In this document: piece after piece, positions 1 through 64,000 of the stretch
Layout: every line of letters begins with the position of its first letter
Numbering within the stretch: position 1 is the stretch's first letter
DNA from: Myxococcales bacterium
GTDB taxonomy: Bacteria > Myxococcota > Myxococcia > Myxococcales > UBA5297
Assembly (NCBI GenBank): GCA_049841135.1
Contig: JASGHK010000008.1
Coordinates: 83,272 to 147,271, forward strand
Length of the DNA: 64,000 nt
Direction of reading: 5' to 3'
Made by a program: the position numbers and the translations under genes
The notes under the pieces: model-generated
Database searches by the model: none
What the model was told of the DNA's origin: nothing
What the model saw: only the letters and a program-made list of their open reading frames with translations

Positions 1-690
1 GAGCTGCTCAAGACCATCGACCACAACCAGCGCAACACCGGCGACTACATGGCGCGCGCGTACATCGAGCAGAAGGAGCGCGACAAGGCCGACGTGGTCT
101 ACGAGGCGGTCATCTACCGCCGCGACGCCGACCAGAAGCTGATGATCCTCTTCATCAAGCCCAAGACCGAGGCCGGCAAGGGCTACCTGCGCATCGACAA
201 GAACCTGTGGCTCTACGACCCGTCGACCGGCAAGTGGGAGCGGCGCACCGAGCGCGAGGCCATCGGCGGCACGGGCTCGAAGCGGCGCGACTTCGACGAG
301 TCCCGGCTGGCCGAGGAGTACACGCCCGAGTACGTGGCCTCCGAGAAGCTGGGCGCCTACGAGGTGCACCACCTCAAGCTGACGGCGAAGGAAGGCGTGG
401 ACGTCGCCTACCCGCTGATGCACCTGTGGGTCGACAAGGCCACGAGCAACGTCCTCAAGAGCCAGGACTACGCGCTCTCCGGGCGGCTGATGCGCACCAG
501 CTACACGCCCAAGTGGCAGAAGACCTATTCGGAGTCGAAGAAGGCCGACACCTACTTCCCCGCCGAGATGCGCTTCTTCGACGAGGTCGACAAGGCCAAC
601 TCCACGCTGGTGAAGCTGACCGCGGTGGACCTCAAGCCGCTCGACCCGAACCTCTTCACCAAGGCCTGGCTGGAGAGCAAGAGCCGATGA
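1..690 (+). CDS. LolA-like outer-membrane lipoprotein-sorting family protein (PF17131-like), 5' partial (ORF open to window start)
   Basis: Frame-1 ORF runs from base 1 (ELLKTIDHNQRNTGDY...) to TGA at 688-690. Sequence is typical of the LolA_like/DUF1329-type family (LRIDKNLWLYDPSTGKWERR..., YTPEYVASEKLGAYEVHHLKL). Recognised from memory, no search run. Confidence 0.5.
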   Translation, partial: ELLKTIDHNQRNTGDYMARAYIEQKERDKADVVYEAVIYRRDADQKLMILFIKPKTEAGKGYLRIDKNLWLYDPSTGKWERRTEREAIGGTGSKRRDFDESRLAEEYTPEYVASEKLGAYEVHHLKLTAKEGVDVAYPLMHLWVDKATSNVLKSQDYALSGRLMRTSYTPKWQKTYSESKKADTYFPAEMRFFDEVDKANSTLVKLTAVDLKPLDPNLFTKAWLESKSR

Positions 691-2216
691 GGCGACGGCC
701 CTCACCCCCCAGCCCCCTCTCCGGCAACCCCTCGGCACGCTCGGGACGGGGACCGAGAGGGGGTGACTTGGCCTCCGCCGGCGTGCTTGCCTTCGCGCTC
801 TGCCTGCCCTTTGCCGTTCGGGCCGAGGAGGCTCCCCGCCCTAGCGAGGAGGAGATGTTCGGCGCGCCGGCGGCGGCTCCGGCGGCGGAGACGCCAGCGA
901 AGGCCGACCCGCAGCCCGCGAAGGCCAAGCTGGACGAGCACGGGCGTCCCACCGAGGACTCGATGTTCGGCGACGGCCCGCCTCCCGCGCCCAAGGCCTC
1001 CGAGGCCGCCCAGGAGAGCGTCCCCGAGGACCCGCTGAAGATCGGCGGGCAGTTCTACACGCGCGCCTACACGACCCTGAGCACCGAGACGGACCCTGAG
1101 AAGTGGGGATTCTCGGTGCCCACGCTGCTCGACGGCTACCTGGATGCGCGGCCCAACGACCGGGTGCGCGGCTTCATGCTCGCCCGCCTCGCCTTCGACC
1201 CGATGGTGCCCAACGCCGCGGGAAGCTCGCCCCCGAGCTCGCCCCTCGGCAGCCAGCAGAAGCTCTCCATCTCGCTGGATCAGCTCTGGCTGCGCTTCGA
1301 CATCTACCGCGCGGTCTACGTCACCGTCGGCCGCCAGCACATCAAGTGGGGCCCGTCGCATTTCTGGAACCCCACCGACTTCCTGCACAATGTCCGCCGC
1401 AACCCGCTCGACCCCTTCGACGCGCGCGAGGGCTCGACCATGCTCAAGGTGCAGGTGCCCTGGGAGAAGATGGGCTGGAACCTGTACGCCATCGGCCTCT
1501 TCGAGGACGCCATCGTCGACGGGACGCTCTCCAACATCGGCGGAGGCCTGCGCGCGGAGATCGTCGTCGGCCCGGCGGAGATCGGCGCGGAGGCGCTCTT
1601 CCAGAAGGGGCACCGCCCGCGGCTCGGCGCGGACCTCAGCGCCGGCGTCGGGCCCATCGACGTCTACGCCGAGGCGTCGCTGCGCAAGGGCTGGGAGCGC
1701 TTCGCCCAAGGAACCGATCCCTCGATGGGCGCCGTCGGGACCTGGGAGAACGACTACACCCTGCAGGCCTCGGGCGGCCTGTCGTGGTCGCTCTCCGTCC
1801 ACGACATCAACGTGCTCACCGTGGGCGCCGAGTACTTCTTCAACTCCGTCGGCTACGACGACAAGGCGATCTACCCGGCCCTCATCAACGCCGGCGCCTT
1901 CAGCCCCTACTACACCGGCAAGCACTACCTGGGCGTCTACGGGATGCTCAACACGCCGGCGAGCTACCACAACCTGAGCGTGATCCTCTCCAACGTCGGC
2001 AACCTCTCCGACCGCTCCTTCGTCGCGCGCCTGGACGTCTCGGTCATCGTGCTGACGCACCTGCGCATCGAGGGCTACACGGCGTGGCACTACGGTCACC
2101 GCGGCGGCGAGTTCCGCTTCGGGGGGGAGCTGCCGGCCACCGACCCGGGGACGCCGGCGGTGAACGTGGCGGCCCCGCTGTGCGAGTTCGGCGTGGGGCT
2201 GCGCGTGAACATCTGA
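687..2216 (+). CDS. secreted/outer-membrane protein of unknown function (possible beta-barrel partner of the LolA-like gene)
   Basis: ATGA start/stop overlap with the upstream gene. The N-terminus has a signal-peptide-like LASAGVLAFALCLPFAVRA. Long aromatic/Gly-rich body consistent with an OM beta-barrel. The larger listed ORF 207..2216 only adds an out-of-frame overlap with gene 1. Confidence 0.4.
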   Translation: MRRRPSPPSPLSGNPSARSGRGPRGGDLASAGVLAFALCLPFAVRAEEAPRPSEEEMFGAPAAAPAAETPAKADPQPAKAKLDEHGRPTEDSMFGDGPPPAPKASEAAQESVPEDPLKIGGQFYTRAYTTLSTETDPEKWGFSVPTLLDGYLDARPNDRVRGFMLARLAFDPMVPNAAGSSPPSSPLGSQQKLSISLDQLWLRFDIYRAVYVTVGRQHIKWGPSHFWNPTDFLHNVRRNPLDPFDAREGSTMLKVQVPWEKMGWNLYAIGLFEDAIVDGTLSNIGGGLRAEIVVGPAEIGAEALFQKGHRPRLGADLSAGVGPIDVYAEASLRKGWERFAQGTDPSMGAVGTWENDYTLQASGGLSWSLSVHDINVLTVGAEYFFNSVGYDDKAIYPALINAGAFSPYYTGKHYLGVYGMLNTPASYHNLSVILSNVGNLSDRSFVARLDVSVIVLTHLRIEGYTAWHYGHRGGEFRFGGELPATDPGTPAVNVAAPLCEFGVGLRVNI

Positions 2217-2523
2217 CGCCGCTCCGGCACCAGGCTTCGCCTTCCCCCAACCCCAACCCCTCCTCGGGGTCTTGATCGCCTCCGAGGCGACGGTGGGCCG
2301 GTGCGCGCCAAGGCGCTGCGCCGGCCACTGGTCGCCACGCCGGGTCTCGAGCCCGAGCGCCCCCACCTCCGCCCTATCGTGCCGCCTCACGCGGGGTCCT
2401 TGCTCGCCTGCCGACCGTTCGCAGCTTTCGCCCGTTCGGCCGAGAAGGAAGCAAGCGAGCGCTGGGGGGTCCTTCGCTCGAGCGGTCGGACGAAACCGGG
2501 TGGAGTTGGGAGGCGGGACACAG

Positions 2524-2688
2524 ATGATGAAGCAGATTTCGAGGCTGTGGGCGGACGAGAGCGGTGCGACGGCGGTCGAGTACGGGCTCATCGTGGCGCT
2601 GATCGCCGTGGTGATCATCGCGGCGACCACCGCGCTGGGCACCAACGTCAGCAACACCTTCCAGACGGCTGCCGACTCGATGCCGTAG
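2524..2688 (+). CDS. flp: Flp/Fap family type IVb pilin
   Basis: 55-aa product MMKQISRLWADESGATAVEYGLIVALIAVVIIAATTAL... carries the classic Flp motif (G/ATAVEYGLI). RBS ggaggcgggacacag precedes the ATG. Confidence 0.9.
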   Translation: MMKQISRLWADESGATAVEYGLIVALIAVVIIAATTALGTNVSNTFQTAADSMP

Positions 2689-2715
2689 TTCGGCCCCTCC
2701 CGCCCGGACGCCGCC

Positions 2716-3225
2716 ATGACCTGGCCGTTGCATGCCCTAGTCGTGCTGGGAGCCCTCCTCGCCGCCGCTTCGACGTGGGACTTTGCGGAGAGGCGGATCC
2801 CGAACGGGCTGATCCTCGCCGTCGCGGCGACGGGCCTCTTCCTGCAGGGATTCTCCCGAGGCGCGCCAGGCCTCGCCTCGGGACTTGCCGCCAGCCTCGT
2901 CGTGGGGGCCCTCCTTTGGGGCCCCTGGGCGACTGGCCGGGTGGGCGGCGGCGACCTGAAGCTCGCCGCCGCCACCGCCATCAGCCTTGGACTCCTCCGC
3001 CTGCCGCTCTTCTTGCTCGCGACCGCCGTGGTCGGGGGCTTCGTCGCCGCGGGCTACTACGCGACCTCGCCTCGCGCGGAGCGCGCAGAAGTCCGCTCGC
3101 GCCTGGCCGGCCTCGCGACGACCGGGTCGCTCTCGCTCGTGTCTGGGAGCGACCGCCGCGCGAGCGTCCCCTACGCCGTGGCGATCGCCCTCGGGACCCT
3201 CGTCGCGCTGCGGTGGGGAGGCTGA
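2716..3225 (+). CDS. cpaA: prepilin peptidase CpaA/TadV (A24 family)
   Basis: Polytopic membrane protein with WDFAERRIPNGLIL and GGGDLKLAAA motifs typical of CpaA. Sits immediately downstream of flp. Confidence 0.8.
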   Translation: MTWPLHALVVLGALLAAASTWDFAERRIPNGLILAVAATGLFLQGFSRGAPGLASGLAASLVVGALLWGPWATGRVGGGDLKLAAATAISLGLLRLPLFLLATAVVGGFVAAGYYATSPRAERAEVRSRLAGLATTGSLSLVSGSDRRASVPYAVAIALGTLVALRWGG

Positions 3226-3226
3226 C

Positions 3227-3616
3227 ATGCGCGCTCGCCATCGCCAGGCCCGGAACCAGCAGGGCGCCTCCGCCGTCGAGTTCGCGCTGGTCCTTCCGCT
3301 GCTTCTGCTCCTCGTGATGGGCACGATCGACTGGGGCTACTACTTCTTCACCGAGCAGATCGTCGTCAACGCGTCCCGCGAAGGCGCCCGGGCCGGCTCG
3401 CTGGCCACGCTGGGAGACGCGTCCTCCCAGGCCTCGGTGGCGGCGGCCCAGTACCTTACCCGCGCGGGCCTCGACTCGTCCCGCGCGACCATCCTGGCGA
3501 CTCCGAGGACGGACTCGATCGCCGTCAGCATCACCTACCCCACCGGGTCGCTCACCGGCTTGAGCACCTCGTGGGTCCCCGCGGCTGCGCGCGCCGACGC
3601 CGAGATGCGTCGCTGA
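3227..3616 (+). CDS. tadE: TadE/TadG-like pilus assembly protein (pseudopilin-like)
   Basis: N-terminal GASAVEFALVLPLLLLLVMGTIDWGYYF is the TadE-like (PF07811) signature. Start 2 nt after the cpaA stop. Confidence 0.75.
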   Translation: MRARHRQARNQQGASAVEFALVLPLLLLLVMGTIDWGYYFFTEQIVVNASREGARAGSLATLGDASSQASVAAAQYLTRAGLDSSRATILATPRTDSIAVSITYPTGSLTGLSTSWVPAAARADAEMRR

Positions 3617-3636
3617 GCCCGTAGCGGAGGAGCGTC

Positions 3637-4638
3637 ATGGCCGAGCTCGTCGAACGCCTCACTGGGGCCCCGCGCAAGCCGCCGCCCCGCGGCTCCGGCG
3701 CCCGCGCCGCCGCCTTCCTGGCGATGGCCGTGATCGCCGCGCTCGGCGCGGGCCTGCTCTTCAGCCGCTACCTCGATCGCCGGGGAGCCTCGGGCGTGGC
3801 CACCGTTCCGGTGGTGGTCGCCGCCGCGGACCTGCCCATCGCCACCTCCTTGCGCGCCGACCTGCTGACCGCCGTACCCTGGCCCAAGGCCTCGGTGCCG
3901 GCCGGCGCCGCCGCCGATGTGGCGGCGCTCAAGGGCCGGGTCACCACCGCGCCCATCGCCAAGGGCGAGCCCATCCTCCCCTCGCGGCTCTCGAGCGGGG
4001 ACACCGCGCAGGGCCTGGCGGCCGTGCTGCCCGACCAGATGCGCGCCGTCTCCGTCCGCGTCGACGACGTGGTGGGCGTCGCCGGCTTCATCCATCCGGG
4101 CGACCGCGTGGACGTCATCGTCACCATGAAGCCCCACGAGGACGTCGACTCGCCGGACACCTCGAAGATCATCCTCCAGAACATCAAGGTCCTCGCGGTG
4201 GGCAAGGACCTCGACCCGAAGGCCAAGCCGTCCGAGAAGGCCGTCCCGGCCACCGTCGCCACGCTGATGGTCTCGGTGTCCGACTCCGAGCGCCTGGCGC
4301 TCGGCTCGACCAAGGGGCACCTCCTGCTGGCGCTGCGCGGCGGCGCCGACACCACCGACTACGGGACCGACGGGGTGACTCCACCCGAGCTGCTCGGCAC
4401 GCCTGCCTCGGCCACTCCGGAGCCGGCGCCTGCCGCTCCACCGTTGCAGGCCTCTGCGAACTGCCCGATTCCCGCCGCCCGTCCGGTACCGGCGCGCGCA
4501 GTGCCGGCGCGCGTGGTGGCGGCCAAGAAGCCCGCCCCCGCCGACAAGCCGGCGCCGGTCCCGTCGCAGGAGGTCGAGATTCTGCGCGGGGACCGCTTCG
4601 AGACCCGTGAGTTCAAGAAGCCGGAGGCCACGCCGTGA
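3637..4638 (+). CDS. cpaB: Flp pilus assembly protein CpaB (SAF/RcpC family)
   Basis: N-terminal TM segment followed by a CpaB-like domain (IAKGEPILPSRL, FIHPGDRVDVIV, NIKVLAVG) and a Pro/Ala-rich C-terminus. In operon position. Confidence 0.85.
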   Translation: MAELVERLTGAPRKPPPRGSGARAAAFLAMAVIAALGAGLLFSRYLDRRGASGVATVPVVVAAADLPIATSLRADLLTAVPWPKASVPAGAAADVAALKGRVTTAPIAKGEPILPSRLSSGDTAQGLAAVLPDQMRAVSVRVDDVVGVAGFIHPGDRVDVIVTMKPHEDVDSPDTSKIILQNIKVLAVGKDLDPKAKPSEKAVPATVATLMVSVSDSERLALGSTKGHLLLALRGGADTTDYGTDGVTPPELLGTPASATPEPAPAAPPLQASANCPIPAARPVPARAVPARVVAAKKPAPADKPAPVPSQEVEILRGDRFETREFKKPEATP

Positions 4639-6138
4639 ACGCGCTCGCCCTGACCGTCCTGCTGTCGCTGGGCGCCGCACCGGCCCGGCCCGCCGCCCCG
4701 CCCCCACCGCCACTCCCGCCCCCGCCCCCGACCTCGCCGGCGGCGGCGAGCCCCGCGGCGCCGGCGGAGGCCCCTTCCCCGGCCGAGCTGCGCATCGACC
4801 GCGAAGTGAGCGCGATCAAGGAGCTCTCGCTCGAGTCCGGCCAGAACCGCCTGCTCGTCGTCTCCGAGGACATCGCCCGCGTCGCGGTGGCCGACCCGAA
4901 CGTCGCCGACCTGAAGGTGGTCACCCCCACGCAGCTCTTGCTGACGGCGCGCGAGCCGGGCAACACCGACCTGACCCTCTGGAACCGCGCCAACCAGCCG
5001 CTGGTCGTCGCCCTGCGCGTGGCCCGCAACCTCGAGGGCCTGCGCAAGCAGCTCAAGGAAGCTCTTCCCCGGCGAGGACGTGCGGCTCTCGGCGGCCGGC
5101 GACCTCCTGGTGCTCGAAGGACAGGTCAGCGACGTGCGCATCCCGGAGCGGGTCGGCGAGGTCGCCAGGCTCCACAGCAAGCAGGTCGCCAACCTGCTGC
5201 AGGTCACCGGCCAGCAGCAGGTCCAGCTGGAGGTGCGCTTCGCCGAGGTCTCGCGCGCGGCGATGCGCGAGATGGGGGTGCACTTCTTCCACAAGCAGGA
5301 GGGGACGCGCGTCGCGGGCATGACCGGCCCGGGCACCAGCCCCGGCAACTTCCTCAACACCACCTCCAACCCCTCCATCCCCGGGGCCGGCGTGCGCAGC
5401 GGCACCGGCCAGCCGCCGGACGTGCTGGCGCCGATGTTCAGCAACGCCTTCTCGCTCTTCTTCTCGCAGAACTTCTCGGGGTTCCCGTTCAGCGTCACCC
5501 TGAACCTGCTCGCCGAGAACGACCTCGCCAAGATCCTGGCCGAGCCGACGCTGGTCACCCTCACCGGCCAGGAGGCGAAGTTCCTCGCCGGCGGCGAGGT
5601 GCCCATCCCCATCTCCTCGGCGCTGGGCCAGGTCAACGTCACCTGGAAGAAGTTCGGCATCCTGCTCAACTTCACCCCCACCGTCATCGGCCAGGACACC
5701 ATCCACCTCAAGCTCGCCACCGAGGTGAGCGAGCTCGACCCCACGCTCTCGGTGACCGTGGCCGGCAGCACCATCCCCGGCTTCTCCTCGCGGCAGGGCG
5801 AGACCACGGTCCGGCTGGGCGACGGGCAGAGCTTCGCCATCGCCGGCCTGCTCACCGACCGCACCCGCTCGCAGGTGGCCAAGGTGCCGCTGCTGGGAAG
5901 CATCCCGGTGCTGGGGGCGCTGTTCCGCTCGACCTCCTACCGCCGCGAGGAGACCGAGCTGCTGGTGGTGGTCACCGCGCGGCTGGCGCGCCCCATGGCG
6001 CCGCACGAGCTGCCGCCCCTGCCCACCGACGAGGTCCGCCCGCCCAGCGACTGGCAGATCTTCCTGCTCGGCGCCGAGCAGGGCTTGCGGCCGCCATCGC
6101 AGGGCGGTCCGGCCGGCGCGGTCGGGTTCCTGCGCTAG
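4635..6138 (+). CDS. cpaC: CpaC/RcpA secretin, apparently interrupted by a +1 frameshift near 5066-5069
   Basis: The N-terminal half (frame of 4635) reads as signal peptide plus BON-like pilus-formation domain (VADPNVADLKVVTPTQLLLTAREPGNTDLTLW). The C-terminal half (frame of 5080) is the secretin domain (LNLLAENDLAKILAEPTLVTLTGQEAKFLAGGEVPIP...GDGQSFAIAGL...VPLLGSIPVLGALF). Deleting one C from the C4 run at 5066-5069 yields the continuous LKEALPGEDVRLSAAGDLLVLEG. Confidence 0.8.
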
Positions 6139-6166
6139 CGACGGAAGAGGACGAGGAGGAGAGAGC

Positions 6167-7322
6167 ATGCCCGAGGCCCACGACCGCAACGAGACGACGC
6201 TCCTGGTAGGGGTCGGCCCCGATCTGGAGGCCCGCTTCCTTCCCGCGCTGGGCGCGCTCCCCCTCGAGCGGGTTCCGGCCGAACCCCAGGCCGTCGCCGA
6301 GGCCCTGGCCCGCGCTCACCCCGCGGCGGCCCTGGTCGCCCTGCTGCCCGCGGCCGCCGACCCAGCGCTGCAGCTCGTCCGGCAGCTCGCCGGCGGCGGC
6401 GTCCGGGTGGTGGTGGTGGCTCCCGAGCGGAGCGCGGAGCTCATCCTCCGGGCCATGCGCGCCGGCGCGCAGGAGTACCTCGTCCCCGGCGAAGAGAAGG
6501 CGCTGGCGACGGCGCTCAGCGGAGGCGCCGAGCACGGCCCCGGATCGGTCGTCGCGGTCCTCGCGGCCAAGGGTGGGCTGGGCGCCACGTCGGTGGCCGC
6601 GCACCTGGCCGGCGCGCTCGTCCACAGTGGCGCCCGCGCCTGCCTCCTCGAATCTCGATCAGGACTCGGGCGACGTGCTCCCCACCCTGGACCTTCAGGG
6701 GCGCTACGACCTCGGCGAGCTGCGGGCCAACCTGCACCGCCTGGACCGCGAGCTGCTCGACACCTCCCTCGAGCGGCACCGCGCCGGCTTCTTCGTGATC
6801 GGACAGACGGAGACCGCCGACTCCTCCCGCCGCCTGGAAGAACGCGAGGTCCCCGGCCTGCTCGCCTTCCTGCGCCAGCATTTCCGGCACGTGGTGATCG
6901 ATGGCCTGCGCCGGCTCGACGGGCCGGAGCTCGCCGTGCTGGAGGCCGCCGAAGCCGTCGTCCTGCTGGTGACCCAGGAGGTGGTGGCGGTGCGGGACGC
7001 CCGCCGCGCCCGTGAAGCCCTGGAGCGCCTCGGCGTCGGCGAGCCGCGCCTGCGCCTGGTCGTCAACCGCTTCCAGAAGGGCTCGCGCATCGACCTCGGG
7101 CTCCTGTCCGACACCGTGGGCCTGCCCGTGGCGGCCACGCTGGCCAACGACTGGCCCTCTCTGGGAGCCGCGGTGCAGCGCGGCGCCCTGCTCTTCGAGA
7201 CCGCCCCGCGCTCGGCGCTCGCCCACGACCTCTCGGCGCTCGCGGCCTCGCTTCCCGGGGCCAGCGCGCCCGCGCCGTCCCACCCGCGACCGCTCTGGTC
7301 GCGCCTGCTGTCCAGGAGGTAG
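6167..7322 (+). CDS. cpaE: CpaE (receiver-like N-domain plus MinD/ParA-type ATPase), apparent +1 frameshift near 6651
   Basis: The N-terminal frame ends at ...VVAVLAAKGGLGATSVAAHLAGALVHSGARACLL. The next frame continues DLDQDSGDVLPTLDL...VIDGLRRLD...VVLLVTQEVVAVRDARRAREAL...LVVNRF. Removing one A at 6651-6652 restores ...ACLLDLDQDSGDV (the CpaE-type deviant Walker region). Confidence 0.75.
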
Positions 7323-7325
7323 CCG

Positions 7326-8667
7326 ATGGGGTTGATCGACCGAGCGCGGGGCCGCGCCCCGGAAGCCGCCGCGGCAGCCGAGGGACTGGCCGCGAACCAG
7401 CAGCAGTTCCACGACCTGAAGGCCGACCTCCATCGGCGGCTGGTGGATCGCATCGACCTGCGCACCCTCGAGAGCCTCCCGCCGGACCGCGTCCGCGAGG
7501 AGCTGCGAAGCGTGTTGGGCGCCATGGTCCAGGAGAAGCTCGTTGCCACTCAGCCGCGCCGAGCGCGAGCGGATGGTCCAGGAGCTCATCGACGAGCTCA
7601 TCGGCCTGGGGCCTCTCGAGCCGCTGCTGCGCGACCCGACCATCAGCGACCTGCTCGTCAACACCTACGCCACCACCTACGTCGAGCGCCGCGGCAAGCT
7701 CGAGCTGACCCCGGTGCGCTTCCGCGACAACGACCACCTGCTGCAGATCATCAACCGCATCGTCTCGCGGGTGGGACGCCGGGTCGACGAGGCCTCGCCG
7801 ATGGTCGACGCCCGGCTCGCCGACGGCTCGCGCGTCAACGCCATCATCCCCCCGCTCGCCATCGACGGCCCCTGCCTGTCCATCCGCCGCTTCGGCTCCG
7901 CGCCCCTGCGGCTGCTCGAGCTGGTCGAAGGCGGCAGCGCGCCGCGCGAGGCCCTGGCCTTCCTGGGCGCCGCGGTGCGCGCCAAGCTCAACGTCCTCAT
8001 CAGCGGCGGCACCGGCAGCGGCAAGACCACGCTGCTCAACGCCCTCTCGGCGTTCATCCCCGACGGCGAGCGGGTGGTGACCATCGAGGACTCGGCCGAG
8101 CTCAAGCTGCAGCAGAAGCACGTCGTGCGCCTGGAGACCCGCCCGCCCAACATCGAAGGCGTCGGGGAGATCGTCGCCCGCGACCTCGTCCGCAACAGCC
8201 TGCGCATGCGCCCCGACCGGATCATCATCGGCGAGGTCCGCGGCGCCGAGGTGCTGGACATGCTGCAGGCCATGAACACCGGGCACGAGGGCTCGATGAC
8301 CACCGTGCACGCCAACACCCCGCGCGACGCGCTGGCCCGCATGGAGGCGATGGTGGGGATGAGCGGGGTCCCCATGGCCGACGGCGCGGTGCGCCAGACC
8401 ATCGCCCGCGCGCTCAACGTGATGGTGCAGCTCAACCGCTACACCGACGGCAAGCGGCGGCTCTCGAGCATCGCGGAGATCACCGGCACCGAGGGTCCCA
8501 CCATCACCTTGCAGGAGATCATCCGCTTCGAGCAGCAGGGGGTCGACGCCCAGGGCCGCGTCGTCGGGCGCTTCGTGGCCACGGGGGTGCGGCCGCGCTG
8601 CACCGAGCGGATCGAGCGGGCGGGCATCGACGCCGACGAGCTCTTCGCGCGCATCGCGGGGGCCTAG
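7326..8667 (+). CDS. cpaF: CpaF/TadA secretion ATPase, apparent +1 frameshift near 7545-7556
   Basis: N-terminal frame: [47 protein letters not shown]. Downstream frame: [18 protein letters not shown]...[16 protein letters not shown] (Walker A)...[33 protein letters not shown]. This is the VirB11/GspE-like ATPase of Tad systems. Confidence 0.85.
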
Positions 8668-8671
8668 AGCG

Positions 8672-9637
8672 ATGCGCCAGGCCCTGATCATCCTCGTCAG
8701 CCTCGTGACGGCCGCGGCCTTCGAGGGCCTCTTCCACCTCGCGCGCTACCTGCGCGAGCGGCAGGCCGCGGACCTGCGGCGCCGCTTGCGGCTGCTGGAC
8801 TCGGGCGAGGCCTCCGGCACGCTCGGGCTGCTGCGCAACGAGCGCTACGCCGCCAACCCGCTGCTCGACCCGTTGGTGCGGTCGTTGCCGTTCGCAGCCT
8901 CGCTGGAGCGGCTGCTGGCCCAGGCGGACTCGCCGCTCACGGTCGCCCGGCTCCTGGCGGGCTGCGTGGCCGGAGCGGTGGTGGGCCTGGGCGTCCCGCT
9001 CACCTTGGGTTTGGGGCTATTGCCGTCGCTGGTCCTCGGCGCGACGGGCGCGGCGCTGCCGATCTTCGCGGTGGTCGTCGCGCGGGAGCGCCGCGCCGAG
9101 CGCCTGAGCGAACAGCTCCCGGAGGCGCTGGACATGATGAGCCGCTCGCTGCGCGCCGGGCACGCCTTGCCCGAGGCGTTCCGGCTGGTGGCCTCGGAGA
9201 TGCCCGTCCCGGTCAGCGTCGAGTTCGGCCGCGCCTACGAGGAGCAGCGGCTAGGGCTCGCCGCGGAGCAGGCGGTGGTGAGCATGACCGGGCGCACGCC
9301 CGGCTGCCGGGACCTGAAGATCTTCGCGGTGTCGGTGCTGGTGCAGAAGGAGACCGGCGGCAACCTCGCCGAGATCCTCGAGAACATCGCCACCACCATC
9401 CGCGACCGCTACCGCTTCTACGCCAAGCTCAAGGCGCTGACCGCCGAGGGCCGCGCCTCGGGGATGGTCCTGGGCTGCCTGCCGATCGCCATGGTGGGCC
9501 TGCTCTCGGTGCTCAACCCCAAGTACCTGTCCCGGCTGTTCGACAACCCGCTGGGCAACTTCATCCTCGCCTACGCGGTGCTCACCTGGGTCGCCGGCGC
9601 GGTGTGGATGTACCGGATGACCAAGGTCGACTACTGA
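8672..9637 (+). CDS. tadB: TadB (T2SS-F domain inner-membrane platform protein)
   Basis: T2SSF-like domain (LPEALDMMSRSLRAGHALPEAFRLVASEMP; KETGGNLAEILENIATTIRDRYRF) with flanking TM helices. Confidence 0.8.
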   Translation: MRQALIILVSLVTAAAFEGLFHLARYLRERQAADLRRRLRLLDSGEASGTLGLLRNERYAANPLLDPLVRSLPFAASLERLLAQADSPLTVARLLAGCVAGAVVGLGVPLTLGLGLLPSLVLGATGAALPIFAVVVARERRAERLSEQLPEALDMMSRSLRAGHALPEAFRLVASEMPVPVSVEFGRAYEEQRLGLAAEQAVVSMTGRTPGCRDLKIFAVSVLVQKETGGNLAEILENIATTIRDRYRFYAKLKALTAEGRASGMVLGCLPIAMVGLLSVLNPKYLSRLFDNPLGNFILAYAVLTWVAGAVWMYRMTKVDY

Positions 9638-9652
9638 CCCCCGAGGGACCCG

Positions 9653-10591
9653 ATGGACTCCGGCCTGTGGACCTTCGCGCTCGCATCGCTCCTCGCCGGG
9701 CTCGCGCTCGCCGGCCTCGGCGCGGGCGCCTGGAGCTTGCGGCGCGAGAACCCGCTCGCGCGGCGCCTGCGGGGCCCGGAGGCCTTCGAGGAGCACGGCT
9801 CCGACGGCCTGGGGCGGGGCGAGGGGCCGTCCCGAGCGCTGGTGGCGTTGGGCTGGGTCGCCCGGGGCGGCGACGCCGAGGTCAGCGCGCTCCGGCGCAA
9901 GCTCGTCCAGGGCGGGCTGCGCCAGCCATCCGCGCTGCAGGTCTTCCTGGCCGCCAAGGTCGCCCTGGCCTTGTCCTTTCCGCTCGCGTTCCTCGCGATC
10001 CACGCGACCTTCCCGCAGCCGATGCGCTTCGCGGCCGTGGTGGCGGTCTGGCTCTGTGGCGGCGGCTTCTTCCTCCCCAACCTGTGGCTCAACGCGCGGG
10101 TGACGAGTCGGCGCCAGCTCATCGACCGCGGCCTGCCCGACAGCCTCGACCTGCTGGTGACCTGCGTGGAGGCCGGCCTGGGGCTCGACGCCGCGATGCT
10201 CCGCGTCTCCCAGGACAGCGCGCTGTGCGCCCCCGCCCTCGCCGAGGAGCTGCGGCTGACGTCGCTGGAGACGCGCGCCGGCATCCCCCGGCCCGAGGCC
10301 TTCCGCCGCCTCTACGAGCGCACCGGCTGCGACGAGCTCAAGTCGCTGGCCGCCACGCTGGCGCAGGCGGAGATGTTCGGCACCAGCGTCGGGCTCGCGC
10401 TCCGCGTCCAGGCCAAGGGCATCCGCGTCAAGCGCATGTTCCGGGCCGAGGAGCGCGCGGCCATCGTCTCCGTGAAGATGACGATCCCCCTGGTGCTGTG
10501 CATCCTGCCCAGCCTGCTGGCGGTGGTCATCGGGCCCGGGGCGGTCAACATCTACCAGCAGCTCTTCGCCAAGCTCGGCGGAGGTCACTGA
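9653..10591 (+). CDS. tadC: TadC (T2SS-F domain inner-membrane platform protein)
   Basis: Second T2SSF-like membrane protein (LPDSLDLLVTCVEAGLGLDAAMLRVS...AEMFGTSVGLALRVQAKGIRVKR). Confidence 0.8.
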   Translation: MDSGLWTFALASLLAGLALAGLGAGAWSLRRENPLARRLRGPEAFEEHGSDGLGRGEGPSRALVALGWVARGGDAEVSALRRKLVQGGLRQPSALQVFLAAKVALALSFPLAFLAIHATFPQPMRFAAVVAVWLCGGGFFLPNLWLNARVTSRRQLIDRGLPDSLDLLVTCVEAGLGLDAAMLRVSQDSALCAPALAEELRLTSLETRAGIPRPEAFRRLYERTGCDELKSLAATLAQAEMFGTSVGLALRVQAKGIRVKRMFRAEERAAIVSVKMTIPLVLCILPSLLAVVIGPGAVNIYQQLFAKLGGGH

Positions 10592-10592
10592 C

Positions 10593-11390
10593 ATGCGCGC
10601 TTCGTTCCCGGCCGTGCTGGCCTTCGTCGCACTGCTGCTGGCCCAAGGCTGCGCGCACACCCGGCCGCCGGCCGACGAGACCTCCGCGCTGCGCAAGGCG
10701 ATGGCCCGCCACGCGGTGCGGCAGGGCCAGTGGGCCGCCGCGATGGACCTCCTCTCGGAGCTCTACCGCGCCTCGCCCAGGGACGCCGAGGTGCTGGCCC
10801 TGCGCGGAGTGGCGCTGCGCGAGCAAGGGCTCCTGCACGAGGCCGAGACGGAGTTGCTCGAGGCGGTGCGGCTGGCGCCGGACTACGCCTGGGGGCAGGC
10901 GCAGCTCGCGGTCCTGCTCGATCTGCTCGAGAAGCCCGACCAAGCGCTGGTCCACCACCGGAGGGCGGTGGCGCTGGAGCCGGAGAACCCGGGCTGGCTC
11001 AACAACCTCGCCTTCTCGCAGTTCGCGCGCGGGCAGACCGCCGAGGCCATCGAGGGCTACCGGCACGCGGTGCGGCTGGCGCCCAACGACGCGCGCATCC
11101 GCAACAACCTGGGCTTTGCCCTCGCCCGCTCGGGCGACTTCCGGGCCGCGGCCGAGCAGTTCCGGCACGCCGGCGGCGCCGCCGACGCGCGCATCAACCT
11201 CGGCCTGGCCTACGAGATCGCCGGGAACCTGGCGCAGGCCTTCGACCTGTACCTGGAGGCGGCCCGGCTCGACCCGGGCTCGACGAAGGCGCGCTCGAAC
11301 CTGGAGCACGTGGCGCAGCGGCTGGGGCGGGCGGTGCCGCAGACGGCAGCCCTCGAGACGACTGGAGCGGAGGGGAGGCAAGGGCCATGA
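10593..11390 (+). CDS. TPR-repeat lipoprotein (TadD-like)
   Basis: Lipoprotein signal (LLLAQGCAH) and several TPR units (AWGQAQLAVLL..., NPGWLNNLAFSQFARG..., ARIRNNLGFALARSG...). Start overlaps the tadC stop. Confidence 0.7.
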   Translation: MRASFPAVLAFVALLLAQGCAHTRPPADETSALRKAMARHAVRQGQWAAAMDLLSELYRASPRDAEVLALRGVALREQGLLHEAETELLEAVRLAPDYAWGQAQLAVLLDLLEKPDQALVHHRRAVALEPENPGWLNNLAFSQFARGQTAEAIEGYRHAVRLAPNDARIRNNLGFALARSGDFRAAAEQFRHAGGAADARINLGLAYEIAGNLAQAFDLYLEAARLDPGSTKARSNLEHVAQRLGRAVPQTAALETTGAEGRQGP

Positions 11391-11725
11391 GGTTGGGCAT
11401 CAAGGGGTGGGTGGGGCTGGGCGCGCTGGCGGCGTCGCTGGGCGGCTGCGCGGGCCCGGAGCACCTGGGGTCCGGGACCACCGGGGCCGCGACGCGCGCC
11501 GTCGCCACCCTGCAGGCCGTGCGGCCGCCGTCGAAGGTGGCCGCGAAGGCGGCGACCGGCTTGGATTCGCAGGAGGCGGCGATCATCTCGGAGGCGTACC
11601 GTCGCTCGCTGGCGCCCAAGGGCGCCGCGGTCGACGAGCCGTCGGTGCTCTTCGTCGCGCCGAACAGCGCCAAGGCGCAGGGCCGCGCGCTGCCTCCGCC
11701 GTCCGTGCCGCCCAAGGAGAGGTGA
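11387..11725 (+). CDS. small lipoprotein of unknown function (tad locus)
   Basis: ATGA overlap with the upstream stop. Product MRLGIKGWVGLGALAASLGGCAGPE... has a lipobox LGGC. 112 aa. Confidence 0.5.
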   Translation: MRLGIKGWVGLGALAASLGGCAGPEHLGSGTTGAATRAVATLQAVRPPSKVAAKAATGLDSQEAAIISEAYRRSLAPKGAAVDEPSVLFVAPNSAKAQGRALPPPSVPPKER

Positions 11726-11730
11726 TCCGC

Positions 11731-12738
11731 ATGCTCCGACTCCGTTCCGACGAGAGCGGGGGCTCGGCGGTGACCGTGGCCATCGCCCTGCTGGCGCTCG
11801 GGGGCTTCATGGCCCTGGTGCTCAACATCGGCCACCTCATGGCCGTTCGCGGGCAGCTCCAGAACGCCTGCGACGCGGCCGCGCTGGCCGGGGCCCAGGA
11901 GCTGGACGGGACTCCGCAAGGGCTCTCCCGGGCGCGCGCCCTGGCGGTCGACTTCGCCTCGCGCCACGACACCGACCGCGGCATCGAGGTGGCCATCGAC
12001 CCGGCCACCGACGTCGTCCTCGGGACCTGGCGAGCCAGCGACTCGTCCTTCACCCCGCTCTCGGAGAGCGCCCCGAACGCTCCCAGGCTCATCAACGCCC
12101 TGCAGGTGCAGGCCGGGCGCGAAGCGGACCGCGGCAACCCGCTGTCGGTCTACTTCCCGGTCTTCCTGGGCGGGCGCAGCGAGACCAGCGTCAGCGCCTC
12201 GGCCATCGCCGCCCGCGGCGCGCCGTGCGACGGCTGCTCGATCCCGCTGGTCTTCGCCGACTGCCTCGTGCTCCGGGCCGACGGCTCGGTGAATTGCGGG
12301 GAGACGCTGGTCTTCCGCAGCGACACCACCGACAACGTCGGCTTCTCGCTGCTGCAGGACGGCGTGCGCACGGTGAGCACCAGCGGCATCATCAACGTCC
12401 TCCACGGCACCTGCACCGGCGTCGACGTCGGGGACGACATCGGCGTCGGCAACGGCAACCAGCTCAACAACAACGTGGTGAAGGCCTTCGAGGACTACCG
12501 GGCGCTGCACGGGTCGCACGTCACCGTGCCCATCGTCTCGCCGCCCAACGGCTGCCCGGCCAAGTTCAACGGCCTCTTGCCGGTGGTGGGCTTCGCCAGC
12601 TTCACCATCACCGCTGTGACCGGGCCGCCCAACCAGTCGATCTCGATCAGGCTCGACTGCGAGAAGGCGATCCCCTCGCGCGTGGTGGGCTGCGGCTTCT
12701 TCGGCACCGTCTCGGAGAAGCCGGCGCTGGTGCACTGA
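11731..12738 (+). CDS. TadG-like pilus assembly protein (Tad_N/PF13400-like N-terminus)
   Basis: MLRLRSDESGGSAVTVAIALLALGGFMALVLNIGHLMAVRGQLQNACDAAALAGAQEL is the TadG-type putative Flp-pilus-assembly N-domain. RBS aaggagaggtgatccgc precedes the ATG. Confidence 0.65.
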   Translation: MLRLRSDESGGSAVTVAIALLALGGFMALVLNIGHLMAVRGQLQNACDAAALAGAQELDGTPQGLSRARALAVDFASRHDTDRGIEVAIDPATDVVLGTWRASDSSFTPLSESAPNAPRLINALQVQAGREADRGNPLSVYFPVFLGGRSETSVSASAIAARGAPCDGCSIPLVFADCLVLRADGSVNCGETLVFRSDTTDNVGFSLLQDGVRTVSTSGIINVLHGTCTGVDVGDDIGVGNGNQLNNNVVKAFEDYRALHGSHVTVPIVSPPNGCPAKFNGLLPVVGFASFTITAVTGPPNQSISIRLDCEKAIPSRVVGCGFFGTVSEKPALVH

Positions 12739-12741
12739 CCG

Positions 12742-14077
12742 CTACGGGCCGAAGGTGGCTTTGAGCCCCTGCTCGATGCCGGCCTCGAACTGCCCGGCGA
12801 GCTCCGGGGCGAACAAGACGCGCTTGGCCTCGCCAGTCCCCTGCTTCACGGCCTCGGCCGTCTCCACGTAGCCCACGTAGCCCTGCGCGAAGGAGACGAG
12901 CGCCAGCCGTTCGCCCGGCGCCAGCATCGGCGCGAGCTTCTTGCGCCACTCGAACGACACCGAGGACGTCGGCTCCCCAGGGAGCATCACCAGCGAGAGC
13001 CCCGGCACGCGCAGCAGCGCGAAGCTCCGCCTTGCGCGGCGCCAGCGCGTGCAGCACGTTCGCCGCCGGCATGCTCAGGAAACCGGGAACGGCGTGCTCG
13101 GCCTCGGCGCGTGGCATCCCGACCTCCACGGCCGCCCAGCGCAGCGATGGGGCCGCCGGTGTCGCGGCCGCCAGCAGGGCCTCCTGCGCCGCCTGGGCCA
13201 CCCGCGCGCCCATCCGGTCCACCGGCTCGCCTTCGCCCTCCTTCGGCGGGTCCGAGCTCTGGTCGCCCATCGCCCCCTGCAGCAGGAGCGCCACCCCGCC
13301 CCCGTCCGCCTCGAGCCTGCGCATCGTCCGCCCGGGCCAGTCGCCGTCGAGCGCCTTCGGGTCGCGGCCGACGACCGTGGCGTGCGAGCCGAAGACCACC
13401 AGCCGCGAGACCGCCTTGCCCTGGGCGTCGTCCACCGCGAGGACGGTGAGCAGGTCGTCGTTGGGCGCGCCATCCCGGTCGCGGTTGTAGAGGATGCCGG
13501 GCAGCGGTGCCTGCGCGACGCGGACCTGGGCCGGCGCGAGCGCCTGGTTCGCCTTGTCCAGCGCCTCCTTCAGCCGCGCGATCAGCGCGTCCTCGCGCTC
13601 CTGCTGCCAGCTGCCGGTGGCGCCGATCTCCGCGACGGGGTTGCGGTCGTAGCCGCCGAAGGACGAATGGGTGTGCGTGGCGGTGACCGCCGCGTCGGCG
13701 AGCCCCAGCTCCTTCGCGCGAGCGCGGACGGCCTGGGCGACGCGCTGGGGGATCTCCAGCACCTCGGCGCTGATCAGCGCGACCGACTTGTCGCCCGCGG
13801 ACAGGACCAGCGCTCGCGCCGAGAGCGGCCCACTGGTCTTGGCGGTCGGCCGCGGCGGCGGATATCCGGCGACCGTGGCCGGAAGCGCCGCGTCCATCTC
13901 CACCTTGGCGGCGCCGGCCCTCCACTGCTCCGCGACCGCGGCCGCCTGCGCGACGACCTTGGGCTCGGGCAGCGGCCTCCTCCCGCGCCAGTCGAGCGAG
14001 AAGAGCACGTAGAGCATGCCCAGCGTGTAGACGACGACGAGCGCGCGGGACGACCGGCGGGGCTTCAGCTCAGGCAC
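12742..14077 (-). CDS. neutral/alkaline ceramidase-like hydrolase, apparent +1 frameshift near 13024
   Basis: GTG start at 14077 with GGAGG 9 nt upstream. N-terminal TM segment, then LGLADAAVTATHTHSSFGGYDRNP (ceramidase-like THTHS motif). The C-terminal 88 aa (VPGLSLVMLPGEPTSSVSFEWRKKL...GLKATFGP) lie in another frame ending at 12742. Confidence 0.5.
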
Positions 14078-14153
14078 CTTCGCTCGCCTCCACACGCCGT
14101 TTCTTAGCGGCGCCGAATCACCGGGCCTATAATCCCGGGCCAAGGATACCCAA

Positions 14154-15008
14154 ATGGCCTCTCGCATCGCGGACATCTTGCACCGGGCCAAGCTCATCGA
14201 CGACCTGCAGCTGCGCTCGGCGACGGCGCACCAGGCCCAGTGGGGCGGCCGCATCCCGACCATCGTCATCGAGAAGAAGTTCGTCTCCGAGGAGAAGGTC
14301 GTCGACGCCATCGCCAACGCGATGAAGCTGCCCAAGGTCGACCTCGGCACGGTGGAGACCGACGCGGCGGCCATCGGCAAGCTCGACGCCGACTTCTGCA
14401 AGGTCAACGCGGTCTTCCCCTGCGCGCTCAAGGACAACGGCAAGTCGCTGTGGCTGGCGATGGTCGACCCCACCAACCTGCCGGTGGTCGACGAGGTCGC
14501 GCTCAAGGCCAAGGTCCGCGTCAACCTGGTGGTGGCGAGCGAGCGCCAGGTCCAGGCCGCCATCAAGCGCGCCTACTACGGCGAGTCCCCGAGCACTCCG
14601 CAGAGCTTCGGCAACTTCACCTCCATCGAGGTCCCGGTCGGCGAGGAGGAAGAGGGGAAGATCGTCGACATGTCGGGGCACACCTTGATCAAGAACATCA
14701 AGGACATCGTGCCCCAGGCGGCCAAGAAGGCCCCGCCGGTCGGCGACGGCGCCGACGACGTGGCGTTCAAGGACGCCAAGCCGGGCATGGTCACCGGGGC
14801 CCTGCAGATGCTCGACGAGATGTTCGGCCCGGAGGACGGTGTCCCCTCCCGCCCGACCTGGACCGACCAGGACCTCGAGCGGCTGCGCGCCATCCAGGAC
14901 CAGCAGGAGAAGGGGGCGCGCATCCTGCGCGCCGTGCTCGACCTGTGCGTGGCCAAGGGCTACTTCTCGCCCGACGAGTACCGGCTCAAGCTCAAGAAGC
15001 TGATGTAA
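14154..15008 (+). CDS. MshEN / T2SSE_N domain protein (putative c-di-GMP-binding)
   Basis: ILHRAKLIDDLQLRSATAHQAQWGGRIPTIVIEKKFVSEEKVVDAIANAMKLPKVDL...KSLWLAMVDPTNLPVVDEVALKAKVRVNLVVASERQVQAAIKRAYYG matches the GspE/MshE N-terminal domain, found as stand-alone proteins in myxobacteria. TATAAT sits at 14128-14133 upstream. Confidence 0.6.
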   Translation: MASRIADILHRAKLIDDLQLRSATAHQAQWGGRIPTIVIEKKFVSEEKVVDAIANAMKLPKVDLGTVETDAAAIGKLDADFCKVNAVFPCALKDNGKSLWLAMVDPTNLPVVDEVALKAKVRVNLVVASERQVQAAIKRAYYGESPSTPQSFGNFTSIEVPVGEEEEGKIVDMSGHTLIKNIKDIVPQAAKKAPPVGDGADDVAFKDAKPGMVTGALQMLDEMFGPEDGVPSRPTWTDQDLERLRAIQDQQEKGARILRAVLDLCVAKGYFSPDEYRLKLKKLM

Positions 15009-15017
15009 GGGCGGGGC

Positions 15018-15297
15018 CTCCATCAATTGGAGATGGGGACAAAACTGATCGCGGCTGGCGGGACGCCCGCAACCACTGGGCCCTCCTCCTCCATCAATTG
15101 GAGATGGGGACAGGACTGATCGCGGCGGGCGGGACGCCCGCAACCACTGGGCCCTCCTCCTCCATCAATTGGAGATGGGGACAGGACTGATCGCGGCGGG
15201 CGGGACGCCCGCCTCCACTGGGCCCTCCTCCTCCATCAATTGGAGATGGGGACAGGACTGATCGCGGCGGGCGGGACGCCCGCCTCCACTGGGCCCT
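15018..15297. repeat. 71-bp tandem direct repeat, about 4 copies (unit ctccatcaattggagatggggacaggactgatcgcggcgggcgggacgcccgcaaccactgggccctcct)
   Basis: catcaattgg recurs at 15021, 15092, 15163 and 15234 (period 71). Copies are near-identical with a few substitutions (aaaact/aggact, caacc/cctcc). The array starts 10 nt after the MshEN-gene stop. Confidence 0.9.
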
Positions 15298-15395
15298 CAG
15301 GTTGCTAAAGGTTTGACTCGGGTGGCGGGAAGAAGCACCGCCGTGTCGAGGTGATGGTCGCCAAGGCAACCGATGGGCCCTGAGCGTCTTTCAAT

Positions 15396-15460
15396 CAGTC
15401 CTGCCTTGTCTCCATTGATGGAGGAGGGCCCTGTGGTTGCGGGCGTCCCGCCCGCCTTCA
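15396..15460. repeat. inverted, degenerate copy of the 71-bp repeat unit
   Basis: cagtcctgccttgtctccattgatggaggagggccctgtggttgcgggcgtcccgcccgcc is approximately the reverse complement of ggcgggacgcccgcaaccactgggccctcctcctccatcaattggagatggggacaggactg. Confidence 0.8.
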
Positions 15461-15513
15461 CTTCAATCCGCCAGAATCCGTCAGCGACGGGGAGGCGGGG
15501 GAGGGGCCCTGCG

Positions 15514-16219
15514 CTACCGCGACCCGGGCTTGCGCGGCACCGGCGAAGGCATCCCCGGAGGCGTCTGGCCGGTCCGCGCCCCGAATGGCCCGGTCGGCTG
15601 CCTTGCGATCGGCTTGCCCGGAACGTCCTCGATGGGCTGCGCGGGCTCGGTCAGCGACGCCAGCCCCCGCTCGACCAGCATGAAGGGCACGAAGCACAGC
15701 CGCGACCACTCCGGGCCCACGGCCTGCTTGAGAATCGGCGACGGTGGAGCCGGTTCGGCGCAGCGTGCCGTAGACCCAGTGCTCCGGGCCGGATAGCGCC
15801 GCGCCCTCGAGCGGAAGCGGCCACAGGCGCTGGGTCAGCTCCATGGTGGTCGGGCGCTTCTTGAGCCGCAGCGCCAACTTCGGGTCCTTGAAGACCAGGT
15901 TGTCGTAGAGGGTGAACGCCGCCTCGAAGATCTTGGCGTCGCCGGTGGCGAGCGCGATGCCCGCCTGCGTGCCGTTGACGTGCATCACGCGGCCCTTGAG
16001 CTTGATCACCGGCTCGCCGGGCGGCTTGAGGATGACGTCGTAGTCCGAGTTGGGCGCCAGCGCCGCCCCAGGGGGCAGCTTGACCCTCAGCCCCCCGGGC
16101 GACAGGTCGACGGCAGTCCCGACGTACTCGAACTCGTCGTCCTGCAGCTGGGCAGGGATGCTGACCGGGATGCGTCCGTGGGCCCTTCGGTCACGGATCT
16201 TCTCGACGTTGCTCGGCAT
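15514..16219 (-). CDS. PilZ-domain protein (c-di-GMP receptor); C-terminus uncertain (possible +1 frameshift near 15715-15730; alternative stop 15458)
   Basis: ATG at 16219 with GGAG RBS. RRAHGRIPVSIPAQL...DLSPGGLRVKLP is the PilZ RxxxR...D/NxSxxG motif. After ...TVADSQ the listed frame turns into Ala/Arg/Gly-rich text encoded by the inverted repeat copy, whereas the alternative frame (GPEWSRLCFVPFMLVERGLASLTEPAQPIEDVPGKP...) stops at 15514. Confidence 0.6.
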
Positions 16220-16265
16220 GTTGCTCCGGCAGCCCCCCGTCGGTGGTGTCCCCAAAGCCCTGTTT

Positions 16266-17913
16266 CTAGTTCTTGGCCTCGGACTTCGCGGCCGCGAGGT
16301 TGGAAGACAGGATGAGGTCGCCCTTCTTGAGCCAGCTGCCGTCGTCGAAGGCGGCGTAGAAGTCGCCCAGCACCGCGTCGAAGTCCGGGTAGCGGTCCTC
16401 GCGGCGGTCCTGGGTCATCTTGTCGAAGAGCGGGTCGAGCTTGCTCGGCACCTTGTTGTTGACCTGGCTGGGCAGCGGCGAGCGGCGGCCCGGCAGCTGG
16501 CCGGTGAGCATCTCGTAGAAGAGGATGCCCAGGCCGTAGACGTCGGTCACCGGGCCGGAGTCCTTGGTGGAGCGCGCCAGCTGCTCGGGGCTCATGTAGC
16601 CCATGCCGCCGGTGCCCACGAAGACCTGGGGCATGCCCTTGCTGGCGTCGACTTCGATGACCCGGCCCAGGCCGAAGTCGGTGAGCTTGATGTTGCCCAG
16701 GTGGTCGAGGAGCACGTTCTCGGGCTTCAGGTTGCCGTGCGTCAGGCTCTGGCCGTGGGCCATGCGCAGCGCGTAGGAGAGCTGCAGGAAGTAGCGGATG
16801 GCCTCCTCGGCAGGCAGGCCCTTGCCGCCGGCGGCGTCCATGCGGGTGCGCAGGTTGCCGCCCGAGCAGAGCCTCGACGACGTAGTACGGCCGCGCCACG
16901 TCGCAGTTCTGGTCGAGGATGGTGGCGACGTTGGGGTGGCGCACCAGGGCCTGCGCGCAGATCTCGCGCTTGAGGCGCTTGATGACCTCGCTGCGCTGCA
17001 GGAAGGAGAAGTAGCCGAAGATGTCCTTGAGCTCCTTGATGGCCACGTCCAGCCCCAGCGCCGTCTGGCGGCCGCGGTAGACCGTGCCCAGGGGGCCCTG
17101 GCCGAGCGCGTCGTACTTGACGTAGCGCAGGTCAATCTCCTGGCCCTTGGGCTCGTTCTTGGCGACTTCCGGCGCGGGCGGCTTGGGCAGGTTGCTGGGC
17201 GGAGGCGGCGGGATCTCGGCGACCCGCGGCGCGGTCTCCTCGCGCGCGGCCCGGCCGGAGTCGGCGCCGTCCATCTGGGCGCCGCGCCCACGCCCGCCCT
17301 TGCCGCCGCCGCCGCGACCGAAGACCGACGGAGGAGGCGGAGGCGCAGGCACCTCGACCTTGGCGGCCTGCGCGGGGCGCAGCGGCTCGGGCTCGTCCTC
17401 GGTGGCAGGGGGCGGAGGAGGTGGCGGCGCGCCGGCGGCGGCGGTCATCTCGTGGTCGACCGAGGAGTCCGCGAGGATCTCGGTCTGGCTGGACACCACC
17501 GGCTCCTCGGTGATGCGCGAGGCGAAGTACTCCTGCACCGCCTCCAGGAAGCGGTCGCGGCGGTCGCCGTCGACGATCTTCTCGCCCTCGGGCGTCAGCT
17601 GCAGGCACGCCTCGCGGTCCATGCCGATGAAGTGGTACTTGCGCAGGAAGAAGAAGTAGGTGTCGAAGTCGATGGACACCTGGTTCTCGAACGCGCTCTT
17701 GACGTCGGCGAGCTTGTTGGAGCGCGACGCACGGGAGTTCTCCCGCAGCGTCCCGAGGATGTTGAGCGCTTCTTCGGCGATCTGGTCCCGGGTCAAGGCT
17801 TTCTCCGGCGTGGCCCCGTCTTCATCGGGGGTTGGAAGGCGCCGCGGGTGCTTTCCGCAGTGCGTGGGGGAAAAAAGGCCGAGCGATTCTAACAGAGGCC
17901 GCTCTACCGGCAA
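16266..17913 (-). CDS. Ser/Thr protein kinase (Hanks-type), apparent +1 frameshift near 16862-16870; N-terminal start uncertain
   Basis: N-terminal frame gives a Pro-rich linker then kinase subdomains I-V (LGQGPLGTVYRGRQTALGLDVAIKELK...PYYVVEALLG). The other frame continues GGNLRTRMD...HGNLKPENVLLDHLGNIKLTDFGLGRV...GYMSPEQ...DVYGLGILFYEMLTGQLP. Confidence 0.75.
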
Positions 17914-17949
17914 GGCACGAAAGCCCCGTGAAGTCCTGCGGTTCGGGGC

Positions 17950-19233
17950 CTACTTGCTGCGCGACTTGAGGTCCGTCTTGGCGGCGTAGTCCGGGGCCGC
18001 CAGGAGCAGCTGCTGGCGCAGGGTGCGAGCGAGCCCGGGGTTGCCTTTCTGCACCAGCCGGCCGGCCAGGTCGTCGACCGCCTTGGGGTCGCGCGCCACC
18101 GCGACCTCGAAGACCTTCTGGGCCATGGCCGTGCCCTTGAGGAACTGCGAGGCGGCCAGGCCCGCCTGCACGCGGGGATCGTCCGGGGCGGCGTTCATCG
18201 CCCCCATGTAGGAGCGCGCCGCGGCTGCTCCGTCGCCCTTGGCCAGGGCGACCTCCGCCTCTTGAAGGCTCTTCTCGAGATCGGCCGGAGGCGCGATCCC
18301 CTCGTGGCCGCCGCCGCCAGCGCCCGCGCCCATCATCCCCGTCCCCATGCCCATGCCCTTGGGCATCTCGCCCTTGGCCGCGCCGTCCATCGGCGGATGT
18401 CCGGGCGGCAGCTCACCGGCGGAGGGGGCCGAGGCGGCGCCTGCCTTGGCGGCGTTGGCGAGGGCGTTCTCGATGGAAGGGAGCGTCTTTTCGACCTCGG
18501 CGCGGCGCGGGTGGTCCTTGGGAGCGACCTCCAGGAATCGCTTCCAGGTGGTCGCGGCGGCCTGCATGCCGGCCGGGCCGGTGCCGCGGCGGTTGAGCTG
18601 CAGGGCCCCGAGGAAGAAGAGCGACTCGGCGTGGTCCGGGTCGCGCTTGAGCACCTTCTCGTACTCGGCGACCGCCTGATCGACGTTGCCCACCAGGAAG
18701 AGCGACTGGGCGCGGCGCGAGGCGGTGGCGAGGATGGGCGCGGCGGCCGCGCGAGCACAGACGACCGCGGCGCCCAGGTCTCCCCCGTCGCGCTTGGCGC
18801 GGGCCCTGGCGTCGTTGTCCTGGATCGCGGCGAGCCCGGTCGCCTCGCAGCCGGCGTCCTTGGCCGACGGCAGCTTGCCGGGAGCCTTCGCAGCGACCTC
18901 TTCCAGCAGCGCCAGCGTCTCGGCGCCGCGCTCCAGCGCCTGCCGGTAGCCTTCGACCGCCTCGACGTAGCGCGCGCCTTCGAAGAGCAGGTCACCGACC
19001 GCGGCGGCGGCGGCGAAGGAGCGCGGCTCGGCCTTCATCTTGTCCTGCAGCGGGACGAGCTTGTCGGCGAGCTCCTTGGGCATCGGCGGCGGCGTGGGCT
19101 TGGCCGGCACCGCCGGGTGGCCGGCGGGCATCCCGGACTTGGGCGCTGGCGAGGCGGGTGCGGTCGTGCTCGAAGGCTTGCTGCAGGCCGCAGCGGCCAG
19201 GGCGAGTGCTGCGACGGTGAGAAGACGGCGCAT
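17950..19233 (-). CDS. TPR-repeat lipoprotein
   Basis: MRRLLTVAALALAAAACSKP (lipobox AAAC), followed by TPR-like units and a Gly/Met-rich low-complexity stretch. Confidence 0.6.
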   Translation of the reverse strand: MRRLLTVAALALAAAACSKPSSTTAPASPAPKSGMPAGHPAVPAKPTPPPMPKELADKLVPLQDKMKAEPRSFAAAAAVGDLLFEGARYVEAVEGYRQALERGAETLALLEEVAAKAPGKLPSAKDAGCEATGLAAIQDNDARARAKRDGGDLGAAVVCARAAAAPILATASRRAQSLFLVGNVDQAVAEYEKVLKRDPDHAESLFFLGALQLNRRGTGPAGMQAAATTWKRFLEVAPKDHPRRAEVEKTLPSIENALANAAKAGAASAPSAGELPPGHPPMDGAAKGEMPKGMGMGTGMMGAGAGGGGHEGIAPPADLEKSLQEAEVALAKGDGAAAARSYMGAMNAAPDDPRVQAGLAASQFLKGTAMAQKVFEVAVARDPKAVDDLAGRLVQKGNPGLARTLRQQLLLAAPDYAAKTDLKSRSK

Positions 19234-19296
19234 GGTCCCTCCGAAGTCGGGCGCGAATCGCGCGTGGTGTAACACGGCCCAGCAGCCCGTGCCTCT

Positions 19297-19324
19297 CGAC
19301 ACCCCGAGCTCGTCGAGGGGTCAG
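19297..19324. repeat. 27-nt intergenic motif cgacaccccgagctcgtcgaggggtcag (copy 1 of 3)
   Basis: Near-identical copies at 28824-28851 and 47126-47152. Each lies just 3' of a stop codon and contains the palindrome CGAGCTCG. Confidence 0.7.
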
Positions 19325-19342
19325 GGCCTGGTCCCAGCCCGA

Positions 19343-19840
19343 TCACAGCTCGACGTAGAACTCGCCGACCCGCTCCACCGGTTGGTCGCCGACCGCCGCG
19401 AGCAGCGCCTTGAGCGACTGCCGCAGGACCGGGTGCACGGCGTCCGCCGGAGCCAGCTCGCACAGCGGCAGCAAGGCGAACGCCCGCTTGTGCAGCTCGA
19501 GGTGGGGCACCTGCAGGTGCGGCTCGGCCACGATGGCGTCGGCCAGGAGGAGGTCGATGTCCAGGGTGCGCGGCCCCCAGCGCTGCCCGCCCGGCTCGCG
19601 CCCGAGCTCCCGTTCGATGGCCTTGCACGCGGTGAGCAGCGTGGGCGCGTCGAGCGTGGTGTCCACCTCGACGGCGGCGTTCAGGTAGTCGGGCTGGGGA
19701 GGCCCCACCGGCGCACTCTTCCACAGCGAGGAGCGCGCGACGACGTTCACGCCCCGAGTCCGGGAGAGCAGGCGCACGGCGTGCGCCAGGTTCCGCTCCC
19801 TGTCTCCGAGGTTGGAGCCCAGTCCCAGGTAGACCCGCAT
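19343..19840 (-). CDS. folK: 2-amino-4-hydroxy-6-hydroxymethyldihydropteridine pyrophosphokinase (HPPK)
   Basis: MRVYLGLGSNLGDRERNLAHAVRLL...RWGPRTLDIDLLL...LPHLELHKRAFALLPL. All HPPK signature blocks present. Confidence 0.9.
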   Translation of the reverse strand: MRVYLGLGSNLGDRERNLAHAVRLLSRTRGVNVVARSSLWKSAPVGPPQPDYLNAAVEVDTTLDAPTLLTACKAIERELGREPGGQRWGPRTLDIDLLLADAIVAEPHLQVPHLELHKRAFALLPLCELAPADAVHPVLRQSLKALLAAVGDQPVERVGEFYVEL

Positions 19841-19870
19841 TCGAAGACCTCGACCGCTCTCCTGCCCGCC

Positions 19871-20662
19871 CTACCGCGCGGGAGGCGCGCCGGACGCCTG
19901 TTCCTCTTCGGCGAGCACGGGGTTGCGCAGCACGCCCACGCCCTCGACCGACACCTCGACCACGTCCCCGGCGGCCAGCGGCCCGACACCCGGAGGGGTC
20001 CCGGTGGTCAGAACGTCCCCGGGCAGCAGGGTCATTCCGCGGCTGACGAACGAGAGCAGCTCGTAGACGTCGAAGATCATGTCCGAGGTGTTGCCCAGCT
20101 GGCGCACCTCGCCGTTGACCAGCGCCTTGACGAGCTGCTTCTTGGGGTCGAGGTCGGTCTCGATGACCGGGCCGAACGGGGCGAAGGTGTCGAAGCCCTT
20201 GGCGCGGGTGTACTGCACCTCGGCGCGCTGGATGTCGCGGGCGGTGACGTCGTTGAGGCAGGTGAAGCCCAGCACGCCTTCCTTGGCCTGGGCCGGGCTG
20301 ACCCGCCGCATCGTCTTGGCGACGACCACCGCGAGCTCGGCCTCGTGGTGGACCTCGCCGCTCTCCGGCGGCAGGCGGATGGGCTCGCCGGGGCCGACGA
20401 TGGCGGTCGGCGGCTTGAGGAAGATGAGCGGGCGCGACGGGATGGGCTTCTTCATCTCCTCGGCGTGGGCGCGGTAGTTGAGCCCCACCCCGAGGACCTT
20501 CGACGGCTCGCACGGCGCGAGGAGCTTCGCCTGGGCCAGCGGGACCGACTCGCCGGTCCGCTCCAGCTTCTCGAACGGGGCGCCGGCGAGGAGCGCGATG
20601 GAGGTCCCCTCCAGGATTCCCCAGGAGGTCCCCCCAGCATGACGGCAACGACAAATCTTCAT
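19871..20662 (-). CDS. fumarylacetoacetate hydrolase (FAH) family protein
   Basis: MKICRCRHAGGTSWGILEG...KVLGVGLNYRAHAEEM...HEAELAVVVAK...GFDTFAPFGPVIETD...LPGDVLTTGTPPGVG. Typical FAH-fold hydratase/isomerase. Confidence 0.85.
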   Translation of the reverse strand: MKICRCRHAGGTSWGILEGTSIALLAGAPFEKLERTGESVPLAQAKLLAPCEPSKVLGVGLNYRAHAEEMKKPIPSRPLIFLKPPTAIVGPGEPIRLPPESGEVHHEAELAVVVAKTMRRVSPAQAKEGVLGFTCLNDVTARDIQRAEVQYTRAKGFDTFAPFGPVIETDLDPKKQLVKALVNGEVRQLGNTSDMIFDVYELLSFVSRGMTLLPGDVLTTGTPPGVGPLAAGDVVEVSVEGVGVLRNPVLAEEEQASGAPPAR

Positions 20663-20718
20663 GTGCGGCCTATCCCTCGAATGGATGGGAGCGGGCGGAC
20701 CCCGGTCGGTGGGTCCGG

Positions 20719-21522
20719 CTAGAGCCCCAGCACCGCGAACATGTCGTAGAGGCCGGGCTGCTTGCCCACCACGAAGCGCGCGGCGCGCACCGCGCCCTGC
20801 GCGAACTGCTCGCGGCTCGACGCGCGGTGAGTGATCTCCAGCCGCTCGCCTTCGCCGATGTAGAAGACGGTGTGCTCGCCGACGACGTCGCCGCCGCGCT
20901 GGCACTGGATGCCGATCTCCTTCTTGCCGCGCTCGCCGATGTTGCCCTGGCGGGCGAGCTTGATGTCGGTGGCGGGGTCGCGCTTGAGCGCGTCGGCGAT
21001 GACCTCGGCCAGGCGCAGCGCGGTGCCGCTGGGGGCGTCCTTCTTGAGCCGGTGGTGCAGCTCGCTGATCTCCACGTCGTAGGCGTCGCCCAGGACGCGG
21101 GCGGCCTCGGCGGCGAGCTTGAGCATCAGGTTGACGCCGACGCTCATGTTGGGGGCCATCAGCATCGGGATGTGCTTGGCCGCGGCCTTCATCTCCTCCT
21201 TGGCCTTGGCGGTCACGCCGGTGGTGCCCACCACCATGGCGATCTTCTTCTCGGCGCAGATCTTGGCGTGCCCCGGCGCCGCCTCGGGGGCGCTGAAGTC
21301 GATGACGACGTCCGCGCCGGCCCCGATGGCCTCGACGAGGTTATCGACGACGGGAATCTCGAGGGCGCCCAGCCGGCAGGCGAGCCCGACGTCGAGGCCG
21401 ATGGCGGCGCTGCCCGGGCGCTCGGTGGCGCCCACGAGCTTCATGTCTTCGGCGTCGCGGACGAAGCGGACGATCGAGCTGCCCATCCGGCCGGCCACTC
21501 CGGTCACCACGGTGCGAATCAT
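20719..21522 (-). CDS. dapB: 4-hydroxy-tetrahydrodipicolinate reductase
   Basis: MIRTVVTGVAGRMGSSIVRFV...VVIDFSAPEAA...EISELHHRLKKDAPSGTAL...GGDVVGEHTVFY. AGGAGG RBS upstream of the ATG. Confidence 0.9.
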   Translation of the reverse strand: MIRTVVTGVAGRMGSSIVRFVRDAEDMKLVGATERPGSAAIGLDVGLACRLGALEIPVVDNLVEAIGAGADVVIDFSAPEAAPGHAKICAEKKIAMVVGTTGVTAKAKEEMKAAAKHIPMLMAPNMSVGVNLMLKLAAEAARVLGDAYDVEISELHHRLKKDAPSGTALRLAEVIADALKRDPATDIKLARQGNIGERGKKEIGIQCQRGGDVVGEHTVFYIGEGERLEITHRASSREQFAQGAVRAARFVVGKQPGLYDMFAVLGL

Positions 21523-21703
21523 GCTGAGCCTCCTGGAACGCCCAAAAGTGGGCGAGAGGATAGCAGAGGCCTCTGCCGGGCCGCAGCCAAAGTCAGTGGA
21601 GCGCGGAGCTCGGGCGGGCGCCGTGCCACGGCAACTGCCACGGGCATCGCCCGGAAGGCGCCTTGCCTCTCCTCCGACGAAGGCGTCCTGGCACGAAGCA
21701 TTG

Positions 21704-21775
21704 GTCCCATGCGTCCCATGCGTCCCATAGGACGTATAGGACCTATAGGACGCATGGGACCTATGGGACCGACAG
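21704..21775. repeat. 9-bp tandem array, 8 units (GTCCCATGC GTCCCATGC GTCCCATAG GACGTATAG GACCTATAG GACGCATGG GACCTATGG GACCGACAG)
   Basis: Read directly. Lies in the divergent intergenic region between dapB (minus, start 21522) and the Cys-rich lipoprotein gene (plus, 21981). Confidence 0.85.
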
Positions 21776-21980
21776 GCCCCCGCGGCGCTCCGCCGCGGTC
21801 CGCCTGTAATCGCCCAGCGCGGGCCCGGTCTTTCTGGACGAACCGGAAGGCCGCTTGAATGAACGCAGGGCGGCCGGGCACAGAAGGGCAAGCAGCAAGG
21901 GGCCGTCAGCAGAACTTCCCAAAAACCGAAAGTCGCCTGGAGCGGAACTCCCATCCCGGGAATCCGCGAGGAGGAGAAGC

Positions 21981-23627
21981 ATGTCTCCCGTCGCCGCCGA
22001 AATCCCGTCGCTCAGCATCTCCCGCCGTGTCGGACAGGCCGTGGCCGAGGTCCTCGCCGGCCTGCTCCCCGTCGTCTTCATGCTCTACGCGCTGCTGGCC
22101 TCCGGCTGCACCGCACCGGCCGCCACTCCGCAGAAGACCCCGAACGTCAAGGGCGTCCTCTCGCAGCGGATCTCCGGGACGCCGCGCTCGGCCGCCTCCG
22201 GCCAGGGCAGCTTCACGGCGATGGTGGTCCGCGAGGACCAGATGCTGCCGAGCCTCTCGTCCACCGCCGCCACCTACTCCGTGCCCGCCGACGGCATCAC
22301 CCACTCCGTCGCCGGCGGCCAGGCCATCGGCGCCCAGACGACCGACGACACCGGGGCCGCGTGGTGGGTGCTCATGCTCGCCCAGAGCTTCGCCGCGCCG
22401 ACCGAGTCGGTGATGGTCGCCCTGCCCGCCTCGGCGTACGTCCCGGGCAACGTCTCCCTCGACGGCATCCAGGCCGTGGCCTACCTGGTCGACGCCAACG
22501 GCAACCCCCTCGCCTACTCCACCAGCGGCCTGCTCTCCCTGACCGCCGCGCCGACCGCGCCCGGCGCGCTCGCGGTGGGCTCCTTCACCGGTACCTTCGC
22601 CGCCATCCCGGCGAGCGGCCCCTGCCGCACCGACGCCGACTGCTACGCCGGCGAGGTCTGCTCGGGCGGAACCTGCATCCCCGCCGACTGCTCCGTAACC
22701 GGCTGCCCCGCGGGGATGGCTTGCGACGCTTCGCTCGGAGCCTGCGTCCCGGCCGGCTGCACCACCGACGCCGACTGCGGCAACGGGCTTGCCTGCCGCG
22801 GCGGCCAGTGCACCCCCGCCGGCTGCACCCTCACCGGCTGCCCGGCCGGCTACGCCTGCGACGCCACCATCGGCCAGTGCGTTCCCCAGACGGCGACCTG
22901 CCGCACCGACGCCGAGTGCGCCGCCGGCCAGGTCTGCGTGAGCGGCACCTGCCAGGTCGCGCCCACCGGCTGCCAGACCACCGGCTGCCCCGCGGGCTAC
23001 GCCTGCGACTACTCCTCCGGCGCCTGCGTCCCCAGCACCCCCGTCTGCCGCACCGACGCCGACTGCGCCCGCGGCATGGTCTGCGACGTCGCCAGCGGCA
23101 CCTGCGCCTACCCCTCCGGCTGCCAGACCTACGGCTGCCCCGCGGGCTACACCTGCGACTACTCCACCGGCGCCTGCGTCTCCGGCACCGCGACCGGCTC
23201 GTGCTTCCCGGAGCCGAAGATGGGCACCGGCAGCTTCAGCGGCAGCGCCGGCTCGGTGGCCATGTGCTCCGCTGCAGGCCTCGACTCGCTCAACGGTGGC
23301 CCGGACGCCGGCCTGTTCGACGGCGAGGACGACAACTACAACCCGGCCACGCTCTTCGTCATCGGCGACCTGATGTCCGGCAACGGCGACAGCTACCTCA
23401 TCGTGGTGCTCGACCAGTGCCCGGCCGCGGGCAGCGTGCTCTCCGCCCCGGCCACCAAGTTCATGGCGCTCAAGCAGAGCGTGACGGCCGACGCCGTGGT
23501 CCAGATCCAGAAGACGGCGACCAGCGGCACCCTCACCTTCGCGGCCGGGCCCAACGGCTCGCTGACCGCCAGCGTTACCGCCACCTTCGGGGCGGACACC
23601 ATCACCGGCGACGCCACGCTCCAGTAG
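21981..23627 (+). CDS. lipoprotein with about 5 tandem myxobacterial-type cysteine-rich repeats
   Basis: RBS gaggagaagc, then lipobox LLASGC. Repeated about 45-aa units of the form CRTDADC..G.VC..GTC.P.GC...GCPAGYACD...G.CVP. Resembles the Myxococcus cysteine-rich repeat (TIGR02232-like), identified from memory. Confidence 0.7.
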   Translation: MSPVAAEIPSLSISRRVGQAVAEVLAGLLPVVFMLYALLASGCTAPAATPQKTPNVKGVLSQRISGTPRSAASGQGSFTAMVVREDQMLPSLSSTAATYSVPADGITHSVAGGQAIGAQTTDDTGAAWWVLMLAQSFAAPTESVMVALPASAYVPGNVSLDGIQAVAYLVDANGNPLAYSTSGLLSLTAAPTAPGALAVGSFTGTFAAIPASGPCRTDADCYAGEVCSGGTCIPADCSVTGCPAGMACDASLGACVPAGCTTDADCGNGLACRGGQCTPAGCTLTGCPAGYACDATIGQCVPQTATCRTDAECAAGQVCVSGTCQVAPTGCQTTGCPAGYACDYSSGACVPSTPVCRTDADCARGMVCDVASGTCAYPSGCQTYGCPAGYTCDYSTGACVSGTATGSCFPEPKMGTGSFSGSAGSVAMCSAAGLDSLNGGPDAGLFDGEDDNYNPATLFVIGDLMSGNGDSYLIVVLDQCPAAGSVLSAPATKFMALKQSVTADAVVQIQKTATSGTLTFAAGPNGSLTASVTATFGADTITGDATLQ

Positions 23628-23719
23628 GTTCGGCCGGTACGAGTCCGGCTCTCCAGAAGCTCGAGAAGACGCTGCGGCGCCCGGGGAGCAATCCCCGGGC
23701 GCTTTGTCGTTCGTCGCGA

Positions 23720-24688
23720 TCAGAAGCGGAAGGCCGCGACCGCCCCTGCGCCGGACGACGTGATGGACAGGTTGACCGCCTCCAGGCCGGGCTTCGCCGA
23801 CTCGACCTCCACGCCGTCCCCGCCCATCGTCGCCAGGCTGGCGCCGCCGAGGACCGCCATGACCAGCCCCGCGACGCCGACCCCCGCTCCGATGGCGACG
23901 AGCTGCGTGTAGTCGGTGTCCGGCGACGCCGCTCCGGCCGCCCCGCCGGCGAGCACGAGCCCCACCGCGGCGACGGGGACGCCCAGGGTGACGCCGGCGA
24001 TGCCCAGGCCGAGCTGGGTGTTGCTGCGGCTGGAGACGCGCACCAGCGACGCCGAGTCCGGAAGCACCAGCTCCTTCTCGCCTTCCCGGCCGACCACGCT
24101 GACCTGGTGCGGCCCTGGCTCCAGCGCGAGCTCGCAGGGCGTCACGCAGGAGGCGTTGCGATCCACGGAAACCATCAGTGCCCGTCCCTCGCCGTCGAAG
24201 CGAACGGGTCGGGCCATGCGCTCGACTCGTGCGGCCGCGGGCGGCTCGGGCCGGGGCGAGGTGGACTGGGCCGCCGGCTCCTTCTTCGGCTCGGGCGCCG
24301 TCACCCGCTGCGAGAAGGTGGCGCGCAGCCCCTCTGCCACCTGGACCGCGACCGTCTGCGCCGGGTTCTGCTCGCCCGCGTCCGGCCTGTAGGTGCGCGT
24401 CTCGAGGATCCCGTCCCGGCGGACGAGCACCACGACCTCCCAGGGCGCCTGCCGGACCTGGACGACTGCTCCTGGCGCGGCGAGCTCGGCTTGGAGGTCG
24501 GCCCCGTCGGGGAGCTTGTCCACCTGGTGTCCGGCCGCGTGCAGCTCCGCCAAGAGCCGGCTGCAGTAGACGTCGGCCCCGAACGCGCACGACAGGGCGA
24601 TGTGGGCCCCTGCCGCGGCCGCCTGCGCCGTGGTCGCCGTCAGCAGCGCCGCGGACATTGCGATGGCGAGGAGCAGTCCTCGCGTCAT
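23720..24688 (-). CDS. secreted PEGA-domain protein with C-terminal Gly/Ala-rich TM-like segment
   Basis: ATGA overlap with the anti-sigma stop. Signal peptide MTRGLLLAIAMSAALLTATTAQA. PEGA-like block RALMVSVDRNASCVTPCELALEPGPHQVSVVGREGEKELVL. Confidence 0.6.
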   Translation of the reverse strand: MTRGLLLAIAMSAALLTATTAQAAAAGAHIALSCAFGADVYCSRLLAELHAAGHQVDKLPDGADLQAELAAPGAVVQVRQAPWEVVVLVRRDGILETRTYRPDAGEQNPAQTVAVQVAEGLRATFSQRVTAPEPKKEPAAQSTSPRPEPPAAARVERMARPVRFDGEGRALMVSVDRNASCVTPCELALEPGPHQVSVVGREGEKELVLPDSASLVRVSSRSNTQLGLGIAGVTLGVPVAAVGLVLAGGAAGAASPDTDYTQLVAIGAGVGVAGLVMAVLGGASLATMGGDGVEVESAKPGLEAVNLSITSSGAGAVAAFRF

Positions 24689-25986
24689 TGGCCCACCAGC
24701 TCTCTGGCCGCCGCGGCGTGCGGCCCGTCCGGGAACTGCTTGAGGTAGTGGGTTGCGCTCTCCCAGGCTCCCCACTCGTCGCTTCGCTTCAGCTGCGACT
24801 CCATCAGCCGGCCCAGGCTCTCCTGCGCCAGCGGTCCGCGCGGCTGTTCCTGGAAGGCGGTCTGGAACCAGCGGCTGGCTTCCGCCGCATCGTCCAAGGC
24901 GTCGAAGGCCAGGCGGCCGAGATTGAAGGCCGCGGCGGCCGCCTGCGGTGTCCCCGGGAAGCGCTGCCGGGTGGCGAGGAAGACGCGCCGCGCCCCGGTG
25001 TAGTTGGCGGCGTAGCGCGCGGTGTCTGCCAGCTCGATCAGCTCCTCGGCGCTGGCGCTGGCGCAGATGGAGTCCAGGCCTTCTCCGATGGCGGCCGCCC
25101 ACGCCTCCGAGTACCTCGCATCGCGCGTGAGGCGAAGCCAGCTCGACGCCTGGTTTGGGTGGACCGCGGGGTTCGCCTTCTTGGCCACGAGCACGGGCCC
25201 TGGCGAGCCGGGCGAGACCAGAGAGCCCAATTCGGGATCGGCCGCCGGAAGCTCGCGCACCGAAGGGAGCGACGCGGAGGACGGCGCCGGCGGCGGCGGC
25301 GGAACCACGTAGGACTCCGAGCCCAGGACGAGCTTGCCCTCCTGGCAGCTGGCCTGCAGCGACTGGCCGGTGACGAGCACGATCTGCCGGCCCGGCTCGC
25401 AGCCGACCACCACCACCGACCCCTGCAGGCCGATGAGGGTCAGGCTCCCGCGCGCGACGTTCCACTCGAGGTCGAACTTGGTCCCGGTGACGCGGACCTC
25501 GAACGGCCCGGCGCGCATCTTCCAGTCCGTGTCCGGGCGGTGCACCACCGAGGCCGACATCCGGCCGCCTTCCAGCAGCAGCGTCACGCCATGGGGGGTG
25601 CGGCCCAGGATGCGCGCGCTGGCGCCGGGCTCGAGGTCCACCGCCGAGCCGTCCGAGAAGCGCAGCGGCAGCGGCGCCTGGGGCCCGGCCACCACGAAGC
25701 TGCCCGACACCTGGGCGCCCGGCCCCTCGCCCACCGTCAGCTCGATGGCCCGCGGCCAGAGGACGACCAGCAAGAACGCCGTCGCCGCCGTCGCCAGCCC
25801 GGTGCCGGCGAAGAGCAGCATGCGCGGCCACGAGGTCTTGGGGCCCACCGGATCCAGCAGCACGGCCGGGCGGGCGCGCTCGATCGCGTCGCTCTTCTCC
25901 AGCTGCTGGTCCTGGGCGCGCGCGACCTCGCGCCCCAATTCCTCGAGGGGCGTCAACGGGTCCATCGCCCACCTCCGCTCAGCCAT
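24685..25986 (-). CDS. FecR-like anti-sigma factor (membrane-spanning; start 25986 or 25965)
   Basis: Start overlaps the end of the ECF sigma gene. One TM segment (MLLFAGTGLATAATAFLLVVLW), FecR-like periplasmic domain (HRPDTDWKMRAGPFEVRVTGTKFDLEW...) and a C-terminal TPR-like region. Confidence 0.65.
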   Translation of the reverse strand: MAERRWAMDPLTPLEELGREVARAQDQQLEKSDAIERARPAVLLDPVGPKTSWPRMLLFAGTGLATAATAFLLVVLWPRAIELTVGEGPGAQVSGSFVVAGPQAPLPLRFSDGSAVDLEPGASARILGRTPHGVTLLLEGGRMSASVVHRPDTDWKMRAGPFEVRVTGTKFDLEWNVARGSLTLIGLQGSVVVVGCEPGRQIVLVTGQSLQASCQEGKLVLGSESYVVPPPPPAPSSASLPSVRELPAADPELGSLVSPGSPGPVLVAKKANPAVHPNQASSWLRLTRDARYSEAWAAAIGEGLDSICASASAEELIELADTARYAANYTGARRVFLATRQRFPGTPQAAAAAFNLGRLAFDALDDAAEASRWFQTAFQEQPRGPLAQESLGRLMESQLKRSDEWGAWESATHYLKQFPDGPHAAAARELVGQ

Positions 25987-26570
25987 CGCTCCAGCGCCGG
26001 CTGCTGGCTGGCCAGCGACAGGAAGCGCCGCTCCGCCTTCACCAGGCGACGCTTGATGGTCGCCAGCGAGACCTCGCATGCCTGGGCCACCGCGGTCAGC
26101 TCCATGCCGTCGACGAAGCGCAGCGCGAAGGCGATCCGCTCGTCAGCAGGCAACTTCTCCAGGACGGCGTACGTCGCCGCCAGCGCCTCGCCCCCGGCGA
26201 CGTCCGCGGGCTGCGCATGCCGCTCCCCGAGCCCCAGCTTCGAGAGCCAGCGCTGGCGCGTCCGGCGCCGCAGGCACTCACGCGCCGCGTGGACGGCGAT
26301 GGCCGACAGCCACGCCTCGATGCGCGCCGGGTCGTCGATCCGCTCCACGTTCTCCAGCGCCCGAAGGAAGACCTCCTGCAAGAGGTCCGGCAGCTCCGAG
26401 TCCACCCCGATGACCCGCGCGAGGATGCGCTGGACCCGCGGCGCGTACCGGTCGAAAAGGATGGCGGACGCCGCAGGCTTGCCCGAGCGCAGCGCGGCCA
26501 CCAGATCCGGGCCGTCGCACAGGCCCATCACCGGTCCGTCCTGCCTGCGCTCGCGCTGCGCTTGGGTCAT
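25953..26570 (-). CDS. ECF-type RNA polymerase sigma factor
   Basis: Sigma-70 region 2 (LQEVFLRALENVERIDDPARIEAWLSAIAVHAARE) and region 4 (LPADERIAFALRFVDGMELTAVAQACEVSLATIKRRL). Confidence 0.85.
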   Translation of the reverse strand: MTQAQRERRQDGPVMGLCDGPDLVAALRSGKPAASAILFDRYAPRVQRILARVIGVDSELPDLLQEVFLRALENVERIDDPARIEAWLSAIAVHAARECLRRRTRQRWLSKLGLGERHAQPADVAGGEALAATYAVLEKLPADERIAFALRFVDGMELTAVAQACEVSLATIKRRLVKAERRFLSLASQQPALERWLSGGGRWTR

Positions 26571-26649
26571 GACGGCTCTGAAGTGACCGAGGCCCGCGGC
26601 CGCGGCTCAGGAAAACGCCGAGGGCAGAATAGGCTGGCCTTCCGCCGAC

Positions 26650-28014
26650 TTGCAGCCAGCGTGGGCTCTCTTCTCCCCGCCGATGCCGACGCCCGAATCC
26701 ACCGCAGCCTCCGCCCAACCCTCCGCTCCCGCTCCTGCGCCGAGCCGGCCAGGCTTCCAGCGCGCGCAGCGCGCGCAGCGCGAGGCGTTCCTGCTCACCT
26801 GGCTCGTCTACGTCGCCTTCTACCTGACCCGGAAGGACTTCGACGGCGCCAAGCCGGGGATGATGGCTCCGCACGACGGCCTGCCGGGCGACTACACCAA
26901 GGCGCAAGTCGCGACGCTCGACACGTTCTTCCTGGGCTCCTACGCCGCCGGACACTTCCTGGCGGGCCCGCTGGGCGACTGGCTGGGAGCGCGGCGCATG
27001 GCACTCGTCGGCCTCGGCCTGTCGGTGCTGGCGAACGTCGCCTTCGGGCTGCTCCATCCCGTCCCGGCGCTCACGGTGGCCATCACCCTCAACGGGCTCG
27101 CGCAGGCGCTCGGCTATCCGCAGTGCTGCAAGATCATCGCGGCCTGGTTCCCGCCGGAGCAGCGCGGCCGGGCCTCGGCGTGGTTCCTGACGAGCTACAC
27201 GCTGGGCGACATCGCGGCCAAGGCGCTGGCCGGCGCGATGGTGAACCACGTCGGCTGGCGCTGGGCGTTCTTCGTCCCCGCGGGCATCGTCACGGGAATG
27301 CTCGCGCTGCTCTTCCTGCGGCTGCGGGGCACCCCGGCGGAGGCGGGCGTCCAGGAGGCGGCCAAGCCCTCGAGCGAGCCAGTCAAGGATCAGCCCCACG
27401 GCCACCCTCGCTTCGGCAGCGAGCTGCTCGCGCTGCTGCGGCATCCGGCCATCTGGCTCGTCTGCTCGAGCTACTTCATCCTCAAGATGGCGCGCTACAC
27501 GTTCCTGGGCTGGAGCAACGTCTTCCTCTTCGAGAAGCTCGGCTACAAGGCCGGAGACGCGACCCTGGCGACCATCCCCATCACCGTCGGCGGCCTGGTC
27601 GGCACCCTCGCCGCGGGCTATGCCTCCGACCGCCTCTTCCAGGCGCGGCGCGCTCCGGTCGCGGTCCTGAGCCTGGTCGGCCTCGCGATCCTCACGCCGA
27701 TCTACGCGCACCTCGAGCCTGGACAGCCGGGCCTGGCCATCGGCCTGCACCTGGGCGTCGGCTTCTGCCTGTTCGCCGCGGACGCCATCATGTCGATGGC
27801 CACCGCGATGGACCTGGGCACGGGCAAAGGCGCGGCGAGCGCCGCGGGGGTGATCAATGGCGCGGGCTCGATCGGCGCGACCTTGAGCCCATTCTTGGGC
27901 GCCTACGTCAGCACCCGCTTCGGCTGGACCAACGCCTGGTACGTGCTGGCCGTGCTGATGGCCGTTGCGGCCGTCATCACCCTGCCTCGCTGGAACAAGT
28001 CCGGGAGCGCCTGA
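26650..28014 (+). CDS. MFS transporter, organophosphate:Pi antiporter (GlpT/UhpC-like) family (start may be 26683)
   Basis: 12-TM protein with WLVYVAFYLTRKDF motif characteristic of OPA-family MFS. Divergent from the ECF sigma gene. Confidence 0.7.
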   Translation: MQPAWALFSPPMPTPESTAASAQPSAPAPAPSRPGFQRAQRAQREAFLLTWLVYVAFYLTRKDFDGAKPGMMAPHDGLPGDYTKAQVATLDTFFLGSYAAGHFLAGPLGDWLGARRMALVGLGLSVLANVAFGLLHPVPALTVAITLNGLAQALGYPQCCKIIAAWFPPEQRGRASAWFLTSYTLGDIAAKALAGAMVNHVGWRWAFFVPAGIVTGMLALLFLRLRGTPAEAGVQEAAKPSSEPVKDQPHGHPRFGSELLALLRHPAIWLVCSSYFILKMARYTFLGWSNVFLFEKLGYKAGDATLATIPITVGGLVGTLAAGYASDRLFQARRAPVAVLSLVGLAILTPIYAHLEPGQPGLAIGLHLGVGFCLFAADAIMSMATAMDLGTGKGAASAAGVINGAGSIGATLSPFLGAYVSTRFGWTNAWYVLAVLMAVAAVITLPRWNKSGSA

Positions 28015-28362
28015 CGCCGGGGTGGGCCGATGTAGGTCTGCTGTAGGTCCAAGGACGACCGAATTCGGTGCCGGAGGGCCTGCCGGTGAGGCCGGGTCGG
28101 CCAAAGAGGCCACCTGGGGCCCGCCAAGGCCCCTGGGAGCCGACTTGGCTCGCCAGCCCCATTTCAATACCTCTCGCCCTCCCCGAGGCCTCCAGCGGGC
28201 CGCCCAGCGGCCCTGGAGCGCCTTTCCGAGGCATTCGCAACATCTTGTTTTTACTTCACATTTTCATCCATCCAGAGAGCTCGCTGGCGAAGCGTGTCAC
28301 CGTCCGCGCTCCTCGCACGTTGAAGGCTCGTAGGGTCTTTCAACCGAGCACGGGAGGCAGAG

Positions 28363-28800
28363 ATGAGCGCCAAGGTCGTTCCAGGCATCGCCGCAACCGA
28401 GTTCATGGAGACCGACTACCTGGCCGATGTGCCCCAGGTCCATCTCCACTTCCTGACCGGTCCCGACGAGTACCGCGAGCTCGGCTACGGTCGCGTCGAG
28501 CTCTGCTGCCACGGCTGCGGAGCGGCGCTGCTCGTGCTCTACAACAACTCGGTGGAGGGGGCCGGCAAGGCCGACCACCTCGCCATCACCGACGACTTCG
28601 CCGCCCAGCACCGCACCTGCGTCAACCGCCACTTCGAGAGCTCCTGCCCGCCCTACCGCTCCGCCATGGCCATCGCCGACCTCCGCACCCGGCAGCGGGC
28701 GCTGCTCGAGCCGGAGAACGAGGACGAGGAGAGCGAAGAGCCGCAGTCCCGCATGGTCATCAAGGTCAAGGTCCCGAAGAAGAAGCCGGCAGCCGCCTGA
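28363..28800 (+). CDS. hypothetical Cys-rich protein with acidic tail
   Basis: RBS gggaggcagag. Product contains CCHGCG...C...C and a C-terminal EPENEDEESEE...KVKVPKKKP. No family recognised. Confidence 0.45.
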   Translation: MSAKVVPGIAATEFMETDYLADVPQVHLHFLTGPDEYRELGYGRVELCCHGCGAALLVLYNNSVEGAGKADHLAITDDFAAQHRTCVNRHFESSCPPYRSAMAIADLRTRQRALLEPENEDEESEEPQSRMVIKVKVPKKKPAAA

Positions 28801-28823
28801 CCCGAGTTCCCGAGCTCGTCGAC

Positions 28824-28851
28824 CGACACCCCGAGCTCGTCGAGGGGCCAG
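28824..28851. repeat. 27-nt motif copy 2 (cgacaccccgagctcgtcgaggggccag) with adjacent partial copy at 28807-28822
   Basis: See 19297..19324. Confidence 0.7.
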
Positions 28852-29018
28852 AGCATCGGGTCTCCACCGGACAACCCTGCGAATCCTGGCTCCTTTCCTC
28901 GGCCGCCCCGGCGCTCCTGCCCCCGCCAGGCGATGGTGCCGGCCTGACCCGCGGGAGGTCTGAATGCCCCAGCCCCCTGGCCGCCACTCTTCCTTCAGCG
29001 GGCTTGGACCCTCCGAGG

Positions 29019-29744
29019 ATGCAAGGCAAGATGAGCTTCGCGACGGCCAATCCACTCGAGGTGCTCAACGGCCTGCCGCAGGCGATCCTCGACGTGTCCA
29101 CCCTCCTTGCCCGCCCCGCTGAGCCAGCCCCGGCCGCCGCCGAGGCCGACCCCGGTCTGCTCATCGCCCGCTGCCGCGAGGGCGACCGCGCCGCGCTGGG
29201 CGAGCTGTACCGGCTCTACCGCGGCGAGGCGATGCGCTTCGTGCGCCACGCCGTGCGCAATGGCCAGGACGTCGAGGACATCCTCCAGGAGGTCTTCGTC
29301 GAGGTCGCCCACTCCATCAAGTCGTTCGCCGGCCGCTCGTCGTTCGAGAGCTGGCTGCGCTGCGTCTGCGTGCGCACCGCGCTGCGGCACCTCAAGCGCC
29401 GCACCCGCCAGGTCGGAGAGGACGAGCCCGACGCCGACGCCCGCGCCGAGCGGACCCTGACCAGCACCGACGACCCTTCCGACGGCTTCGAGCGCCGCGA
29501 GCGCGCCCGCCGCATCGAGCAGCTGCTCGACCAGATTGCTCCCAAGAAGCGCATGGTCCTCGTCCTCCACGACTTCGAAGGCATCGCCCCCAAGGAGATC
29601 TCCCAGATGGTCGGCGCCCCCGTGCTGACCGTGCGCACGCGGCTGTTCTACGCACGCAAGGAGCTGGCCGTGCTGGCGGCGCAGGATCCCGTGCTGGCGC
29701 AGGACCTGAAGCCCTGGCTCGAGGCGAAGGAGGCCACCAAGTGA
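29019..29744 (+). CDS. ECF-type RNA polymerase sigma factor (start 29019 or 29031)
   Basis: Region 2 (DILQEVFVEVAHSIKSFAGRSSFESWLRCVCVRTALRHL) and region 4 (LLDQIAPKKRMVLVLHDFEGIAPKEISQMVGAPVLTVRTRLFYARKEL). Confidence 0.85.
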   Translation: MQGKMSFATANPLEVLNGLPQAILDVSTLLARPAEPAPAAAEADPGLLIARCREGDRAALGELYRLYRGEAMRFVRHAVRNGQDVEDILQEVFVEVAHSIKSFAGRSSFESWLRCVCVRTALRHLKRRTRQVGEDEPDADARAERTLTSTDDPSDGFERRERARRIEQLLDQIAPKKRMVLVLHDFEGIAPKEISQMVGAPVLTVRTRLFYARKELAVLAAQDPVLAQDLKPWLEAKEATK

Positions 29745-31096
29745 GCTGCTCCTTCCGCCAGAAGCTCGAAGCCTTCGTGGCCGCGACGTTGCCGGACGAC
29801 GAGCGCCGCGCCGTGCTCTCCCACCTGCCCTCCTGCCCGGCTTGCCGCGAGGAAGCGACCCGCCTGGCCTCGCTGCGCCAGGTGCTGGGCCACCTCTCGC
29901 CGTACGAGCCCCAAGACGCCGACTGGCAGCGCATCGACCGCGCCGTCCTCGCAGCCATGGGTGCCGCCCTCGACGACCAGCGCGCTCCGGCGTCGATGGG
30001 CTGGGTCGAGGCCTGGCTGCCGGCCTTCTCGATGACGGCCGCCGCCGCGGCGGTGCTGCTCGTCACCTTCGTCGGCCTTTCCCCGGGCCCCGCCCCCGTC
30101 GCGCCGGTCGCCGCCGCCTCCTCGCCGCGCTCCGCGGCTCTGGCCGTCGCCCTGGGCGACGGCGTCCGCGTCTTCGAGCCGAGCGGCGCCTCTCGCCTGC
30201 TCACCGGCGGATCCGTGGACGAGGGCGACACCCTGCAGGTCGCCGAGGTGCCGCTCACCTTGCAGACCGCCCCCGCCACTGGCGTCCGCGTCTCCGCCCA
30301 CTCGCGCATCGGCCTCGACCATCTCGCCCTGGCCCACACCGCGCTGCTCCTCGAGTCGGGCGAGATCGCCGCCGAGGTCAAGCCGCTCGCCGCCGGCCAC
30401 ACCTTCCAAATCCGCACCGCCGACCTGCTGGTCTCGGTGCGCGGCACCGCCTTCAAGGTCATCCGCGAGCCGGGGTCCACCCGGGTCGAAGTCGCCCACG
30501 GCCTGGTCTCGGTGGAGCGCGAGGGCGGCGACTCGGTCCTCGTCCCAGGCCCGGGCGCCGTGGAGATCCCCGACGGCGCGCCCCTCTTCGCCGACCTCGT
30601 CCAGCGCCAGGTCTCGCCGGACACCGAAGCCGATTTCCCGCTGGGCCTGCCGGACCGCTCGCTGTCCGAGCTTGCCGAGCTGCCCGCACGTCATGTCGAG
30701 CCGCCAGCCCTCACCGCTCCGGTCCTGGCCGGCGCGACCACCGCCGCCCCCGTCGCCGCGACCGTGGCTCCCCCTGCCCCGGCAGTCCCTCATGTTCGCG
30801 CCAGCCAGGCCAAGACCGCCGCGCTGCGTGACGCCTTCGGCTCCTGCCTGCGGGAGACCAGCCGACTCAAACAGCTCGGCGCATGCTACGACCTGGCGCT
30901 CAAGGCGGACCTGAACCTCTCGGGGAAGCTCACCCTCTCCGTCTCCGTCGACGCCACCGGTGCCGTGCGCTCGGTCGAAGCCAGCCGCGCCAGCCGAGGG
31001 TTCCTCGCCTGCGCCCAGGACGTCGTTCGCCGCTGCGAGCAGCCCGGAATCGGCGAGGACGTCACCCTCGAGCTGCCGATCGAGCTCGGGCGCTAA
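29741..31096 (+). CDS. anti-sigma factor (zf-HC2-like N-terminus plus FecR-like domain)
   Basis: GTGA overlap with the sigma stop. HLPSCPACREE zinc-finger-like motif, one TM segment, FecR-like periplasmic block (IRTADLLVSVRGTAFKV...VAHGLVSVE). Confidence 0.65.
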   Translation: MSCSFRQKLEAFVAATLPDDERRAVLSHLPSCPACREEATRLASLRQVLGHLSPYEPQDADWQRIDRAVLAAMGAALDDQRAPASMGWVEAWLPAFSMTAAAAAVLLVTFVGLSPGPAPVAPVAAASSPRSAALAVALGDGVRVFEPSGASRLLTGGSVDEGDTLQVAEVPLTLQTAPATGVRVSAHSRIGLDHLALAHTALLLESGEIAAEVKPLAAGHTFQIRTADLLVSVRGTAFKVIREPGSTRVEVAHGLVSVEREGGDSVLVPGPGAVEIPDGAPLFADLVQRQVSPDTEADFPLGLPDRSLSELAELPARHVEPPALTAPVLAGATTAAPVAATVAPPAPAVPHVRASQAKTAALRDAFGSCLRETSRLKQLGACYDLALKADLNLSGKLTLSVSVDATGAVRSVEASRASRGFLACAQDVVRRCEQPGIGEDVTLELPIELGR

Positions 31097-31232
31097 TCCG
31101 ACACCGAGCTCGCAAGTCTCCGGCCGACGAGGGGCCGCGGTCGTCCCCTGTGCGGCGCCTTCCTGTTTGGCGTATACCCTCGCCCGACAGCGGGCCGACC
31201 GACGGCCCGCTCTTCATTGCAGGGGAGACTCG

Positions 31233-33470
31233 ATGAACCTCAAAGCCGTGACCTTCAGCCTGGCGGCGCTGGCCGCCCTCGCCACGACCGGGTGCAGCAA
31301 GGGCCAGCAGTGCACCCCGGCCGCCTCCGAGTGCGCCGGCGAGCGCGCCGTGCTGCTCTGTCCCAGCGACGGGACCGCCTGGGCGACCTACCCCTGCGCC
31401 GCCTGGGAGACCTGCAGCGCCGGCAAGTGCAAGGCCGTGGACGGCATCGACGTCGCCTGCACGCCGGGCACTGCCAAGTGCATCAACGACCGCGTCCTGT
31501 CGGTCTGCGTCGCCGCCAACACCGCCCCCAGCATCCTCTCCTGCAACGAGAACGAGACCTGTAAGGACGGCGCGTGCGCCCCCAACGCCGCCTGCACCGC
31601 CGGCGCGACCGAGTGCGTGAGCACCTCGTTGATGCGCACCTGCTCCGCCGACGGCAAGAGCTGGGTTGCCAGTGCCTGCTCCCCGCTCGAGGCCTGCAGC
31701 GCCACCACCGGCTCGTGCGCCCGGCGCACCGACGTCTTCTGCACCAGCGCCGACAGCACCTGCGTCGACGGCGTACCCTTCGTCTGCAAGAAGGACGGCA
31801 CGGGCTTCGACACCACGGCCTGCGCAGCGAACACCCACTGCGTCGGCGACGGCCGCTGCCAGGGCAACAGCACCACCGGCTGCGTCGTCGGCAGCACCTG
31901 CAGCGGCGACACCGTCGTCAGCTGCAGCAACGACGGCAAGACCACCACCTACACCCAGTGCGCCGTCGGCCACTCGTGCGTGGCCGACCCGGCCACCCGC
32001 TCCGCCTCCTGCAAGCAGGTCGTCTGCGGCGCCGGTACCCGCCGCTGCGGCAACCCCGCCGACGCCTCTGCCGACCCGGGGGCCTTCGTCTCCACCTGCA
32101 AGCCGGACGGCTCGGGCTGGGCGGTGGCGCGCTGCGAGACGGGCTCCGTCTGCAACGGAGGCATCTGCGTGTTCGACTGCCTGCCCGGCACCACAGCCTG
32201 CAGCGACAACTCCATCGTCACCTGCAGCGCCCAGGGCAAGTGGGACCGGGCGAGCGTGACCCGCTGCGGCGAGAACGAGGTCTGCGCGCAGCTCCCCGAT
32301 GGCCGGACCCGCTGCGACGACTACCTCTGCCTCTACATGTTGAACGGCACCTGCACGGACTCCCAGCACTTCGTCGCCTGCAAGGATGGCGACCTGCAGC
32401 CCATCGTCTTCTGCCCCAACGGCTGCATGGACGACGTCTGCCTCGCCCCCTGCATCGAAGGCGAGACCCAGTGCTCGGGCGACACGATCGTCACCTGCAC
32501 CAAGGAAGGCAGCTGGCCCACCGCCGCCACCGAGAATTGCGGCGTCCCAGCGGGCACCCTCTCCCCCCAGGTCTGCATCCAGCTTTCGGAGCTCCCGGGC
32601 GCCCACAAGGCGACGTGCGGCGACCCGGAGTGCGCGGTCATTTCGCAGACCTGCACGCCTGACGGAAAGCTGCGCAAGTGCACCAACGGCCTGCTGGGCG
32701 CCGCCGAGGACTGCCCGACGGGCACCACCTGCCGTTCGGCGATCGTCGGGTGCTGGCAGGACGACTGCGCCGCCGATGAGACGCTCTGTATCGACGTCGG
32801 GACGAACACCAGCAGCCTGGGCTACCGCACCTGCGAGAACGGCGCCTGGAGCGAGACCTACGAGTCCTGTGGGCAGACGAGCCTGAAGGCCGACAAGGTC
32901 TGCCAGGACAGCTTCAGCGACACTGGCAAGAGGGTCGCTCTCTGCTCGGACCCGGCGGCGTGCACGCCTGGCGCCGTGCGCTGCACGCGGGATGGCAAGG
33001 TCGAGACCTGCCAGCAGGACCGCACCTGGGCCCCGCCGACGGACTGCGCCTACGGCACCTGCAAGCTCGGCGCATGCACCGCGGACTGCATCCCCGGCGA
33101 GAAGGTGTGCGGCGTCCCGGTCGCGGACATGTACGGGCAGGATGCGTGGAGCAAGACGGGGCTGTGCAGCCCCGCCGCGCGGATGCCCGATTGGTCCACG
33201 ATCCCGACCTGCGACCCGGGGTCGTACTGCCGCCTCGATGCCTCGGGGAAGGCGCTCGGGTGCGTGGAGTGCGTGGGCACGCGCACCAGCACGGGCTACG
33301 TCGACACCCGCTGCGGCGGTGACTTCACCTTCGGCTACAAGGTCGAGTTCTGCGGTCCCAGCAACACCTGGTTGTCCGGGGCCTCGATGACCCTGAGCTG
33401 CAACAACCAGTACTGCTTCAGCGCCCTGCCCTACACGCCGGCGTACTGCGGGATGCCGCCCCCCAAGTAG
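31233..33470 (+). CDS. large lipoprotein built of about 18 cysteine-rich repeats
   Basis: RBS aggggagact, then lipobox LATTGCS. About 40-aa repeats with pattern C..G...C......C..DG..W....C.....C..G.C. 745 aa. Confidence 0.7.
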   Translation: MNLKAVTFSLAALAALATTGCSKGQQCTPAASECAGERAVLLCPSDGTAWATYPCAAWETCSAGKCKAVDGIDVACTPGTAKCINDRVLSVCVAANTAPSILSCNENETCKDGACAPNAACTAGATECVSTSLMRTCSADGKSWVASACSPLEACSATTGSCARRTDVFCTSADSTCVDGVPFVCKKDGTGFDTTACAANTHCVGDGRCQGNSTTGCVVGSTCSGDTVVSCSNDGKTTTYTQCAVGHSCVADPATRSASCKQVVCGAGTRRCGNPADASADPGAFVSTCKPDGSGWAVARCETGSVCNGGICVFDCLPGTTACSDNSIVTCSAQGKWDRASVTRCGENEVCAQLPDGRTRCDDYLCLYMLNGTCTDSQHFVACKDGDLQPIVFCPNGCMDDVCLAPCIEGETQCSGDTIVTCTKEGSWPTAATENCGVPAGTLSPQVCIQLSELPGAHKATCGDPECAVISQTCTPDGKLRKCTNGLLGAAEDCPTGTTCRSAIVGCWQDDCAADETLCIDVGTNTSSLGYRTCENGAWSETYESCGQTSLKADKVCQDSFSDTGKRVALCSDPAACTPGAVRCTRDGKVETCQQDRTWAPPTDCAYGTCKLGACTADCIPGEKVCGVPVADMYGQDAWSKTGLCSPAARMPDWSTIPTCDPGSYCRLDASGKALGCVECVGTRTSTGYVDTRCGGDFTFGYKVEFCGPSNTWLSGASMTLSCNNQYCFSALPYTPAYCGMPPPK

Positions 33471-33567
33471 TCGGAGCCAGCGGCCATGAAGAATGAAGCG
33501 GAGCCGGGTCTTCCCGGCTCCGCTTCTCGTTTTCAGCCCTGAGGCTCTGCGTCGGCGCGGCCCGCGC

Positions 33568-34755
33568 TCAGTGCTGCTCGCGCAGCGCGGCCAGGAACTC
33601 GCGGGCCTTCTGCGAGACCGGGTGCGAGGCGGGGGCACGCTCGACGAGCTTCTCGGCGGTGGCGCGCGCATCCTTGCCGCGGCCTGCGTTCCAGTAGGCG
33701 AGCGCGAGGTTGTAGGCCGGCACGGGATCCTGCGGCGCGAGCGAGGCGGCCTTTTCCAGCACCTCGACCGCTTCCGGCGAGCGCTTGGCGTTGAGCAGCG
33801 TGCCCAGGTCGTTGAGCGGCCGCCACTGGTCCGGCGCCAGCTTCGTGGCCTCGCGCAGCTCGGCGATGGCTGCGTCGGGCTTGTCGGCTGCGTCGAGCAG
33901 CATCGACTTGAGGTGGTGCCCGCGCCAGCCCTTGGGGAAGTCCTTGATCAGCCGGTCGATGGCCGCGGCGGCAGCCTTGGCGTCGCCGGAGGCGAGCGCG
34001 GCCGTCGCCAGGTTGCAGAAGGCGTCCTCGCTCGGGTCGACGGCCGTCTGGGCCTGCAGCGCGGCGACGGCGCCCGGCATGTCGTTCTGCTTGAGCCGGA
34101 CGGCGGCGAGCTTGTCGCACAGCGCGCCGACTTGGGGCAGGAGCTGGCGGCCCTGGTTGAGCACCTTGGCGGCCATGTCGTCGCGGCCGACCCGGCTCAA
34201 CGAATCGGCGAGCGTCAGGTAGCCGTCGGCGAAGCGCGGGTCGAGCTCGAGCGCGCGGGTGAAGGCGGCGATGGCCTCGCCCTTCTTGCCTGCGGCCTCG
34301 TAGGCGACGCCAAGCGCATAGGCGACGACGACCGCCTTGGGATCGATCTGCGCGGCCGCCGTCAGCTCGGCGAGCGCCTGATCGAACTTCGAGGCGACGC
34401 ACAGCGCGCGGCCGAGGTGGTAGTGCGTGAAGGCGGCCGAGGGCGCTGCGGCGGTCGCCTTGGAGAGCGTGGCGATCGCCTGGTCGAGCTGCCCGGCGCC
34501 TTCCTGCACCAGCGCTCGCAGCACCAGCGCCTCGGCGTTCCGGGGCTCGCGCACGAGCAGCTTGTCGAGCAGCGTCCGCGCCGAGTCGGGCAGCCCGATG
34601 CCCAAGGCCAGGCGGGCCATCCCCAGGTTCGCGGGCGTGTGGCCCGGATCAGCGAGCAGCGCTTCGCGGAAGGCCTGCGCTGCTTCGGCGAAGACGGCCT
34701 CCGAGAGCAGCTTTTCGCCCGAGCGGGCGAGTCGTTCGACGTGTTCGTGGGTCAT
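33568..34755 (-). CDS. TPR-repeat protein
   Basis: At least 9 TPR-like units across 395 aa (e.g. AEALVLRALVQEGAGQLDQAIATLSKA...). No signal peptide obvious. Confidence 0.75.
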   Translation of the reverse strand: MTHEHVERLARSGEKLLSEAVFAEAAQAFREALLADPGHTPANLGMARLALGIGLPDSARTLLDKLLVREPRNAEALVLRALVQEGAGQLDQAIATLSKATAAAPSAAFTHYHLGRALCVASKFDQALAELTAAAQIDPKAVVVAYALGVAYEAAGKKGEAIAAFTRALELDPRFADGYLTLADSLSRVGRDDMAAKVLNQGRQLLPQVGALCDKLAAVRLKQNDMPGAVAALQAQTAVDPSEDAFCNLATAALASGDAKAAAAAIDRLIKDFPKGWRGHHLKSMLLDAADKPDAAIAELREATKLAPDQWRPLNDLGTLLNAKRSPEAVEVLEKAASLAPQDPVPAYNLALAYWNAGRGKDARATAEKLVERAPASHPVSQKAREFLAALREQH

Positions 34756-34768
34756 GGCGGGCTAGACC

Positions 34769-36193
34769 CTACCTCGCCTGGGCCTTCTCCGGGCGCTCGG
34801 TGGAGCTGTCGGTCGTCCGCGGGCGCATGTCGGTCATGGTCGCCAGCACAATCTGCATCGCGAGGCGGCGGGAGTCGACGGCCTGGTCGGTCCAGACCTT
34901 CTCGCCGAGCGGGATGTGGATGTCGCGCAGGTTCGAGACGGCGGTCGTCGGGTTGTAGTCGAAGCGCGAGCCGAAGAGCAGGTGCCCGGCGCCATGGAGG
35001 GCAGCGCTGGCCATGGCCTTGACGTTGATGTCCACCGACCCGCCGACGCCCGCTCCGACGCCGCCCGCCGCGCCTGCCCCGAAGGAGAGGCGCAGGTGGC
35101 CGTCCTTGTAACCGATGACGCCCTTGGCCTCTGCGCCGGCCCCCGCCCAGGCGTCCGCGTGGCCCTCGAGGGTCACGAAGCTGCCGATGCCGATGTGGCC
35201 CTCGACGCCGGCCTTTACGCCGGCGAAGGCCTTGCCGCCCACCTCGGCGTCGATACGCGGAGGGTTGAGCGTGGCGGCGACGGTGACCTTGCCCTCGGCG
35301 CGTGCGGCCGCCTCGACGTAGGCGTCGACGTCGCCGTGCAGGTCGAGCCTCTCGCCGCCGAGGTCGATGCCGACCGACTGGAACTGGGCGCTGGCCTGCG
35401 CGCGGGCCTCGATGCCGGCGGCGGCCTCGCCCGTGGCGACTACGCCGTTCTTGCCGATCTCGACGTTGCCCTCGGCCTCGGCGAACGCGCGGGCGGTGGC
35501 CTCGGCCTGGGCGTCGGCCGTCCCGTACTTGCCTTCGAGGTGGGCCGAGCCTTGAGCGGTGGCGCCGATGCTGGCGCTGGCGCGGCCCTGGGCCTTGAGG
35601 CCGCGTGCGTCGAGGCGCGCCGAGCCGCCGCGGCTGGTGACGATCTCCGCGGCCGCGCGGCCCTGGTAGTCGAGCCGGCCGAGCTTGGTGTCCTTGGAGC
35701 AGGAGCCTTCCGTCGAGGGGCCGGAGCGGTGCGTCGTCTCGCCCCCTACCTCGAGGCTGGAGAGGCCGACGCTGAAGCGACGGCGCTTGGTGGTGCCCGA
35801 CTCATCCTCGGTGGTCTCGTCGTGCTCGACGCGCAGCCCGGTCTTCTCCTCCAGCTTCTCGAGCTTCTTCTGGCGGGCGTCGGCCTTGGCGTCGGAGAGC
35901 TTGGGCTTCTTGATCTTCGGCAGCGCCGGGCCCGACAGCTCGTGGGCCACCTGCTGCAGCTGCGCGAGCAGGTCGGAGAGGGAGCGGTCGGCGAAGTCGT
36001 TGGGGCTGAGCACCACCGTCGGCTTCTTCTGGGCGGCAGCGCTCGTCTTGGAAGCAGACTCGAACTCGTCGGAGCGGGCGGCCTTCGCCTTGCCGCTCGT
36101 CTTCACCTTGGTCTTGTCCTGAGTTGTCGCGGCAGCCGACCTGGCGCGATGCGTCGTCTTGGTGGGGTGGGCGGCTTTCTTGTCGATGCGCAT
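34769..36193 (-). CDS. hypothetical protein with basic N-terminus and degenerate Gly/Ala-rich repeats
   Basis: ATG at 36193 with GGAGGAG RBS. The N-terminal 150 aa are Lys/Arg-rich. The middle has degenerate repeats (G.A.AE...A.A.A.G.V..G). The C-terminal 60 aa are unique (NPTTAVSNLRDIHIPLGEKVWTDQAVD...). Confidence 0.5.
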   Translation of the reverse strand: MRIDKKAAHPTKTTHRARSAAATTQDKTKVKTSGKAKAARSDEFESASKTSAAAQKKPTVVLSPNDFADRSLSDLLAQLQQVAHELSGPALPKIKKPKLSDAKADARQKKLEKLEEKTGLRVEHDETTEDESGTTKRRRFSVGLSSLEVGGETTHRSGPSTEGSCSKDTKLGRLDYQGRAAAEIVTSRGGSARLDARGLKAQGRASASIGATAQGSAHLEGKYGTADAQAEATARAFAEAEGNVEIGKNGVVATGEAAAGIEARAQASAQFQSVGIDLGGERLDLHGDVDAYVEAAARAEGKVTVAATLNPPRIDAEVGGKAFAGVKAGVEGHIGIGSFVTLEGHADAWAGAGAEAKGVIGYKDGHLRLSFGAGAAGGVGAGVGGSVDINVKAMASAALHGAGHLLFGSRFDYNPTTAVSNLRDIHIPLGEKVWTDQAVDSRRLAMQIVLATMTDMRPRTTDSSTERPEKAQAR

Positions 36194-36451
36194 GGCTCCT
36201 CCGAGGGCGACCGGATTATCGCCTGGGCGGCGCCGAAGTTGCCCATCCTCGCGCGGTTGCTCTGCTTTTTCGGATCCGGCTGGCAGCACGTCACGCACCG
36301 CGTCAGCCAACCCCTCGTCCCCACGGTCGATTTTCGCGAGCCCCGGAGGGGGCAAGCGATCGCCGGGGCCTGCGTACTGCTGGCAGCCTTCACACCTAGC
36401 CCCGCTCAGCCCTTCCGGCTAATGTGCGCGGCCCGCGACAGGAGGAGCCCC

Positions 36452-36874
36452 ATGCTCTGGAAGCGTCTCTACAACACGGTCTGGCTCGCGAGCTTCTCGT
36501 TCCTCGCCATCCCGCACATCTTCGGCAGGCACCTCGCCGTGGCCATCATCCACGCCGCCTTCGGCATCGCCATGCTGGTGATGGCGCGGATGAACGCCAA
36601 CGAAGTCTCGAAGATGGCGGTCCCGGACCGCATCAAGCGCATCAGCAAGGGCGTGGTCATGACCACCACGCTGCTCGCGGTCCTCGGGGTCGTCCTCGGC
36701 GCCCTCAAGCACATCTCCGGCGTGCCCGAGCTGGCCGCCAACATCGTCGCCGGCTTCCACGTCTTCATCGCGCTGGCCGTGCTGTCGCAGTCCTCGTCGC
36801 TCGCGACCGCCTTCGACATGTGGGAGGAGAAGGAGATTGCTCCTTCCCAGCCCACGCCTCCCGCGGCGTCGTAG
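36452..36874 (+). CDS. small integral membrane protein (4 predicted TM)
   Basis: RBS ggaggagccc, then ATG. Hydrophobic segments WLASFSFLAIPHIF, VAIIHAAFGIAMLVMA, VVMTTTLLAVLGVVLGAL, IVAGFHVFIALAVL. Confidence 0.5.
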   Translation: MLWKRLYNTVWLASFSFLAIPHIFGRHLAVAIIHAAFGIAMLVMARMNANEVSKMAVPDRIKRISKGVVMTTTLLAVLGVVLGALKHISGVPELAANIVAGFHVFIALAVLSQSSSLATAFDMWEEKEIAPSQPTPPAAS

Positions 36875-36959
36875 CGCTGACCTTCTGCGCAGGCGGGCAA
36901 CCTCTTGCTTGCCCGCCACCCTCGAGCGCTGTTACTTGGGCCTCCTTCCTGGAGGTCCC

Positions 36960-39005
36960 ATGCGCCGTGCCACGCTGCTCTGCTCACTGTTGATCGTCGC
37001 GGGCTGCAAGACGTCCCCCGCGACCGCCCCCAGCGCCGCCCTCGACCTGCAGCCCATCGACGCGACCGCGCTCGACCGTGCGGTCTCGCCCTGCGATGAC
37101 TTCTACCAGTTCGCCTGCGGCAGCTGGCTCGCGCGCACCGAGATCCCCGCGGACAAGCCGGCCTGGAGCCGCGGTTTCTCCTACCTGACCGACCGCAACC
37201 AGCAGCTGCTGCGCGCCATCGTCGAGGCCGACGCGGGTGGCAAGGCGGCGATGGACGATCCCTTCGGCGAGAAGGTCGGCGACTACTACGCGGCCTGCAT
37301 GGACGAGGCGGCGGTCGAGGCCAACGGCCTCTCGCAGCTCAAGCAGGAGTGGGCGCGCATCGACGCCATCAAGGACGCTGACAGCCTCGTCGAGGAGATC
37401 GCCCGCGAGCACCTCAACGGCAGCGGCGCGGCCTTCAACCTCACCGCCGACCAGGACGCCAAGGACGCCACGCAGGTCATCGCCATCCTGATGCAGGGCG
37501 GCCTGTCGCTGCCCGACCGCGACTACTACTTGTCGAAGGAGGAGAAGGAGACCGCCATCCGCGCCAAGTACGACGCGCACCTGCAGGCGATGCTTTCCCT
37601 GGCGGGCGTGCCTGCGGCCGAGGCGGTCGAGCAGGCCAAGGCCATCGAGGCGCTGGAGACCTCGCTCGCCGAGACGCACTGGACGCGCACCGAGATGCGC
37701 GACCCGATCCGCATCTACAACCGCGTCAACCGCGACGGCCTGGAGAAGCTGGCGCCGCAGTTCAAGTGGGAGCGCTACTTCAAGGCCCTGGGCGCGCCGG
37801 GCGTCACCGCCGTGAGCACCACCACGCCCAAGTTCGTCGAGCGGGTCGGCAAGCTCGTCGCCGAGACGCCGCTGGCGACCTGGCAGGCCTACCTGCGCTG
37901 GCACGTCCTGAGCGAGATGGCCGGGTCGCGGGCGCTGCCCAAGGCGTTCGTGGAGCAGAACTTCAAGTTCGCGAGCGACGCGTTCACCGGCGCCAAGGAG
38001 ATGAAGCCGCGCTGGAAGCACTGCGTGGACTCGGTGGACGGCGGCCTGGGCGAGGCGCTGGGCGCCGGCTACGTGCGCCGCCACTTCGGGCCGGAGGGCA
38101 AGGCGCGCACGGTGAAGATGGTCGAGGAGATCGAGAAGGCGATGGGCAAGGACATCGAGGGCCTGGCCTGGATGGACGCCGCGACCAAGGAGCAGGCGCA
38201 GAAGAAGCTCACCAAGGTCACCAACAAGATCGGCTACCCGGACAAGTGGCGCGACTACTCCTCGATGAAGATCAGCCGCGCCTCGCACTTCCAGAACGTG
38301 CTCGCCGCGGCGGACTTCGAGTCCAAGCGCGTGCTGGCGAAGATCAGCAAGCCGGTGGACCGCGGCGAGTGGTTCATGAGCCCGCCGACGGTGAACGCCT
38401 ACTACAACCCGGCGATGAACGAGATGGTCTTCCCGGCCGGCATCCTCCAGCCGCCGTTCTTCAACCGGATGGCGCCGGAGGTCGTCAACTACGGGGCCAT
38501 CGGGATGGTGGTCGGGCACGAGCTGACGCACGGCTTCGACGACGAGGGCCGCAATTACGACGGCGACGGCAACCTCAAGGAGTGGTGGACGGAGTCGGTG
38601 GGCAAGGAGTTCGAGAAGAAGGCCCAGTGCGTCGTCGACCAGTTCGCGGGCTACGAGTCGGTGCCCGGCGCCAAGCTCAACGGCAAGCTGACCCTGGGCG
38701 AGAACATCGCGGACCTCGGCGGGCTCAAGCTCTCGTACGCGGCGTACAGGGCGGCCGGCGAGAAGGACAAGGCGCTGGAGGGCTTCACCCCCGAGCAGCA
38801 GTTCTTCCTGGGCTACGCGCAGTCGTGGTGCTTCAAGGCGCGCGAGCAGTACGCCCGGATGCTGGTGACGCTCGACCCGCACTCGCCGCCGCGCTTCCGC
38901 GTCAACGGGCCGCTCTCGAACATGACCGAGTTCGGGCAGGCGTTCTCCTGCCAGGCCGGGAGCCCGATGGTGAAGGCGGCGGAGAAGCGCTGCGAGGTGT
39001 GGTGA
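36960..39005 (+). CDS. pepO: M13 family zinc metallopeptidase (neprilysin/PepO-like) lipoprotein
   Basis: Lipobox LIVAGC. HELTHGFDD (HExxH), GENIADLGG (ENxADxGG) and the conserved C-terminal ...FRVNGPLSNMTEFGQAFSCQ. 681 aa. Confidence 0.9.
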   Translation: MRRATLLCSLLIVAGCKTSPATAPSAALDLQPIDATALDRAVSPCDDFYQFACGSWLARTEIPADKPAWSRGFSYLTDRNQQLLRAIVEADAGGKAAMDDPFGEKVGDYYAACMDEAAVEANGLSQLKQEWARIDAIKDADSLVEEIAREHLNGSGAAFNLTADQDAKDATQVIAILMQGGLSLPDRDYYLSKEEKETAIRAKYDAHLQAMLSLAGVPAAEAVEQAKAIEALETSLAETHWTRTEMRDPIRIYNRVNRDGLEKLAPQFKWERYFKALGAPGVTAVSTTTPKFVERVGKLVAETPLATWQAYLRWHVLSEMAGSRALPKAFVEQNFKFASDAFTGAKEMKPRWKHCVDSVDGGLGEALGAGYVRRHFGPEGKARTVKMVEEIEKAMGKDIEGLAWMDAATKEQAQKKLTKVTNKIGYPDKWRDYSSMKISRASHFQNVLAAADFESKRVLAKISKPVDRGEWFMSPPTVNAYYNPAMNEMVFPAGILQPPFFNRMAPEVVNYGAIGMVVGHELTHGFDDEGRNYDGDGNLKEWWTESVGKEFEKKAQCVVDQFAGYESVPGAKLNGKLTLGENIADLGGLKLSYAAYRAAGEKDKALEGFTPEQQFFLGYAQSWCFKAREQYARMLVTLDPHSPPRFRVNGPLSNMTEFGQAFSCQAGSPMVKAAEKRCEVW

Positions 39006-39006
39006 A

Positions 39007-39026
39007 AGGAAAGGCGCCTTTCCTTC
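39007..39026 (+). terminator. hairpin immediately after the pepO stop (aaggaaagg-cg-cctttcctt), weak terminator candidate
   Basis: Perfect 9-bp inverted repeat 2 nt after the TGA. No downstream U-run, so only a candidate. Confidence 0.3.
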
Positions 39027-39096
39027 GCCGACGCCTCAGTAAGAATCTCTTTCCTTTCGCTGCCCCCAAGGAAAGACTTCTTTACCGAGGCCACAA

Positions 39097-40261
39097 ATGC
39101 CAAGAGTTTCGGGTCAGTACGACAGGACTAGGGTGGGAGGCGAGGAGGTCGCGGCCTTCATTCCCGCCCCTCTGCCCCCATCGGAGCCTCCGCTCGACAT
39201 GGGGAGACTTGCACCTGACCTTCAGCGAGCCGAGTTGGCCCTCGGACGACTGGAATTGGCCAGCGCGATGGTGCCGTCGGTCTCCTGGTTCCTCTACTCG
39301 TTCGTGCGGAAGGAAGCGGTCGTCTCCTCGCAGATTCGAAGGAACCCAGGCGACGTTGATCGACCTACTCACGTTCGAAGCCGAACCGGCCGCCGATTCC
39401 GCCGACGTCCAGGAGATTTGCAACTACCTCGACGCGGTCCACTTCGCGCGCCAGCAACTCTCGAATCCCCAGGGCCTTCCGCTCTCAGTCCGCCTGCTGA
39501 ACGAAACGCATCGTCGGCTGATGAAGGGCGTTCGGGGCCAAGAGAAGCTCCCTGGCGAGGTTCGTCAGAGTCAGAACTGGATTGGTGGGACGAGGCCGGG
39601 CAATGCCGTCTTCGTTCCTCCCCCACCCCACGCGGTGGCGGGGCTCTTGGGGGAACTCGAGCGCTTCATCCACGGCGCCAGCCCGCTCGCGCCCCTCGCG
39701 AGGGCCGGCCTCGTGCACGTCCAGTTCGAGACCATTCACCCGTACCTCGACGGCAACGGAAGGCTCGGTCGCCTTCTCATCGCGCTCCTGCTCGAGCATT
39801 GGAAGCTCCTCACCCAGCCGCTGCTGTACCTGAGTTCCTTCTTCAAGCAGCACCGCGGCGAGTACTACCGCCGCCTCGGCGCGGTCCGAAGCGACGGTGA
39901 CTTCGAGGGCTGGCTTGCGTTCTTCTTTGAGGGCGTGACGTCCGTGGCGAACGAGGCCGTCAGCACGACGCGCGACCTCTTTGCGATGGTCGCCACCGAC
40001 CGAGAGAAGGTGCTGGCCACCAAGTCCTCCTCATTGATGGCCGCGCGCCTCTTCGAACTCCTCCCCGAGCACCCGATCGTCACCATCTCCGGCGTCGGCA
40101 CCTTGCTGAAGACGACGAAGCCCACCGCCACTAAAGCCGTGACAGCGCTCGTCGACGCAGGCGTCCTCGTCGAACGGCCAGGCCAGGGCCGAGCTCGCGC
40201 GTTCGCCTACGGCGCGTACCTCGAGCGACTGGCGGCCGGCACGGAACTCGAAGACCGCTGA
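39097..40261 (+). CDS. Fic/DOC-family protein with Fic_N domain, apparent +1 frameshift near 39337
   Basis: N-terminal frame: MPRVSGQYDRTRVGGEEVAAFIPAPLPP...FVRKEAVVSSQI. The next frame continues EGTQATLIDLLTFEA... (together the conserved SSxIEGT) and the Fic motif HPYLDGNGRLGRLL. Removing the C in attCgaagg restores SSQIEGTQ. Visibly lower GC than its neighbours. Confidence 0.8.
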
Positions 40262-40278
40262 TCTCACCAGAGGTGGCA

Positions 40279-40914
40279 ATGACGGCCGAGACGCAGGCGC
40301 CTGCGCTCAACGAAGCACGGTGTTCGGTCCACTCGGAGGCCGCCGCCTTTGCCGTCTGCACTCGCTGCGGACGATTTGTCTGCGCACAGTGCCTGCCGGA
40401 CCTTTCCGTGAGCGCGGAAGACCTTTGCCACGACTGCTTCCAGCTCACCGCCGCGGTGCCACCTCGACGTTTCGGCGGCGTCCTGTGGATCTTCTTCGCC
40501 TATGTCGCGATGGACGCTGTCCAATGGTCGCGGCAGCTGGTGACCAATCTGCAGTTGGCCCGCGATATTCCGGGTCTGCTCGTGGACGCCCCGCCCGAGT
40601 ACCTTGTGAATACCGTGGGTTGGTTGCAGGTGGCCCTCGTCCTCGTGGTGTTCGAACTGCTGTCCCTCGTGTACCTCGCGTTCGCGATGGTGCAGATCTT
40701 CCGGCGCCGACGCTCGGCACGTTTGCTGGCCATCGGCCTGCTCGCGCTGTCAGGCGTCGCGCCGTTGGTGACCACGGGCTTGTTCCGCTTGGTCCCAGTC
40801 ATGGCTCAGTATGTTGAGTTCGGACCGGAGACATTCGTGTCGGCGGTCTTGGCAGCGGCTTGGATCCTCTATTGGCTGCTGTCGAGGCGGGTGAAGGAGA
40901 CGTTGGTGCTGTGA
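40279..40914 (+). CDS. membrane protein with N-terminal zinc-ribbon (CxxC...CxxC...CxxC)
   Basis: CSVHSEAAAFAVCTRCGRFVCAQC...CHDC followed by four hydrophobic helices. Start ATG 40279 (alternative GTG 40273). Confidence 0.5.
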   Translation: MTAETQAPALNEARCSVHSEAAAFAVCTRCGRFVCAQCLPDLSVSAEDLCHDCFQLTAAVPPRRFGGVLWIFFAYVAMDAVQWSRQLVTNLQLARDIPGLLVDAPPEYLVNTVGWLQVALVLVVFELLSLVYLAFAMVQIFRRRRSARLLAIGLLALSGVAPLVTTGLFRLVPVMAQYVEFGPETFVSAVLAAAWILYWLLSRRVKETLVL

Positions 40915-40941
40915 GGGGGCGTGGGCTCCTCGTCGCGCATA

Positions 40942-41770
40942 TTAGCTCTCCGTCACGAGGATCCGATCCCCGTGGCTCGGCGGCGCCGACACCACCAGGA
41001 ACCGCAGCTCCTCGGCGCTGGCGTTGGCGAACCGGTGCGGCACGCAGGGCGCGACCTCCATCCCCTGCCCTGCCTCCAGCGCGTGCGTCGCGCCCGCCAC
41101 CTCGAAGCTCGCCCGCCCGCTCAGGATGAAGAAGAACTGCCTCGCCTTCCGGTGCAGATGGCGCAGCTCGCTCGTGCCCGGACGCATCTGCTCCTGGATG
41201 ACGCTCAGCCCCTCCGCGCGCACCAGCCGCCAGCCGTCGTTCTGCTCGCCCCAGACATAGTGCTCGACGCTCTCGCGCACGACGGGACGGCTCGCGCCTC
41301 GCGATAGGTCGAGCTCGAAGAAGAGCGCCCCGGGCACCGGGTTGGGCCGGTACGGCGCGATTCTCCTGGAACCCCAGCTGCCGATAGAGCGCGATGGCCT
41401 TCGCCATCAAGGGTAGCGTGTCGAGCCGCATGCGTGAGCAGCCTCGGCTGCGCGCGGCGGCGATCACCGCCCCGACCAAGCACGCCCCCAGCCCGAGCCC
41501 ACGGTGCTGCGGCCGAAGATAGAGGCGCTTCATCTCGCCGATGCCCGGCTCAAGCTGCCGCAGCGCGACGCAGCCGGCCAGCACGCCATCGACGCGGGCC
41601 ACGAGCAAGGTCCCGCTCGGCGCCGCGTATTCGCCCGGCAGCGAGGCCAGCTCCTTCTGGAAGCCCTGGAAGCAGAGGTCGACCTCCAGCGAGGCCGCGT
41701 ACTCCTGGAACAGCTCACGCACCTCGTCCATGGAACGGGGCGCTTCGATGGCGATGGTCGGGGCAGTCAT
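40942..41770 (-). CDS. GNAT N-acetyltransferase reading through into a cupin domain if one base near 41365-41375 is removed (fusion or frameshifted pair)
   Basis: ATG 41770. GNAT core LLVARVDGVLAGCVALRQL...MKRLYLRPQHRGLGLGACLV...LYRQLGFQE. The shifted frame gives IAPYRPNPVPGALFFELDL (the usual GNAT C-terminus) but continues without a stop into the cupin WGEQNDGWRLVRAEGLSVIQEQMRPGTSELRHLH. Confidence 0.55.
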
Positions 41771-41954
41771 GGCGCCGCGGAGCATAGACCAGCCCGCGTG
41801 CCTGTCGCCCGACCGACAACCGAGCTGCCTCAGTTGCTCGCGGTTCCGACAGTTCGGCGCTCCTTCGCACCGGACCGAGCTGGCATGACGGCTGCTATCC
41901 CGGCGTCCAGCGCGGCCCCCCCTTGCCGCGCCGTTCCACAGCTCGGAGCACTCC

Positions 41955-42603
41955 ATGCGTTGCCGCCACCTCGTCCTTCTGACCGCTGTCCTCTCCTTCC
42001 CCGCCGTCTGCTTCGCGGAGCCCGACGCGCCCGCCGTCGCCGAGACCGCCGACGCTGGCTCCACCCTGCGCGGGCTCGAGCTCGGCATCGGGCTGGGCAC
42101 GAGCCAGGCCTACGGCGAGGTCGGCACCAACCTCGACGCACGCAGCGACTGGGGCGGAGCGCTCGAGCTGGAGGCTCGCCTTGCGCCTGGGCGCGGGCTG
42201 GAAGGCCGGCGTGTACGGTTCGGTCGGGCTCTATCAATCGAGCTCTGCCGAGGACCCGGGATACGGCGGTGCCGCCGGCCTCCTCTTCGAGCACCGGTTC
42301 TCGCCCGAGGCCAACGTCTCGCCGTCCCTCGGCGTCGGACTCGGCTGGCGCGGGCACTACGTCACTCAGCAGCACCTGCGGCAGTCGCTGTTGGGGCTCG
42401 ATCTGCTGCGGCTGCAGGTGGGCCTGGACGCGAAGGTCGCGCCGGGAATCCGCCTCGCGCCGACGCTCGCCGCGACCCTGACCGGGCTCTTCTGGCAGGA
42501 CCCTGGAAGTGGCACCGGGTACTCGGACATCCAGCATCCCGGGCTGACCGTGTTCCTCTTCGCCGGCGTCCGCGGTCAGTTCGATCTGCTCGACCGCTCG
42601 TGA
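41955..42603 (+). CDS. small outer-membrane protein (OmpW/OmpA-like beta-barrel), apparent +1 frameshift near 42175-42181
   Basis: Signal peptide MRCRHLVLLTAVLSFPAVCFA, then alternating amphipathic strands (LELGIGLGTSQAYGEVG...GALELEARL // RLGAGWKAGVYGSVGLYQSS...GLGWRGHYV...). Confidence 0.5.
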
Positions 42604-42669
42604 CCCAGAGAGGGCTCTGCCGGCGAAGCGAACCGACCTCGCCGGCAGCAACCGCTCACACTCGGCGCT

Positions 42670-43077
42670 TCAGTGCCCGCTCGTCGAGAGCGGCTTGTCC
42701 GAGAGCGCCCAGCCTTCGACCACCCGCGCGCCGATCGGCTCGGCGTTGTCCTTGAAGCGCACGAACTCCATCGTCTTCAGCTCGGTCTTCTCGCCCGTCT
42801 TCTTGTTGGTGACGTAGACCGAGTAGCGGATCGCGCCCCACTCGCCCTGGACGAGCACGTTGTCGAGCGCACCGAGCTGGATGTCGAAGGCCGAGAAGAA
42901 CTGGCCCATCATGTCCTTGTACTGCTGCAGCGTGAGCCGGCGACCGTAGACGTTGTAGTGGGCGTCGGGCTCGTAGAGCGTGTGGCACCACTTCAGCCAC
43001 GCCTCGTAGCCCTGGTTCCACTCGCCGAAGCCCTGGTTGAACCGCGCCCGGATCCGTTCCTCGAAACTGGCTGCCAT
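42670..43077 (-). CDS. SnoaL-like/NTF2-fold small protein
   Basis: 135-aa product with NTF2-like pattern (YNVYGRRLTLQQYKDMMGQFFSAFDIQLGALDNVLVQGEWGAIRYSVYV). Confidence 0.55.
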   Translation of the reverse strand: MAASFEERIRARFNQGFGEWNQGYEAWLKWCHTLYEPDAHYNVYGRRLTLQQYKDMMGQFFSAFDIQLGALDNVLVQGEWGAIRYSVYVTNKKTGEKTELKTMEFVRFKDNAEPIGARVVEGWALSDKPLSTSGH

Positions 43078-43151
43078 CGGTCAGTCCTTTCCCGTCGCGC
43101 CCGCGTGGAGCGCTTGTCGTCGGTTGAGATGTCTGGGGTTCTTGCGTCAGC

Positions 43152-43682
43152 TCACAGCGAGTGCCCGTTCTCCTTGAGCACCCGCGCGAGCGCTTCCATG
43201 TACAACCCGGCGCCCTGCTTGAACGGGCCGCGCACGCCGAGGGCCACGTCCAGGAAGGCGCCGTAGTCCTCGCTGACGTGCGTCTCCCACCGCGTGATCA
43301 GCCCGGCGTCGTTGGTCTCCACGAAGCCGTAGGAGAAGAACGACAGCAGCTGGCCGTCCTTGGTGTGGCCGCCGAAGCGCGTCTTCATCACGAAGCCCAC
43401 GTCGGAGGGCCAGCACTTGAACTCCAGCGGGCCCCAGTCCGCGAACTTGAAGGAGTACGCCTTGGCCTCCATGGTCGCCGACTTCGAGACCGAGATCGGC
43501 ACCTTGCTCAGGTCGATGAGCTCGTTGCCGAAGTACGGCGACCAGTAGACGGCGTCCGGCGCGAACTTCCACTCCTCGTAGCTCGCGCCGTCCTTCACCG
43601 CCTTGCGGGCGTAGGCGGCGTGGTAGCTCTCCGCCATCCGCCGGTGCAGGGCGATGCGTTCCTCGAGCGTCATCTTCGTCAT
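43152..43682 (-). CDS. hypothetical protein (possibly NTF2-like), co-directional with the preceding gene
   Basis: 176-aa product, no motif recognised. Sits between the SnoaL-like gene and the divergent TetR gene. Confidence 0.45.
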   Translation of the reverse strand: MTKMTLEERIALHRRMAESYHAAYARKAVKDGASYEEWKFAPDAVYWSPYFGNELIDLSKVPISVSKSATMEAKAYSFKFADWGPLEFKCWPSDVGFVMKTRFGGHTKDGQLLSFFSYGFVETNDAGLITRWETHVSEDYGAFLDVALGVRGPFKQGAGLYMEALARVLKENGHSL

Positions 43683-43892
43683 CAGGCTTCACTCCTTTCG
43701 GGTCTGGGGACCGCCCACGACGAGGGCCGCCGCGCGCGGGATGCAACCGGCCGCGACCTCCTCTCTCGCACGTCAACACCTGCTTACTTGCAGGATAACC
43801 TCGGCCTGCCGGATGTCAACACGCGTCGACTTACGGGGAGTGCGCCACTACAATCCGGAGCGGGCGGTGCCTTGAGGACCCGAGGAGACGTG

Positions 43893-44550
43893 ATGGCGAG
43901 CAAGCAGGGACGAGGAGAACCGGTCGAGAAGGCGAGCGCGGAGGAGCCGCGCCTCCGTGATGCCGCGCGCACCCGGCAGCGGCTGATCGACGCCGCCCTG
44001 CAGCGATTCGGCAGCCAGGGCTACGCCGCTACGACCGTGCGCGATATCGCGCAAGACGCCGGCGTCAACGTCGCGCTCATCAACCGATACTTCGAGTCGA
44101 AGGAGGGCCTGCTGGCGGCCTGCTTCGAGTCCACCGCCGAGGTCCTGATGAAGTCGACCGAAGGCGTGACCGAGCCTCTCGCAGATCCCGGAGATCATCG
44201 GCGGACGGGTGAGCGATGCGCCGGACGAAGGACTGTCGCGCGCCCTGTACCTGCTGCTCCACACCTCGGGCGATCCGCGCGCGGAGCAGCTGCGCCTGGG
44301 ACTGCTGCGCCGCTTCAGCGAGAGCCTGGCGAGGCTGGCCGGGTGGACCGCCAAGCATCCCCATGCGGACGAGCTGCTGCTGCGCGCCCAGCTCGTCATC
44401 GCGATCGGTCTGGGCATCGCGACGTTGAGGACGTCCAAGCTCGAGCCAATCGCCTCCACGGGCACCGAGGTGCTCAGCGGACGGCTCGGCGAGCTGGTCC
44501 AGAGCGTGTTCGGCGGGCCGCTTTCGAGGCGGGCTGGGCGAAGGACCTAA
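43893..44550 (+). CDS. TetR/AcrR-family transcriptional regulator, apparent +1 frameshift near 44186
   Basis: RBS cgaggagacg. HTH RTRQRLIDAALQRFGSQGYAATTVRDIAQDAGVNVALINRYFESKEGL. The C-terminal ligand-binding half (...LSRALYLLLHTSGDPRAEQLRLGLLRRF...) lies in the next frame. Confidence 0.75.
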
Positions 44551-44699
44551 TCGCTCAAGAGCAGTTCCTTCTCGGATCGAGTCGGACTCGTTGCGACTCT
44601 GCGTCCCTGGTTCGCGCCTGGGTACCGGCTTGTCCCGCCTCTCGCCCCGGCGCTAGCATCCACTCGCCGTTCACCTCACCACACAAGCAGGGGGACTCC

Positions 44700-45419
44700 A
44701 TGGGGCAGGAAGCAGTCATCGCCGCGCGCGCGCGTTGCGCCAAGCAGATCCAGGATTCGCCGAACCTCTTCGCGAAGTACGAGGCCGTGGGCGGCCTGGC
44801 CGACGACCTCAAACGCATCATCGATGCCGGCGAGCGCTACGCGGCCTTGGCGCTCGCGCAGAGCCAGAGCCAGGCGTCGGGCTCCGAGGCGACCATGCAG
44901 ATCTTGGAGAAGTACTCCGACCTGCAGCGGGACTACTCGGGCGTCATGGCCGCGGTCGAGGCGGTCAAGCACGACCTCGAGCGCGCCAGCGCCGACTCCG
45001 AGCTCATCGCCCAGGTCGAGAAGATCCTGATCAACGAGACGCCTACCGTGCTCGTGCCAGTCACTGGCCAGGACGGCAAGAGCAAGAAGGTCCGCTCCAA
45101 GAGCCAGGAGGCGGTTCGTTCCGAGATCGAGAAGGACGCCGCGGCGCTGCTCGCGCTCGACGGCGCCAAGGACGCGCTCGAGGCGCGCAAGGTGACTCGC
45201 ACGCGCCTCGAGAAGCTGCTCGCCGACGCCAAGGCTCTTGCGGGCAAGCTCGCTGATCGCGCGGCTAAGAAGGGCGCCAAGGTCTCGGCGACCCAGGCGC
45301 GCAAGGACGTCGACGCGACCCAGCGCCAGGCTTGGGGTGCCTGTTACCGCCTGCTGGCGCTGGTGGGACAGCAAGACGAGAGCATCGCTTCCCTGCTGCG
45401 CGAGGCGTCGCGCAAGTAG
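44700..45419 (+). CDS. hypothetical alpha-helical protein
   Basis: RBS agcagggggactcc, then ATG. 239-aa product, coiled-coil-like (KDALEARKVTRTRLEKLLADAKALAGKLADRAAKK). Confidence 0.5.
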   Translation: MGQEAVIAARARCAKQIQDSPNLFAKYEAVGGLADDLKRIIDAGERYAALALAQSQSQASGSEATMQILEKYSDLQRDYSGVMAAVEAVKHDLERASADSELIAQVEKILINETPTVLVPVTGQDGKSKKVRSKSQEAVRSEIEKDAAALLALDGAKDALEARKVTRTRLEKLLADAKALAGKLADRAAKKGAKVSATQARKDVDATQRQAWGACYRLLALVGQQDESIASLLREASRK

Positions 45420-45685
45420 TCAGCCGTCGTCTCACGGATGCGGACGGGGCCCCGAGCGACATGGGGCCCCTTTCCTTCTGCTGGCGATGGCCGCCCGCGC
45501 GATGGGCTGGCGGGCCACGAGCCCAAAGGCTGCCCGTCCGCAGGGCAAGCATTGGCCGTCCCGAGCGATGACCTCGGCCATGCTGCGCCGTGGGGGCCTC
45601 CTCGCCGAACGACGAGCCCGGCCGTGAGACGCGACGAGGCCGCCGCTCTCGAGCGGCACGACGGCCGGCCCGAGCCTTCTTGGAC

Positions 45686-45856
45686 GCTTCCCGCGCTGCT
45701 TCGAGGGCTTCCCGAGCCGCGACGGCGGATTCCCGAGCTTCATCGGGCGCTTCCCGAGGCTTGGCGCGGGCGTCCCGGGCCGCCAAGGCCCCCCTCCCGA
45801 GCTTCGAGAGCCCCCCTCCCCGGCTTGCATGCACCCCTCCCGAGCCTCGAAACACC
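45686..45856. repeat. degenerate tandem array of about 8 units of 21-23 bp (consensus c-TTCCCGAG-cttcgag...)
   Basis: The TCCCGAG / TCCCGGG / TCCCCGG cores recur at 45688, 45709, 45731, 45750, 45772, 45794, 45816 and 45837 with 19-23 bp spacing. Confidence 0.7.
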
Positions 45857-45938
45857 CTCGCGCCCACGAGCGAATGTCGGACCCGCAGGGTATGAAGACT
45901 CCCGTTCAAAACGACCTTGCTGTCGGAGGTCGGGTGTA

Positions 45939-45955
45939 CTAAACACCTGTACAGC
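45939..45955 (+). promoter_or_regulatory. LexA (SOS) box of the myxobacterial type upstream of recA
   Basis: CTAAACACCTGTACAGC matches the reported myxobacterial consensus CTRHAMRYBYGTTCAGS at 16 of 17 positions. It is 45 bp upstream of the recA ATG. Consensus recalled from memory. Confidence 0.6.
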
Positions 45956-46000
45956 TAACCGAGCGCCCCGCCGCTCAATCTCAGAAAGCAGGAGCCCGAA

Positions 46001-47122
<1,122 letters not shown>

Positions 47123-47125
47123 CCT

Positions 47126-47152
47126 TCACCCCGAGCTCGTCGAGGGGTCAGA
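47126..47152. repeat. 27-nt motif copy 3 (ttcaccccgagctcgtcgaggggtcag) directly after the recA stop
   Basis: See 19297..19324. Confidence 0.7.
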
Positions 47153-47167
47153 GTTTGCCGAAAGGCC

Positions 47168-47210
47168 GCCGGCCGGGCCGCCACGTGCGTTTCGGCCGGC
47201 TCGTTTTTTT
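47168..47210 (+). terminator. rho-independent terminator candidate for recA
   Basis: gccggccg (47168-75) pairs with cggccggc (47193-200) and is followed by tcgTTTTTTT (47204-10). Confidence 0.55.
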
Positions 47211-47572
47211 GTCACTGGGCGGCGACGTGGAGGGTAGTGCCGGGCTTCCACGCCCGGGGCATCTTTGTGAACCGTGCATCGGTGGCGCGCGGGCTCCCCA
47301 CCAGCCGCGCCACAGACGAACGAATCGTGAGGATGCCCCCGGCGTGGAAGCGCGTGGAAGCCGGGCACTACCCAGCTGCGCCACAGACGAACGAATCGTG
47401 AGGATGCCCCCGGCGTGGAAGCCTCTTGATTCATCACATCTAGGGACGCCGCCGCGGCGCGCACCTCAGATTTCGCTGGCGTCACAAACAGCCGTGTGCC
47501 ATACGGTGGGGGGGTGGAGCCATCGAACGCGCCGTTGCTTCGCTATCGCAACCGAGTGATCGGCGAGGCGGA

Positions 47573-48511
47573 GTGCGGTTCATTCGGGACACGGTTGACC
47601 GCCAAGACGCCAGGACCCGGTCCGATCTTGCTCGAGCTATCTGCAAGGCGTGGGATTGGCGACAGGCCAACGGCAGCTACGCCGTCTTCGCCTGCCAGGA
47701 CTTGCTCCTCCGGCTTGAGGAGTGGGGCCACATCAAGCTACCTGCGCGACAGCGCCGGTGCCGAGATGGGCACGATCTACCGGTATTGCCGCAGGACTGC
47801 ATTCCGCTGGCGTGGTCTCCGGTGGGGAACGACGCGAATCTTGACCAACTCGTGGTGCGGCCCATCGAGCCCGCCGAGCGTCTGGGCTGGCGACTCTTCA
47901 TCGACCGATTCCACTATCTCGGAGACAAGCCGCTCGTAGGCGAGCACCTGCTGTACGCCGCATTTCTCGAGGGCCAGGTGGTGGCCCTGCTCGGCTGGGC
48001 CTCTGCGACCCTCCATTCGCCGCTACGAGACCGGTACCTGGGCTGGGACAACGACACCAAGCGGCGCAAGCTGCACCTGGTCGTCAACAACGTGCGCTTC
48101 CTCATCCCGCCCTGGGTTCGAGTCGAGCACCTGGCTTCCAAAGTGCTCGGCCGGACCCTGCGGCGCCTGAGCGCGGATTGGCAGGCCCGCTGGAATCACC
48201 CGGTCCTGCTCGCAGAAACTTTCGTCGACCACGCTCGGTTTCGGGGCACGTGCTACCGCGCCTCCAACTGGCGCTATCTGGGCACGACGGCAGGCCGAAC
48301 CCGACGCGGGAACGCCTATCTGCACGAGGGCAGTCCCAAAGGGCTCTACGTCTACGAGCTGCACCGCCAGGCTCGCCGCCGGATGTGCGAGGAGCATCGC
48401 CATGAAGGAGTCGTCGGGGCTGCTGCCGCTGGAGCAGGAGATGGGCCAGGCCAGGCTGGGAGACCGGCGTCTGAATCGGCGTCTGATCGCTGCGGTGGGA
48501 CGCTTGAGTGA
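47573..48511 (+). CDS. IS-associated accessory protein, DUF4338-like (identification from memory; N-terminus uncertain)
   Basis: ICKAWDWRQANGSYAVFACQDLLLRLEEWGHIKLP...FHYLGDKPLVGEHLLYAAF...AETFVDHARFRGTCYRASNWRYLGTTAGRTRRG. Overlaps the transposase start by 110 nt in another frame, inside the IS ends. Confidence 0.45.
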   Translation: MRFIRDTVDRQDARTRSDLARAICKAWDWRQANGSYAVFACQDLLLRLEEWGHIKLPARQRRCRDGHDLPVLPQDCIPLAWSPVGNDANLDQLVVRPIEPAERLGWRLFIDRFHYLGDKPLVGEHLLYAAFLEGQVVALLGWASATLHSPLRDRYLGWDNDTKRRKLHLVVNNVRFLIPPWVRVEHLASKVLGRTLRRLSADWQARWNHPVLLAETFVDHARFRGTCYRASNWRYLGTTAGRTRRGNAYLHEGSPKGLYVYELHRQARRRMCEEHRHEGVVGAAAAGAGDGPGQAGRPASESASDRCGGTLE

Positions 48512-49883
48512 CGAGCCAGCCAAGAGCTTTCCGCAGGCCTTCGAAGACGATGCGGCAGGGCTAGAGGCGCTCTACCGGCTGGTCAACAACCCGAAGCTCA
48601 GCACGGCAAAGGTGCTGCAGCCACATGCACAGGCGACCGTTGCCCGCTGTGTCACGGAGCGGGTGGTGCTGGCGATCCACGACACCAGCAGCGTGGCCTT
48701 CCAGAGCGAGAGTGAGCGCGATGGCCTGGGCCCAGTCGATGGCGGGACCCAAGGCCTCTATCTGCACACGACCCTGATGGCGAGCGCGACGGAGCACTAT
48801 CGGCCGCTCGGAGTCGCGGCGATGAAGCTCTGGGCTCGCCAGCCGATCCCGGACCATCTCCAGGGTGGCGAGAACCACTACCAGCGCAAGAAGGCGCGGC
48901 GGCTTTCGCCCGACAAGGAGTCCCTGCGCTGGAAGGAGCAGATCGACTCGGTTGAGCAGGCGGTGGCGCAACAAGCCCAGGTCCTCCACGTCGGCGACAG
49001 CGAAACCGACGACTACGACCTGCTGGCGCACCTGGTCGAAAAGGGATTCCGGTTCGTCCTGAGGCAGAAGCACAACCGAAGCTTGGAAGGCCCGCCGGAG
49101 AAGAAGAAGAAGCTCATCGAGGCGATCGCCGATGCATCGACGGTGGCAACTCGAGAGGTGCACCTGTCGGCGCGCACGAAGGGCACGACGCCCAAGGCTC
49201 AGGCGACTCATCCGCCGCGCAACGCACGCGACGCCAAGCTGCAAGTCGGCTGGACGAGGGTGTCGCTGAAGAGGCCAGACAGAGCGAGTACGACGCTGCC
49301 GACGTCATTGCCGATCAACGTCGTCTTCGTGCTCGAGAAGGACTGTCCCGTTGGAGAAGATCCCATTCAGTGGGTCCTGTACACGACCGAGCCGGTCGAT
49401 ACCGAAGAGCAGCTTCTCCAAGTCGTCGACTACTACCGCGGCCGATGGCTGATTGAGATGTACTTCGACGCCCTCAAGAACGGATGCGCACTCGAGAAGC
49501 GCCAACTCGAGAGCTTTCACGCCCTCAGCATCGCAATCGGTCTCTTCGCGGCAATTGCCTTTCGCCTGCTGCTCATGCGGACCCTGGCCGAATCGAAGCC
49601 CGACACACCCGCGACCGCGGCACTCTCACCGCTCCAGCTCGACGTGCTCCGCGCCTCGCTGAAGAAGACCAAGCTGTCAGAGGCGCCGACGGCCAAGGAG
49701 GTCTTCTGGGCCGTGGCCGCGTTGGGCGGGCACCTCAAGCACAACGGGCGCCCTGGCTGGCGGACGCTCGGACGTGGCTACGAGAAGTTGCTCATCCTTG
49801 AAGCTGGCTGGCGCGGCGCGCTGAAAGCGCGAAGCGCGTGCTCGGGCTGCCCGGGGACCGCCAGGCGCCCGGACGAGAAGTGA
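48402..49883 (+). CDS. IS4-family transposase, Tn5/IS50-like
   Basis: Collinear with Tn5 Tnp. N-terminal DNA-binding region (LGDRRLNRRLIAAVGRL). DDE core with the YREK signature (PIQWVLYTTEPVDTEEQLLQVVDYYRGRWLIEMYFDALKNGCALEKRQ). C-terminal VFWAVAALGGHLKHNGRPGWRTLGRGYEKL. Confidence 0.85.
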   Translation: MKESSGLLPLEQEMGQARLGDRRLNRRLIAAVGRLSDEPAKSFPQAFEDDAAGLEALYRLVNNPKLSTAKVLQPHAQATVARCVTERVVLAIHDTSSVAFQSESERDGLGPVDGGTQGLYLHTTLMASATEHYRPLGVAAMKLWARQPIPDHLQGGENHYQRKKARRLSPDKESLRWKEQIDSVEQAVAQQAQVLHVGDSETDDYDLLAHLVEKGFRFVLRQKHNRSLEGPPEKKKKLIEAIADASTVATREVHLSARTKGTTPKAQATHPPRNARDAKLQVGWTRVSLKRPDRASTTLPTSLPINVVFVLEKDCPVGEDPIQWVLYTTEPVDTEEQLLQVVDYYRGRWLIEMYFDALKNGCALEKRQLESFHALSIAIGLFAAIAFRLLLMRTLAESKPDTPATAALSPLQLDVLRASLKKTKLSEAPTAKEVFWAVAALGGHLKHNGRPGWRTLGRGYEKLLILEAGWRGALKARSACSGCPGTARRPDEK

Positions 49884-49984
49884 CCAATCCAGAGGCGTGG
49901 AAGCCGGGCACTACCCAGCCGCGCCGCAGACGAACGACTCGGGAGGTGGCCCGGCGTGGAAGCGCGTGGAAGCCGGCACTACGC

Positions 49985-50705
49985 CTATTTGGTGGCGACG
50001 TGGATGGCCACGATACCCATCGACAGCTTCTCGTACTCGACCTTGGCGAACCCGGCCGCACTCAGCTCCGCGGCGAGCGCCGGCGCATCGGGGAAGGCCT
50101 GGATGGAGTTGTGCAGGTACTCGTACGCCGCCCGGTCGCCGGCGATGCGCGCTCCGAAGACGGGCAGGATCTTGCGGACGTAGAGCCAGTAGACGGGCTT
50201 GAAGGGCGCGAAGCCGGGGTGGGTGCAGCTCGAGCACCACGTAGCGGCCGCCGGGCTTGAGCACCCGCTTGACCTCGGCGTAGTTCGCGGGCCGGTCGGC
50301 GAAATTGCGCAGGCCGAAGGAGACGGTGACCGCGTCGAAGCTCGCGTCGGCGAACGGCAGGCGGGTGGCGTCGGCGATGGAGAAGGTGATCCGCTGTCGG
50401 GCAGCCGCGTCGTCGATGCGGTCGATCTTCTTCTTCCCACCGATGAGCATCGCGGCGGTGAAGTCGCTGGAGACGACGAGGCCCGGCTTGGCCTGCTGGG
50501 CGAGCGCGGCGGTCAGGTCGCCGGTCCCGGCGGCGAGATCGAGGACGCGGGCGCCTTCGGAGATGGCTGCCAGGCGCACGGCGCGCTTTCGCCAGGCGCG
50601 GTCGAGTCCCCAGCTGGCGATTCCGTTGAAGCGGTCGTAACCGCCGGCAATCTTCGTGAAGAGGGCTTGGACCTTCTCGGGCTCGGCTGAGTGCTGGACG
50701 TTCAT
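49985..50705 (-). CDS. ubiE: demethylmenaquinone/ubiquinone methyltransferase UbiE/MenG, apparent +1 frameshift in the C4 run near 50212-50215
   Basis: KVQALFTKIAGGYDRFNGIASWGLDRAWRKRAV...VLDLAAGTGDL (SAM motif)...FDAVTVSFGLRNFADRPANYAEVKRVLKPGGRYVVLELH. Shifted frame continues PGFAPFKPVYWLYVRKILP...LSMGIVAIHVATK, matching the UbiE C-terminus. Confidence 0.8.
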
Positions 50706-50759
50706 GGGGCGGGCAGGCTGGCGCGTGCCGGCCCACCCGTCAAGGACCCGGATTGGCGA

Positions 50760-52568
50760 TCAGGGGCTTGCCGGAGCGCCTACGGCTTCTTCCCCTACCA
50801 CGCGTCTCCCCTGAAGCCGCTGGCGCAGCCGCTCCCGCTGCTCGATAAGCTCCTGCGGCATGGTCCGCGCGAGCTTGTCGAACAGGTCCTGCTGCAGCTC
50901 GACCTCATTCGCCCACTCCTCCGGACTGAAGCGCAGCGCCTGGCTCAACTTCGACCGGTCGACTTCGAGGCCGTCGGTGTTCAGGTCATCGATGGAGGGG
51001 ATGAGGCCGGCCGCGGTCTCCTCGGCCCTGCCATGCCCGCGCACGCGGTCGACGATCCACTGCAGCACGCGCATGTTCTCGCCGTATCCCGGCCAGAGGA
51101 ACTTGCCGTCGTCGCCGCGCCGGAACCAATTGACCATGAACATCTTCGGCGGCTTCGCGATGCGATCGCGCATCCGCAGCCAGTGCGCGAAGTACTCGCC
51201 CATGTCGTAGCCGCAGAACGGCAGCATGGCCATCGGGTCGCGGCGCACGACGCCGACCGCACCCGCGGCCGCGGCGGTGGTCTCCGAGGCGAGCGTCGCG
51301 CCCAGGTAGACGCCGTGCGACCAGTCGAAGGACTCGAGCGCCAGCGGGATGGTGTCGCTGCGCCGCCCGCCGAAGATGATGGCCGAGATGGGCACGCCCT
51401 CCGGCGCGTCGGCCTTCGGATCGAGCACCGGGTTGTTGCACATCGAGCTGGTGAAGCGGCTGTTGGGGTGCGCCGCCTTCTCGCCGGTCTGCGGCGTCCA
51501 TGGCCGCCCCTGCCAGTCCGACAGGCGATCCGGGGCCGCTCCGTCCTTGCCCTCCCACCAGACCGTGCCGTCGGGCGCCTCGGCGACGTTGGTGTAGAGG
51601 GTGTCCTTCCCGATGATCCGCATGGCGTTGGGGTTGGACTTCTCGTTGGTGCCGGGGACGACGCCGAAGTAGCCCGCCTCGGGGTTGACCGCCCACAGCC
51701 GGCCGTCGGGCCCCACGTGCATCCAGGCGATGTCGTCGCCGACGGTGAAGACCTTCCAGCCGCCGAAGCTCTTGGGCGGCACCAGCATGGCGAAGTTGGT
51801 CTTGCCGCACTGGCTGGGGAACGCCGCGGCGACGTAGGTCGTCTCGCCCGCCGGGCTCTGCACGCCGAGGACGAGCATGTGCTCGGCGAGCCAGCCCTGC
51901 TGCCGGCCAAGCCAGCTGCCGATGCGCAGCGAGAAGCACTTCTTGCTCAGCAGGACGTTGCCGCCGTAGCCGGAGCCGAAGGACCAGATGGTGTTGTCCT
52001 CGGGGAAGTGGCAGATGAAGCGGCGGTCGGGCTGCAGCTCGCCCAGCGAGTGCAGGCCGCGGTTGAACTCGTTGGAGTCCCCCAGCGCGTCGAGGGCGAC
52101 TCTCCCCATCCGCGTCATCAGCCGCATGTTGAGCACGACGTAGACCGAGTCGGTCAGCTCCACGCCCACCTTGGACATCGGCGAGCCGACCGGGCCCATC
52201 AGGTAGGGCACGACGTACATCGTGCGCCCGCGCATGCAGCCGTCGAACATCGGCGTGAGCTTCAAGTAGGCGTCGCCGCGCTTCATCCAGTTGTTGGTCG
52301 GGCCGACGTCGTCGCGGTTCTCGGTGCAGATGAAGGTGAGCTGCTCGACGCGCGCCACGTCGTTGGGGTTGGAGCGGTGTAGGTAGCAGCCGGGCAGCTT
52401 CTCGTGGTTGAGCGGGATGAGGGTGCCGGCGTCCACGGCCTCGCGGGTGAGCGTCGCGCGTTCCTGCTCGGAGCCATCGCACCAGATCACGTGGTCGGGC
52501 TTGGTGAGCTTGGCCGTCTCGTAGACCCACTTGGCGAGGTACGGATTGGTCCAGGGCGTCGAGTCCAT
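50760..52568 (-). CDS. pckG: phosphoenolpyruvate carboxykinase (GTP)
   Basis: 602-aa PEPCK-GTP. P-loop AAFPSQCGKTN. FGSGYGGNVLLSKKCFSLRIGSWL. NNPVLDPKADAPEGVPISAIIFGGRR. GGAGG RBS upstream. Confidence 0.92.
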   Translation of the reverse strand: MDSTPWTNPYLAKWVYETAKLTKPDHVIWCDGSEQERATLTREAVDAGTLIPLNHEKLPGCYLHRSNPNDVARVEQLTFICTENRDDVGPTNNWMKRGDAYLKLTPMFDGCMRGRTMYVVPYLMGPVGSPMSKVGVELTDSVYVVLNMRLMTRMGRVALDALGDSNEFNRGLHSLGELQPDRRFICHFPEDNTIWSFGSGYGGNVLLSKKCFSLRIGSWLGRQQGWLAEHMLVLGVQSPAGETTYVAAAFPSQCGKTNFAMLVPPKSFGGWKVFTVGDDIAWMHVGPDGRLWAVNPEAGYFGVVPGTNEKSNPNAMRIIGKDTLYTNVAEAPDGTVWWEGKDGAAPDRLSDWQGRPWTPQTGEKAAHPNSRFTSSMCNNPVLDPKADAPEGVPISAIIFGGRRSDTIPLALESFDWSHGVYLGATLASETTAAAAGAVGVVRRDPMAMLPFCGYDMGEYFAHWLRMRDRIAKPPKMFMVNWFRRGDDGKFLWPGYGENMRVLQWIVDRVRGHGRAEETAAGLIPSIDDLNTDGLEVDRSKLSQALRFSPEEWANEVELQQDLFDKLARTMPQELIEQRERLRQRLQGRRVVGEEAVGAPASP

Positions 52569-52769
52569 GCGCTTGCTTCCTCCGTCGCGAACGAGGCGTC
52601 GCCGTCGCAAAAGTCGCGTGCGGGAACGTTAGGGCTGACGCCGGAACTGGTTCGGCAGAGGGCAAATGCACGGCGGCGTAGCCGGGTTGCCTTCCCGCTC
52701 AGGGGAGACAAAAGGCCACGCGCCGGGCGCGCGGCCCGCTGAGCAGGAACGGATGGGGGGAGCGGTTCG

Positions 52770-53600
52770 TCAGCCGATGACGACCAGGCGCTGCGGCCGC
52801 ATGGCGGTGAAGCCGACCTTGCGGCAGACGGCGGCGAGCCCGACGTCCTTCTCGTCCACGCGCATGGTCACGTGCTTGACCGCGCCGAGCATCATGCGGC
52901 TCAGCTGGCCTAAGACGTTGGTGGCGTGGCCCTTGTGGCGGTCGCCGGGCATGGTGAACAGGCCCTCGAACTCCACGCCTTGGCGGCTGCGCACGCCGAC
53001 GTCGACCTTCACGATGGTCCGGCCGTTCTCGACGTAGACGTAGGTGCGGCCGGCCGCCACGCGAGCCTCGACGCGGCGCAGCAGCAGCGCCGGCCCGGCC
53101 GCGGTGGGGTCTTCGCCGACCGACTCCTTGATCGCCGCGGCGCTCATCGACAAGAGGTCCGGGATGTCCGAGGCCTGGGCGACGCGCAGACCGGCGAGGA
53201 CGAACGGCCCCAGGTCGTCCGCCGAGGCGGCGAACAAGCGCTGGGGGCGCGACCAGCGGGCCGGGCCACAGTTCGCCGCCCGGAGCAGCGCGTCGACGGC
53301 CGAGCGCTCGCCCAGGACGCTGCGGAAGCGAACGCGACCAAGCATGGCCCGACCGAGCTCCGAGGCCGCACCGGGGTCGAAGACGCAAGGCAAGGTCAGG
53401 CCGCCGCGCCCGCCCAGGACCGCCGCGCCGACGAGCTTGCCGTCCTCGACGAGCCCGAAAGCGGAGACGCGGGCGTCGTGACCGGCCGAGAGCGAGTGCT
53501 CCTCGAGCATCCCCAGGGCATAGAGGTTCTGCACCGGGTCCTTGGCGAGGTAGGCCCTCAGCTCTTCGATTCGCTCTGCCGGAAGCTCGATGACCTGCAC
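52770..53600 (-). CDS. GNAT-family acetyltransferase with N-terminal DUF4081-like region (start uncertain, GTG 53600 proposed)
   Basis: C-terminal GNAT block YVYVENGRTIVKVDVGVRSRQGVEFEGLFTMPGDRHKGHATNVLGQLSRMML...VCRKVGF. Confidence 0.55.
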   Translation of the reverse strand: MQVIELPAERIEELRAYLAKDPVQNLYALGMLEEHSLSAGHDARVSAFGLVEDGKLVGAAVLGGRGGLTLPCVFDPGAASELGRAMLGRVRFRSVLGERSAVDALLRAANCGPARWSRPQRLFAASADDLGPFVLAGLRVAQASDIPDLLSMSAAAIKESVGEDPTAAGPALLLRRVEARVAAGRTYVYVENGRTIVKVDVGVRSRQGVEFEGLFTMPGDRHKGHATNVLGQLSRMMLGAVKHVTMRVDEKDVGLAAVCRKVGFTAMRPQRLVVIG

Positions 53601-53836
53601 GAGCGCGACCGTACCGCGCCTACGCGAGCCGTCGCAAGCTCGCAGGGCTGACTTGCCCTCGCTGGCTGCCAGGCCTGAAACCCGCCAAGCGATGGAATTC
53701 CGGGCACTTGTTCTCCAGCCTGGTCCACGACCGACAGCCCGGCCGGGGTCTCGCAATCGTCCCTCTCGCAAGCAGGCCTCGCGGCGTATATTCCTTCGGC
53801 CTGTCGCTGGAATAGCCCTCGTGCCTGGCCGTTGGG

Positions 53837-56800
53837 ATGGCGGCCGTCTCGAGAACCGCGGGCCACGCCGCCCGTTTGAAGGACCGATTGCTCGACCCGC
53901 AGCCCAACGCTCCGTCGAAGCTCCCGCCGGGCCTGCCGACGTCCGCGCCTGGCGTCTCCGCGGCCGAGGAGGCCCAGGCCATCGCCGCAGTCCGCGACCT
54001 GCTGGATCGCGCGCGGAAGCGCCAACGCACCCTGTTGCGGCTGACCGCCGGCCTGCTGGTGGTTACAGGCCTGCTTCTGCTCGCCCCCGCGCTGTTCGGA
54101 CTCGCCGCTTCTGGCTTTGCCGCGGCCCGTCCCCTGGCGCTGGTCGCGCTCGTCGCGGCGGCGTTGGTGTACGGCTGGCAGGGCGTCTGGCGCGTGCGCC
54201 GCGAAGTGGGCGATCCCTCCGCGACTGCGCGCCTGCTCGCGACCCGGCTGGACTCTCCAGAGCTGCGCCGGGGTCTATTGCCCGCCTTCGAGCTCTCGCG
54301 TGAGTTGGCGCAGCCCCACGTCGACTTCTCCCGCGCGCTCGCCCGCGCGCACATCGGCCAGGTCGCCCAGCACGCCCGGAGGGCCAGCCTCGAGAGCGCT
54401 TTGCCCGACCGGCCCGTCCGGCTGGCGGGCCGCGTCTTCTTCTTCGCGGCGCTCCTCTTCCTGGTGGCGATCGCGCTGTTCCGCGGGCCGATGTCGCGCG
54501 GTGCCCGGCTCGTCGCCTTCGGCCAGGAAGCGCCGGCGACCAAGGCCGCAACGTCCGCCGAGCCGGTGACCGGGGACGTGGAGCTGACGTACGTCTATCC
54601 GGCCCACACCCGCCTCCCCAGCCGCACCCTGCCGAACACCAACGGCGAGATCTCGGCGCCCAAGGGCACGCAGGTGCGGCTCAAGACCCGCGCCGACCGC
54701 GAGGTCGAGAAGGCCTTCGCCCTGGTCGGCAACACGGCCCTACCGCTCGAGGTCCAGCACGGTCGCGATCTCTCCGGGACGCTCGTCGTCGAGTCCGCTG
54801 GGAGCTACCGCTTCCGCCTCGTCGGCGCGCGCGGAAAGGTGCTCGCCGAGGGCCCGCCCATCCCCATCGCCATCGAGGAGGACCTGCGGCCCAAGGCCAC
54901 CATCGTCGCGCCCATGGCTGACATCGAGGTCGACCCGAAGTCCCGCGTGGAGCTCCGCTACGACGCGGAGGACGACTTCGGCGTCTCGGAGCTCGCGCTG
55001 CTCTTCAAGCTCCCGGGCGCCAGCAAGGCCGAGCGCGTCATCCTCCAGCGCTCGAAGGACGCTCCCCGGCGCGCCAGCGGCAAGTACGACTGGGACCTCG
55101 TGGCGCCCTCTCTCTCGCCGGGCGACACCATCGCGTACTACCTCGAGGCCACCGACAACGACGAGGTCTCGGGAAAGAAGACCGGCGTCTCCCGCACGCA
55201 ATACCTCAAGATCTTCAGCGAGGCCGAGCACCACCGGAAGCTGGTCCAGAAGATCGAGGCGAGCTGGGAGAAGCTGGTCACGCTGCTCGCCGACCGGCTG
55301 GAGAGCGCCGAGCGCAAGCCCGACGGGCGCACGCCGGAGAAGATCCTCGGCGGAGCGACGCTCGACTCGCGGGCCCTGGCCTTGGCCGCGGAGCTGAGCG
55401 ACCTCTCGGTCTCCCTGCGAAAAGAGAAGTCACCCGACCAGCTCTGGCGAGCGTTGGCGCTGGTCAGCGCCGGCTTGAAGGAGAAGGCCACCGCGACCTT
55501 CGACGCGCGCACCGGCGCCGCCAACTGGCTGCGCCGCGGGGCCGCCGTGGACTCCGACCCCGTCCGCAGGGTCTCTCGCGCCCTGGAAGCGGAGATCGCC
55601 GAGGAGGAGAAGGACGTCCTCTACCTCGAGGCGCTCGTCGACCAGCAGCGCATCGCCGACCTCGCCGCGCTGAGCAAGGAGCTCGTCTCCAAGCGCCGCG
55701 AGCTGGCCGACCTGCTCGAGAAGTACCGCGCCGCCCCGGACGAGGCTGCCCGCGACCGGCTCATCAAGGAGATCGCCCGGCTCAAGGAGCGCATGGGCGA
55801 GCTGATGAAGCGCATGGCGGAGCTTCTCCAAGTCCATCAACGACGAGCACTTCAACGCCGAGGCGCTCCAGGAGATGGGCGAGTCGCAGCAGATGATGGA
55901 CGTCTTCGACAAGCTCCAGGAGCTGCTCCACCAGGGCAAGGTCGAGGACGCGATGAAGGAGATGGAGAAGCTGGGCCAGATGCTCGACAAGCTCGAGCAG
56001 AACCTGAACAAGGCCAGCAAGGAGAGCCAGGGCGGGCAGTACGACCCCTTGGCCAAGGACGTCGCGCAGTTCGCCAAGGACCTCGACACGCTCCAGGAGG
56101 ATCAACAGCAGCTGCTCGAAGACACGCAGAAGGTCCGGGAGCACTACAAGCAGCTCCTGCAGGACCGGCTGGCCCAGAAGGGCGCCGACTTCGTCGAGAA
56201 GCTGCGCAAGAAGGCCGACGAGGCGCGCAAGAAGCTCGCGGAGATCAAGAACCCGCGGGCCTTCTGGCGCGAGGACGAGCTCAAGCACGCCAAGGAGCAG
56301 ACCGAAGACCTCGACAAGGCGCTCGCGGTGAAGGACTTCGACCAGGCCGCGGAGTCCGCCGCCAAGGCGCTGATGTCCGCCGAGCAGGCCTCCGACGACT
56401 TCGAGCGCGCAGCCCAGGACGCTCGCCGCTACCCGCAGGCCTTCCAGGAGGAGGCGTCGCTGGCGCAGAAGAACGCCCGCAGCGCCAAGAGCGCCGTCCA
56501 GCCGCTCCAGGACATCAAGCGCGAGCTCGACAGCCTCCAGCCGCCGCCCGCCGCGGCGATGAGCGAGCAGGACCGCCAGGCGATGAAGGACATGGCCCAG
56601 CGCCAGGGCCAGCTGCAGCAGAAGGCTGGCCAACTGCGCCAGAAGATGGAAGACCTGAACCAGCAGGCGCCCCTCTTCCCGCAGGAGGCGCAGGACATGC
56701 TGCAGCAGGCGGGCGGGCGCATGCAGCGCGCTCAGACCAAGATGCAGGGGCGCGATCCGACCGGCTCGGTCGCGGAGGAGCGCGCCGCGCTCGATCAGCT

Positions 56801-57082
56801 CGGCGGCAGCTCGAGAAGGGCCTGCAGAAGCAGCAGGGCGGGCAAAGCCAGGGCGGCGGACAGCCGCTGCCGTGGCCGTGGAAGGGGCCGGGCCAGGAGC
56901 CCAACTTCGGCAACGACGACGGCGAGGGACGGCAGAACGACGAGAAGGTCGAGATCCCCAACGCCGACCAGTACACGGTCCCGGAGGAGTACCGGAAGGA
57001 CATCCTCGACGCGATGAAGCAAGGCGCGCCCGAGAAGTACAAGGACCAGGTCAAGCGCTACTACGAGGAGATCGTGAAGTGA
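53837..57082 (+). CDS. large membrane protein of unknown function, about 1070 aa, read through two frameshifts (about 55826 +1; about 56805 -1)
   Basis: N-terminal TM helices, then a long extracytoplasmic region, then Gln/Glu-rich coiled coil (MGESQQMMDVFDKLQELLHQGKVEDAMKEMEKLGQ...), then the conserved-looking C-terminus ...QYTVPEEYRKDILDAMKQGAPEKYKDQVKRYYEEIVK. Confidence 0.45.
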   Translation: MAAVSRTAGHAARLKDRLLDPQPNAPSKLPPGLPTSAPGVSAAEEAQAIAAVRDLLDRARKRQRTLLRLTAGLLVVTGLLLLAPALFGLAASGFAAARPLALVALVAAALVYGWQGVWRVRREVGDPSATARLLATRLDSPELRRGLLPAFELSRELAQPHVDFSRALARAHIGQVAQHARRASLESALPDRPVRLAGRVFFFAALLFLVAIALFRGPMSRGARLVAFGQEAPATKAATSAEPVTGDVELTYVYPAHTRLPSRTLPNTNGEISAPKGTQVRLKTRADREVEKAFALVGNTALPLEVQHGRDLSGTLVVESAGSYRFRLVGARGKVLAEGPPIPIAIEEDLRPKATIVAPMADIEVDPKSRVELRYDAEDDFGVSELALLFKLPGASKAERVILQRSKDAPRRASGKYDWDLVAPSLSPGDTIAYYLEATDNDEVSGKKTGVSRTQYLKIFSEAEHHRKLVQKIEASWEKLVTLLADRLESAERKPDGRTPEKILGGATLDSRALALAAELSDLSVSLRKEKSPDQLWRALALVSAGLKEKATATFDARTGAANWLRRGAAVDSDPVRRVSRALEAEIAEEEKDVLYLEALVDQQRIADLAALSKELVSKRRELADLLEKYRAAPDEAARDRLIKEIARLKERMGELMKRMAELLQVHQRRALQRRGAPGDGRVAADDGRLRQAPGAAPPGQGRGRDEGDGEAGPDARQARAEPEQGQQGEPGRAVRPLGQGRRAVRQGPRHAPGGSTAAARRHAEGPGALQAAPAGPAGPEGRRLRREAAQEGRRGAQEARGDQEPAGLLARGRAQARQGADRRPRQGARGEGLRPGRGVRRQGADVRRAGLRRLRARSPGRSPLPAGLPGGGVAGAEERPQRQERRPAAPGHQARARQPPAAARRGDERAGPPGDEGHGPAPGPAAAEGWPTAPEDGRPEPAGAPLPAGGAGHAAAGGRAHAARSDQDAGARSDRLGRGGARRARSARRQLEKGLQKQQGGQSQGGGQPLPWPWKGPGQEPNFGNDDGEGRQNDEKVEIPNADQYTVPEEYRKDILDAMKQGAPEKYKDQVKRYYEEIVK

Positions 57083-58936
57083 GGACCTCCGCGCTCATCG
57101 CCTCGGCAACCTTCCTTGCGCTGCTCGCCCCGTCCGTCGCCGCCGCCGATCTCTCGCTCAAGGCCGGCTACGCCGAGCTCGAGGCCTGGGATACCGCCGG
57201 AGCGCGCAAGCTGGCCGACGAGCTGATGTCGAAGGCCCCGGACGACCGGGAAGCCCTCGCCTACGCCGCGCACGTTCGCTACGAGCAGGGCGACTACTCC
57301 GGCGCTCTCCAGCTCATCGAGAAGAGCGGCATCGACGACGAGTTCGCCCAGCTGGTGCGGGCGACGGTCAAGGAGCTCAAGGACCACCGCTCCCGCGAGA
57401 GCGAGCACTTCGTCATCTACTACCGCGAGGGCAAGGACGCGGTGCTCCCGCCCTACGCGCTCGACGCGCTCGAGCGGCAGCGCACGGCCCTCGCGACCAG
57501 CCTGGGCTACATGCCCCCAGGCAAGGTCCGCGTGGAGGTGCTGGACGACATCCGGTCGCTCTCGCGGCTCTCCACGCTGACCCTCGAGGCCATCAAGACC
57601 AGCGGGACCATCGCCATCTGCAAGTTCGACAAGCTCATGATCACCAGCCCCAAGGCGCTGGTGCGCGGCTACGACTGGCTGGACACGCTCTCGCACGAGT
57701 ACACGCACCTGGTGGTCTCCAAGATGAGCCGCAACACGGTGCCCATCTGGATCCACGAGGGCCTGGCGAAGTTCTTGGAGTCCTCCTGGCGCGGCGCGCC
57801 CGGTCTGGCGCTCTCGCCGGCCTCCGCCAGCCTGCTCGCCGACGCGCTCAAGAAGAGCAAGCTCATCCCCTTCGAGCGGATGCACCCGTCGATGGCGCTG
57901 CTGCCGTCGCAGGAGGACGCGGCGCTGGCCTTCGCCGAGGTCTTCACCGCCATCGAGTTCCTCTACGGCAAGGGTGGCAACGTGCTGCTCGGCAAGATCA
58001 TCGACAACCTCAAGGCAGGCGAGCGCTACGACGTCGCAGTCGGCAAGGCCACCGGCGGCACCTTCGCCAAGTTTCAGAGCGACTGGATGGCCTACCTCGC
58101 CAAGCGCGAGTTCCCTCGCGAGGTGATTCCGCTCTCCTCCGAGAAGCTCAAGTTCAAGGACGACGCCGACAAGGAAGAGAAGGCCAAGAAGGACAAGGGC
58201 GCCAAGGGCGAAGAGGACCTGCGCTTCGGCGACTTCCTGGAGATCGAGGACGTCGAGGGCCGCAAGCTCGCGCACCTGGGCGAGCTCTTGCGCCAGCGCG
58301 GACGCACCGCTGCCGCCATCGAGGAGTTCGGCAAGGCCTATACCCGGGTCGGCGCCCGCTCTCCTGCCCTCTCCAACCGTTATGCCCAGGCGCTCATCAA
58401 GAGCGGCGAGTTGCCCAGGGCCGAGGAGATCCTGCTCTCCAGCCTCAAGCCCTATCCCGGCTACCCGCGGACCTTCCAGAACCTGGCCGAGATCTACATG
58501 AGCACCAAGCGGTTCGCCGACGCCGAGCGCTCCTTCTTGGAGGTCGTCAGCGTCGACCCGTTCGAATCCGCTCCCGCACGCGGGCCTCTTGCGCATCTAC
58601 AGCGACCGCAAGGACGAGGCCCGCGCCACCCGCGAGAAGCAGGCGCTGCAGATCCTGATGGGCAAGAAGTCCGACGTCCCGACGACCGCGACCGTCCGCG
58701 TCAGCTGCCACCCGCTCGCGCGCATCTTCGTCGACGGCGTCGACACCGGGAAGACGACTCCGGCGGCGCTGGAGCTCGCGCCAGGTTCGCACCTCATCAA
58801 GCTGGTGAACGACGAGCGCGGCTTCACCCGCGAAGAGCCGGTGGAGGTCGGTCCGGGCGACGAGAAGGAGCTCGACATCCAGGTCGACGGCGACGCCGCC
58901 CCGGTCTCCGCTCCGCCCGACACGGCCAAGAAGTAG
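57079..58936 (+). CDS. secreted TPR / zincin (peptidase-MA-like) / PEGA-domain protein, apparent +1 frameshift near 58575
   Basis: GTGA overlap with the upstream gene. Signal peptide ALIASATFLALLAPSVAAA. LSHEYTHLVV...WIHEGLAKF zincin motif. TPR units. After the shift: HAGLLRIYSDRKDEARATREKQALQILMGKKSD, then PEGA (ATVRVSCHPLARIFVDGVDTGKTTPAALELAPGSHLIKLV). Confidence 0.6.
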
Positions 58937-59098
58937 CCCGGCCCGTCTCGAGACGTTCCCCTCCAGGCCAGTTGTCCCGCGGCGCGACGCAGCCCTGCGC
59001 GGTCTGCCTGCCTCTCCCCGGTGAAGTCCCCGTGGCATGTGCGCTGCAATCGCACCTGACCTCGCACGGGCGTGGACGGTGGGCTCAAGGGGGCGACG

Positions 59099-59745
59099 AT
59101 GCTGGCGACGGTGAAGTCGGGCGCGTTGATGGGCGTGGATGCGGTGGTGGTGGACGTCGAAGTGGACATGGCCTTCGGAATGCCGTTCTTCGCCATCGTC
59201 GGGCTTCCCGACAACTCGGTGAAGGAGAGCAAGGTCCGGGTCATCTCGGCCATCAAGAACTGCAGCTACGAGCTGCCGTCGAAGAAGGTCACGGTCAACC
59301 TGGCCCCGGCGGACATCCGCAAGGACGGCACGGCGTTCGACCTGCCCATCGCGCTCGGTGTCCTCGCCGCAGCCCAGATCGTCGAGCCCGAGGCGCTGCA
59401 GTCGCACCTCTTCGCAGGGGAGCTGGCGCTCGACGGGAGCATCAAGCCCATCCGCGGCGCGCTCCCGTTGGCGGTCGCTGCGCGCGACGCCGGGCTCAAG
59501 GGCATCTACGTGCCCAAGGAGAACGCGCGCGAGGCGTCGGTCGTCGAGGGCATCGACGTCATCCCGGTGACCACCTTCCGTGAGCTCGTCGAAGCCATCG
59601 ACTCCGAGGAGCTGATCACGCCGTACCCGCGCGAGCTCGCCACCAACGCCAGCCACGCCAGCGACTCGGTCGACTTCACCGACGTCCGCGGCCAGGAGGG
59701 CGCCAAGCGCGCGATGGTGCTCGCGGCTGCAGGGGGCCACAACGC
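59099..59745 (+). pseudogene. comM: comM/yifB (Mg-chelatase-like ATPase) 5' fragment, truncated at about 59743 by an inserted element
   Basis: MLATVKSGALMGVDAVVVDVEVD...VGLPDNSVKESKVRVISAIKNCSYELPSKKVTVNLAPADIRKDGTAFDLPIALGVLAA...FTDVRGQEGAKRAMVLAAAGGHN aligns with YifB/ComM up to just before the Walker A. Reading then continues as AFLLGPFALPRLPARR... (not ComM) in lower-GC DNA. Confidence 0.8.
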
Positions 59746-61259
59746 TTTTCTACTTGGCCCATTTGCCCTGCCAAGGTTGCCGGCTCGACGGGCAATCGGC
59801 CGGCGAGGTCGATCCGGTCCCGGTACAGCCGCAGTCCGTAGGGAGCGCGCAAGGGCACCATGATGCCCAGCAACTCCTGCATCCGTTCCGGGGAGGCGCG
59901 ACGGATGGCCCGAGCTAGCGTGCTGGCAGCAGTGCCGAGAGCTGCCCCACCGCACTGAACAGGGGCGTCCGCAAGAGCGACCTTCGCGCGCAGCCGCCTA
60001 GAGTCTGCCGCGGTGCGTGTGTTCTTGATCTGGCCCAGGCGCTCCCGTGCCACCGCCTCCGACACCAGCCCTTCGTCCAGAAGCCGCACAAGCCGAGCCT
60101 CCTGGCTATCCAGGCGCTCCAACTCGGCTTCGGCTTCGGCCAGGTCAAGGTTCGGCTTCTCCTGCTCTGTTCGCTTGCGGCCCGCTTGAACCGCCGCGCC
60201 CAGGACATCGGGATGGGTCAGGAGGTCAACGAGAGCGGCCCGCATCGCAGCGTCGGCGTCAGGAACCCGAACGGTTCGCCGGTCGGGGCAAGGCGGTGCT
60301 GTCAGCCGCCGCGCCGGGGTGGGACAGCCGTAGCGGTAGGACGCACCCTTGCCATCCGACAGAACGTGAACCCGGCAGCCGCATGCGCCGCAGGTCAGCA
60401 GTCCACGCATCGCCGCGTCCCGGGATGGCTTGGGCCCGCAAGACGACTTGGCGTCTGCCAAGAGCATCTTGAGTCGCTCCCAAGTTACTTCGTCCACGAT
60501 CGGCGGAATCTCGACGGTATGCCCACAGACCGTGTAGCGCCCGATGATGGCGGGCTGAGTCAGCAACCGGAGAACAGTGCTCTTCCCCCACTTCCCGGCT
60601 CGGGCGGCGGGCACGCCATCGCGGTTAAGGTGAGCCGCTATCGTGCGCGACGACTCCCCAGACAACGCCTCTGCGACGATGCGTCGGTAGACGTCGACCT
60701 GCTCGGGCACGACGATCCAGGTCTTGGAGAAGTGGTCATAGCGGCGCCCGTAAGGAGGCGAGCCCTGCGAGAGGCGCCCCTCCTCGGCTGCCCGCAAGCG
60801 CCCCGCGGCCGTCCTCAGCAGAATCTTCCGCCGCTCCTCTGAACTCTCGTTCGCCTTGAGGAGATAGGTCAGCCGGCCCAGGACGTTGCTTGGTTCAAAG
60901 ACTGCGCCCTGCGCGTCAACAATGACGGCGCGAGCCTCCTCGGCCAAGCAGAGGACTTCGGTCTGCTCTCGAAGGGTCGCGGCGCGCGTGATCCGGTCGA
61001 TAGCGAAGCAGCGGATCTCGTCGTAGGACTTCGAAGCCGTGAGGCGTCGCAGTTCGCGCACGCTGTCGCGCTCATCCAGAGGCAGGGCCCCCGACACACC
61101 CAGTTCCTCGATGCGTGCCACAACCACGCACGGGCGGGACCTTCGCAGGCGGTCCAAAGCATGGCGTTGCGTCTCGGGCGTGTCGTTTTTGACCTGCTGG
61201 TCACTGGAGACGCGAATCAACTCTACTGCGCGCGGGAGAGCGGGGTCGGTGCCGGGCAT
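59676..61259 (-). CDS. large serine recombinase (resolvase-type catalytic domain, recombinase domain and zinc-ribbon)
   Basis: ATG 61259 with GGAGG RBS. AVELIRVSSDQQVKNDTPETQRHAL (catalytic Ser in RVSS). Recombinase domain (IAAHLNRDGVPAARAGKWGKSTVLRLL). Cys cluster (CGACGCRVHV...YRYGCP). Coiled-coil C-terminus. The C-terminal codons read through the comM junction. Confidence 0.85.
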   Translation of the reverse strand: MPGTDPALPRAVELIRVSSDQQVKNDTPETQRHALDRLRRSRPCVVVARIEELGVSGALPLDERDSVRELRRLTASKSYDEIRCFAIDRITRAATLREQTEVLCLAEEARAVIVDAQGAVFEPSNVLGRLTYLLKANESSEERRKILLRTAAGRLRAAEEGRLSQGSPPYGRRYDHFSKTWIVVPEQVDVYRRIVAEALSGESSRTIAAHLNRDGVPAARAGKWGKSTVLRLLTQPAIIGRYTVCGHTVEIPPIVDEVTWERLKMLLADAKSSCGPKPSRDAAMRGLLTCGACGCRVHVLSDGKGASYRYGCPTPARRLTAPPCPDRRTVRVPDADAAMRAALVDLLTHPDVLGAAVQAGRKRTEQEKPNLDLAEAEAELERLDSQEARLVRLLDEGLVSEAVARERLGQIKNTRTAADSRRLRAKVALADAPVQCGGAALGTAASTLARAIRRASPERMQELLGIMVPLRAPYGLRLYRDRIDLAGRLPVEPATLAGQMGQVEKRCGPLQPRAPSRAWRPPGRGRR

Positions 61260-61399
61260 CTGTTTGCCTCCTGGGCTTCTGCAAGCCGCAGATCCGTTAG
61301 CACAGCTTCGAACCAGTCGAGCAAGTCGGAGACGGCAAGCGCCTGCTCGGACTCGTCGGCAAGACACGAGAGGCGGACACTCGCGGGGCTCCTACTCAT
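61223..61399 (-). CDS. small hypothetical protein (58 aa) overlapping the recombinase start
   Basis: MSRSPASVRLSCLADESEQALAVSDLLDWFEAVLTDLRLAEAQEA... No family recognised. Confidence 0.3.
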   Translation of the reverse strand: MSRSPASVRLSCLADESEQALAVSDLLDWFEAVLTDLRLAEAQEANRCPAPTPLSRAQ

Positions 61400-61677
61400 C
61401 GCCGCCCCCCCCTCCCGCCGCTTGCTGGCTTCTGGGCCAGACTTGCCGCCTGTCGAGTCGAGACAACGAGTCGATAGCCGCCGGGTGCCCCACAGTCCGC
61501 GAAGCGGTGGCCGATGTCTCGCAGTCCATCGGTGTCCCGGTTCCGAAGCGGCTTCCCGGCCTCGGAGAACGGCCAACCGTGGACGTGCGTTCCGGCGCAC
61601 CACGGGCAGAGCGCCTCAACGTGCCGCGTGGTGGTGACGCTGTAGACCCGGCCGAAGGCGTAGGGGATGGGGCTCAT
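61396..61677 (-). CDS. small hypothetical Cys/His-containing protein (about 93 aa)
   Basis: MSPIPYAFGRVYSVTTTRHVEALCPWCAGTHVHGWPF...HRFADCGAPGGYRLV. Possible zinc-binding. Confidence 0.35.
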   Translation of the reverse strand: MSPIPYAFGRVYSVTTTRHVEALCPWCAGTHVHGWPFSEAGKPLRNRDTDGLRDIGHRFADCGAPGGYRLVVSTRQAASLAQKPASGGRGGRR

Positions 61678-61997
61678 TGCTCGCACCTCCCGGCCGAGTT
61701 GGGCCAGTCGCACTCGTGGTCGCGCAGGGCGCAAACGGCGCACCCCCTGTGCAGCATGATCGTGCGATAGGCGTTCGGCGCCCGGGTCGGCCTGAACCAT
61801 CGCTCGCCCAACTTGCTGGCGAGAGTCCCCAGATCGATCGCGCACCGCTTCCAGTCGGCTGTCTCGAATCCCAGTTCACTCAGTGGGACGAACAAGTCTG
61901 TTCGCGCGTCGTAGAACCGTCCGGCATGCGGGCTGCCGTCCTCGGCAGCGTCTCCGTGGATGTAGAGTCGCTCCGGTCGAAGGGCGGTGGACTTCAT
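61674..61997 (-). CDS. hypothetical protein (107 aa)
   Basis: ATG 61997 with GGGAGG RBS. MKSTALRPERLYIHGDAAEDGSPHAGRFYDARTDLFVPLSELGFETADW... Confidence 0.4.
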   Translation of the reverse strand: MKSTALRPERLYIHGDAAEDGSPHAGRFYDARTDLFVPLSELGFETADWKRCAIDLGTLASKLGERWFRPTRAPNAYRTIMLHRGCAVCALRDHECDWPNSAGRCEQ

Positions 61998-62200
61998 CGG
62001 CGTTCGCCTCCCTTCCCGCTGCACAGCAACTCGAAGCCGGGGCGGAGTGCTTCCAGTTTCTCCGCCGCAGCGTCGAACCGCTGTGCTTCGACTAGATGGG
62101 CTACCTCGACCAACCGAGCAGACACGCTGCCGGCGCGGAGAGCGAGCCGCAGACCGACCGGCAAAGAAGCCGGGGCCGTCGGCGGACTTCGTTGGATACC

Positions 62201-62389
62201 TCATCGCAGCCCCCGCTCGGCCTTGGATAGCGCCAGCAGTTCAGTCATCGCCGAAGCGAGCGCGCATGCCACGTCATCGGCAGTGCCAGTTAGTGCGAGG
62301 TCTGCCGCTGCGTGAATCTTCTTCGCCAACTTCTTGGCTGCTCGGGTGCGGTGGTCGGTTGCGGCGGGGGTAACGGTCTTCGACGTCAT
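62201..62389 (-). CDS. small hypothetical protein (62 aa)
   Basis: ATG 62389 with GGAGATG RBS. MTSKTVTPAATDHRTRAAKKLAKKIHAAADLALTGTADDVACALASAMTELLALSK. Confidence 0.35.
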   Translation of the reverse strand: MTSKTVTPAATDHRTRAAKKLAKKIHAAADLALTGTADDVACALASAMTELLALSKAERGLR

Positions 62390-62448
62390 CGGAGCATCTC
62401 CTTGGTTGGTGCTTCGGGTGCTTCGGGTACGACTTCGGAAACGACAGG

Positions 62449-62733
62449 TCATGCGGCCTTCCTCTCTAAGCGCGCGTCGGTGCCGGTGAGGATGGCCAGC
62501 GCTTCGTCATCGGAGCCGACGACAGCCGCGCGAACAGCGTGGGCCCACAGTTCTTCGCCGGGCCCGAGCTGGGCGAGCGCCGCCAAGAGTTCCGAGGCGA
62601 AGGGCTCGAAGCGCGCCCGAAACGCGTCAGTCCGCGCCGCCTTGGGCCTTACAACGAGTCGCCCTGAGCCGCTCCAGAGGGTGATTCCCGAGGAGTGCGC
62701 AGCGGTTAGCAGGGACAGGAGGGCCGGGCTCAC
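62449..62733 (-). CDS. small hypothetical protein (about 94 aa)
   Basis: GTG 62733 overlapping the upstream stop (GTGA) with GAGGAGG RBS. VSPALLSLLTAAHSSGITLWSGSGRLVVRPKAARTDAFRARFEPFASELL... Confidence 0.35.
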   Translation of the reverse strand: MSPALLSLLTAAHSSGITLWSGSGRLVVRPKAARTDAFRARFEPFASELLAALAQLGPGEELWAHAVRAAVVGSDDEALAILTGTDARLERKAA

Positions 62734-64000
62734 GCGAAGGCCTCCTCTTCGTCGGCCCACAGGCCGGATTGAGGCGGAACAGCAGCAGACGGAGGCTCGG
62801 GAGGAGGGCTGGAGACCGCGGGAGACCGGGAGTCCGCGGGAGTCGTGCCGGCCGTTTCTTCGTGGGAGGTGTTTTTTTCATCTTCTTCAGAAAAACTACT
62901 TTCCCCAGGAACCCGGTTAGAACGTCTCCCGCTGTCTCCCGCACTCCCGCAAGACCCTGAAACCGCCCAACTCCAAGAGCCGTTGCGGCTGTCTTTCTCA
63001 ACCGCGCAGATTCGTTCGCCTTTTCTCCACTTGTCCCGATAGAGGCCGATTCGGCGCCCCAACTTGCGGGCATCCACCTTGCCATCCTTGATGAAGTCGG
63101 CCGCGTCGAGCGCTGCCCAGAAGTCGGCGGCCGCCGGATTGTCTCCCGCGAACTCGGACGCGCGCCCCGCCTCGAGCCGTTGCTTGATCTGACCGGCGGT
63201 CAGCCCCGACCGCCCGGGGTCGAGCGCCTTTAGCCCAGCGATCAACATGTCGTGAAGGTCGGTGGTCCTGTCGGCCTTCCGTAGTCCCTCGCGCGTGTCC
63301 ACCCACGGATTGGCCAACCCGAGCCATCGGCACATCCCGCGAACGATGGCGCTCCACTCCTCAAAGCTCCCGAAGGCGGGAAGGTCCCTGGAGTTGGGGC
63401 GTCCCGCGACGAACCAGGCGCGGGCCACTGTGAGAGCGCAGGCGAGCAAGCGCGGCCGGTTCTCGCGGACCCAGCCGAGCAGGTCTCTGTGCGCAACGTC
63501 AGTGCGTTCCTCGGGGTGCTCCAGGGGCGACGCGAGCCGGATATGGATCGCGCGCCGCACAATGTCGCCGCATAGCGTGGCGTTGTTGAGGGTCGCCCAC
63601 CACGTTGCGCAGTTGGGCAACTTGAGCGCGGCCTCAGCGTCGTTGCGGCCCAGCAAGCGGCTGGCATAGGTGCCCTCGCACGTCAGCAACTTGTCGAGGA
63701 TGGCGCCGCCGAAGTCGGTATCAACGTTGTCGAGGTTGACCACTGCATCCATGGCCGACAGGTGCGCGACGATGCGCTTGTCCATCTCCTCTCGGTTGAG
63801 GGTGAAGGACTCGCAGGGGGCCATGTAGCCCGTGGCGATTCGCGCTGCCGTGTGAACGAGGAGCCCCTTGCCTGCGCCGCGCGTGTTCGCATCCACCATG
63901 TTCAGCGGCACGTTTGCGGAGCCGAGAGCCGGGCTTGACGATCATGGTCATCAGCGCCGCGAACCAAGCCGCTCGATGCGCTTCGGTCTCAAAGGGGAAG
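62730..64000 (-). CDS. phage/plasmid primase-helicase-like protein, C-terminal part (N-terminus beyond window; apparent +1 frameshift near 63905-63930)
   Basis: VNLDNVDTDFGGAILDKLLTCEGTYASRLLGRNDAEAALKLPNCATWWATLNNATLCGDIVRRAIHIRLAS... resembles the C-terminal region of P4/D5-type primase-helicases (from memory). Upstream frame at window end: FPFETEAHRAAWFAALMTMIVKPGS. Confidence 0.35.

Follow-up and report, generated by a model that had tools for sequence, protein, structure and literature searches.

Introduction

The tad locus of Aggregatibacter actinomycetemcomitans is ordered flp-tadV-rcpCAB-tadZABCDEFG. For the Caulobacter-type system, a single, bifunctional motor ATPase is to be expected (PMC11300603, PMC12019362). 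Within the Myxococcota, the Kil apparatus of Myxococcus xanthus (MXAN_3102-3108 and MXAN_4648-4661) derives from Tad and shares with it CpaA, CpaB, CpaC, CpaF, TadB/C, Flp and TadE/G-like parts (PMC8460266, PMC12075869). The hallmarks of Kil are an ATPase fused to an FHA domain and a split into two FHA-rich clusters (Seef et al. 2021, PMC8460266), which are also rich in unknown proteins (PMC8460266). The discussion of Seef et al. (PMC8460266) names as further traits that there is just one ATPase and that TadD is missing, CpaE/TadZ being absent as well (PMC8460266). In addition, Kil has tip triplets of minor pilins (kilLMN; kilL-kilN-kilM) and is functionally tied to a needleless T3SS* (PMC12075869). 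Here we analyse a Tad-derived locus from another member of the Myxococcota, contained in a stretch of 64,000 nucleotides (the window).

Results

Twelve genes on the same strand fill positions 2524-12738 (+) and are followed by both the GC3 frame plot and a codon-usage Viterbi path (Table 1). Pfam, NCBIfam and PDB searches identify them, in this order, as flp, cpaA, tadE, cpaB, cpaC, cpaE, cpaF, tadB, tadC, a TPR lipoprotein gene, a small lipoprotein gene and a tadG-like gene; 11 of the 12 have a Pfam/NCBIfam domain assignment, and the catalytic and processing motifs are undamaged. The complete, co-directional, single-cluster Tad/Flp locus proposed in the initial annotation is thus borne out by these assignments, as is its myxobacterial context, since the intact proteins are identical to entries MGC4122011-MGC4122024 of a publicly available NCBI MAG ("Myxococcales bacterium"), in which the window lies on a 1.65-Mb contig. 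The block is operon-like; the genes had been described as mostly overlapping, which applies to 2 of the 11 junctions (cpaB/cpaC and TPR/small lipoprotein, 4 nt each), the remainder being gaps of 1-28 nt. The PGAP annotation of the MAG already names the genes likewise. Some of its product names are generic (e.g. 'type II secretion system F family').

Table 1. Features of the Tad locus and its 3' flank, numbered from the first letter of the window.
Feature	Position	Strand	Description
flp	2524..2688	+	Flp-type (type IVc) major prepilin, 54 aa
cpaA/tadV	2716..3225	+	short A24 prepilin peptidase, 169 aa; MGC4122012
tadE	3227..3616	+	minor pseudopilin, 129 aa; Pfam PF07811 E=3e-19
cpaB/rcpC	3637..4638	+	periplasmic alignment protein, 333 aa; Pfam SAF+RcpC
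cpaC/rcpA	4635..6138	+	outer-membrane secretin, 500 aa once one base is removed
frameshift site 1, cpaC	5058..5064	+	GAAGCTC = GAGCTC with doubled A (+1 base)
cpaE/tadZ	6167..7322	+	ParA/MinD-like ATPase, N-terminal receiver-like region; 384 aa after repair
frameshift site 2, cpaE	6650..6654	+	GAATC = GATC with doubled A (+1 base)
cpaF/tadA	7326..8667	+	hexameric motor ATPase, 446 aa after repair
frameshift site 3, cpaF	7535..7541	+	GAAGCTC = GAGCTC with doubled A (+1 base)
tadB	8672..9637	+	inner-membrane platform protein, GspF-like, 321 aa; Pfam T2SSF; MGC4122018
tadC	9653..10591	+	second platform protein, GspF-like, 312 aa; Pfam T2SSF; MGC4122019
TPR protein gene	10593..11390	+	signal peptide + Cys20; multiple TPR families (Pfam)
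small lipoprotein gene	11387..11725	+	112 aa, lipobox LGGC; probable lipoprotein
tadG-like	11731..12738	+	large minor pilin, 335 aa; Pfam Tad+Tad_C (PF13400+PF09977)
MshEN gene	14154-15005	+	3' side of operon
PilZ gene	start 16219	-	3' side of operon
Ser/Thr kinase gene	16269-~17620	-	3' side of operon

The prepilin Flp carries the Flp_Fap domain (PF04964, E=3e-17, 62.4 bits against a cutoff of 32.2) and the processing motif G/ATAVEY (GATAVEY at residues 14-20), matches MGC4122011 ('Flp family type IVb pilin') exactly and is preceded by a GGGAGG ribosome-binding site. CpaA (Peptidase_A24, PF01478, E=1.5e-14, 54.7 bits) keeps both catalytic Asp motifs, with D22 in DFAERRIP and D80 in GGGDLK. 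One TadE gene, whose product has the processing motif G/ASAVEF, and one TadG-like gene lie at opposite ends of the operon. The TadG-like protein, for which no solved structural homolog was found, has a long N-terminal helix and a globular alpha/beta part with 9 Cys and is likely a tip or priming pilin.

Among the envelope proteins, CpaB matches the NCBIfam model TIGR03177 pilus_cpaB with 225.6 bits (cutoff 71). In the deposited sequence cpaC is annotated solely as a shortened 352-aa ORF (5080-6138); the repaired protein comprises T2SS-T3SS_pil_N and Secretin domains only (Pfam), and its best PDB relatives are RcpA 8odn (top match) and 8jvb. A short secretin without the N0 domain is a further trait of Kil, and KilC is listed with the same domains as this CpaC (PMC8460266 Supplementary file 1), so that the trait separates neither reading from the other. 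The TPR protein, a probable lipoprotein judging from its N-terminus, yields only generic TPR matches in PDB and NCBIfam searches, with weak, sub-cutoff NCBIfam similarity to the TPR lipoproteins PilW and Tgl. Its position, that of the pilotin TadD/CpaI, and its domain suggest that it may act as a pilotin. The 112-aa small protein has no match in Pfam or NCBIfam.

The motor proteins are equally recognizable after repair. CpaE has CbiA/ParA matches slightly over the Pfam cutoff and a deviant Walker A motif (KGGLGAT), while its matches to NCBIfam CpaE_hom_Actino and MinD are both under cutoff; its full-length orthologs measure 380-385 aa, and a CpaE homolog adjoins cpaF in 68 of the 84 loci retrieved. 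CpaF, annotated in the deposited sequence as a 374-aa ORF (7543-8667), contains T2SSE (E=6e-64, 216 bits; Pfam) with the Walker A, Asp box, Walker B and His box all present and undamaged. Its top PDB match is Caulobacter CpaF (9e24/8rkd, E~1e-127 over residues 23-437), and full-length homologs exist at 86% and 70-75% identity. TadB and TadC both match PF00482 (67 and 66 bits).

The identical 12-gene order occurs in an Anaeromyxobacter terrae isolate (GCA_022690685.1, contig JALCYY010000013.1; L081) and in another Myxococcales MAG (GCA_050942745.1; L082), with proteins of similar length and 41-73% identity, and the block is orthologous to single-operon Tad loci of Anaeromyxobacter and other non-Myxococcaceae Myxococcota. 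Both L081 and L082 keep the TPR protein and, as 105-111 aa orthologs, the small protein in the same positions; among the loci retrieved, only these two share with the window the small unassigned protein and a TadG of the full-length type, and the small protein appears to be an accessory protein specific to this myxobacterial Tad locus type. Unlike the window, both have intact CpaC (490/491 aa), CpaE (382/385 aa) and CpaF (450 aa), and in A. terrae there is one more flp gene, while tadG is followed by a 542-aa gene. Their flanks also differ from those of the window, where a LolA-like gene and a gene for a protein without Pfam family lie on the 5' side. The c-di-GMP receptor genes (MshEN, PilZ) and the Ser/Thr kinase gene, initially placed on either side of the block, are all downstream of it, and no counterparts of these three genes were detected beside the orthologous operons retrieved.

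The frameshifts mentioned in the initial annotation are real, and cpaC, cpaE and cpaF have one extra base apiece (at ~5061, ~6651 and ~7538). In cpaC the reading frame switches from +2 to +0, and in the DNA alignment L081 and L082 are one base shorter here, L082 reading GAGCTC at this position; in cpaE the window has GAATCTCGATC versus G-ATCTCGATC in L082; in cpaF the extra base is absent from 3 intact orthologs. Each junction thus holds exactly one surplus base at the DNA level, and across the junctions the repaired proteins align to the L081 and L082 orthologs without gaps (CpaC being 65-73% identical to its orthologs). The initial annotation had regarded the lack of a secretin/ATPase pair after frameshift correction as evidence against its reading; since full-length secretin and ATPase are both recovered once one base is removed per gene, that pair is present.

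Single-base errors of this kind are not confined to the Tad locus, as at least 12 frameshifts occur across the 64-kb window, in unrelated genes that include ceramidase-like, PilZ, Ser/Thr kinase, GNAT, TetR and DUF4175 genes, and the rate within the locus (3 in 10.2 kb) is near that of the whole window (12 in 64 kb). Every one of them falls at a GAGCTC or GATC site in which an internal base has been doubled or lost. The motif pattern was found post hoc, and when 11 junctions were located blind to any motif and then tested for motif proximity, 10 of them had a doubled-base variant of GAGCTC/GATC no more than 10 nt away (0.47 expected), an association matched by 0 of 20,000 random draws. The other two agree with the pattern as well, the PilZ frameshift reading GATTC and a -1 frameshift lying at a GAGCTC without its first G. 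Because all of the at least 12 frameshifts in the window are at GAGCTC or GATC, this pattern strongly suggests that they are systematic long-read assembly errors and not pseudogene mutations, and therefore cpaC, cpaE and cpaF are most likely intact in the organism. The two error motifs are probably methylated, and long-read sequencing is the presumed technology.

Discussion

The locus is best read as a conventional Tad/Flp (type IVc) pilus operon whose frameshifts are long-read errors at GAGCTC/GATC motifs, a reading to which we assign a probability of about 85%. Taken at face value, the deposited sequence would instead tell of decay, as three consecutive core genes are interrupted, the PGAP products for cpaC and cpaF are shortened, and genuine mutations could mean that this lineage is losing the operon or has it switched off. 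We consider this highly unlikely: the genes are otherwise undamaged, every residue is retained and the orthologs remain fully similar on both sides of each junction, at least 9 other unrelated genes of the window carry like errors at the same two motifs, and the doubled bases are outside long homopolymer tracts able to serve as phase-variation switches. That another type IV filament system (T2SS, MSHA, type IVa pilus or competence pilus) was mistaken for Tad has next to no probability. A secretin, a T2SSE ATPase and GspF-like proteins are indeed common to all type IV filament systems, and several PGAP names are correspondingly unspecific, but the domain content rules out such an identity, as its features are all Tad-specific: an Flp pilin with G/XXXXEY, a short A24 peptidase, CpaB above the TIGR03177 cutoff, CpaE/TadZ, two half-size GspF paralogs, TadE plus TadG domains, and CpaF as best PDB match of the ATPase.

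The initial annotation had also called the locus possibly Kil-like and had held that Kil and Flp could not be told apart from sequence. A Kil machine of the Myxococcus type in compact, unsplit form, mediating contact-dependent prey killing, would suit a member of the Myxococcota with a Tad-derived apparatus, and the part lists overlap in peptidase, secretin, ATPase, CpaB, two platform proteins, Flp pilin and TadE/G-like minor pilins; moreover, no solved structure is homologous to the Cys-rich TadG-like protein, and the same has been reported for KilN tips (PMC12075869). The Kil hallmarks and the placement of the ATPase nevertheless discriminate. Repaired CpaF has no FHA match at E<=0.01 (Pfam), its N-terminus aligns with that of Caulobacter CpaF, an FHA domain is likewise absent from all of its best 120 homologs, and FHA-domain genes were found neither among the 12 products nor among the flanking genes scanned. 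Whereas Kil is split into two clusters and lacks CpaE/TadZ and TadD, the window has a single contiguous operon with CpaE, a probable TPR lipoprotein in the TadD position and a TadG-like protein; with its one TadE and one TadG-like gene this operon probably lacks a kilL-kilN-kilM triplet, and orthologous operons exist in Anaeromyxobacter. CpaF is 57-64% identical to Desulfo-type Tad ATPases and 53% to Caulobacter CpaF, versus 50.4% to M. xanthus KilF. We placed it in the published KilF alignment (360 columns; Seef et al., Figure 7 source data), and in a neighbour-joining (NJ) tree of this one of the four supermatrix proteins (24-taxon subset, 300 bootstrap replicates) it grouped with Anaeromyxobacter ATPases at 100%, this group with Desulfo-type Tad ATPases at 96%, and the group further widened by alphaproteobacterial CpaF at 100%, while it joined Myxococcaceae KilF in 0 of 300 replicates. 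The window ATPase thus belongs among the canonical Tad ATPases, in a different clade from that of Kil, and the Kil-type reading is rejected as extremely improbable.

For the conventional Tad/Flp pilus operon, we infer function and regulation, and the mechanism outlined here draws on the studied systems of Caulobacter, Aggregatibacter and Pseudomonas. The CpaA peptidase would cut three kinds of substrate after the conserved Gly, namely the Flp prepilin of 54 aa and the pseudopilins TadE and TadG. CpaF would sit as a hexamer on the TadB/TadC platform, at a place set by CpaE/TadZ, and drive pilin insertion and probably power retraction too. CpaB would form the periplasmic conduit to the CpaC secretin, whose insertion into the outer membrane the TPR lipoprotein, and perhaps also the small lipoprotein, would aid, while priming or capping of the fibre would fall to TadE and TadG. 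Such a pilus is expected to serve in attaching to surfaces, in aggregation or in sensing surfaces, an adhesive function extrapolated from studied Tad systems, none of which is a myxobacterial one of this locus type. It is conceivable, though we think it a long shot, that the Anaeromyxobacter-like single-operon Tad serves, Kil-like, in cell-cell contact (prey or kin recognition) and is not purely adhesive; if true, the phylum would have recruited a Tad-based contact machine a second time, independently of Kil. The proposed contact role would go together with the lineage-specific Cys-rich TadG-like tip pilin and the 112-aa lipoprotein.

Compared with the Cpa system of Caulobacter crescentus (pilA-cpaA-K), the part list of the window matches, CpaB fits the cpaB equivalog model, and the ATPase has its closest solved structure there, the identity of 53% applying to the conserved core. 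The two differ in gene order and accessory proteins, as the window has tadE directly after the peptidase, no detected CpaD homolog and the lineage-specific 112-aa lipoprotein. RcpA (PDB 8odn) is the best solved relative of the window secretin. Relative to A. actinomycetemcomitans and Pseudomonas aeruginosa, tadE is shifted upstream of rcpC/cpaB, and neither RcpB nor TadF homologs were detected in the locus, where the TadE/F position is taken by the small protein, a probable lipoprotein and not a pilin. The A. actinomycetemcomitans tad and P. aeruginosa Flp/Rcp/Tad loci are nearly collinear with the window in pilin, peptidase, RcpC, RcpA, TadZ, TadA, TadB, TadC, TPR lipoprotein (TadD position) and TadG. 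The Tad/Flp locus described here is an ordinary example of an already known system.

A twelve-gene Tad operon conserved in Anaeromyxobacter

Since the window has a G+C content of ~72%, raw ORF lists are uninformative, and we read coding capacity from a GC3 frame plot and a codon-usage Viterbi path. Both gave unbroken plus-strand coding across the whole block, and Pfam families could be assigned to all products but one (11 of 12). The CpaA peptidase keeps its two Asp motifs, and processing motifs are present in the prepilins Flp (G/ATAVEY) and TadE (G/ASAVEF). CpaF retains Walker A, Asp box, Walker B and His box, and CpaE carries a deviant Walker A. The coordinates and gene list of the initial annotation are thus confirmed by frame plot, Viterbi path, Pfam, NCBIfam and motifs, except that the genes, described there as mostly overlapping, overlap at just 2 of 11 junctions; gaps of 1-28 nt or overlaps of 4 nt give the block an operon-like layout. 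By sequence the TPR protein could not be matched to TadD specifically, as it returned just generic or designed TPR matches. A promoter and terminator scan of 2100-13000 yielded nothing over shuffled expectation, and Rfam and tRNA scans of the whole window had no matches. The intact products are identical to GenBank proteins MGC4122011-MGC4122024 from a 'Myxococcales bacterium' MAG (source contig of 1,652,613 bp), for which PGAP had already given the names Flp pilin, A24 peptidase, CpaB, CpaF family, T2SS F family and TadG-related.

Features of the window
Feature	Window position	Strand	Basis or remark
flp	2524-2688	+	Pfam Flp_Fap
cpaA	2716-3225	+	Pfam Peptidase_A24
tadE	3227-3616	+	Pfam TadE
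cpaB	3637-4638	+	Pfam SAF+RcpC; NCBIfam CpaB equivalog model well over cutoff
cpaC	4635-6138	+	Pfam pilus_N+Secretin
cpaE	6167-7322	+	Pfam ParA/MinD-like
cpaF	7326-8667	+	Pfam T2SSE
tadB	8672-9637	+	Pfam T2SSF
tadC	9653-10591	+	Pfam T2SSF
TPR protein	10593-11390	+	Pfam
Small 112-aa product	11387-11725	+	Signal peptide and LGGC lipobox; no family
tadG-like	11731-12738	+	Pfam Tad+Tad_C
Stand-alone MshEN	14154-15005	+
Cys-rich repeat protein	21988-23622		Weak DUF7107 match
recA	45959-47119
Transposase region	47118-49883
IS4/Tn5-like transposase	48303-49772		Tnp_DNA_bind + DDE_Tnp_1
ubiE-like fragment	49988-50311	-	Truncated
DUF4175 and Peptidase_MA/TPR genes	53816-58931
comM/YifB-like gene and recombinase region	59060-64000		ChlI domain in comM/YifB-like gene
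Large serine recombinase	59679-61388	-
Frameshift sites	5058-5064, 6650-6654, 7535-7541, 13021-13027, ~15740, 16869-16875, 41359-41363, 42171-42177, 44172-44178, 55820-55826, ~56800, 58564-58568

A protein search with CpaF, read after removal of one extra base (see below), returned a full-length homolog of 86% identity on a soil metagenome contig, and homologs of 70-75% identity in Anaeromyxobacter terrae, A. soli, Anaeromyxobacteraceae, Polyangia and Myxococcales MAGs. All twelve genes, the small unassigned one included, occur in identical order in the A. terrae isolate (locus L081) and in a Myxococcales MAG (L082), with per-gene identities of 41-73%. Of the 84 loci compared, only these two have the small protein and a TadG of the full-length type; CpaE adjoins CpaF in 68. 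The A. terrae operon differs from ours in running on past tadG (15505-17312 of its locus) with a second flp (60 aa) and a 542-aa protein lacking a Pfam family, both of which the window lacks. A CpaF scan of a genome collection gave at most 63% identity among the matches listed (Acidobacteriota, Planctomycetota, Proteobacteria), as if there were no close myxobacterial relatives; this is a sampling artefact, as the protein search and contig look-ups reveal the A. terrae operon at 70%.

Frameshifts in cpaC, cpaE and cpaF lie at two palindromes

One frame change each interrupts cpaC, cpaE and cpaF, and these are already in the deposited record, where PGAP calls a truncated secretin of 352 aa and a CpaF of 374 aa. 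Taking out one base per gene restores proteins of 500 (CpaC), 384 (CpaE) and 446 aa (CpaF) that align end to end, with ungapped junctions, to intact orthologs (490/491, 380-385 and 447-450 aa), and DNA alignment to three intact orthologs shows exactly one surplus window base per site. Frame breaks also affect at least nine other window genes, at least 12 breaks in total across 64 kb; those hit include ceramidase-like, PilZ, Ser/Thr kinase, GNAT, secreted protein, TetR, DUF4175 (twice) and Peptidase_MA/TPR genes.

All 12 located sites are altered forms of GAGCTC or GATC in which an internal base is doubled (GAAGCTC, GAGGCTC, GAGCCTC, GAGCTTC, GAATC or GATTC), apart from a single -1 shift, a GAGCTC lacking its first G. 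When junctions were placed by a motif-blind Viterbi path (n=11), 10 fell no more than 10 nt from one of these variants, compared to 0.47 expected, a count reached in none of 20,000 random draws. Unaltered copies left in the window number 54 for GAGCTC and 229 for GATC. Pseudogenisation specific to the Tad locus is rejected because the rate there (3 in 10.2 kb) is near that of the window as a whole and one motif signature covers all frameshifts. Phase variation or programmed frameshifting is likewise discarded, as AA or TT doublets lie within palindromes and unrelated genes are hit; the sites are neither homopolymer tracts nor slippery heptamers. The recurrence of one-base errors at two palindromes, on a contig of megabase size, instead suggests that base calling or polishing of long reads failed systematically at methylated motifs, both the technology and the methylation being deduced from this pattern, which in turn suggests that the organism has GAGCTC- and GATC-specific methyltransferases. 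Most likely, therefore, cpaC, cpaE and cpaF are intact in the organism. As probable artefacts, the 'pseudogenes' and truncated proteins of this assembly, among them the deposited 352-aa secretin and 374-aa CpaF, would mislead comparative or pseudogene analyses. This pattern, with its hint at the organism's methylation motifs, is the sole notable by-product of the analysis and is technical in nature.

Flanking genes and other features of the window

According to the initial annotation, c-di-GMP receptor and kinase genes lie on either side of the operon. In fact all are downstream, where a ceramidase-like gene (-) is followed by stand-alone MshEN (+), PilZ (-) and Ser/Thr kinase (-) genes, and the upstream side holds a LolA-like gene and a protein without a Pfam family. 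A functional tie of the c-di-GMP and kinase genes to the operon is unsupported: they lie on one side only, and tblastn gave no match for the MshEN or the PilZ protein in L081 or L082, so that nothing indicates a regulatory role of these two proteins in the operon. The PilZ gene adjoining the L082 operon has no detectable kinship to that of the window. The MshEN protein (284 aa, no ATPase domain) is named 'general secretion pathway protein GspE' by PGAP, and its N-terminus resembles, by eye, a tandem c-di-GMP-binding motif.

Further along, Cys-rich modules of the form 'CxTDADCxxGxxC' recur in a secreted or lipoprotein-like product. Between recA and an IS4/Tn5-like transposase, which is followed by the ubiE-like fragment, lies about 1.3 kb that shows no coding signal. 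A DUF4175 protein of ~1,080 aa (two frameshifts) and the ensuing Peptidase_MA/TPR protein (one frameshift) resemble a pair of envelope genes of the Bat/aerotolerance-like kind. The comM/YifB-like gene ends after ~230 aa at ~59750, and is followed by a large serine recombinase in a block of ~66% GC that has no GC3 coding signal and reaches 63 kb or beyond; the arrangement resembles insertion of a mobile element or prophage in comM.

Proposed working of the pilus

By analogy to studied Tad systems of other organisms, CpaA would cut Flp, TadE and TadG past the conserved Gly, and a CpaF hexamer on the TadB/TadC platform, placed by CpaE, would polymerise Flp. As no second motor is encoded, CpaF probably depolymerises Flp too; the accounts in PMC11300603 and PMC12019362 include descriptions of such bifunctionality. 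CpaB may act as periplasmic conduit, after the role given to RcpC in PMC12307814, leading to a putative outer-membrane pore of CpaC that would be helped by the TPR lipoprotein and perhaps by the 112-aa lipoprotein, while TadE and the TadG-like pilin may prime or cap the fibre.

The operon is a canonical Tad system distinct from Kil

The Tad family is very widespread, being present across dozens of phyla. Kil, the Tad-derived prey-killing apparatus of Myxococcus xanthus, is encoded in two clusters (MXAN_3102-3108 and MXAN_4648-4661); its single ATPase, KilF, is fused to an FHA domain, FHA-domain proteins are numerous and TadD is missing (Seef et al. 2021, PMC8460266). Further traits are tip triplets encoded by kilLMN and a requirement for a needleless T3SS (Herrou et al. 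2025, PMC12075869). The window operon, by contrast, forms one cluster and has CpaE and a TPR lipoprotein; no FHA domain was found in its CpaF, no FHA protein within or near the operon, and no FHA domain in any of the best 120 CpaF homologs of the protein search. Secretin domains do not discriminate, as those listed for KilC are also the ones of the window CpaC.

We then placed CpaF in 360 KilF/CpaF columns from a subset of 24 taxa (Figure 7 source data 1 of Seef et al.). Identity was 57-64% to Tad ATPases of Desulfovibrio/Desulfobacter-like taxa, ~53% to Caulobacter and Agrobacterium CpaF, 50.4% to M. xanthus KilF and 47-51% to Bdellovibrio, Halobacteriovorax and Bradymonas homologs. In a neighbour-joining tree of this one protein and taxon subset (300 bootstraps), window CpaF joined the Anaeromyxobacter-type group (100%), which joined the Desulfo-type Tad ATPases (96%) and alphaproteobacterial CpaF (100%), and it grouped with Myxococcaceae KilF in 0 of 300 replicates. 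The best solved relatives in the PDB, Caulobacter CpaF (E~1e-127) for CpaF and the Tad secretin RcpA for CpaC, agree with the ATPase tree.

Single cluster, lack of FHA, presence of CpaE and the TPR lipoprotein, ATPase placement and PDB relatives together indicate that the operon belongs to the canonical Tad systems, a conclusion for which sequence suffices. Domains, motifs, synteny and ATPase placement thus bear out the original Tad assignment. The suggestion that it might be Kil-like finds no support, given one cluster without FHA and a CpaF that never groups with Myxococcaceae KilF, and a choice once held undecidable from sequence is settled by the traits and the ATPase tree. The biological weight is small, this being one more canonical Tad operon, auto-annotated in GenBank before and with orthologs in cultured Anaeromyxobacter. 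The Tad-derived systems of Myxococcota form at least two distinct lineages, one canonical with a single operon (window, Anaeromyxobacter) and one split, the Kil type of Myxococcaceae, and a myxobacterial Tad locus should therefore not be equated with a predation machine unless an FHA-fused ATPase and its clade have been checked.

Follow-up and report, generated by a model that had tools for sequence, protein, structure and literature searches.

Frame-breaking insertions at GATC and GAGCTC palindromes in a myxobacterial metagenome assembly: a probable consensus error

Assemblies of native-DNA nanopore reads are known to carry localised errors at or near methyltransferase motifs, GATC among them, that fall mostly in coding sequences (PMC12392509; PMC11610603; PMC11649196). 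Such errors are described as strain-specific and unaffected by more coverage (PMC12392509, citing Lohde et al. 2024; PMC11610603; PMC11649196) and, in the accounts that these papers give, as bases called wrongly or ambiguously close to the modification, with no insertion-only signature found among them. A second class of error, the homopolymer indel, is described as typically a deletion in a run of at least 5 nt that splits genes into adjacent-frame fragments and leads to truncated protein calls in highly contiguous metagenome assemblies (PMC9262707; PMC11649196). GAGCTC, the SacI target, is a documented m5C motif (M.Sgr13350I), its methylation being known from high-GC soil bacteria and compost MAGs, including Patulibacter and vermicompost MAGs (PMC11954522).

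The DNA analysed here is a 64,000-nt stretch (the window) of a 1,652,613-bp contig in the MAG of a soil myxobacterium with a high GC content and kinship to Anaeromyxobacter. Fourteen of its genes are interrupted by extra bases, nearly all of them within the two palindromes that are targets of Dam-like (GATC) and M.Sgr13350I-like (GAGCTC) methylation, a link to this genome that is drawn from the error pattern. Whilst the placement recalls the nanopore methylation errors, those, in the accounts cited, involve miscalled or ambiguous bases, and only insertions are detectable here (14 of a single base and one of two), in an assembly whose sequencing platform we infer. The adjacent-frame gene fragments, truncated protein calls and highly contiguous metagenome assembly are equally reminiscent of homopolymer indel errors but, unlike these, the events are insertions at palindromes that are not homopolymers.

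In known cases of programmed +1 ribosomal frameshifting (prfB type), the shift codon is conserved and comes with an in-frame stop, a stimulator lies upstream, and orthologues share the frameshift. Here, too, the protein continues in the +1 frame beyond the junction, but shift codon and stop, stimulator and orthologue conservation are all absent and both the position of the insertion and its codon phase vary.

Fifteen insertions in 14 genes

The deposited sequence of the window contains 15 frameshifts in 14 genes (Table 1), each supported by at least one of three lines of evidence: a Pfam domain match or architecture split between adjacent frames, a change-point in codon likelihood, or alignment to an intact single-frame orthologue from short-read metagenome contigs. 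Around one quarter of the genes in the window are broken, including ubiE/menG and three consecutive Tad core genes, and frame breaks are far more frequent than chance predicts. An initial annotation had reported at least 15 interrupted genes, almost all with +1 changes. Its break positions were recovered to within ~20 nt; the figure of 15 holds for events but not for genes, and the direction holds for all 15 events (no deletions) but the lone −1 event, placed at 56805, does not. Here the window has two bases more than both relatives (L083, CTCG--GGCAGCTC; L084, CTCGGCG--AGCTA), after which the original frame is resumed, and every event is thus an insertion. If the original sequence was GGCGAGCTC, this event would read G[GC]AGCTC.

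Table 1. Frame-breaking insertions in the window (inserted bases in square brackets)
Gene (extent)	Insertion	Position	Strand	Context
cpaC, secretin (~4635-6138)	one extra A	5059..5060	+	GA[A]GCTC at 5058-5064
cpaE/tadZ (6167-7322)	one extra A	6651..6652	+	GA[A]TC at 6650-6654
cpaF (7326-8667)	one extra A	7536..7537	+	GA[A]GCTC at 7535-7541
Ceramidase-like (~12742-14092)	one extra base	13022..13023	-	gene strand GAGCT[T]C; plus strand GAAGCTC 13021-13027
PilZ (~15514-16219)	one extra base	15733..15734	-	gene strand GAT[T]C; plus strand GAATC 15732-15736
Ser/Thr kinase (16266 to ~17799)	one extra base	16872..16873	-	gene strand GAG[G]CTC; plus strand GAGCCTC 16869-16875
Fic (39097-40261)	one extra T	39335..39336	+	GAT[T]C at 39333-39337
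GNAT(-cupin) (40942 to ~41785)	one extra base	41361..41362	-	gene strand GA[A]TC; plus strand GATTC 41359-41363
Small outer-membrane-type protein, OMP (41955-42603)	one extra G	42173..42174	+	GAG[G]CTC at 42171-42177
TetR family (~43893-44550)	one extra C	44175..44176	+	GAGC[C]TC at 44172-44178
ubiE/menG (49985-50705)	one extra base	50225..50226	-	gene strand probably GAGCT[G]C; placement ambiguous
DUF4175 large membrane protein (53837-57082), first event	one extra T	55824..55825	+	GAGCT[T]C at 55820-55826
DUF4175, second event	two extra bases	56804..56807 (placement ambiguous within)	+	window CTCGGCGGCAGCTCGAG
Zincin (Peptidase_MA_2)-TPR-PEGA (~57076-58936)	one extra A	58565..58566	+	GA[A]TC at 58564-58568
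Primase/helicase-like gene of integrated element (62730 to beyond 64000)	probable extra base	approx. 63913..63915	-	two frames abut

That the proteins continue in the neighbouring frame, as the annotation had proposed, is borne out by Pfam domains that are split at the breaks and become contiguous on removal of a single base per site. Ubie_methyltran, found as 5-162 and 150-233 in different frames, is restored to 5-233/233 (220 bits), Pkinase (1-80 in one frame, 79-201 in the next) to 1-201 (126 bits) and Fic_N (3-42 and 42-80) to 3-80/82 (78.6 bits), with recovery of the sequence SSQIEGT. Adjacent frames likewise hold the T2SS pilus-N and Secretin domains of cpaC, the GNAT and Cupin_2 domains of the GNAT(-cupin) gene, the Peptidase_MA_2/TPR and PEGA regions of the zincin gene and the TetR_N and TetR_C_16 domains of the TetR-family gene, the last two falling in the same protein after repair, and Ceramidase_alk is split over frames at profile positions 37-158 and 415-501.

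Orthologous proteins encoded on short-read contigs fall into two or three pieces when mapped onto the window, the pieces lying in adjacent frames and meeting exactly at the event sites; the neighbouring DapB, FAH, HPPK, TPR, MshEN, TadB and RecA each map in one piece. Single-frame orthologues at eight sites come from four independent contigs of this kind (L081, L082, L083 and L084), which represent different species at ~80% nucleotide identity rather than the same strain, and in which the genes are intact. The 380-aa CpaE of L081 maps to 6197-6652 and 6651-7316, the 452-aa ceramidase orthologue gives tblastn pieces 7-356 and 356-451, and the tblastn pieces of DUF4175 (orthologues of 1030 and 887 aa) abut at 55824/55825; the kinase orthologue has 520 aa and those of the zincin protein 631 and 610 aa. 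The PilZ event, previously listed as possible, is real, the 232-aa orthologue mapping as 1-167 and 162-230 in adjacent frames, in agreement with the L082 alignment given below.

Wider homologue sets cover further junctions. Metagenome relatives of the GNAT protein align as one segment (residues 4-175) that crosses the junction at residue 141, and ~100 OMP homologues (205-240 aa) align without interruption over junction residue 73/74, establishing that this event, too, is real. The repaired primase-like protein is matched in one stretch across its junction both by phrog_29234 (residues 1-343) and by phrog_19930, a DNA polymerase/primase family (1-250), and the unbroken phrog_29234 match lends support to the break reported at ~63915.

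Confinement to GATC and GAGCTC

The decisive pattern, absent from the initial annotation, is that the events are confined to two palindromes: 13-14 of the 15 interrupt a sequence that, without the extra bases, would be GATC (five) or GAGCTC (eight or nine), usually as the duplication of an internal motif base (GA[A]TC, GA[A]GCTC or GAG[G]CTC). Deletion of one base restores GATC or GAGCTC in 12 of 13 junction intervals defined by codon likelihood, against a null expectation of 0.087 per interval (binomial P = 2.4e-12), and 12 intervals were reached in none of 200,000 permutations. GAGCTC accounts for seven intervals and any other palindromic hexamer for at most one. The thirteenth interval, that of cpaF (7541-7550), merely touches the motif, and it is the alignment to L081 (GAGAAGCTC versus GAGA-GCGC) that places the extra base in GA[A]GCTC. 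Intervals at other genes are 5057-5060 (cpaC), 39334-39336 (Fic), 41351-41363 (GNAT), 42173-42176 (OMP) and 44172-44182 (TetR).

Comparison with relatives places several insertions to the residue or base. CpaE reads GAATCTC in the window and GAC-CTC in L081, and comparison with L082 gives GGAGCTTCGCG versus CGATC-TCGCG for the ceramidase-like gene, CGATTCTCAAG versus CGA-GCTCAAG for PilZ and GAGGCTC versus GA-GCTG for the kinase, where six Ser/Thr kinase homologues read VVELC.GGNLR. At the first DUF4175 event the window has GAGCTTCTCC, L083 GAGC-TCTCG and L084 GAGC-TGTCC, and at the zincin site both L083 and L084 have TTCG-ATCC, an intact GATC.

The extra base occupies varied positions in the motif, following A2, G3, C4 or T5, and no feature shared by the insertion sites is evident besides the two palindromes themselves. 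Only a minority of motif copies in the window carry an insertion (~2% of GATC and ~14% of GAGCTC sites), intact copies (229 GATC and 54 GAGCTC) predominating.

The indels had been described as lying often in short homopolymers. This does not hold: none of the 118 runs of at least 5 nt in the window (99, 13, 5 and 1 of 5, 6, 7 and 8 nt) is the site of a detected frameshift. The events themselves give rise to runs of 2 nt within the palindromes. In cpaC the indel had been assigned to a C4 run at 5066-5069, but the repaired reading AAG GAG CTC TTC (KELF), together with the K[E/D]LFPG found in 10/10 homologues, moves it to 5059/5060. Classical homopolymer indel error is accordingly rejected, there being no pre-existing run of at least 5 nt that was changed and the cpaC event lying outside its C4 run.

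Two single-base events fit less neatly. For ubiE, with a codon-likelihood optimum at 50225, restoring GAGCTC gives the higher score, by 1-5 bits, with 8/9 homologues, and an extra C in a nearby C4 run is a less likely alternative. The primase-like event has neither a GATC nor a GAGCTC context and may be an A added to give AAA.

We know of no mutational or recoding process whose insertions are confined to two palindromes. Such confinement fits a systematic, motif-dependent and probably methylation-dependent error of basecalling or consensus.

Origin of the extra bases

The extra bases are very probably errors of the deposited assembly and not part of the organism's DNA, the best account being that the consensus of long reads systematically gained bases at two palindromes that would be methylated. 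All of the indirect evidence supports the initial annotation, which had judged assembly error with an insertion bias more probable than a real phenomenon. A 1.65-Mb contig in a metagenome bin suggests that native DNA was sequenced as long reads. The organism would methylate both GATC and GAGCTC, the modified bases would disturb the raw signal or kinetics at both motifs on both strands, and the basecaller or consensus would then sometimes add one base (once two), mostly by duplicating a base within the motif. Because the motifs are palindromic, both strands would be equally biased and averaging over strands would fail to remove the error, which, within a gene, would appear as a +1 frameshift.

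Several observations sit less comfortably with methylation-dependent error. Most copies of the two motifs are free of insertions; the primase-like event lies outside both motifs, and the ubiE event and that at 56805 allow more than one placement; the window yielded no methyltransferase gene; and methylation-induced nanopore errors are mostly substitutions. No event was detected between 17 and 39 kb, although 85 copies of GATC or GAGCTC lie there (P ~ 0.015), so that a further factor is needed, for example uneven polishing or the coverage of that region.

The same clustering, along with the same evidence for artefact, could be taken to favour an assembly artefact tied to the palindromes but independent of methylation, whether through context bias of the basecaller or polisher at GA..TC, mis-polishing with reads of a related strain or low local coverage, and the published accounts, as far as they go, do not describe methylation errors as insertions. 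We nevertheless regard this as unlikely. A general bias at GATC would strike all genomes sequenced on that platform and would hence be well known, and the pairing of two unrelated palindromes, of which GAGCTC is on record as m5C-methylated in high-GC soil bacteria (PMC11954522), resembles an organism-specific methylome.

Could the genome be decaying or hypermutating, with the frameshifts as real and recent mutations that have made pseudogenes of the affected genes, perhaps through damage and error-prone repair at restriction-modification targets? The bases do stand in the deposited sequence, and the two motifs might conceivably be places where a cognate endonuclease cuts or nicks. However, cuts of the GATC or SacI type, repaired in the known manner, would leave 4-bp duplications or deletions, not +1 insertions. 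The initial annotation had argued against pseudogenisation from the essential-looking genes hit. Insertions outnumber deletions 15 to 0, no in-frame stop or nonsense mutation was found in the 15 genes compared with orthologues, and about a quarter of the genes are affected, ubiE/menG and the Tad trio with them. Nor is divergence higher past the junctions, identity to orthologues being equal on either side (kinase 91% and 92%, DUF4175 78% and 78%), and codon bias is intact, with GC3 of 0.9-0.99 in both frames. Genome decay, which predicts mixed lesions and relaxed downstream constraint, is rejected on these grounds, and real mutation in any form is in our view very improbable.

Equally hard to credit is site-specific insertion truly present in the DNA at GATC and GAGCTC, for example by error-prone repair of nicks associated with restriction-modification. 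We give as little credence to the idea that the frameshifts are real and that the cell still makes full-length proteins, whether by programmed +1 ribosomal frameshifting or by slippage during transcription: a consistent +1 direction, with hits in essential-looking genes, would suit it, but there is no common shift site (four motif positions and differing codon phases), no slippery run at any junction, no long homopolymer involved, one event is +2, the upstream frame stays open for hundreds of bases before the next stop at the sites scanned, and the orthologues of relatives lack the frameshift, so that nothing is conserved. Slippage and phase-variable tracts are rejected, no homopolymeric or tandem tract being present at any junction whose sequence was read.

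Were the extra bases genuine, the cell would have to live with a wave of frameshifts acquired very recently or else decode across them; as it is, the frameshifts point to artefact and not to real gene loss, recoding or the biology of the genes themselves. The searched library contains the OMP only as a 140-aa fragment, which matches residues 76-215 of the repaired product at 99% identity, and the CpaF fragment encoded in the window is 100% identical to NCBI MGC4122017.1 ('Myxococcales bacterium' MAG), the NCBI call for this genome having 374 aa where ~450 are expected and the orthologue has 447.

Frame breaks and intact orthologues

The window (GC ~70%, with GC3 of 0.9-0.99 within coding frames) carries a Tad/Flp pilus locus (TadE, CpaB, CpaC, CpaE, CpaF, TadB, TadC, a TPR protein and TadG) together with a ceramidase-like gene, MshEN, PilZ, a Ser/Thr kinase, HPPK, FAH, DapB, ECF sigma/FecR pairs, an M13 peptidase, Fic, GNAT-cupin, TetR, RecA, ubiE, a DUF4175 membrane protein, a zincin-TPR-PEGA protein and ComM. 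The initial annotation had reported at least 15 genes interrupted by single-base indels; the count is 15 frame breaks in 14 genes, and the frame plot, split Pfam domains, single matches of repaired genes and tblastn pieces agree that they are real. At every listed site the coding signal of the GC3/GC2 frame plot switches to the next frame without a stop or start. Pfam profiles continue over the frame jump in the kinase (Pkinase 1-80 and 79-201), ubiE (Ubie_methyltran 5-162 and 150-233) and Fic (Fic_N 3-42 and 42-80), whilst the N- and C-terminal parts of Ceramidase_alk lie either side of one, as do TetR_N and TetR_C_16, pilus-N and Secretin, and Peptidase_MA_2/TPR and PEGA. Removing one base raises the score and yields a single match in ubiE (5-233 of 233, 220 bits), the kinase (1-201, 126 bits) and Fic (3-80, 79 bits).

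The nearest genomes to the window are Myxococcales and Anaeromyxobacteraceae MAGs. The initial annotation had called for comparison with orthologues: the relatives' genes are intact and in a single frame on four short-read metagenome contigs (L081 and L082 from JGI sample 3300035523, L083 from JGI sample 3300037484 and L084 from ENA ERZ28563687). When these orthologues are searched against the window by tblastn, DapB, FAH, HPPK, TPR, MshEN, TadB and RecA each align in one piece, while the affected genes fall into two or three segments that abut one another in neighbouring frames. About 100 homologues of the OMP (205-240 aa) align unbroken over its junction, and the primase-like event is backed by a one-stretch phrog match that spans its junction. 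A metagenome scan with the repaired GNAT-cupin protein found relatives of at most 62% identity, confirming continuity over the junction without base-level placement. Two chimeric junction-segment protein searches were dominated by kinase, CpaC and DUF4175 matches and turned up nothing closely related to Fic, GNAT, OMP, TetR or ubiE. When codon likelihood was surveyed across the entire window, no additional convincing frameshift emerged; the GC3 and codon-likelihood scans picked up nothing beyond gene boundaries and weak antisense noise. A further relative, L001 (86% amino-acid identity), was found by scanning genome contigs with the M13 peptidase; its synteny is limited to a frameshift-free stretch, and it is therefore useful only as a control.

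Extra bases at two palindromes

Junctions were placed by codon-likelihood change-point (intervals of 3-15 nt), DNA alignment with relatives and conserved residues among homologues. Every event but the second in the DUF4175 gene moves the higher-coordinate side by +1. That exception had been annotated as a plausible single -1 event; here L083 reads CTCG--GGCAGCTC, L084 reads CTCGGCG--AGCTA and the window reads CTCGGCGGCAGCTC. Since both relatives are two bases shorter, a deletion is rejected and the event is a +2 insertion, giving 15 insertions and no deletions. Nor does the proposed association with short homopolymers hold: none of 118 runs of at least 5 nt coincides with any detected frameshift, and the cpaC event, assigned earlier to a C4 run, lies 7 nt upstream of it, because 10 of 10 homologues read K[E/D]LFPG. 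These two results rule out a homopolymer explanation.

With the sole exception of the primase-like event, the insertions sit within a would-be GATC or GAGCTC. Marking the inserted base by square brackets, the GATC events read GA[A]TC or GAT[T]C (cpaE, PilZ, Fic, GNAT, zincin). Those at GAGCTC read GA[A]GCTC or GAGCT[T]C (cpaC, cpaF, ceramidase, DUF4175), GAG[G]CTC or GAGC[C]TC (kinase, OMP, TetR), probably GAGCT[G]C (ubiE) and possibly G[GC]AGCTC (the second DUF4175 event). A one-base deletion restores one or other palindrome in 12 of 13 likelihood intervals (null 0.087 per interval; binomial P = 2.4e-12), a count that none of 200,000 random placements reached; in the 13th, cpaF, the L081 alignment places the event within the motif. 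GAGCTC explains seven intervals and every other one of the 64 palindromic hexamers at most one. The majority of motif copies are intact, the insertion rate per site being ~2% for GATC (~5/234) and ~14% for GAGCTC (8-9/63). The extra base falls at differing points in the motif and in differing codon phases.

The events are unevenly spread, with six at 5-17 kb and eight motif-associated ones at 39-59.8 kb. The stretch between (17-39 kb), where domains are all full-length, holds 67 GATC and 18 GAGCTC copies and no insertion (P ~0.015 at window-wide per-site rates). This suggests that the error rate differs locally along the window, for instance through uneven read depth or polishing, and local coverage or patchy polishing therefore probably contributes too.

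Origin and consequences of the insertions

Type II methyltransferases typically target short palindromes, and GATC is the classical Dam-type motif. Among published methylation-linked errors, substitutions predominate. For GAGCTC, m5C methylation (M.Sgr13350I) is documented, with occurrences in high-GC soil bacteria and in compost MAGs (PMC11954522). As far as the available text of three reports goes, modified bases in native-DNA nanopore assemblies give localised errors, mostly within coding sequences, that persist despite added coverage, and insertions are not among the methylation-linked errors described (PMC12392509, PMC11610603, PMC11649196).

At 100% identity, the downstream CpaF fragment matches NCBI MGC4122017.1 ('MAG: CpaF family protein [Myxococcales bacterium]'), which is called at only 374 aa on a 1,652,613-bp contig, the remaining homologues being ~445-455 aa; the frameshift is therefore already in the public assembly. 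For a contig in a metagenome bin, a length of 1.65 Mb suggests that long reads were assembled. The events would then be consensus insertion errors at methylated palindromes of a long-read MAG, and an artefact tied to methylated motifs is very probable. An artefact with some other cause is improbable; that the events are an artefact of one kind or the other is close to certain. The assembly error preferred by the initial annotation is supported by an insertion-only, motif-confined pattern with intact orthologues. The feature is almost certainly not biological and its interest is technical.

Insertion-only change, confinement to two unrelated palindromes and variable position and phase jointly point away from a real mutation or decoding mechanism. 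True pseudogenisation would also bring deletions, nonsense changes and divergence downstream of the lesion. It is rejected on the insertion-only pattern, equal identity to orthologues on both sides of each junction, undisturbed codon bias and the lack of in-frame stops in 15 genes compared with orthologues. For programmed frameshifting or slippage, the junctions would have to share a shift site or tract that orthologues also conserve; neither is present, and recoding is rejected.

The finding is of value mainly as a quality warning: in this public MAG, roughly a quarter of genes are wrongly shortened or divided. Truncated products stand as ordinary proteins in public databases, among them CpaF (374 aa against ~447) and the library protein P0258, which at 140 aa covers only residues 76-215 of the repaired 215-aa OMP, with 99% identity. 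Such truncations would skew pseudogene counts, pangenomes and pathway calls, and both the Tad pilus and the methylation of menaquinone/ubiquinone would appear defective. The error pattern also yields an indirect prediction, namely methylation of GATC and GAGCTC in this organism. As a rule for detection and repair, one-base expansions of GATC/GAGCTC should be sought at frame breaks, a search that could be run genome-wide and on comparable high-GC MAGs built from long reads. Should methylated motifs prove commonly subject to insertion-type errors, polishers and basecaller models will need checking for them.

Other features of the window

Located features of the window
Feature	Position	Strand	Observation
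Synteny with L001	28992-39133
ORF of 836 aa	30960-33470	plus	GC1 ~0.5, GC2 ~0.6, GC3 ~0.96
DNA alignment with L001	31162-36287		runs across region of 836-aa ORF
GNAT-cupin	40942-41785	minus	280 aa once repaired
DruA ORF and IS4/Tn5-like transposase	47444-49883		DruA (Druantia) match, 1.6e-27, profile 60-221 of 297
Second DUF4175 event	56805
comM and apparent inserted element	59060-64000
Serine recombinase gene	59676-61367	minus	Resolvase, Recombinase, Zn_ribbon_recom; phrog_95 integrase
comM break	~59757-59761		within Walker A region

Scans for tRNA and Rfam families found no matches in the window. The 836-aa ORF is unusual in having GC1 below GC2; it has no Pfam match, and the antisense frame sharing its third position is interrupted by stops. 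The repaired GNAT acetyltransferase runs without a stop into Cupin_2, and each of its metagenome relatives matches either residues 4-175 (GNAT) or residues 145-277 (cupin), none both; either this is a true fusion or a second, undetected error deleted a stop or start. In a lower-GC3 region between recA and ubiE, the DruA ORF adjoins or overlaps a transposase of IS4/Tn5-like type (Tnp_DNA_bind and DDE_Tnp_1); it may be what is left of a defence gene or may belong to the insertion sequence.

Towards the window end, comM (ChlI/Mg_chelatase family) is broken between …AGGHNAFLLGP and FALPRL, and only residues 1-220 of its 508-aa L083 orthologue align. The large serine recombinase gene adjoins the break, its final ~80 nt extending into comM sequence. 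After it come small ORFs that match nothing in Pfam or PHROG and then a primase/helicase-like gene, with GC lower throughout at 0.66. The region looks like a prophage or integrative element within comM, with its far end outside the window.

Follow-up and report, generated by a model that had tools for sequence, protein, structure and literature searches.

Small repeats of several kinds lie between bacterial genes. REPs are short palindromes of roughly 20-40 nt, and REP elements are known to impede read-through and to protect mRNA 3' ends. In enterobacteria and Pseudomonas, such elements occur as REP/BIME clusters and REPINs (REP/REPIN concept: PMC3116915; PMC3337134). The insert described here, from a 64-kb stretch of myxobacterial DNA analysed as a whole (the window), resembles these elements in being extragenic, in adjoining gene 3' ends as they typically do, in containing hairpins, in having both orientations able to pair into a long hairpin, and in being absent from the orthologous sites of relatives. 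It differs from them in form and apparently in number. REPs number tens to hundreds per genome and are linked to a RAYT transposase, whereas only one locus was found here in 64 kb. In addition, the insert lacks the REP or REPIN form, being built from a ~70-nt module (71-nt unit) with two separate hairpins, arranged head to tail, whose nearest inverted partner is at least 95-125 nt away.

MITEs and foldback elements are a second point of comparison. In foldback elements, one arm consists of tandem sub-repeats, and the same holds for the present locus. A further likeness is that several hundred bp of non-coding DNA with inverted arms sit precisely in an otherwise tiny intergenic gap. In contrast to such elements, a convincing target-site duplication was not found, neither a parent IS nor a further copy turned up in the sequences searched, and the arms are very unequal (4.1 vs about 1.5 units). 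The sole IS in the window, an IS4-type element, has ends unrelated to the array.

The MIRU minisatellites of Mycobacterium tuberculosis consist of direct intergenic units of 40-100 bp at about 40 loci, mostly between co-directional genes of operons. Likewise, the present array is an intergenic direct tandem of near-identical copies (71 bp x 4.0, between two stop codons) that starts from a stop codon, and this near-identity suggests copy-number change driven by slippage. Unlike MIRU, it was found at one locus, between convergent genes, and with an extra inverted copy. The pneumococcal BOX element (boxA-boxB(n)-boxC) is a modular intergenic repeat with more than 100 dispersed copies. It resembles the array in the tandem repetition of an internal module, whose number varies in BOX, and in a predicted stable RNA or DNA structure, and the two have no sequence similarity. 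A CRISPR array is not indicated, as the units abut without spacers. Thus, the kind of element is known and the sequence is new, and it cannot be filed as any one known family. We found no publication on REP or MITE families of Myxococcota.

Structure of the repeat

A 71-bp period with 4.0 copies was detected at 15017-15298 by Tandem Repeats Finder (97% matches, 0% indels, score 515), in agreement with the four-copy tandem repeat reported in a first-pass annotation of this DNA. The direct units lie head to tail and are 95-100% identical, with three mismatches between copies 1 and 2, two between copies 2 and 3 and none between copies 3 and 4. A 54-nt core of the unit gave four matches in the window at up to three mismatches and none in 100 dinucleotide-preserving shuffles. 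The array had been said to begin 10 nt past the stop codon of the upstream MshEN gene; the actual distance is 9 nt, and it is filled by a degenerate lead-in from 15009 (Table 1).

Table 1. Features of the convergent gap and its two flanking genes (positions in the window)
Feature	Position	Strand	Remarks
MshEN-domain gene	14154..15008	+	284 aa; NCBI MGC4122024.1; PF05157, E = 1.8e-14
Degenerate lead-in GGGCGGGG	15009..15016	+	Directly abuts the stop codon; resembles the unit tail GGGCCCTCC; nhmmer envelope from 15011
Unit copy 1	15017..15087	+	Three private changes, one breaking a GC-hairpin pair
Unit copy 2	15088..15158	+	Closest to the inverted copy (97% arm pair)
Unit copy 3	15159..15229	+	AA to CT at unit positions 55-56, common to copy 4
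Unit copy 4	15230..15298	+	69 nt, identical to copy 3
Centre of insert	15299..15393	.	95 nt, 60% G+C, no repeat
Inverted copy	15394..15470	-	About 1.1 units; spans a unit junction in phase; neither hairpin stem disrupted
Possible further degenerate half-unit (GGGCCCCTCCCCCGCCTCC...)	15471..15513	-	Local alignment to about 15499; weak, not significant alone
PilZ gene, homologue-shared frame	15514..16219	-	Stop TAG 15514-15516; +1 insertion near 15735

Each unit carries one CAATTG, one GGGCCC and the hairpin GCGGGCG-GGA-CGCCCGC, so that the CAATTG and the GC-rich palindromic segment ascribed earlier to every copy are both present. The module can be described as a short weak hairpin (CUCCA-loop-UGGAG) and this strong GC hairpin, joined by linkers. 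The unit repeats every 71 bp, which corresponds to about 6.8 helical turns. GGA motifs number four per unit, compared with 1.1 expected per 71 nt, and two of the four lie in hairpin loops. Some of the differences between copies fall at adenines. A diversity-generating retroelement was considered and rejected, there being no reverse transcriptase nearby and the repeats lying outside any coding region. A tRNA-derived origin of the 71-nt units was also rejected (no tRNA in the window by ARAGORN).

The degenerate inverted copy that had been proposed downstream of the array is real. It amounts to about 1.1-1.5 units, begins ~95 bp beyond the last direct copy, and is 84-97% complementary to the direct units depending on the stretch compared. 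The best pair of arms, 15124-15160 (mostly in copy 2) and 15420-15456, spans 37 nt with 97% complementarity. A gapped match of 15394-15456 gave 84-87% over 68 nt with three small indels (E = 1e-9 to 1e-13 within the window), and the unit HMM stretched the inverted copy to 15391-15469 (nhmmer). Its differences from the direct units are confined to the linkers and one loop, with none in the hairpin stems. This sparing of the stems could hint at selection for structure; the events number only about six, too few to tell.

The rarity of CAATTG (six sites in the 64-kb window, four of them in the array), the occurrence of GGGCCC once per unit and the regular spacing might suggest that CAATTG, GGGCCC and the GC inverted repeat, presented every 71 bp, form a DNA-level array of protein-binding or recombination sites. 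We consider this highly improbable. The inverted copy has CAATGG in place of the CAATTG palindrome. Genes for a recombinase, a regulator or a partition protein are absent next to the array, whose neighbours are syntenic in relatives that do not have it, and regular spacing is in any case simply what tandem duplication yields.

Both outer ends of the insert open in the same unit phase (GGGC...CCTCC), both arms begin right after stop codons, and each arm is oriented like the gene that precedes it. As in MITEs and foldback elements, terminal inverted repeats are present, with arms 84-97% complementary, while the outermost 40 nt of the right arm are weakly similar. No clean target-site duplication was found at the insert ends. 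The only candidate is a 9/10 G-rich match between GGGCGGGGCC at 15009-15018 and GGGAGGGGCC at 15499-15508, which could be due to chance in a 70% G+C genome.

Flanking genes and extent of the gap

The insert had been placed between convergent genes for two c-di-GMP receptors, MshEN and PilZ. At the domain level both identifications stand, as does the convergent arrangement (for MshEN see Table 1; for PilZ, E = 9.5e-14, with the RxxxR and DxSxxG motifs kept). The MshEN gene ends with TAA at 15006-15008, a stop position shared with its homologues, and the C-terminus aligns with those of relatives. The product is an MshEN-domain protein without an ATPase domain. Its N-terminus, RIADILHRAKLIDDLQLRSATAHQ (window 14154-14230), fits only in part the published 24-residue c-di-GMP-binding MshEN motif, and by its domain membership the protein is a putative c-di-GMP receptor.

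The annotated PilZ ORF runs to a stop codon at 15458-15460, and its last ~85 codons align with no homologue. Alignment by tblastn and at the DNA level located a single-base insertion near 15735, beyond which the homologous C-terminus carries on in another frame. Since this shared frame stops at 15514-15516, the true gap is 15009-15513 (505 bp), the same interval that the first-pass annotation had delimited. Its further statement that the inverted copy lies at or overlaps the 3' end of the PilZ gene describes an apparent overlap only: the annotated C-terminus reaches the repeat through a frameshifted reading frame, and the conserved PilZ coding sequence is not overlapped by the inverted copy.

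Frame shifts relative to homologues or Pfam models were noticed in four genes of the window, namely those for a ceramidase (13023-13031), PilZ (15716-15740), a Ser/Thr kinase (16861-16874) and the UbiE methyltransferase (~50200). By DNA alignment, two of these are single-base insertions, with GAGCTC reading GATTCTC in PilZ and GAGCT reading GAGGCT in the kinase. The frame shifts are likely to be uncorrected long-read indel errors, because UbiE is an improbable pseudogene; real pseudogenes are the other reading. Errors at a methylated GAGCTC motif were rejected as their cause, since 54 intact GAGCTC sites are present in the window.

If the assembly is an indel-prone long-read MAG, as the frame shifts (+1 or -1) in at least these four genes suggest, the copy number or the inverted copy might be products of mis-assembly. 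The repeat itself makes such an artefact scarcely probable: the substitutions among copies are specific and nested, unlike the products of collapse or expansion, there are 0 indels within the 284 bp of the array, and the inverted copy is 13-16% diverged and has indels of its own. Moreover, the contig is 1.65 Mb long (1,652,613 bp).

Comparison with relatives

The gene order MshEN> <PilZ <Ser/Thr kinase <TPR is syntenic in seven contigs from five related lineages, in which the MshEN protein is about 57-82% identical. The distance between the two convergent stop codons is 3 bp in L074, 6 bp in L075 (and in L076, from its gene calls), 9 bp in L077 and 13 bp in L004 (also L005 and L006). It is 132 bp in L001 (also L002 and L003), and 505 bp in the host. 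The 132 bp of L001 show no similarity to the sequence of the host gap. As both host stop codons are at homologous positions, ~490 bp must have been inserted exactly between them in the host lineage. On this comparison, the ~490 bp is evidently a lineage-specific insertion, lacking in all sampled relatives. As would be expected of a MITE or foldback element, a non-coding insert of less than ~600 bp faces an orthologous empty site (505 bp vs 3-13 bp in four related lineages).

Because the gaps of these relatives measure only 3-13 bp, the locus works without the insert, which is therefore unlikely to serve the c-di-GMP genes as a dedicated regulatory element. What looks like a striking repeat between two signalling genes would then be a recent insertion and not a part of the conserved MshEN-PilZ-kinase locus.

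In one further relative (GCA_030154545.1; L028 and L029), the assembly breaks 27 bp past the MshEN stop codon and 103 bp past the PilZ stop codon, and the contig ends carry a GC hairpin (GCGGGCGGCCCGC). This lineage may also have extra, unassembled DNA in the gap. The break was rejected as a lead to the repeat, as no resemblance to the 71-bp unit is seen at the contig ends and fragmentation affects the entire assembly.

Search for other copies

Within the window, the unit does not recur (blastn at word size 7; nhmmer), exactly as had been noted. Two strict patterns, taken from different parts of the unit, gave 0 matches in genomes (one per species, 185,579 species) and in metagenome contigs. 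With a loose 18-base seed, matched by each of the five local copies, there were 20 hits in genomes, 44 in metagenomes and one in viral contigs. These 65 matches are close to chance expectation and are scattered over unrelated phyla, and the unit HMM and blastn match them at the seed only; the scans of the collections require an exact seed, and the rest of the host genome possibly lies outside the scanned sequences. The best seed match (L062) was rejected, as it sits in an ORF of a low-G+C contig, and so was the sole Myxococcales match (L017), at 4.8 bits. BLAST searches of plasmid and phage collections returned nothing similar. The first-pass annotation had proposed that copies be sought beyond the locus; none were detected in the genome, metagenome, viral, plasmid and phage sequences scanned. 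With no second locus in the window or the scanned collections, dispersal, the hallmark of a mobile family, lacks support. No transposase or RAYT gene adjoins the array, its neighbours being syntenic housekeeping genes; a RAYT usually exists as one copy, at any place in a genome. Should further copies come to light across the host genome, the unit would define a repeat family in a barely sampled myxobacterial lineage.

Coding potential, RNA families and transcription signals

Reading frames stay open for 62-98 codons across the array on both strands, which might be read as a repeat protein or a small ORF, and the first-pass annotation had named a conserved translation as evidence for coding. 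However, 71 bp is not a multiple of three, so that successive units shift through all three frames, and on either strand a stop codon recurs once per unit in one frame. Three-frame pseudo-translations found no homologue, either for the minus strand among 5.8 billion protein clusters or for the plus strand among 1.84 billion representatives, nor did they pick up spurious ORF calls from copies at other sites. Long spurious ORFs are also expected at 70% G+C. The period, the stops and the absent homologues exclude a coding array, and we regard a coding origin as extremely improbable.

No gathering-level match to Rfam 15, which includes the c-di-GMP riboswitches and Pxr, was obtained in the window. 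A permissive Rfam scan of 14000-16500 reached at best 14-20 bits, against cut-offs of 35-200. No sigma-70 promoter-like site was seen in the gap region on either strand. A bidirectional terminator had been suggested for the array, and this suggestion was not borne out: hairpin-plus-U terminator-like sites number 0 on either strand of 14800-15800, and the GC hairpin is followed by AACCACUGGG. In the same window, recA has a hairpin and then U7 after the gene.

Predicted folding and possible effects on transcripts

Taken whole, the gap is predicted to form a foldback on both strands (z = -10.7 and -11.9), the result of pairing between a direct unit and the inverted copy across ~65 bp. A lone unit is no more stably folded than shuffled sequence (z = -1.2 to -2.1), nor is the 95-nt centre (z = -0.2 and -0.9). 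The earlier proposal of a large structured RNA is therefore upheld as far as the predicted foldback of the whole gap on either strand goes; for the single unit, which is unstructured beyond the shuffle level, and with respect to Rfam, where no match exists, it is not.

Given that each arm runs in the direction of the gene upstream of it, the 3' UTRs of both mRNAs would contain the module in the same sense. A read-through transcript from either side could form the ~65-bp duplex, and the likely outcome would be stalled read-through and a protected 3' end for both convergent mRNAs. Such an arrangement might have been selected as a bidirectional terminator, an insulator or a 3'-UTR stability element that separates the two convergent units and protects their 3' ends. 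The co-oriented arms starting right after the stop codons, the stable GC hairpin of each unit, the long inter-arm duplex predicted on both strands and the hairpin stems left unchanged between direct and inverted copies would all suit this role. Selection for it nevertheless seems unlikely to us: no hairpin is followed by a U-tract in 14800-15800, while recA has one, four related lineages have their stops 3-13 bp apart, so that the locus can do without the element, the single unit is no more structured than shuffled sequence, and four near-identical copies look like a recent amplification and not like a maintained design. Terminator, insulator or 3'-end effects are regarded as a by-product and not as a selected function.

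A more speculative scheme, prompted by the GGA content of the unit and the GGA motifs in its hairpin loops, would have a functional RNA in sense in both 3' UTRs. The amplified array would offer many sites at which an RNA-binding protein, CsrA-like or other, could dock or be sequestered, and expression of the two genes would thereby be coupled. Alternatively, the insert could be the founding member of a new Myxococcota family of foldback MITEs whose arms grow by tandem amplification. Both ideas are considered quite improbable.

Origin of the insert

We hold with moderate confidence that the gap insert is recent, selfish or neutral, non-coding repeat DNA, of a foldback MITE or BIME-like nature, whose left arm has recently been amplified by slippage. 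The inverted copy shares the AA at unit positions 55-56 with copies 1-2 and the G/GG at positions 26, 27 and 40 with copies 2-4. This sharing of substitutions points to copy 2 as the nearest to the ancestor, to the CT of copies 3-4 as derived, and to the 3-to-4 duplication as the latest. The following course of events can be proposed. Insertion of a small non-autonomous element, or else an inverted duplication, would have brought in one module in each orientation. Stepwise amplification of the left arm by replication slippage or unequal exchange would have followed, with copies 1 and 3 diverging from copy 2, the oldest form, and the 3-to-4 duplication coming last. The right arm would have decayed. 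Arms that grow in tandem in this manner might provide a convenient strain marker (VNTR).

Other repeats in the window

Small extragenic repeats of mobile type occur at gene 3' ends in this genome. By analogy, which is not proof, the presence of other such repeats in the window makes an origin of the array from a mobile element the most economical reading.

The IS4-type element has its ends at 47232-47430 and 49894-49982, which enclose 47573-49883, and encodes a DDE transposase (Tnp_DNA_bind, DDE_Tnp_1) after an overlapping DruA-like (PF14236) ORF. It lies between the recA terminator and the ubiE 3' end and is flanked by a diverged 17-nt direct repeat (47218-47234 / 49991-50007). The two ends share the terminal inverted repeat GGGTAGTGCCGGGCTTCCACGCC with a 96% match, its subterminal repeats have a 71-nt period, and its left end contains a 123-nt foldback (z = -6). 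The repeats in these ends resemble the array in their 71-nt period, in the combination of tandem and inverted partial copies, in their position at a gene 3' end and in their strong foldback. They differ from it in that their sequence is unrelated and that they flank a transposase gene, whereas the array flanks nothing. A common origin of the two was rejected, the alignment score being below the shuffle mean.

A palindrome of 25-31 nt, CACCCCGAGCTCGTCGAGGGGTCAGRGC, is found at 19297-19327, 28824-28854 (with a partial copy at 28808-28823) and 47124-47154, at 87-100% identity. Each copy stands just past a stop codon (of HPPK, a 145-aa ORF and recA, respectively), and the palindrome is a candidate REP-like family; a weak 18-nt match to it is present in the relative L001 at 8264-8281. 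At 21703-21770, two abutting 34-nt arms, 85% complementary and with 9-nt repeats of the ATAGGAC/GTCCCAT type, make up a 68-nt near-perfect palindrome. As this palindrome lies between the divergent dapB and a gene for a Cys-rich repeat protein, it could be an operator. Degenerate tandem repeats of 21-22 bp (CCCGAGCTTCGAA..., 3-4 copies, 68-70% match) are located upstream of recA at 45669-45857. Lastly, a 147-bp (49-codon) tandem repeat at 22622-23189, in a Cys-rich secreted-type gene with an orthologue in L001 and faint Dickkopf_N/DUF7107 similarity, is an ordinary coding repeat.

What the first reader, a model, noticed from the sequence alone, without database searches (positions are those of the whole stretch)
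47216..50004. Tn5/IS50-like IS4-family element with a DUF4338-like partner ORF and unusually complex ends, inserted next to the ubiE stop codon
The transposase (48402-49883) is collinear with Tn5 Tnp and is preceded, within the same ends, by a 312-aa ORF. Both ends carry a 20-bp inverted terminal repeat plus about 75-bp direct subterminal repeats. The unit GCGTGGAAGCCGGGCACTACCCAGC-CGCGCCRCAGACGAACGA-TCG-GAGG-TG-CCC-GGCGTGGAAGC occurs 1.5 times at the left and about 1.3 times at the right. A candidate 11-bp target duplication ggcgacgtgga sits at 47221-31 and 49994-50004, the latter inside the last ubiE codons. Tn5-type elements normally have simple 19-bp ends and no second conserved ORF. This partner gene and the nested direct repeats are worth a closer look, for example as transposition-regulator binding sites or a hitchhiking cargo gene.
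Basis: partly seen in the sequence, partly recalled or inferred. Interest (0 to 1): 0.55.

Follow-up and report, generated by a model that had tools for sequence, protein, structure and literature searches.

The report
Tn5-like IS carrying Mom-like enzyme gene
This is a real 2.5-kb Tn5-type jumping gene; its odd "complex ends" belong to the repeat-rich DNA it landed in, and its extra gene encodes an enzyme resembling phage Mu's DNA-modifying protein Mom that also rides with at least nine other transposase families, which appears to be undescribed.

Summary
The two ORFs are real. ORF2 (48402-49883) is an IS4-family, Tn5-like transposase. ORF1 is a DUF4338/DruA-domain protein.

The true IS ends are inner 20-bp inverted repeats (47422-47441 and 49876-49895, 16/20 matching). 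They resemble the IS50 inside end and are flanked by a perfect 10-bp direct repeat, GCGTGGAAGC. The 71-nt repeats and the outer 22-bp inverted repeat lie outside the IS, in a hairpin/tandem array. The whole array is absent from the recA-ubiE spacer of a relative. The "11-bp target duplication" is part of a duplicated ubiE 3' end and is not a transposition footprint.

ORF1 has an N-terminal helical domain and a GNAT core. The core's best structural match is phage Mu Mom, and Mom's catalytic Ser and Tyr are conserved.

Related ORF1 genes sit directly upstream of transposases of several families: IS4, IS66, IS1182, ISKra4 and IS701. Many overlap the transposase start, and some are fused to transposases (Tn5-type, ISAs1, ISAzo13, IS701-type, IS66). 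In multi-copy genomes they lie inside the mobile unit, with clean target duplications. I found no paper describing this association.

The function is inferred: a nucleic-acid-modifying accessory enzyme working with the transposase.

The parts
47423..49894 (+). The insertion sequence proper. It is about 2,472 bp with ends taken as CTCTTG...CAGAG, or 2,474 bp (47422-49895) if the C/G pair is included. GC is 65.2% against 70.1% for the window.
   Evidence: IR alignment and flanks; homology with L018/L019/L099 starts at the IR; GC
47422..47441 (+). Left terminal inverted repeat, CCTCTTGATTCATCACATCT. It resembles the IS50 inside end CTGTCTCTTGATCAGATCT.
   Evidence: Top PWM hit in the window, 36.7 bits. 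Same motif at the ends of L018, L019, L099, L102 and L103. The IS50 end sequence is from my own knowledge.
49876..49895 (-). Right terminal inverted repeat, CCTCTGGATTGGTCACTTCT on the minus strand. It matches the left IR at 16/20 and contains the transposase stop codon.
47413..47422 (.). Left copy of the target-site duplication GCGTGGAAGC ('t'), 9-10 bp.
   Evidence: Perfect 10-mer abutting both IS ends. Relatives L102 (9 bp, GGCCCAGCC) and L099 (8/9) show the same geometry.
49895..49904 (.). Right copy of the target-site duplication GCGTGGAAGC.
47477..47502 (+). Conserved upstream motif TGGCGT-N14-TGCCAT (dyad TGGC...GCCA), about 10 nt before the likely ORF1 start. It is a candidate promoter or operator of the DUF4338 cassette.
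   Evidence: Present with identical spacing upstream of ORF1 homologues whatever the transposase partner, and in solitary copies. No canonical sigma-70 call.
47514..48511 (+). ORF1, the DUF4338 (DruA-domain) protein: N-terminal helical domain, linker and Mom-like GNAT core. The likely start is GTG 47514. This copy has a 1-nt deletion near 47572, so the uninterrupted ORF is 47573-48511 (312 aa). The last ~110 nt overlap ORF2 in another frame.
48402..49883 (+). ORF2, the IS4-family Tn5-like DDE transposase (493 aa). It has the signature YRGRWLIEMYFDALK, i.e. Y-2-R-3-E-6-K.
   Evidence: NF033590 310.6 bits, Tnp_DNA_bind, DDE_Tnp_1; motif read from the translation
47232..47373 (.). Long imperfect palindrome/hairpin outside the IS. 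It consists of an inverted unit (Q' t' P'), a loop, and a direct unit (P t t Q). The second 't' (47342-47351) is bulged.
   Evidence: the repeat finder I1, I4; DNA fold -59.6 kcal/mol, z=-4.95
47281..47422 (+). Two tandem 71-nt units left of the IS: unit A 47281-47351 and unit B 47352-47422.
49895..49982 (+). One 69-nt unit plus a truncated unit right of the IS: unit C 49895-49963 and unit D 49964-49982.
47342..47361 (.). IS-less junction GCGTGGAAGC-GCGTGGAAGC. It is a tandem copy of the same 10-mer that flanks the IS, and a candidate excision footprint.
   Evidence: inference
49954..49973 (.). Second IS-less junction GCGTGGAAGC-GCGTGGAAGC.
   Evidence: inference
47391..47403 (-). Pseudo-end CCTCACGATTCGT, a 13-nt look-alike of the outermost IR, lying 9 nt upstream of 't'. 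A twin lies at 47320-47332 and a diverged copy at 49934-49946.
   Evidence: Best non-IR hits of the terminal-13 PWM in 64 kb: 16.1 bits against 17.9 for the true right IR and 12.5 for the next best
47211..47234 (-). Displaced copy of the ubiE 3' end. It reads TLHVAAQ-stop on the minus strand and lies next to the recA/ubiE terminator.
   Evidence: Alignment with the empty site of the relative L108
49985..50008 (-). Current ubiE 3' end (IHVATK-stop).
   Evidence: (D10)

Best explanation
The window holds one copy of a ~2.47-kb IS4-family, IS50/Tn5-like insertion sequence (47423-49894).

Anatomy (shown):
- It has 20-bp terminal inverted repeats and a 9-10-bp target duplication (GCGTGGAAGC).
- It carries two genes. 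The first is an accessory gene for a DUF4338 protein, with an N-terminal helical (probably DNA-binding) domain and a Mom-like GNAT core. The second is the transposase.
- The IS inserted by ordinary cut-and-paste into a hairpin/tandem-repeat array. That array, absent from a relative, had itself been inserted into the last codons of ubiE. The 71-nt repeats, the outer 22-bp inverted repeat and the 11-nt repeat belong to this array and its junctions, not to the IS.
- The accessory gene is a portable cassette. It has its own conserved upstream motif and has been recruited repeatedly by DDE transposases of at least nine families. It usually sits immediately upstream, often with its stop overlapping the transposase start, and is sometimes fused to the transposase.

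Function (inferred, not shown): the protein is an acyl- or aminoacyl-transferase that modifies a nucleic acid, most likely adenine in DNA as Mom does. It acts together with the transposase, either marking or protecting the element's DNA or tuning transposition.
For: Transposase identity.

Inner IRs and abutting 10-bp repeat.
- The same IR type ends the related elements L018, L019 and L099 (perfect 20-bp IRs).
- It also ends the ORF1-less relatives L102 (1,531 bp, 9-bp TSD) and L103.
- No 71-nt unit occurs in any of 109 fetched loci.

Empty site: relative L108 (RecA 92% identical, same recA-ubiE-PEPCK order) has a 154-nt spacer with no array and no IS.

ORF1 as a family:
- More than 2,320 close homologues, mostly on 2-3-kb contigs.
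- 10,740 cluster representatives at E<=1e-3.

Partners of ORF1 homologues:
- In 98 loci: IS66 in 54, a DUF6399 protein in 10, IS1182 in 7, ISKra4 in 7, Tn5-like in 4, another DDE protein in 3, ISAs1 fusion in 3, IS701 in 1.
- Stop/start overlap (ATGA or GTGA) in most IS66-type elements.
- ORF1 lies inside the repeated unit, with 8-bp TSDs, in multi-copy genomes.
- Single-polypeptide fusions exist with Tn5-type, IS701-type, ISAzo13, ISAs1 and IS66 transposases.
- The DUF4338 tree mixes partners within the window's clade, and that clade shares the upstream motif regardless of partner.

Fold of ORF1:
- AlphaFold model, pLDDT 79.
- Pfam Mom passes its cutoff in two family members.
- hhalign is colinear: Mom S124 aligns with invariant S202, Y159 with invariant Y241, and R151 lies next to R235.
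- Mom's activity and essential residues come from PMC13219725.
Against: - No biochemical evidence exists for any DUF4338 protein.
- The window protein itself is below Pfam's Mom cutoff (16.3 against 27.1 bits).
- DUF4338 lacks most of Mom's essential HTH-like insertion.
- The window copy of ORF1 is frameshifted at its N-terminus, so this copy may be defective. The assembly may instead carry indel errors: ubiE is frameshifted too.
- Other copies from the same genome could not be fetched. The ends therefore rest on relatives and on the abutting repeat.
- The 80 genome loci are the best-scoring of 579 and may over-represent IS-borne forms.
- Some 'fusions' could be gene-calling artefacts.
- L018 and L019 share 28 nt outside the IR, which is unexplained.
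Confidence: 0.72

Rival explanations
1. First reader's model. The mobile unit runs from the outer inverted repeat (47232) to about 49982. The 71-nt subterminal repeats are transposase or regulator binding sites of the IS, and ggcgacgtgga is its 11-bp target duplication.
For: - The outer 22-nt inverted repeats are nearly perfect.
- The whole block, array plus IS, is absent from the relative L108.
- It is bracketed by a 15/17 direct repeat.
- Each unit carries a 13-nt look-alike of the IR tip.
Against: - The inner IRs match the IRs of all related elements and are abutted by a perfect 10-bp repeat.
- Relatives have none of the 71-nt unit.
- The outer direct repeat is 11 nt away from the right outer IR. 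It is too long and imperfect for a Tn5-type duplication, and it is a copy of the ubiE 3' end with its own stop codon.
- The outer IR is unrelated to the IR consensus.
Confidence: 0.08
2. ORF1 is mere cargo. It would be a defence or anti-defence gene (a Druantia-type DruA relative or a Mom-like anti-restriction enzyme) that hitch-hikes on ISs and benefits the host or the carrier replicon, with no role in transposition.
For: - It shares the Pfam DruA domain and resembles Mom, an anti-restriction enzyme.
- Solitary chromosomal copies exist between MCP and SMC genes.
- The cassette has its own conserved upstream motif.
- ISs with passenger genes are known in the IS4 family (PMC2266710).
Against: - Its position is fixed immediately upstream of the transposase, with overlapping stop and start.
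- It has been fused repeatedly to five transposase types, in either order.
- It is kept inside small, active, multi-copy ISs.
- The PADLOC DruA model does not match the window-type protein, and no DruB-E genes lie nearby.
Confidence: 0.22
3. The repeat array is itself debris or a by-product of this IS. Each unit would be a decayed right end plus flank, or a preferred target that the IS has visited repeatedly. The two GCGTGGAAGC-GCGTGGAAGC junctions would be footprints of Tn5-type blunt excision rejoined by end-joining. This adds to the best explanation rather than excluding it.
For: - The same 10-mer flanks the IS and is tandemly doubled at the two neighbouring unit junctions. It is single in the inverted arm.
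- The extra copy is a bulge in the hairpin.
- The pseudo-IR lies 9 nt from each 10-mer.
- The array is absent in the relative.
Against: - Only one locus is available.
- Excision footprints of IS4-family elements are not an established phenomenon in bacteria (my knowledge).
- A 71-nt tandem duplication unrelated to the IS could give the same doubled 10-mers.
- The pseudo-IR matches only the first 13 positions.
Confidence: 0.3

Closest known systems
IS50 / Tn5 (IS4 family, IS50 subgroup)
   Same: - The transposase has the same architecture: N-terminal Tnp_DNA_bind, a DDE core and the Y-2-R-3-E-6-K motif.
- The terminal IRs are ~20 bp and resemble the IS50 inside end.
- The transposase stop codon lies inside the right IR.
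- The target duplication is 9-10 bp.
- Cut-and-paste transposition is expected.
   Different: - It carries a second, conserved gene (DUF4338) between the left IR and the transposase. This makes it ~1 kb longer than its ORF1-less relatives (L102, 1,531 bp).
- No Dimer_Tnp_Tn5 domain was detected by Pfam in this copy.
- Transposase identity to the sampled relatives is only 29-47%.
Phage Mu Mom (tRNA-Gly-dependent N6-adenine DNA modification; PDB 8bv8)
   Same: - Mom is the best structural match of the ORF1 core (GNAT fold).
- They share the motif F-x-D...G-x-x-Y-x-A-x-N-(W/F)...G.
- Mom's essential S124 and its Y159 (drastically reduced activity when mutated) are invariant in DUF4338.
- Mom too is encoded at the end of a DDE transposon, phage Mu.
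   Different: - Sequence identity is about 19-20%.
- ORF1 lacks most of Mom's essential HTH-like insertion and has an N-terminal helical domain and linker instead.
- The substrate and donor are unknown.
- It is encoded in small ISs and coupled or fused to the transposase, not expressed as a late phage gene under Com/C control.
DruA of type I Druantia defence systems (Pfam PF14236)
   Same: It shares the DUF4338 domain, scoring 97 bits against Pfam's DruA model.
   Different: - There are no DruB-E genes nearby.
- The PADLOC DruA model (407 positions) gives no hit for the window-type protein and only faint partial hits for other IS-borne members.
- The context is an IS, not a defence island.
Accessory genes shared between IS families (TnpB of IS200/IS605 and IS607; TnpA/TnpB of IS66; IstB of IS21)
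   Same: It is a conserved non-transposase gene kept inside the IS and co-expressed with the transposase. Like TnpB, the same accessory module pairs with unrelated transposases.
   Different: - The fold is different (GNAT).
- It pairs with many more families: IS4, IS66, IS1182, ISKra4, IS701, ISAs1 and ISAzo13, plus probably IS630-like and a DUF6399 protein.
- In one IS66 element it coexists with TnpB rather than replacing it.

Membership tests
IS4 family, IS50/Tn5-like subgroup | Transposase matches the family model above its curated cutoff | tested here: met
   NF033590 transpos_IS4_3, 310.6 bits against a cutoff of 160, covering 1-405/405
IS4 family, IS50/Tn5-like subgroup | N-terminal Tn5-type DNA-binding domain and DDE domain | tested here: met
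   PF14706, 49.5 bits; PF01609, 40.6 bits
IS4 family, IS50/Tn5-like subgroup | Y-(2)-R-(3)-E-(6)-K signature after the catalytic E | tested here: met
   YRGRWLIEMYFDALK read in the translation of 48402-49883. That this motif defines the family is from my knowledge of PMC2266710.
IS4 family, IS50/Tn5-like subgroup | Short terminal inverted repeats with a directly abutting 9-bp (family range 9-12 bp) target duplication | tested here: met
   20-bp IRs matching 16/20, and a perfect 10-bp repeat abutting both ends. Relatives give 9 bp (L102) and 8/9 (L099).
IS4 family, IS50/Tn5-like subgroup | Several copies with identical ends in one genome | not testable with these tools
   At least 10 ORF1 copies are listed for the MAG, but their DNA could not be fetched.
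Pfam DruA / DUF4338 domain family | Match above Pfam's gathering score | tested here: met
   97.3 bits against 27
Druantia type I defence system | DruA encoded in an operon with DruB, DruC, DruD and the DruE helicase | tested here: not met
   The neighbours are recA, the transposase, ubiE and PEPCK. The PADLOC DruA model gives no hit for P0001.
Mom family (PF25680) | Match above Pfam's gathering score | tested here: not met
   The window ORF1 scores 16.3 bits against 27.1. Two fused family members pass: P0263 at 29.6 and P0326 at 28.1.
Mom family (PF25680) | GNAT fold with Mom's essential residues (R111, S124, R151) and Y159 | tested here: inconclusive
Mom family (PF25680) | HTH-like insertion (~175-209) required for activity | tested here: not met
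   A 16-residue gap falls opposite the insertion in hhalign. DUF4338 has an N-terminal helical domain instead.
Mom family (PF25680) | Transfers glycine from Gly-tRNA to N6 of adenine in dsDNA | not testable with these tools
   Needs biochemistry. Mom's activity is described in PMC13219725.
MITE or composite element bounded by the outer 22-bp inverted repeats | Target duplication directly abutting both outer inverted repeats | tested here: not met
   The direct repeat abuts on the left (47218-34) but lies 11 nt from the right outer IR (49982 against 49994). It is 15/17 and is a copy of the ubiE 3' end.

The most novel reading that the evidence does not exclude
DUF4338 is a transposase-coupled, Mom-like enzyme that chemically modifies DNA, using an acyl-CoA or an aminoacyl-tRNA as donor. 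It has spread as a self-contained cassette (own promoter/operator plus ORF) among at least nine otherwise unrelated DDE insertion-sequence families. There it would act in or next to the transpososome, for example by marking the element's ends, the donor site or the target. This would be a new class of IS accessory function and a widespread source of DNA hypermodification in environmental bacteria.
Probability: 0.3. Interest if true: 0.85.

Novelty: new variant of a known kind. Interest (0 to 1): 0.68.

Why it matters
Insertion sequences are usually thought of as a transposase and two ends. The few accessory genes known, such as TnpB, have turned out to be biologically and technologically important.

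Here one conserved enzyme gene, related to the only known tRNA-dependent DNA-modifying GNAT (Mom), is found inside active ISs of many unrelated families across Myxococcota, Acidobacteriota, Desulfobacterota, Chloroflexota and others. It is often translationally coupled or fused to the transposase.

If it modifies DNA, it would link transposition to base hypermodification. It would give DUF4338/DruA, including the Druantia component, a testable biochemical function. It might also explain systematic sequencing errors in IS-rich genomes.

For genome annotation, the finding corrects the ends of this IS. It also shows that 'DUF4338 domain-containing protein' next to a transposase marks one mobile unit.

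Tried and rejected
- Same-genome copies: exact-protein look-ups of P0001, the window ORF1 and the transposase found nothing on record.
- Genome scan with the transposase alone found no relatives. The profile scan with ORF1 worked.
- The metagenome scan with a transposase profile gave only six loci.
- Outer inverted repeats as IS ends, and the 11-mer as target duplication: rejected.
- The 71-nt unit as a known RNA: no Rfam match at E<=1 in 46900-50300.
- The unit elsewhere: none in the window or in 109 loci.
- Canonical sigma-70 promoter upstream of ORF1: none.
- Sequence search of solved structures with the ORF1 profile: no hit at E<=10.
- ORF1 as a Druantia DruA: rejected.
- First clustering of the downstream ORFs merged families, because stop-to-stop ORFs overlapped the conserved DUF4338 DNA in another frame. 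It was redone on trimmed ORFs.
- Literature: no paper in the library links DUF4338, DruA or Mom-like proteins to insertion sequences.
- A programmed frameshift joining ORF1 to the transposase in this element was considered and set aside. It would need a +1 shift, and no slippery site was examined.
- The afdb50 fold library was unavailable.

Full report
**What is in the sequence**

The region lies between recA (46001-47122, + strand) and a ubiE/menG-type methyltransferase gene on the minus strand, followed by PEPCK. ORF 48402-49883 is an IS4-family, Tn5-like transposase. It scores 310.6 bits on NF033590 against a cutoff of 160 and has Pfam Tnp_DNA_bind and DDE_Tnp_1 domains. Its translation contains YRGRWLIEMYFDALK, the Y-2-R-3-E-6-K signature.

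ORF 47573-48511 matches Pfam DruA/DUF4338 (97.3 bits, E=1.2e-27) and faintly matches Pfam Mom. Their cores occur nowhere else in the 64 kb, against zero matches expected by chance.

**Where the IS really ends**

The sequence CCTCTTGATTCATCACATCT (47422-47441) and the reverse complement of 49876-49895 (CCTCTGGATTGGTCACTTCT) match at 16/20 positions. From memory, they resemble the IS50 inside end (CTGTCTCTTGATCAGATCT). The right one contains the transposase stop codon.

Both ends are abutted by the perfect 10-mer GCGTGGAAGC, at 47413-22 and 49895-904. Several related elements bear on this:

- **L018 and L019** carry ORF1 at 66-69% and the transposase at 46-47% identity. Their homology to the window's left end is clear from this IR inward.
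- **L099** has a perfect 20-bp IR pair, CCTCATGATTCTACAGATCT, with an 8/9 flanking repeat.
- **L102 and L103** are Tn5-like ISs without ORF1. They end in the same IR type. L102 is 1,531 bp with a perfect 9-bp duplication.

A position matrix built from these IRs, which include the window's own two ends, ranks those two ends first and second in the window. None of 109 fetched loci contains the 71-nt unit. The IS is therefore 47423-49894, about 2.47 kb, with 65.2% GC against 70.1% for the window.

**What the 'complex ends' are**

Write t = GCGTGGAAGC, Q = CGGGCACTACCC and P = the 39-nt remainder of the unit. The flanks then read: inverted (Q' t' P'), loop, P t·t Q P t [IS] t Q P t·t Q(truncated).

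The stretch 47232-47373 folds as a long hairpin (-59.6 kcal/mol, z = -4.95). The second t is bulged out in that fold.

A relative with 92% identical RecA and the same recA-ubiE-PEPCK order (L108) has only a 154-nt spacer. It holds a different 47-nt tandem repeat, and has neither the array nor the IS.

Aligned with that empty site, the window has two copies of the last ~23 nt of ubiE:

- One copy lies next to the terminator (47211-47234) and reads TLHVAAQ-stop.
- The other is contiguous with ubiE (49985-50008) and reads IHVATK-stop.

It abuts the outer inverted repeat only on the left. It therefore marks the insertion of the whole array into the ubiE 3' end, not a Tn5-type duplication. How the array arrived is not resolved.

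**Two observations tie the array loosely to the IS**

First, the two IS-less unit junctions carry t twice in tandem, while the occupied one has t on each side of the IS and the inverted arm has t once. This is what blunt Tn5-type excision followed by end-joining would leave. It is an inference from a single locus.

Second, each unit contains CCTCACGATTCGT, 9 nt from t. This is the best non-IR match in the whole window to the outermost 13 nt of the IR consensus: 16.1 bits, against 17.9 for the true right IR and 12.5 for the next hit. The array may be a preferred target or old debris of this IS. I rate that at about 0.3.

**The partner gene is part of the IS, and part of many ISs**

ORF1 has more than 2,320 close homologues (57-70% identity), mostly on 2-3-kb contigs. 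An exhaustive profile search finds 10,740 cluster representatives at E<=1e-3. The source MAG lists at least ten copies, in 325-aa and 312-aa versions.

In 98 loci holding a homologue, the gene immediately downstream was classified as follows:

| Downstream partner | Loci |
|---|---|
| IS66 transposase | 54 |
| DUF6399 protein | 10 |
| IS1182-like transposase | 7 |
| ISKra4-like transposase | 7 |
| Tn5-like transposase | 4 |
| Another DDE protein | 3 |
| ISAs1 transposase, fused | 3 |
| IS701 transposase | 1 |
| No transposase (solitary copies) | 2 |

Further points support a real association:

- In most IS66-type elements the ORF1 stop overlaps the transposase start (ATGA or GTGA).
- In multi-copy genomes the repeated unit includes ORF1 and has clean target duplications. 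One case is a 2,336-bp IS66-type element in Thermodesulfobacteriota B35 with 8-bp duplications AGGCGTTT and GCGTCAGC. Another is a 4,461-bp IS66 element in a Bryobacterales MAG in which ORF1 sits between tnpB and tnpC.
- Single polypeptides join DUF4338 to Tn5-type (P0310, P0330), IS701-type (P0307), ISAzo13 (P0362) and ISAs1 (P0263, P0294, P0326) transposases.
- RefSeq protein WP_216644545.1 is annotated 'ISAs1 family transposase', yet tblastn places ORF1 residues 103-285 under that CDS.
- In the reverse order, DUF4338 is joined to IS66 transposases (P0315, P0363).
- P0310 is colinear with both window ORFs.
- A neighbour-joining tree of DUF4338 places Tn5-like, DUF6399, IS66, other-DDE and solitary copies in the window's clade, while the Tn5-linked L099 lies far away. 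Partners have therefore been swapped.
- Members of that clade share an upstream motif, TGGCGT-N14-TGCCAT, about 10 nt before the start codon, whatever the partner (window 47477-47502). It is not a canonical sigma-70 promoter.

**What the protein looks like**

The AlphaFold model (pLDDT 79) shows three parts:

- a small N-terminal strand/helix domain (residues 1-63);
- a low-confidence linker;
- an alpha/beta core (residues 107-290).

hhalign of the family against Mom is colinear, though its probability is low. After correcting the numbering offset:

- Mom's essential S124 aligns with invariant S202.
- Y159 aligns with invariant Y241.
- R151 lies next to the nearly invariant R235.

Mom transfers glycine from Gly-tRNA to N6 of adenine in dsDNA, and needs an HTH-like insertion to do so (PMC13219725). 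DUF4338 lacks most of that insertion and has an N-terminal domain instead.

An Aravind-lab paper also calls DUF4338 a GNAT (PMC10853773). The PADLOC DruA model does not match the window-type protein, and no Druantia genes are nearby.

**Mechanism**

Shown:

- ordinary IS4-type architecture and insertion;
- ORF1 inside the mobile unit;
- tight coupling or fusion of ORF1 to transposases of many families.

Inferred:

- ORF1 is an active acyl- or aminoacyl-transferase acting on a nucleic acid, most likely DNA adenine.
- Its N-terminal domain binds DNA, possibly the conserved upstream dyad.
- It works with the transposase, either to protect or mark the element's DNA or to regulate transposition.

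The cargo-only alternative (a defence or anti-restriction gene hitch-hiking) remains possible, at about 0.2.

**Caveats**

- The window copy of ORF1 has a 1-nt deletion near 47572 relative to P0001.
- ubiE also carries a 1-nt insertion relative to the relative. These may be real lesions or long-read assembly errors.
- Other copies from the same genome could not be read.

**Novelty**

The IS itself is a new member of a known family. The recurrent pairing of a Mom-like GNAT with many transposase families is, as far as the searchable literature shows, undescribed. I could not consult ISfinder.

Noticed in passing
window 49985-50705 (minus strand), indel near 50224: ubiE is split into two overlapping ORFs by a 1-nt insertion relative to the relative L108 (gagctgCacc against gagctg-acg). 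This is either a pseudogene or an assembly indel error.
   Followed up: partly
window 47123-47165; L108 1400-1530; L109 1359-1607: A ~47-nt unit (CTTCACCCCGAGCTCGTCGAGGGGCCAGAGTTTACCGGCCGC) directly after the recA stop is present once in the window, three times in L108 and at least five times in L109. It is a copy-number-variable tandem repeat.
   Followed up: no
window 47342-47361 and 49954-49973: The 10-mer that flanks the IS as its target duplication is doubled in tandem at the two neighbouring IS-less unit junctions. These look like cut-and-paste excision footprints.
   Followed up: partly
window 47320-47332, 47391-47403 (minus strand); diverged copy 49934-49946: Each repeat unit contains a 13-nt look-alike of the tip of the IS inverted repeat, 9 nt from the duplicated 10-mer. 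These are the best non-IR matches in 64 kb.
   Followed up: partly
window 47477-47502; same position in L001, L002, L005, L014, L018-L020, L022, L024, L025: The motif TGGCGT-N14-TGCCAT is conserved upstream of DUF4338 genes regardless of which transposase follows. It is a candidate operator or non-canonical promoter, possibly of a leaderless mRNA.
   Followed up: partly
L018 554-581 and L019 321-348: Two elements from different organisms share ~28 nt (TTGGTGGSGGCAGGCCTCYGKG) just outside the left IR. This is either an extended end or a shared target sequence.
   Followed up: no
L004-L013 (e.g. L005 1055-2776): A 573-aa protein with a C-terminal DUF6399 domain follows DUF4338, with a 4-nt overlap, on many short contigs. 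It may be an unrecognised transposase family.
   Followed up: no
L001 5001-6002; L002 5001-5999: Solitary DUF4338 genes (63-65% identical to ORF1) lie between a chemoreceptor gene and an SMC gene. They keep the upstream motif but have no transposase, so they may be domesticated or stranded copies.
   Followed up: partly
L058 4028-8488: A 4.46-kb IS66-family element carries TnpB_IS66, DUF4338, the IS66 transposase and a serine resolvase. It has at least six copies in one Bryobacterales MAG, with 8-bp target duplications.
   Followed up: partly
L055 4676-4945 against L062, L064, L075, L076: In the Desulfospira genome the ISKra4-type DUF4338 element has a ~121-nt segment, just upstream of the common 2,361-bp core, that is offset or duplicated in one copy. 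The true left end was not defined.
   Followed up: no
L105 (Thiodictyon plasmid pTs485) 3971-8743: A DUF4338 gene and an IS4-family transposase gene are separated by an inserted integrase/IS91 pair. The whole is flanked by two halves of a DUF2235 gene, so this is a nested insertion.
   Followed up: no
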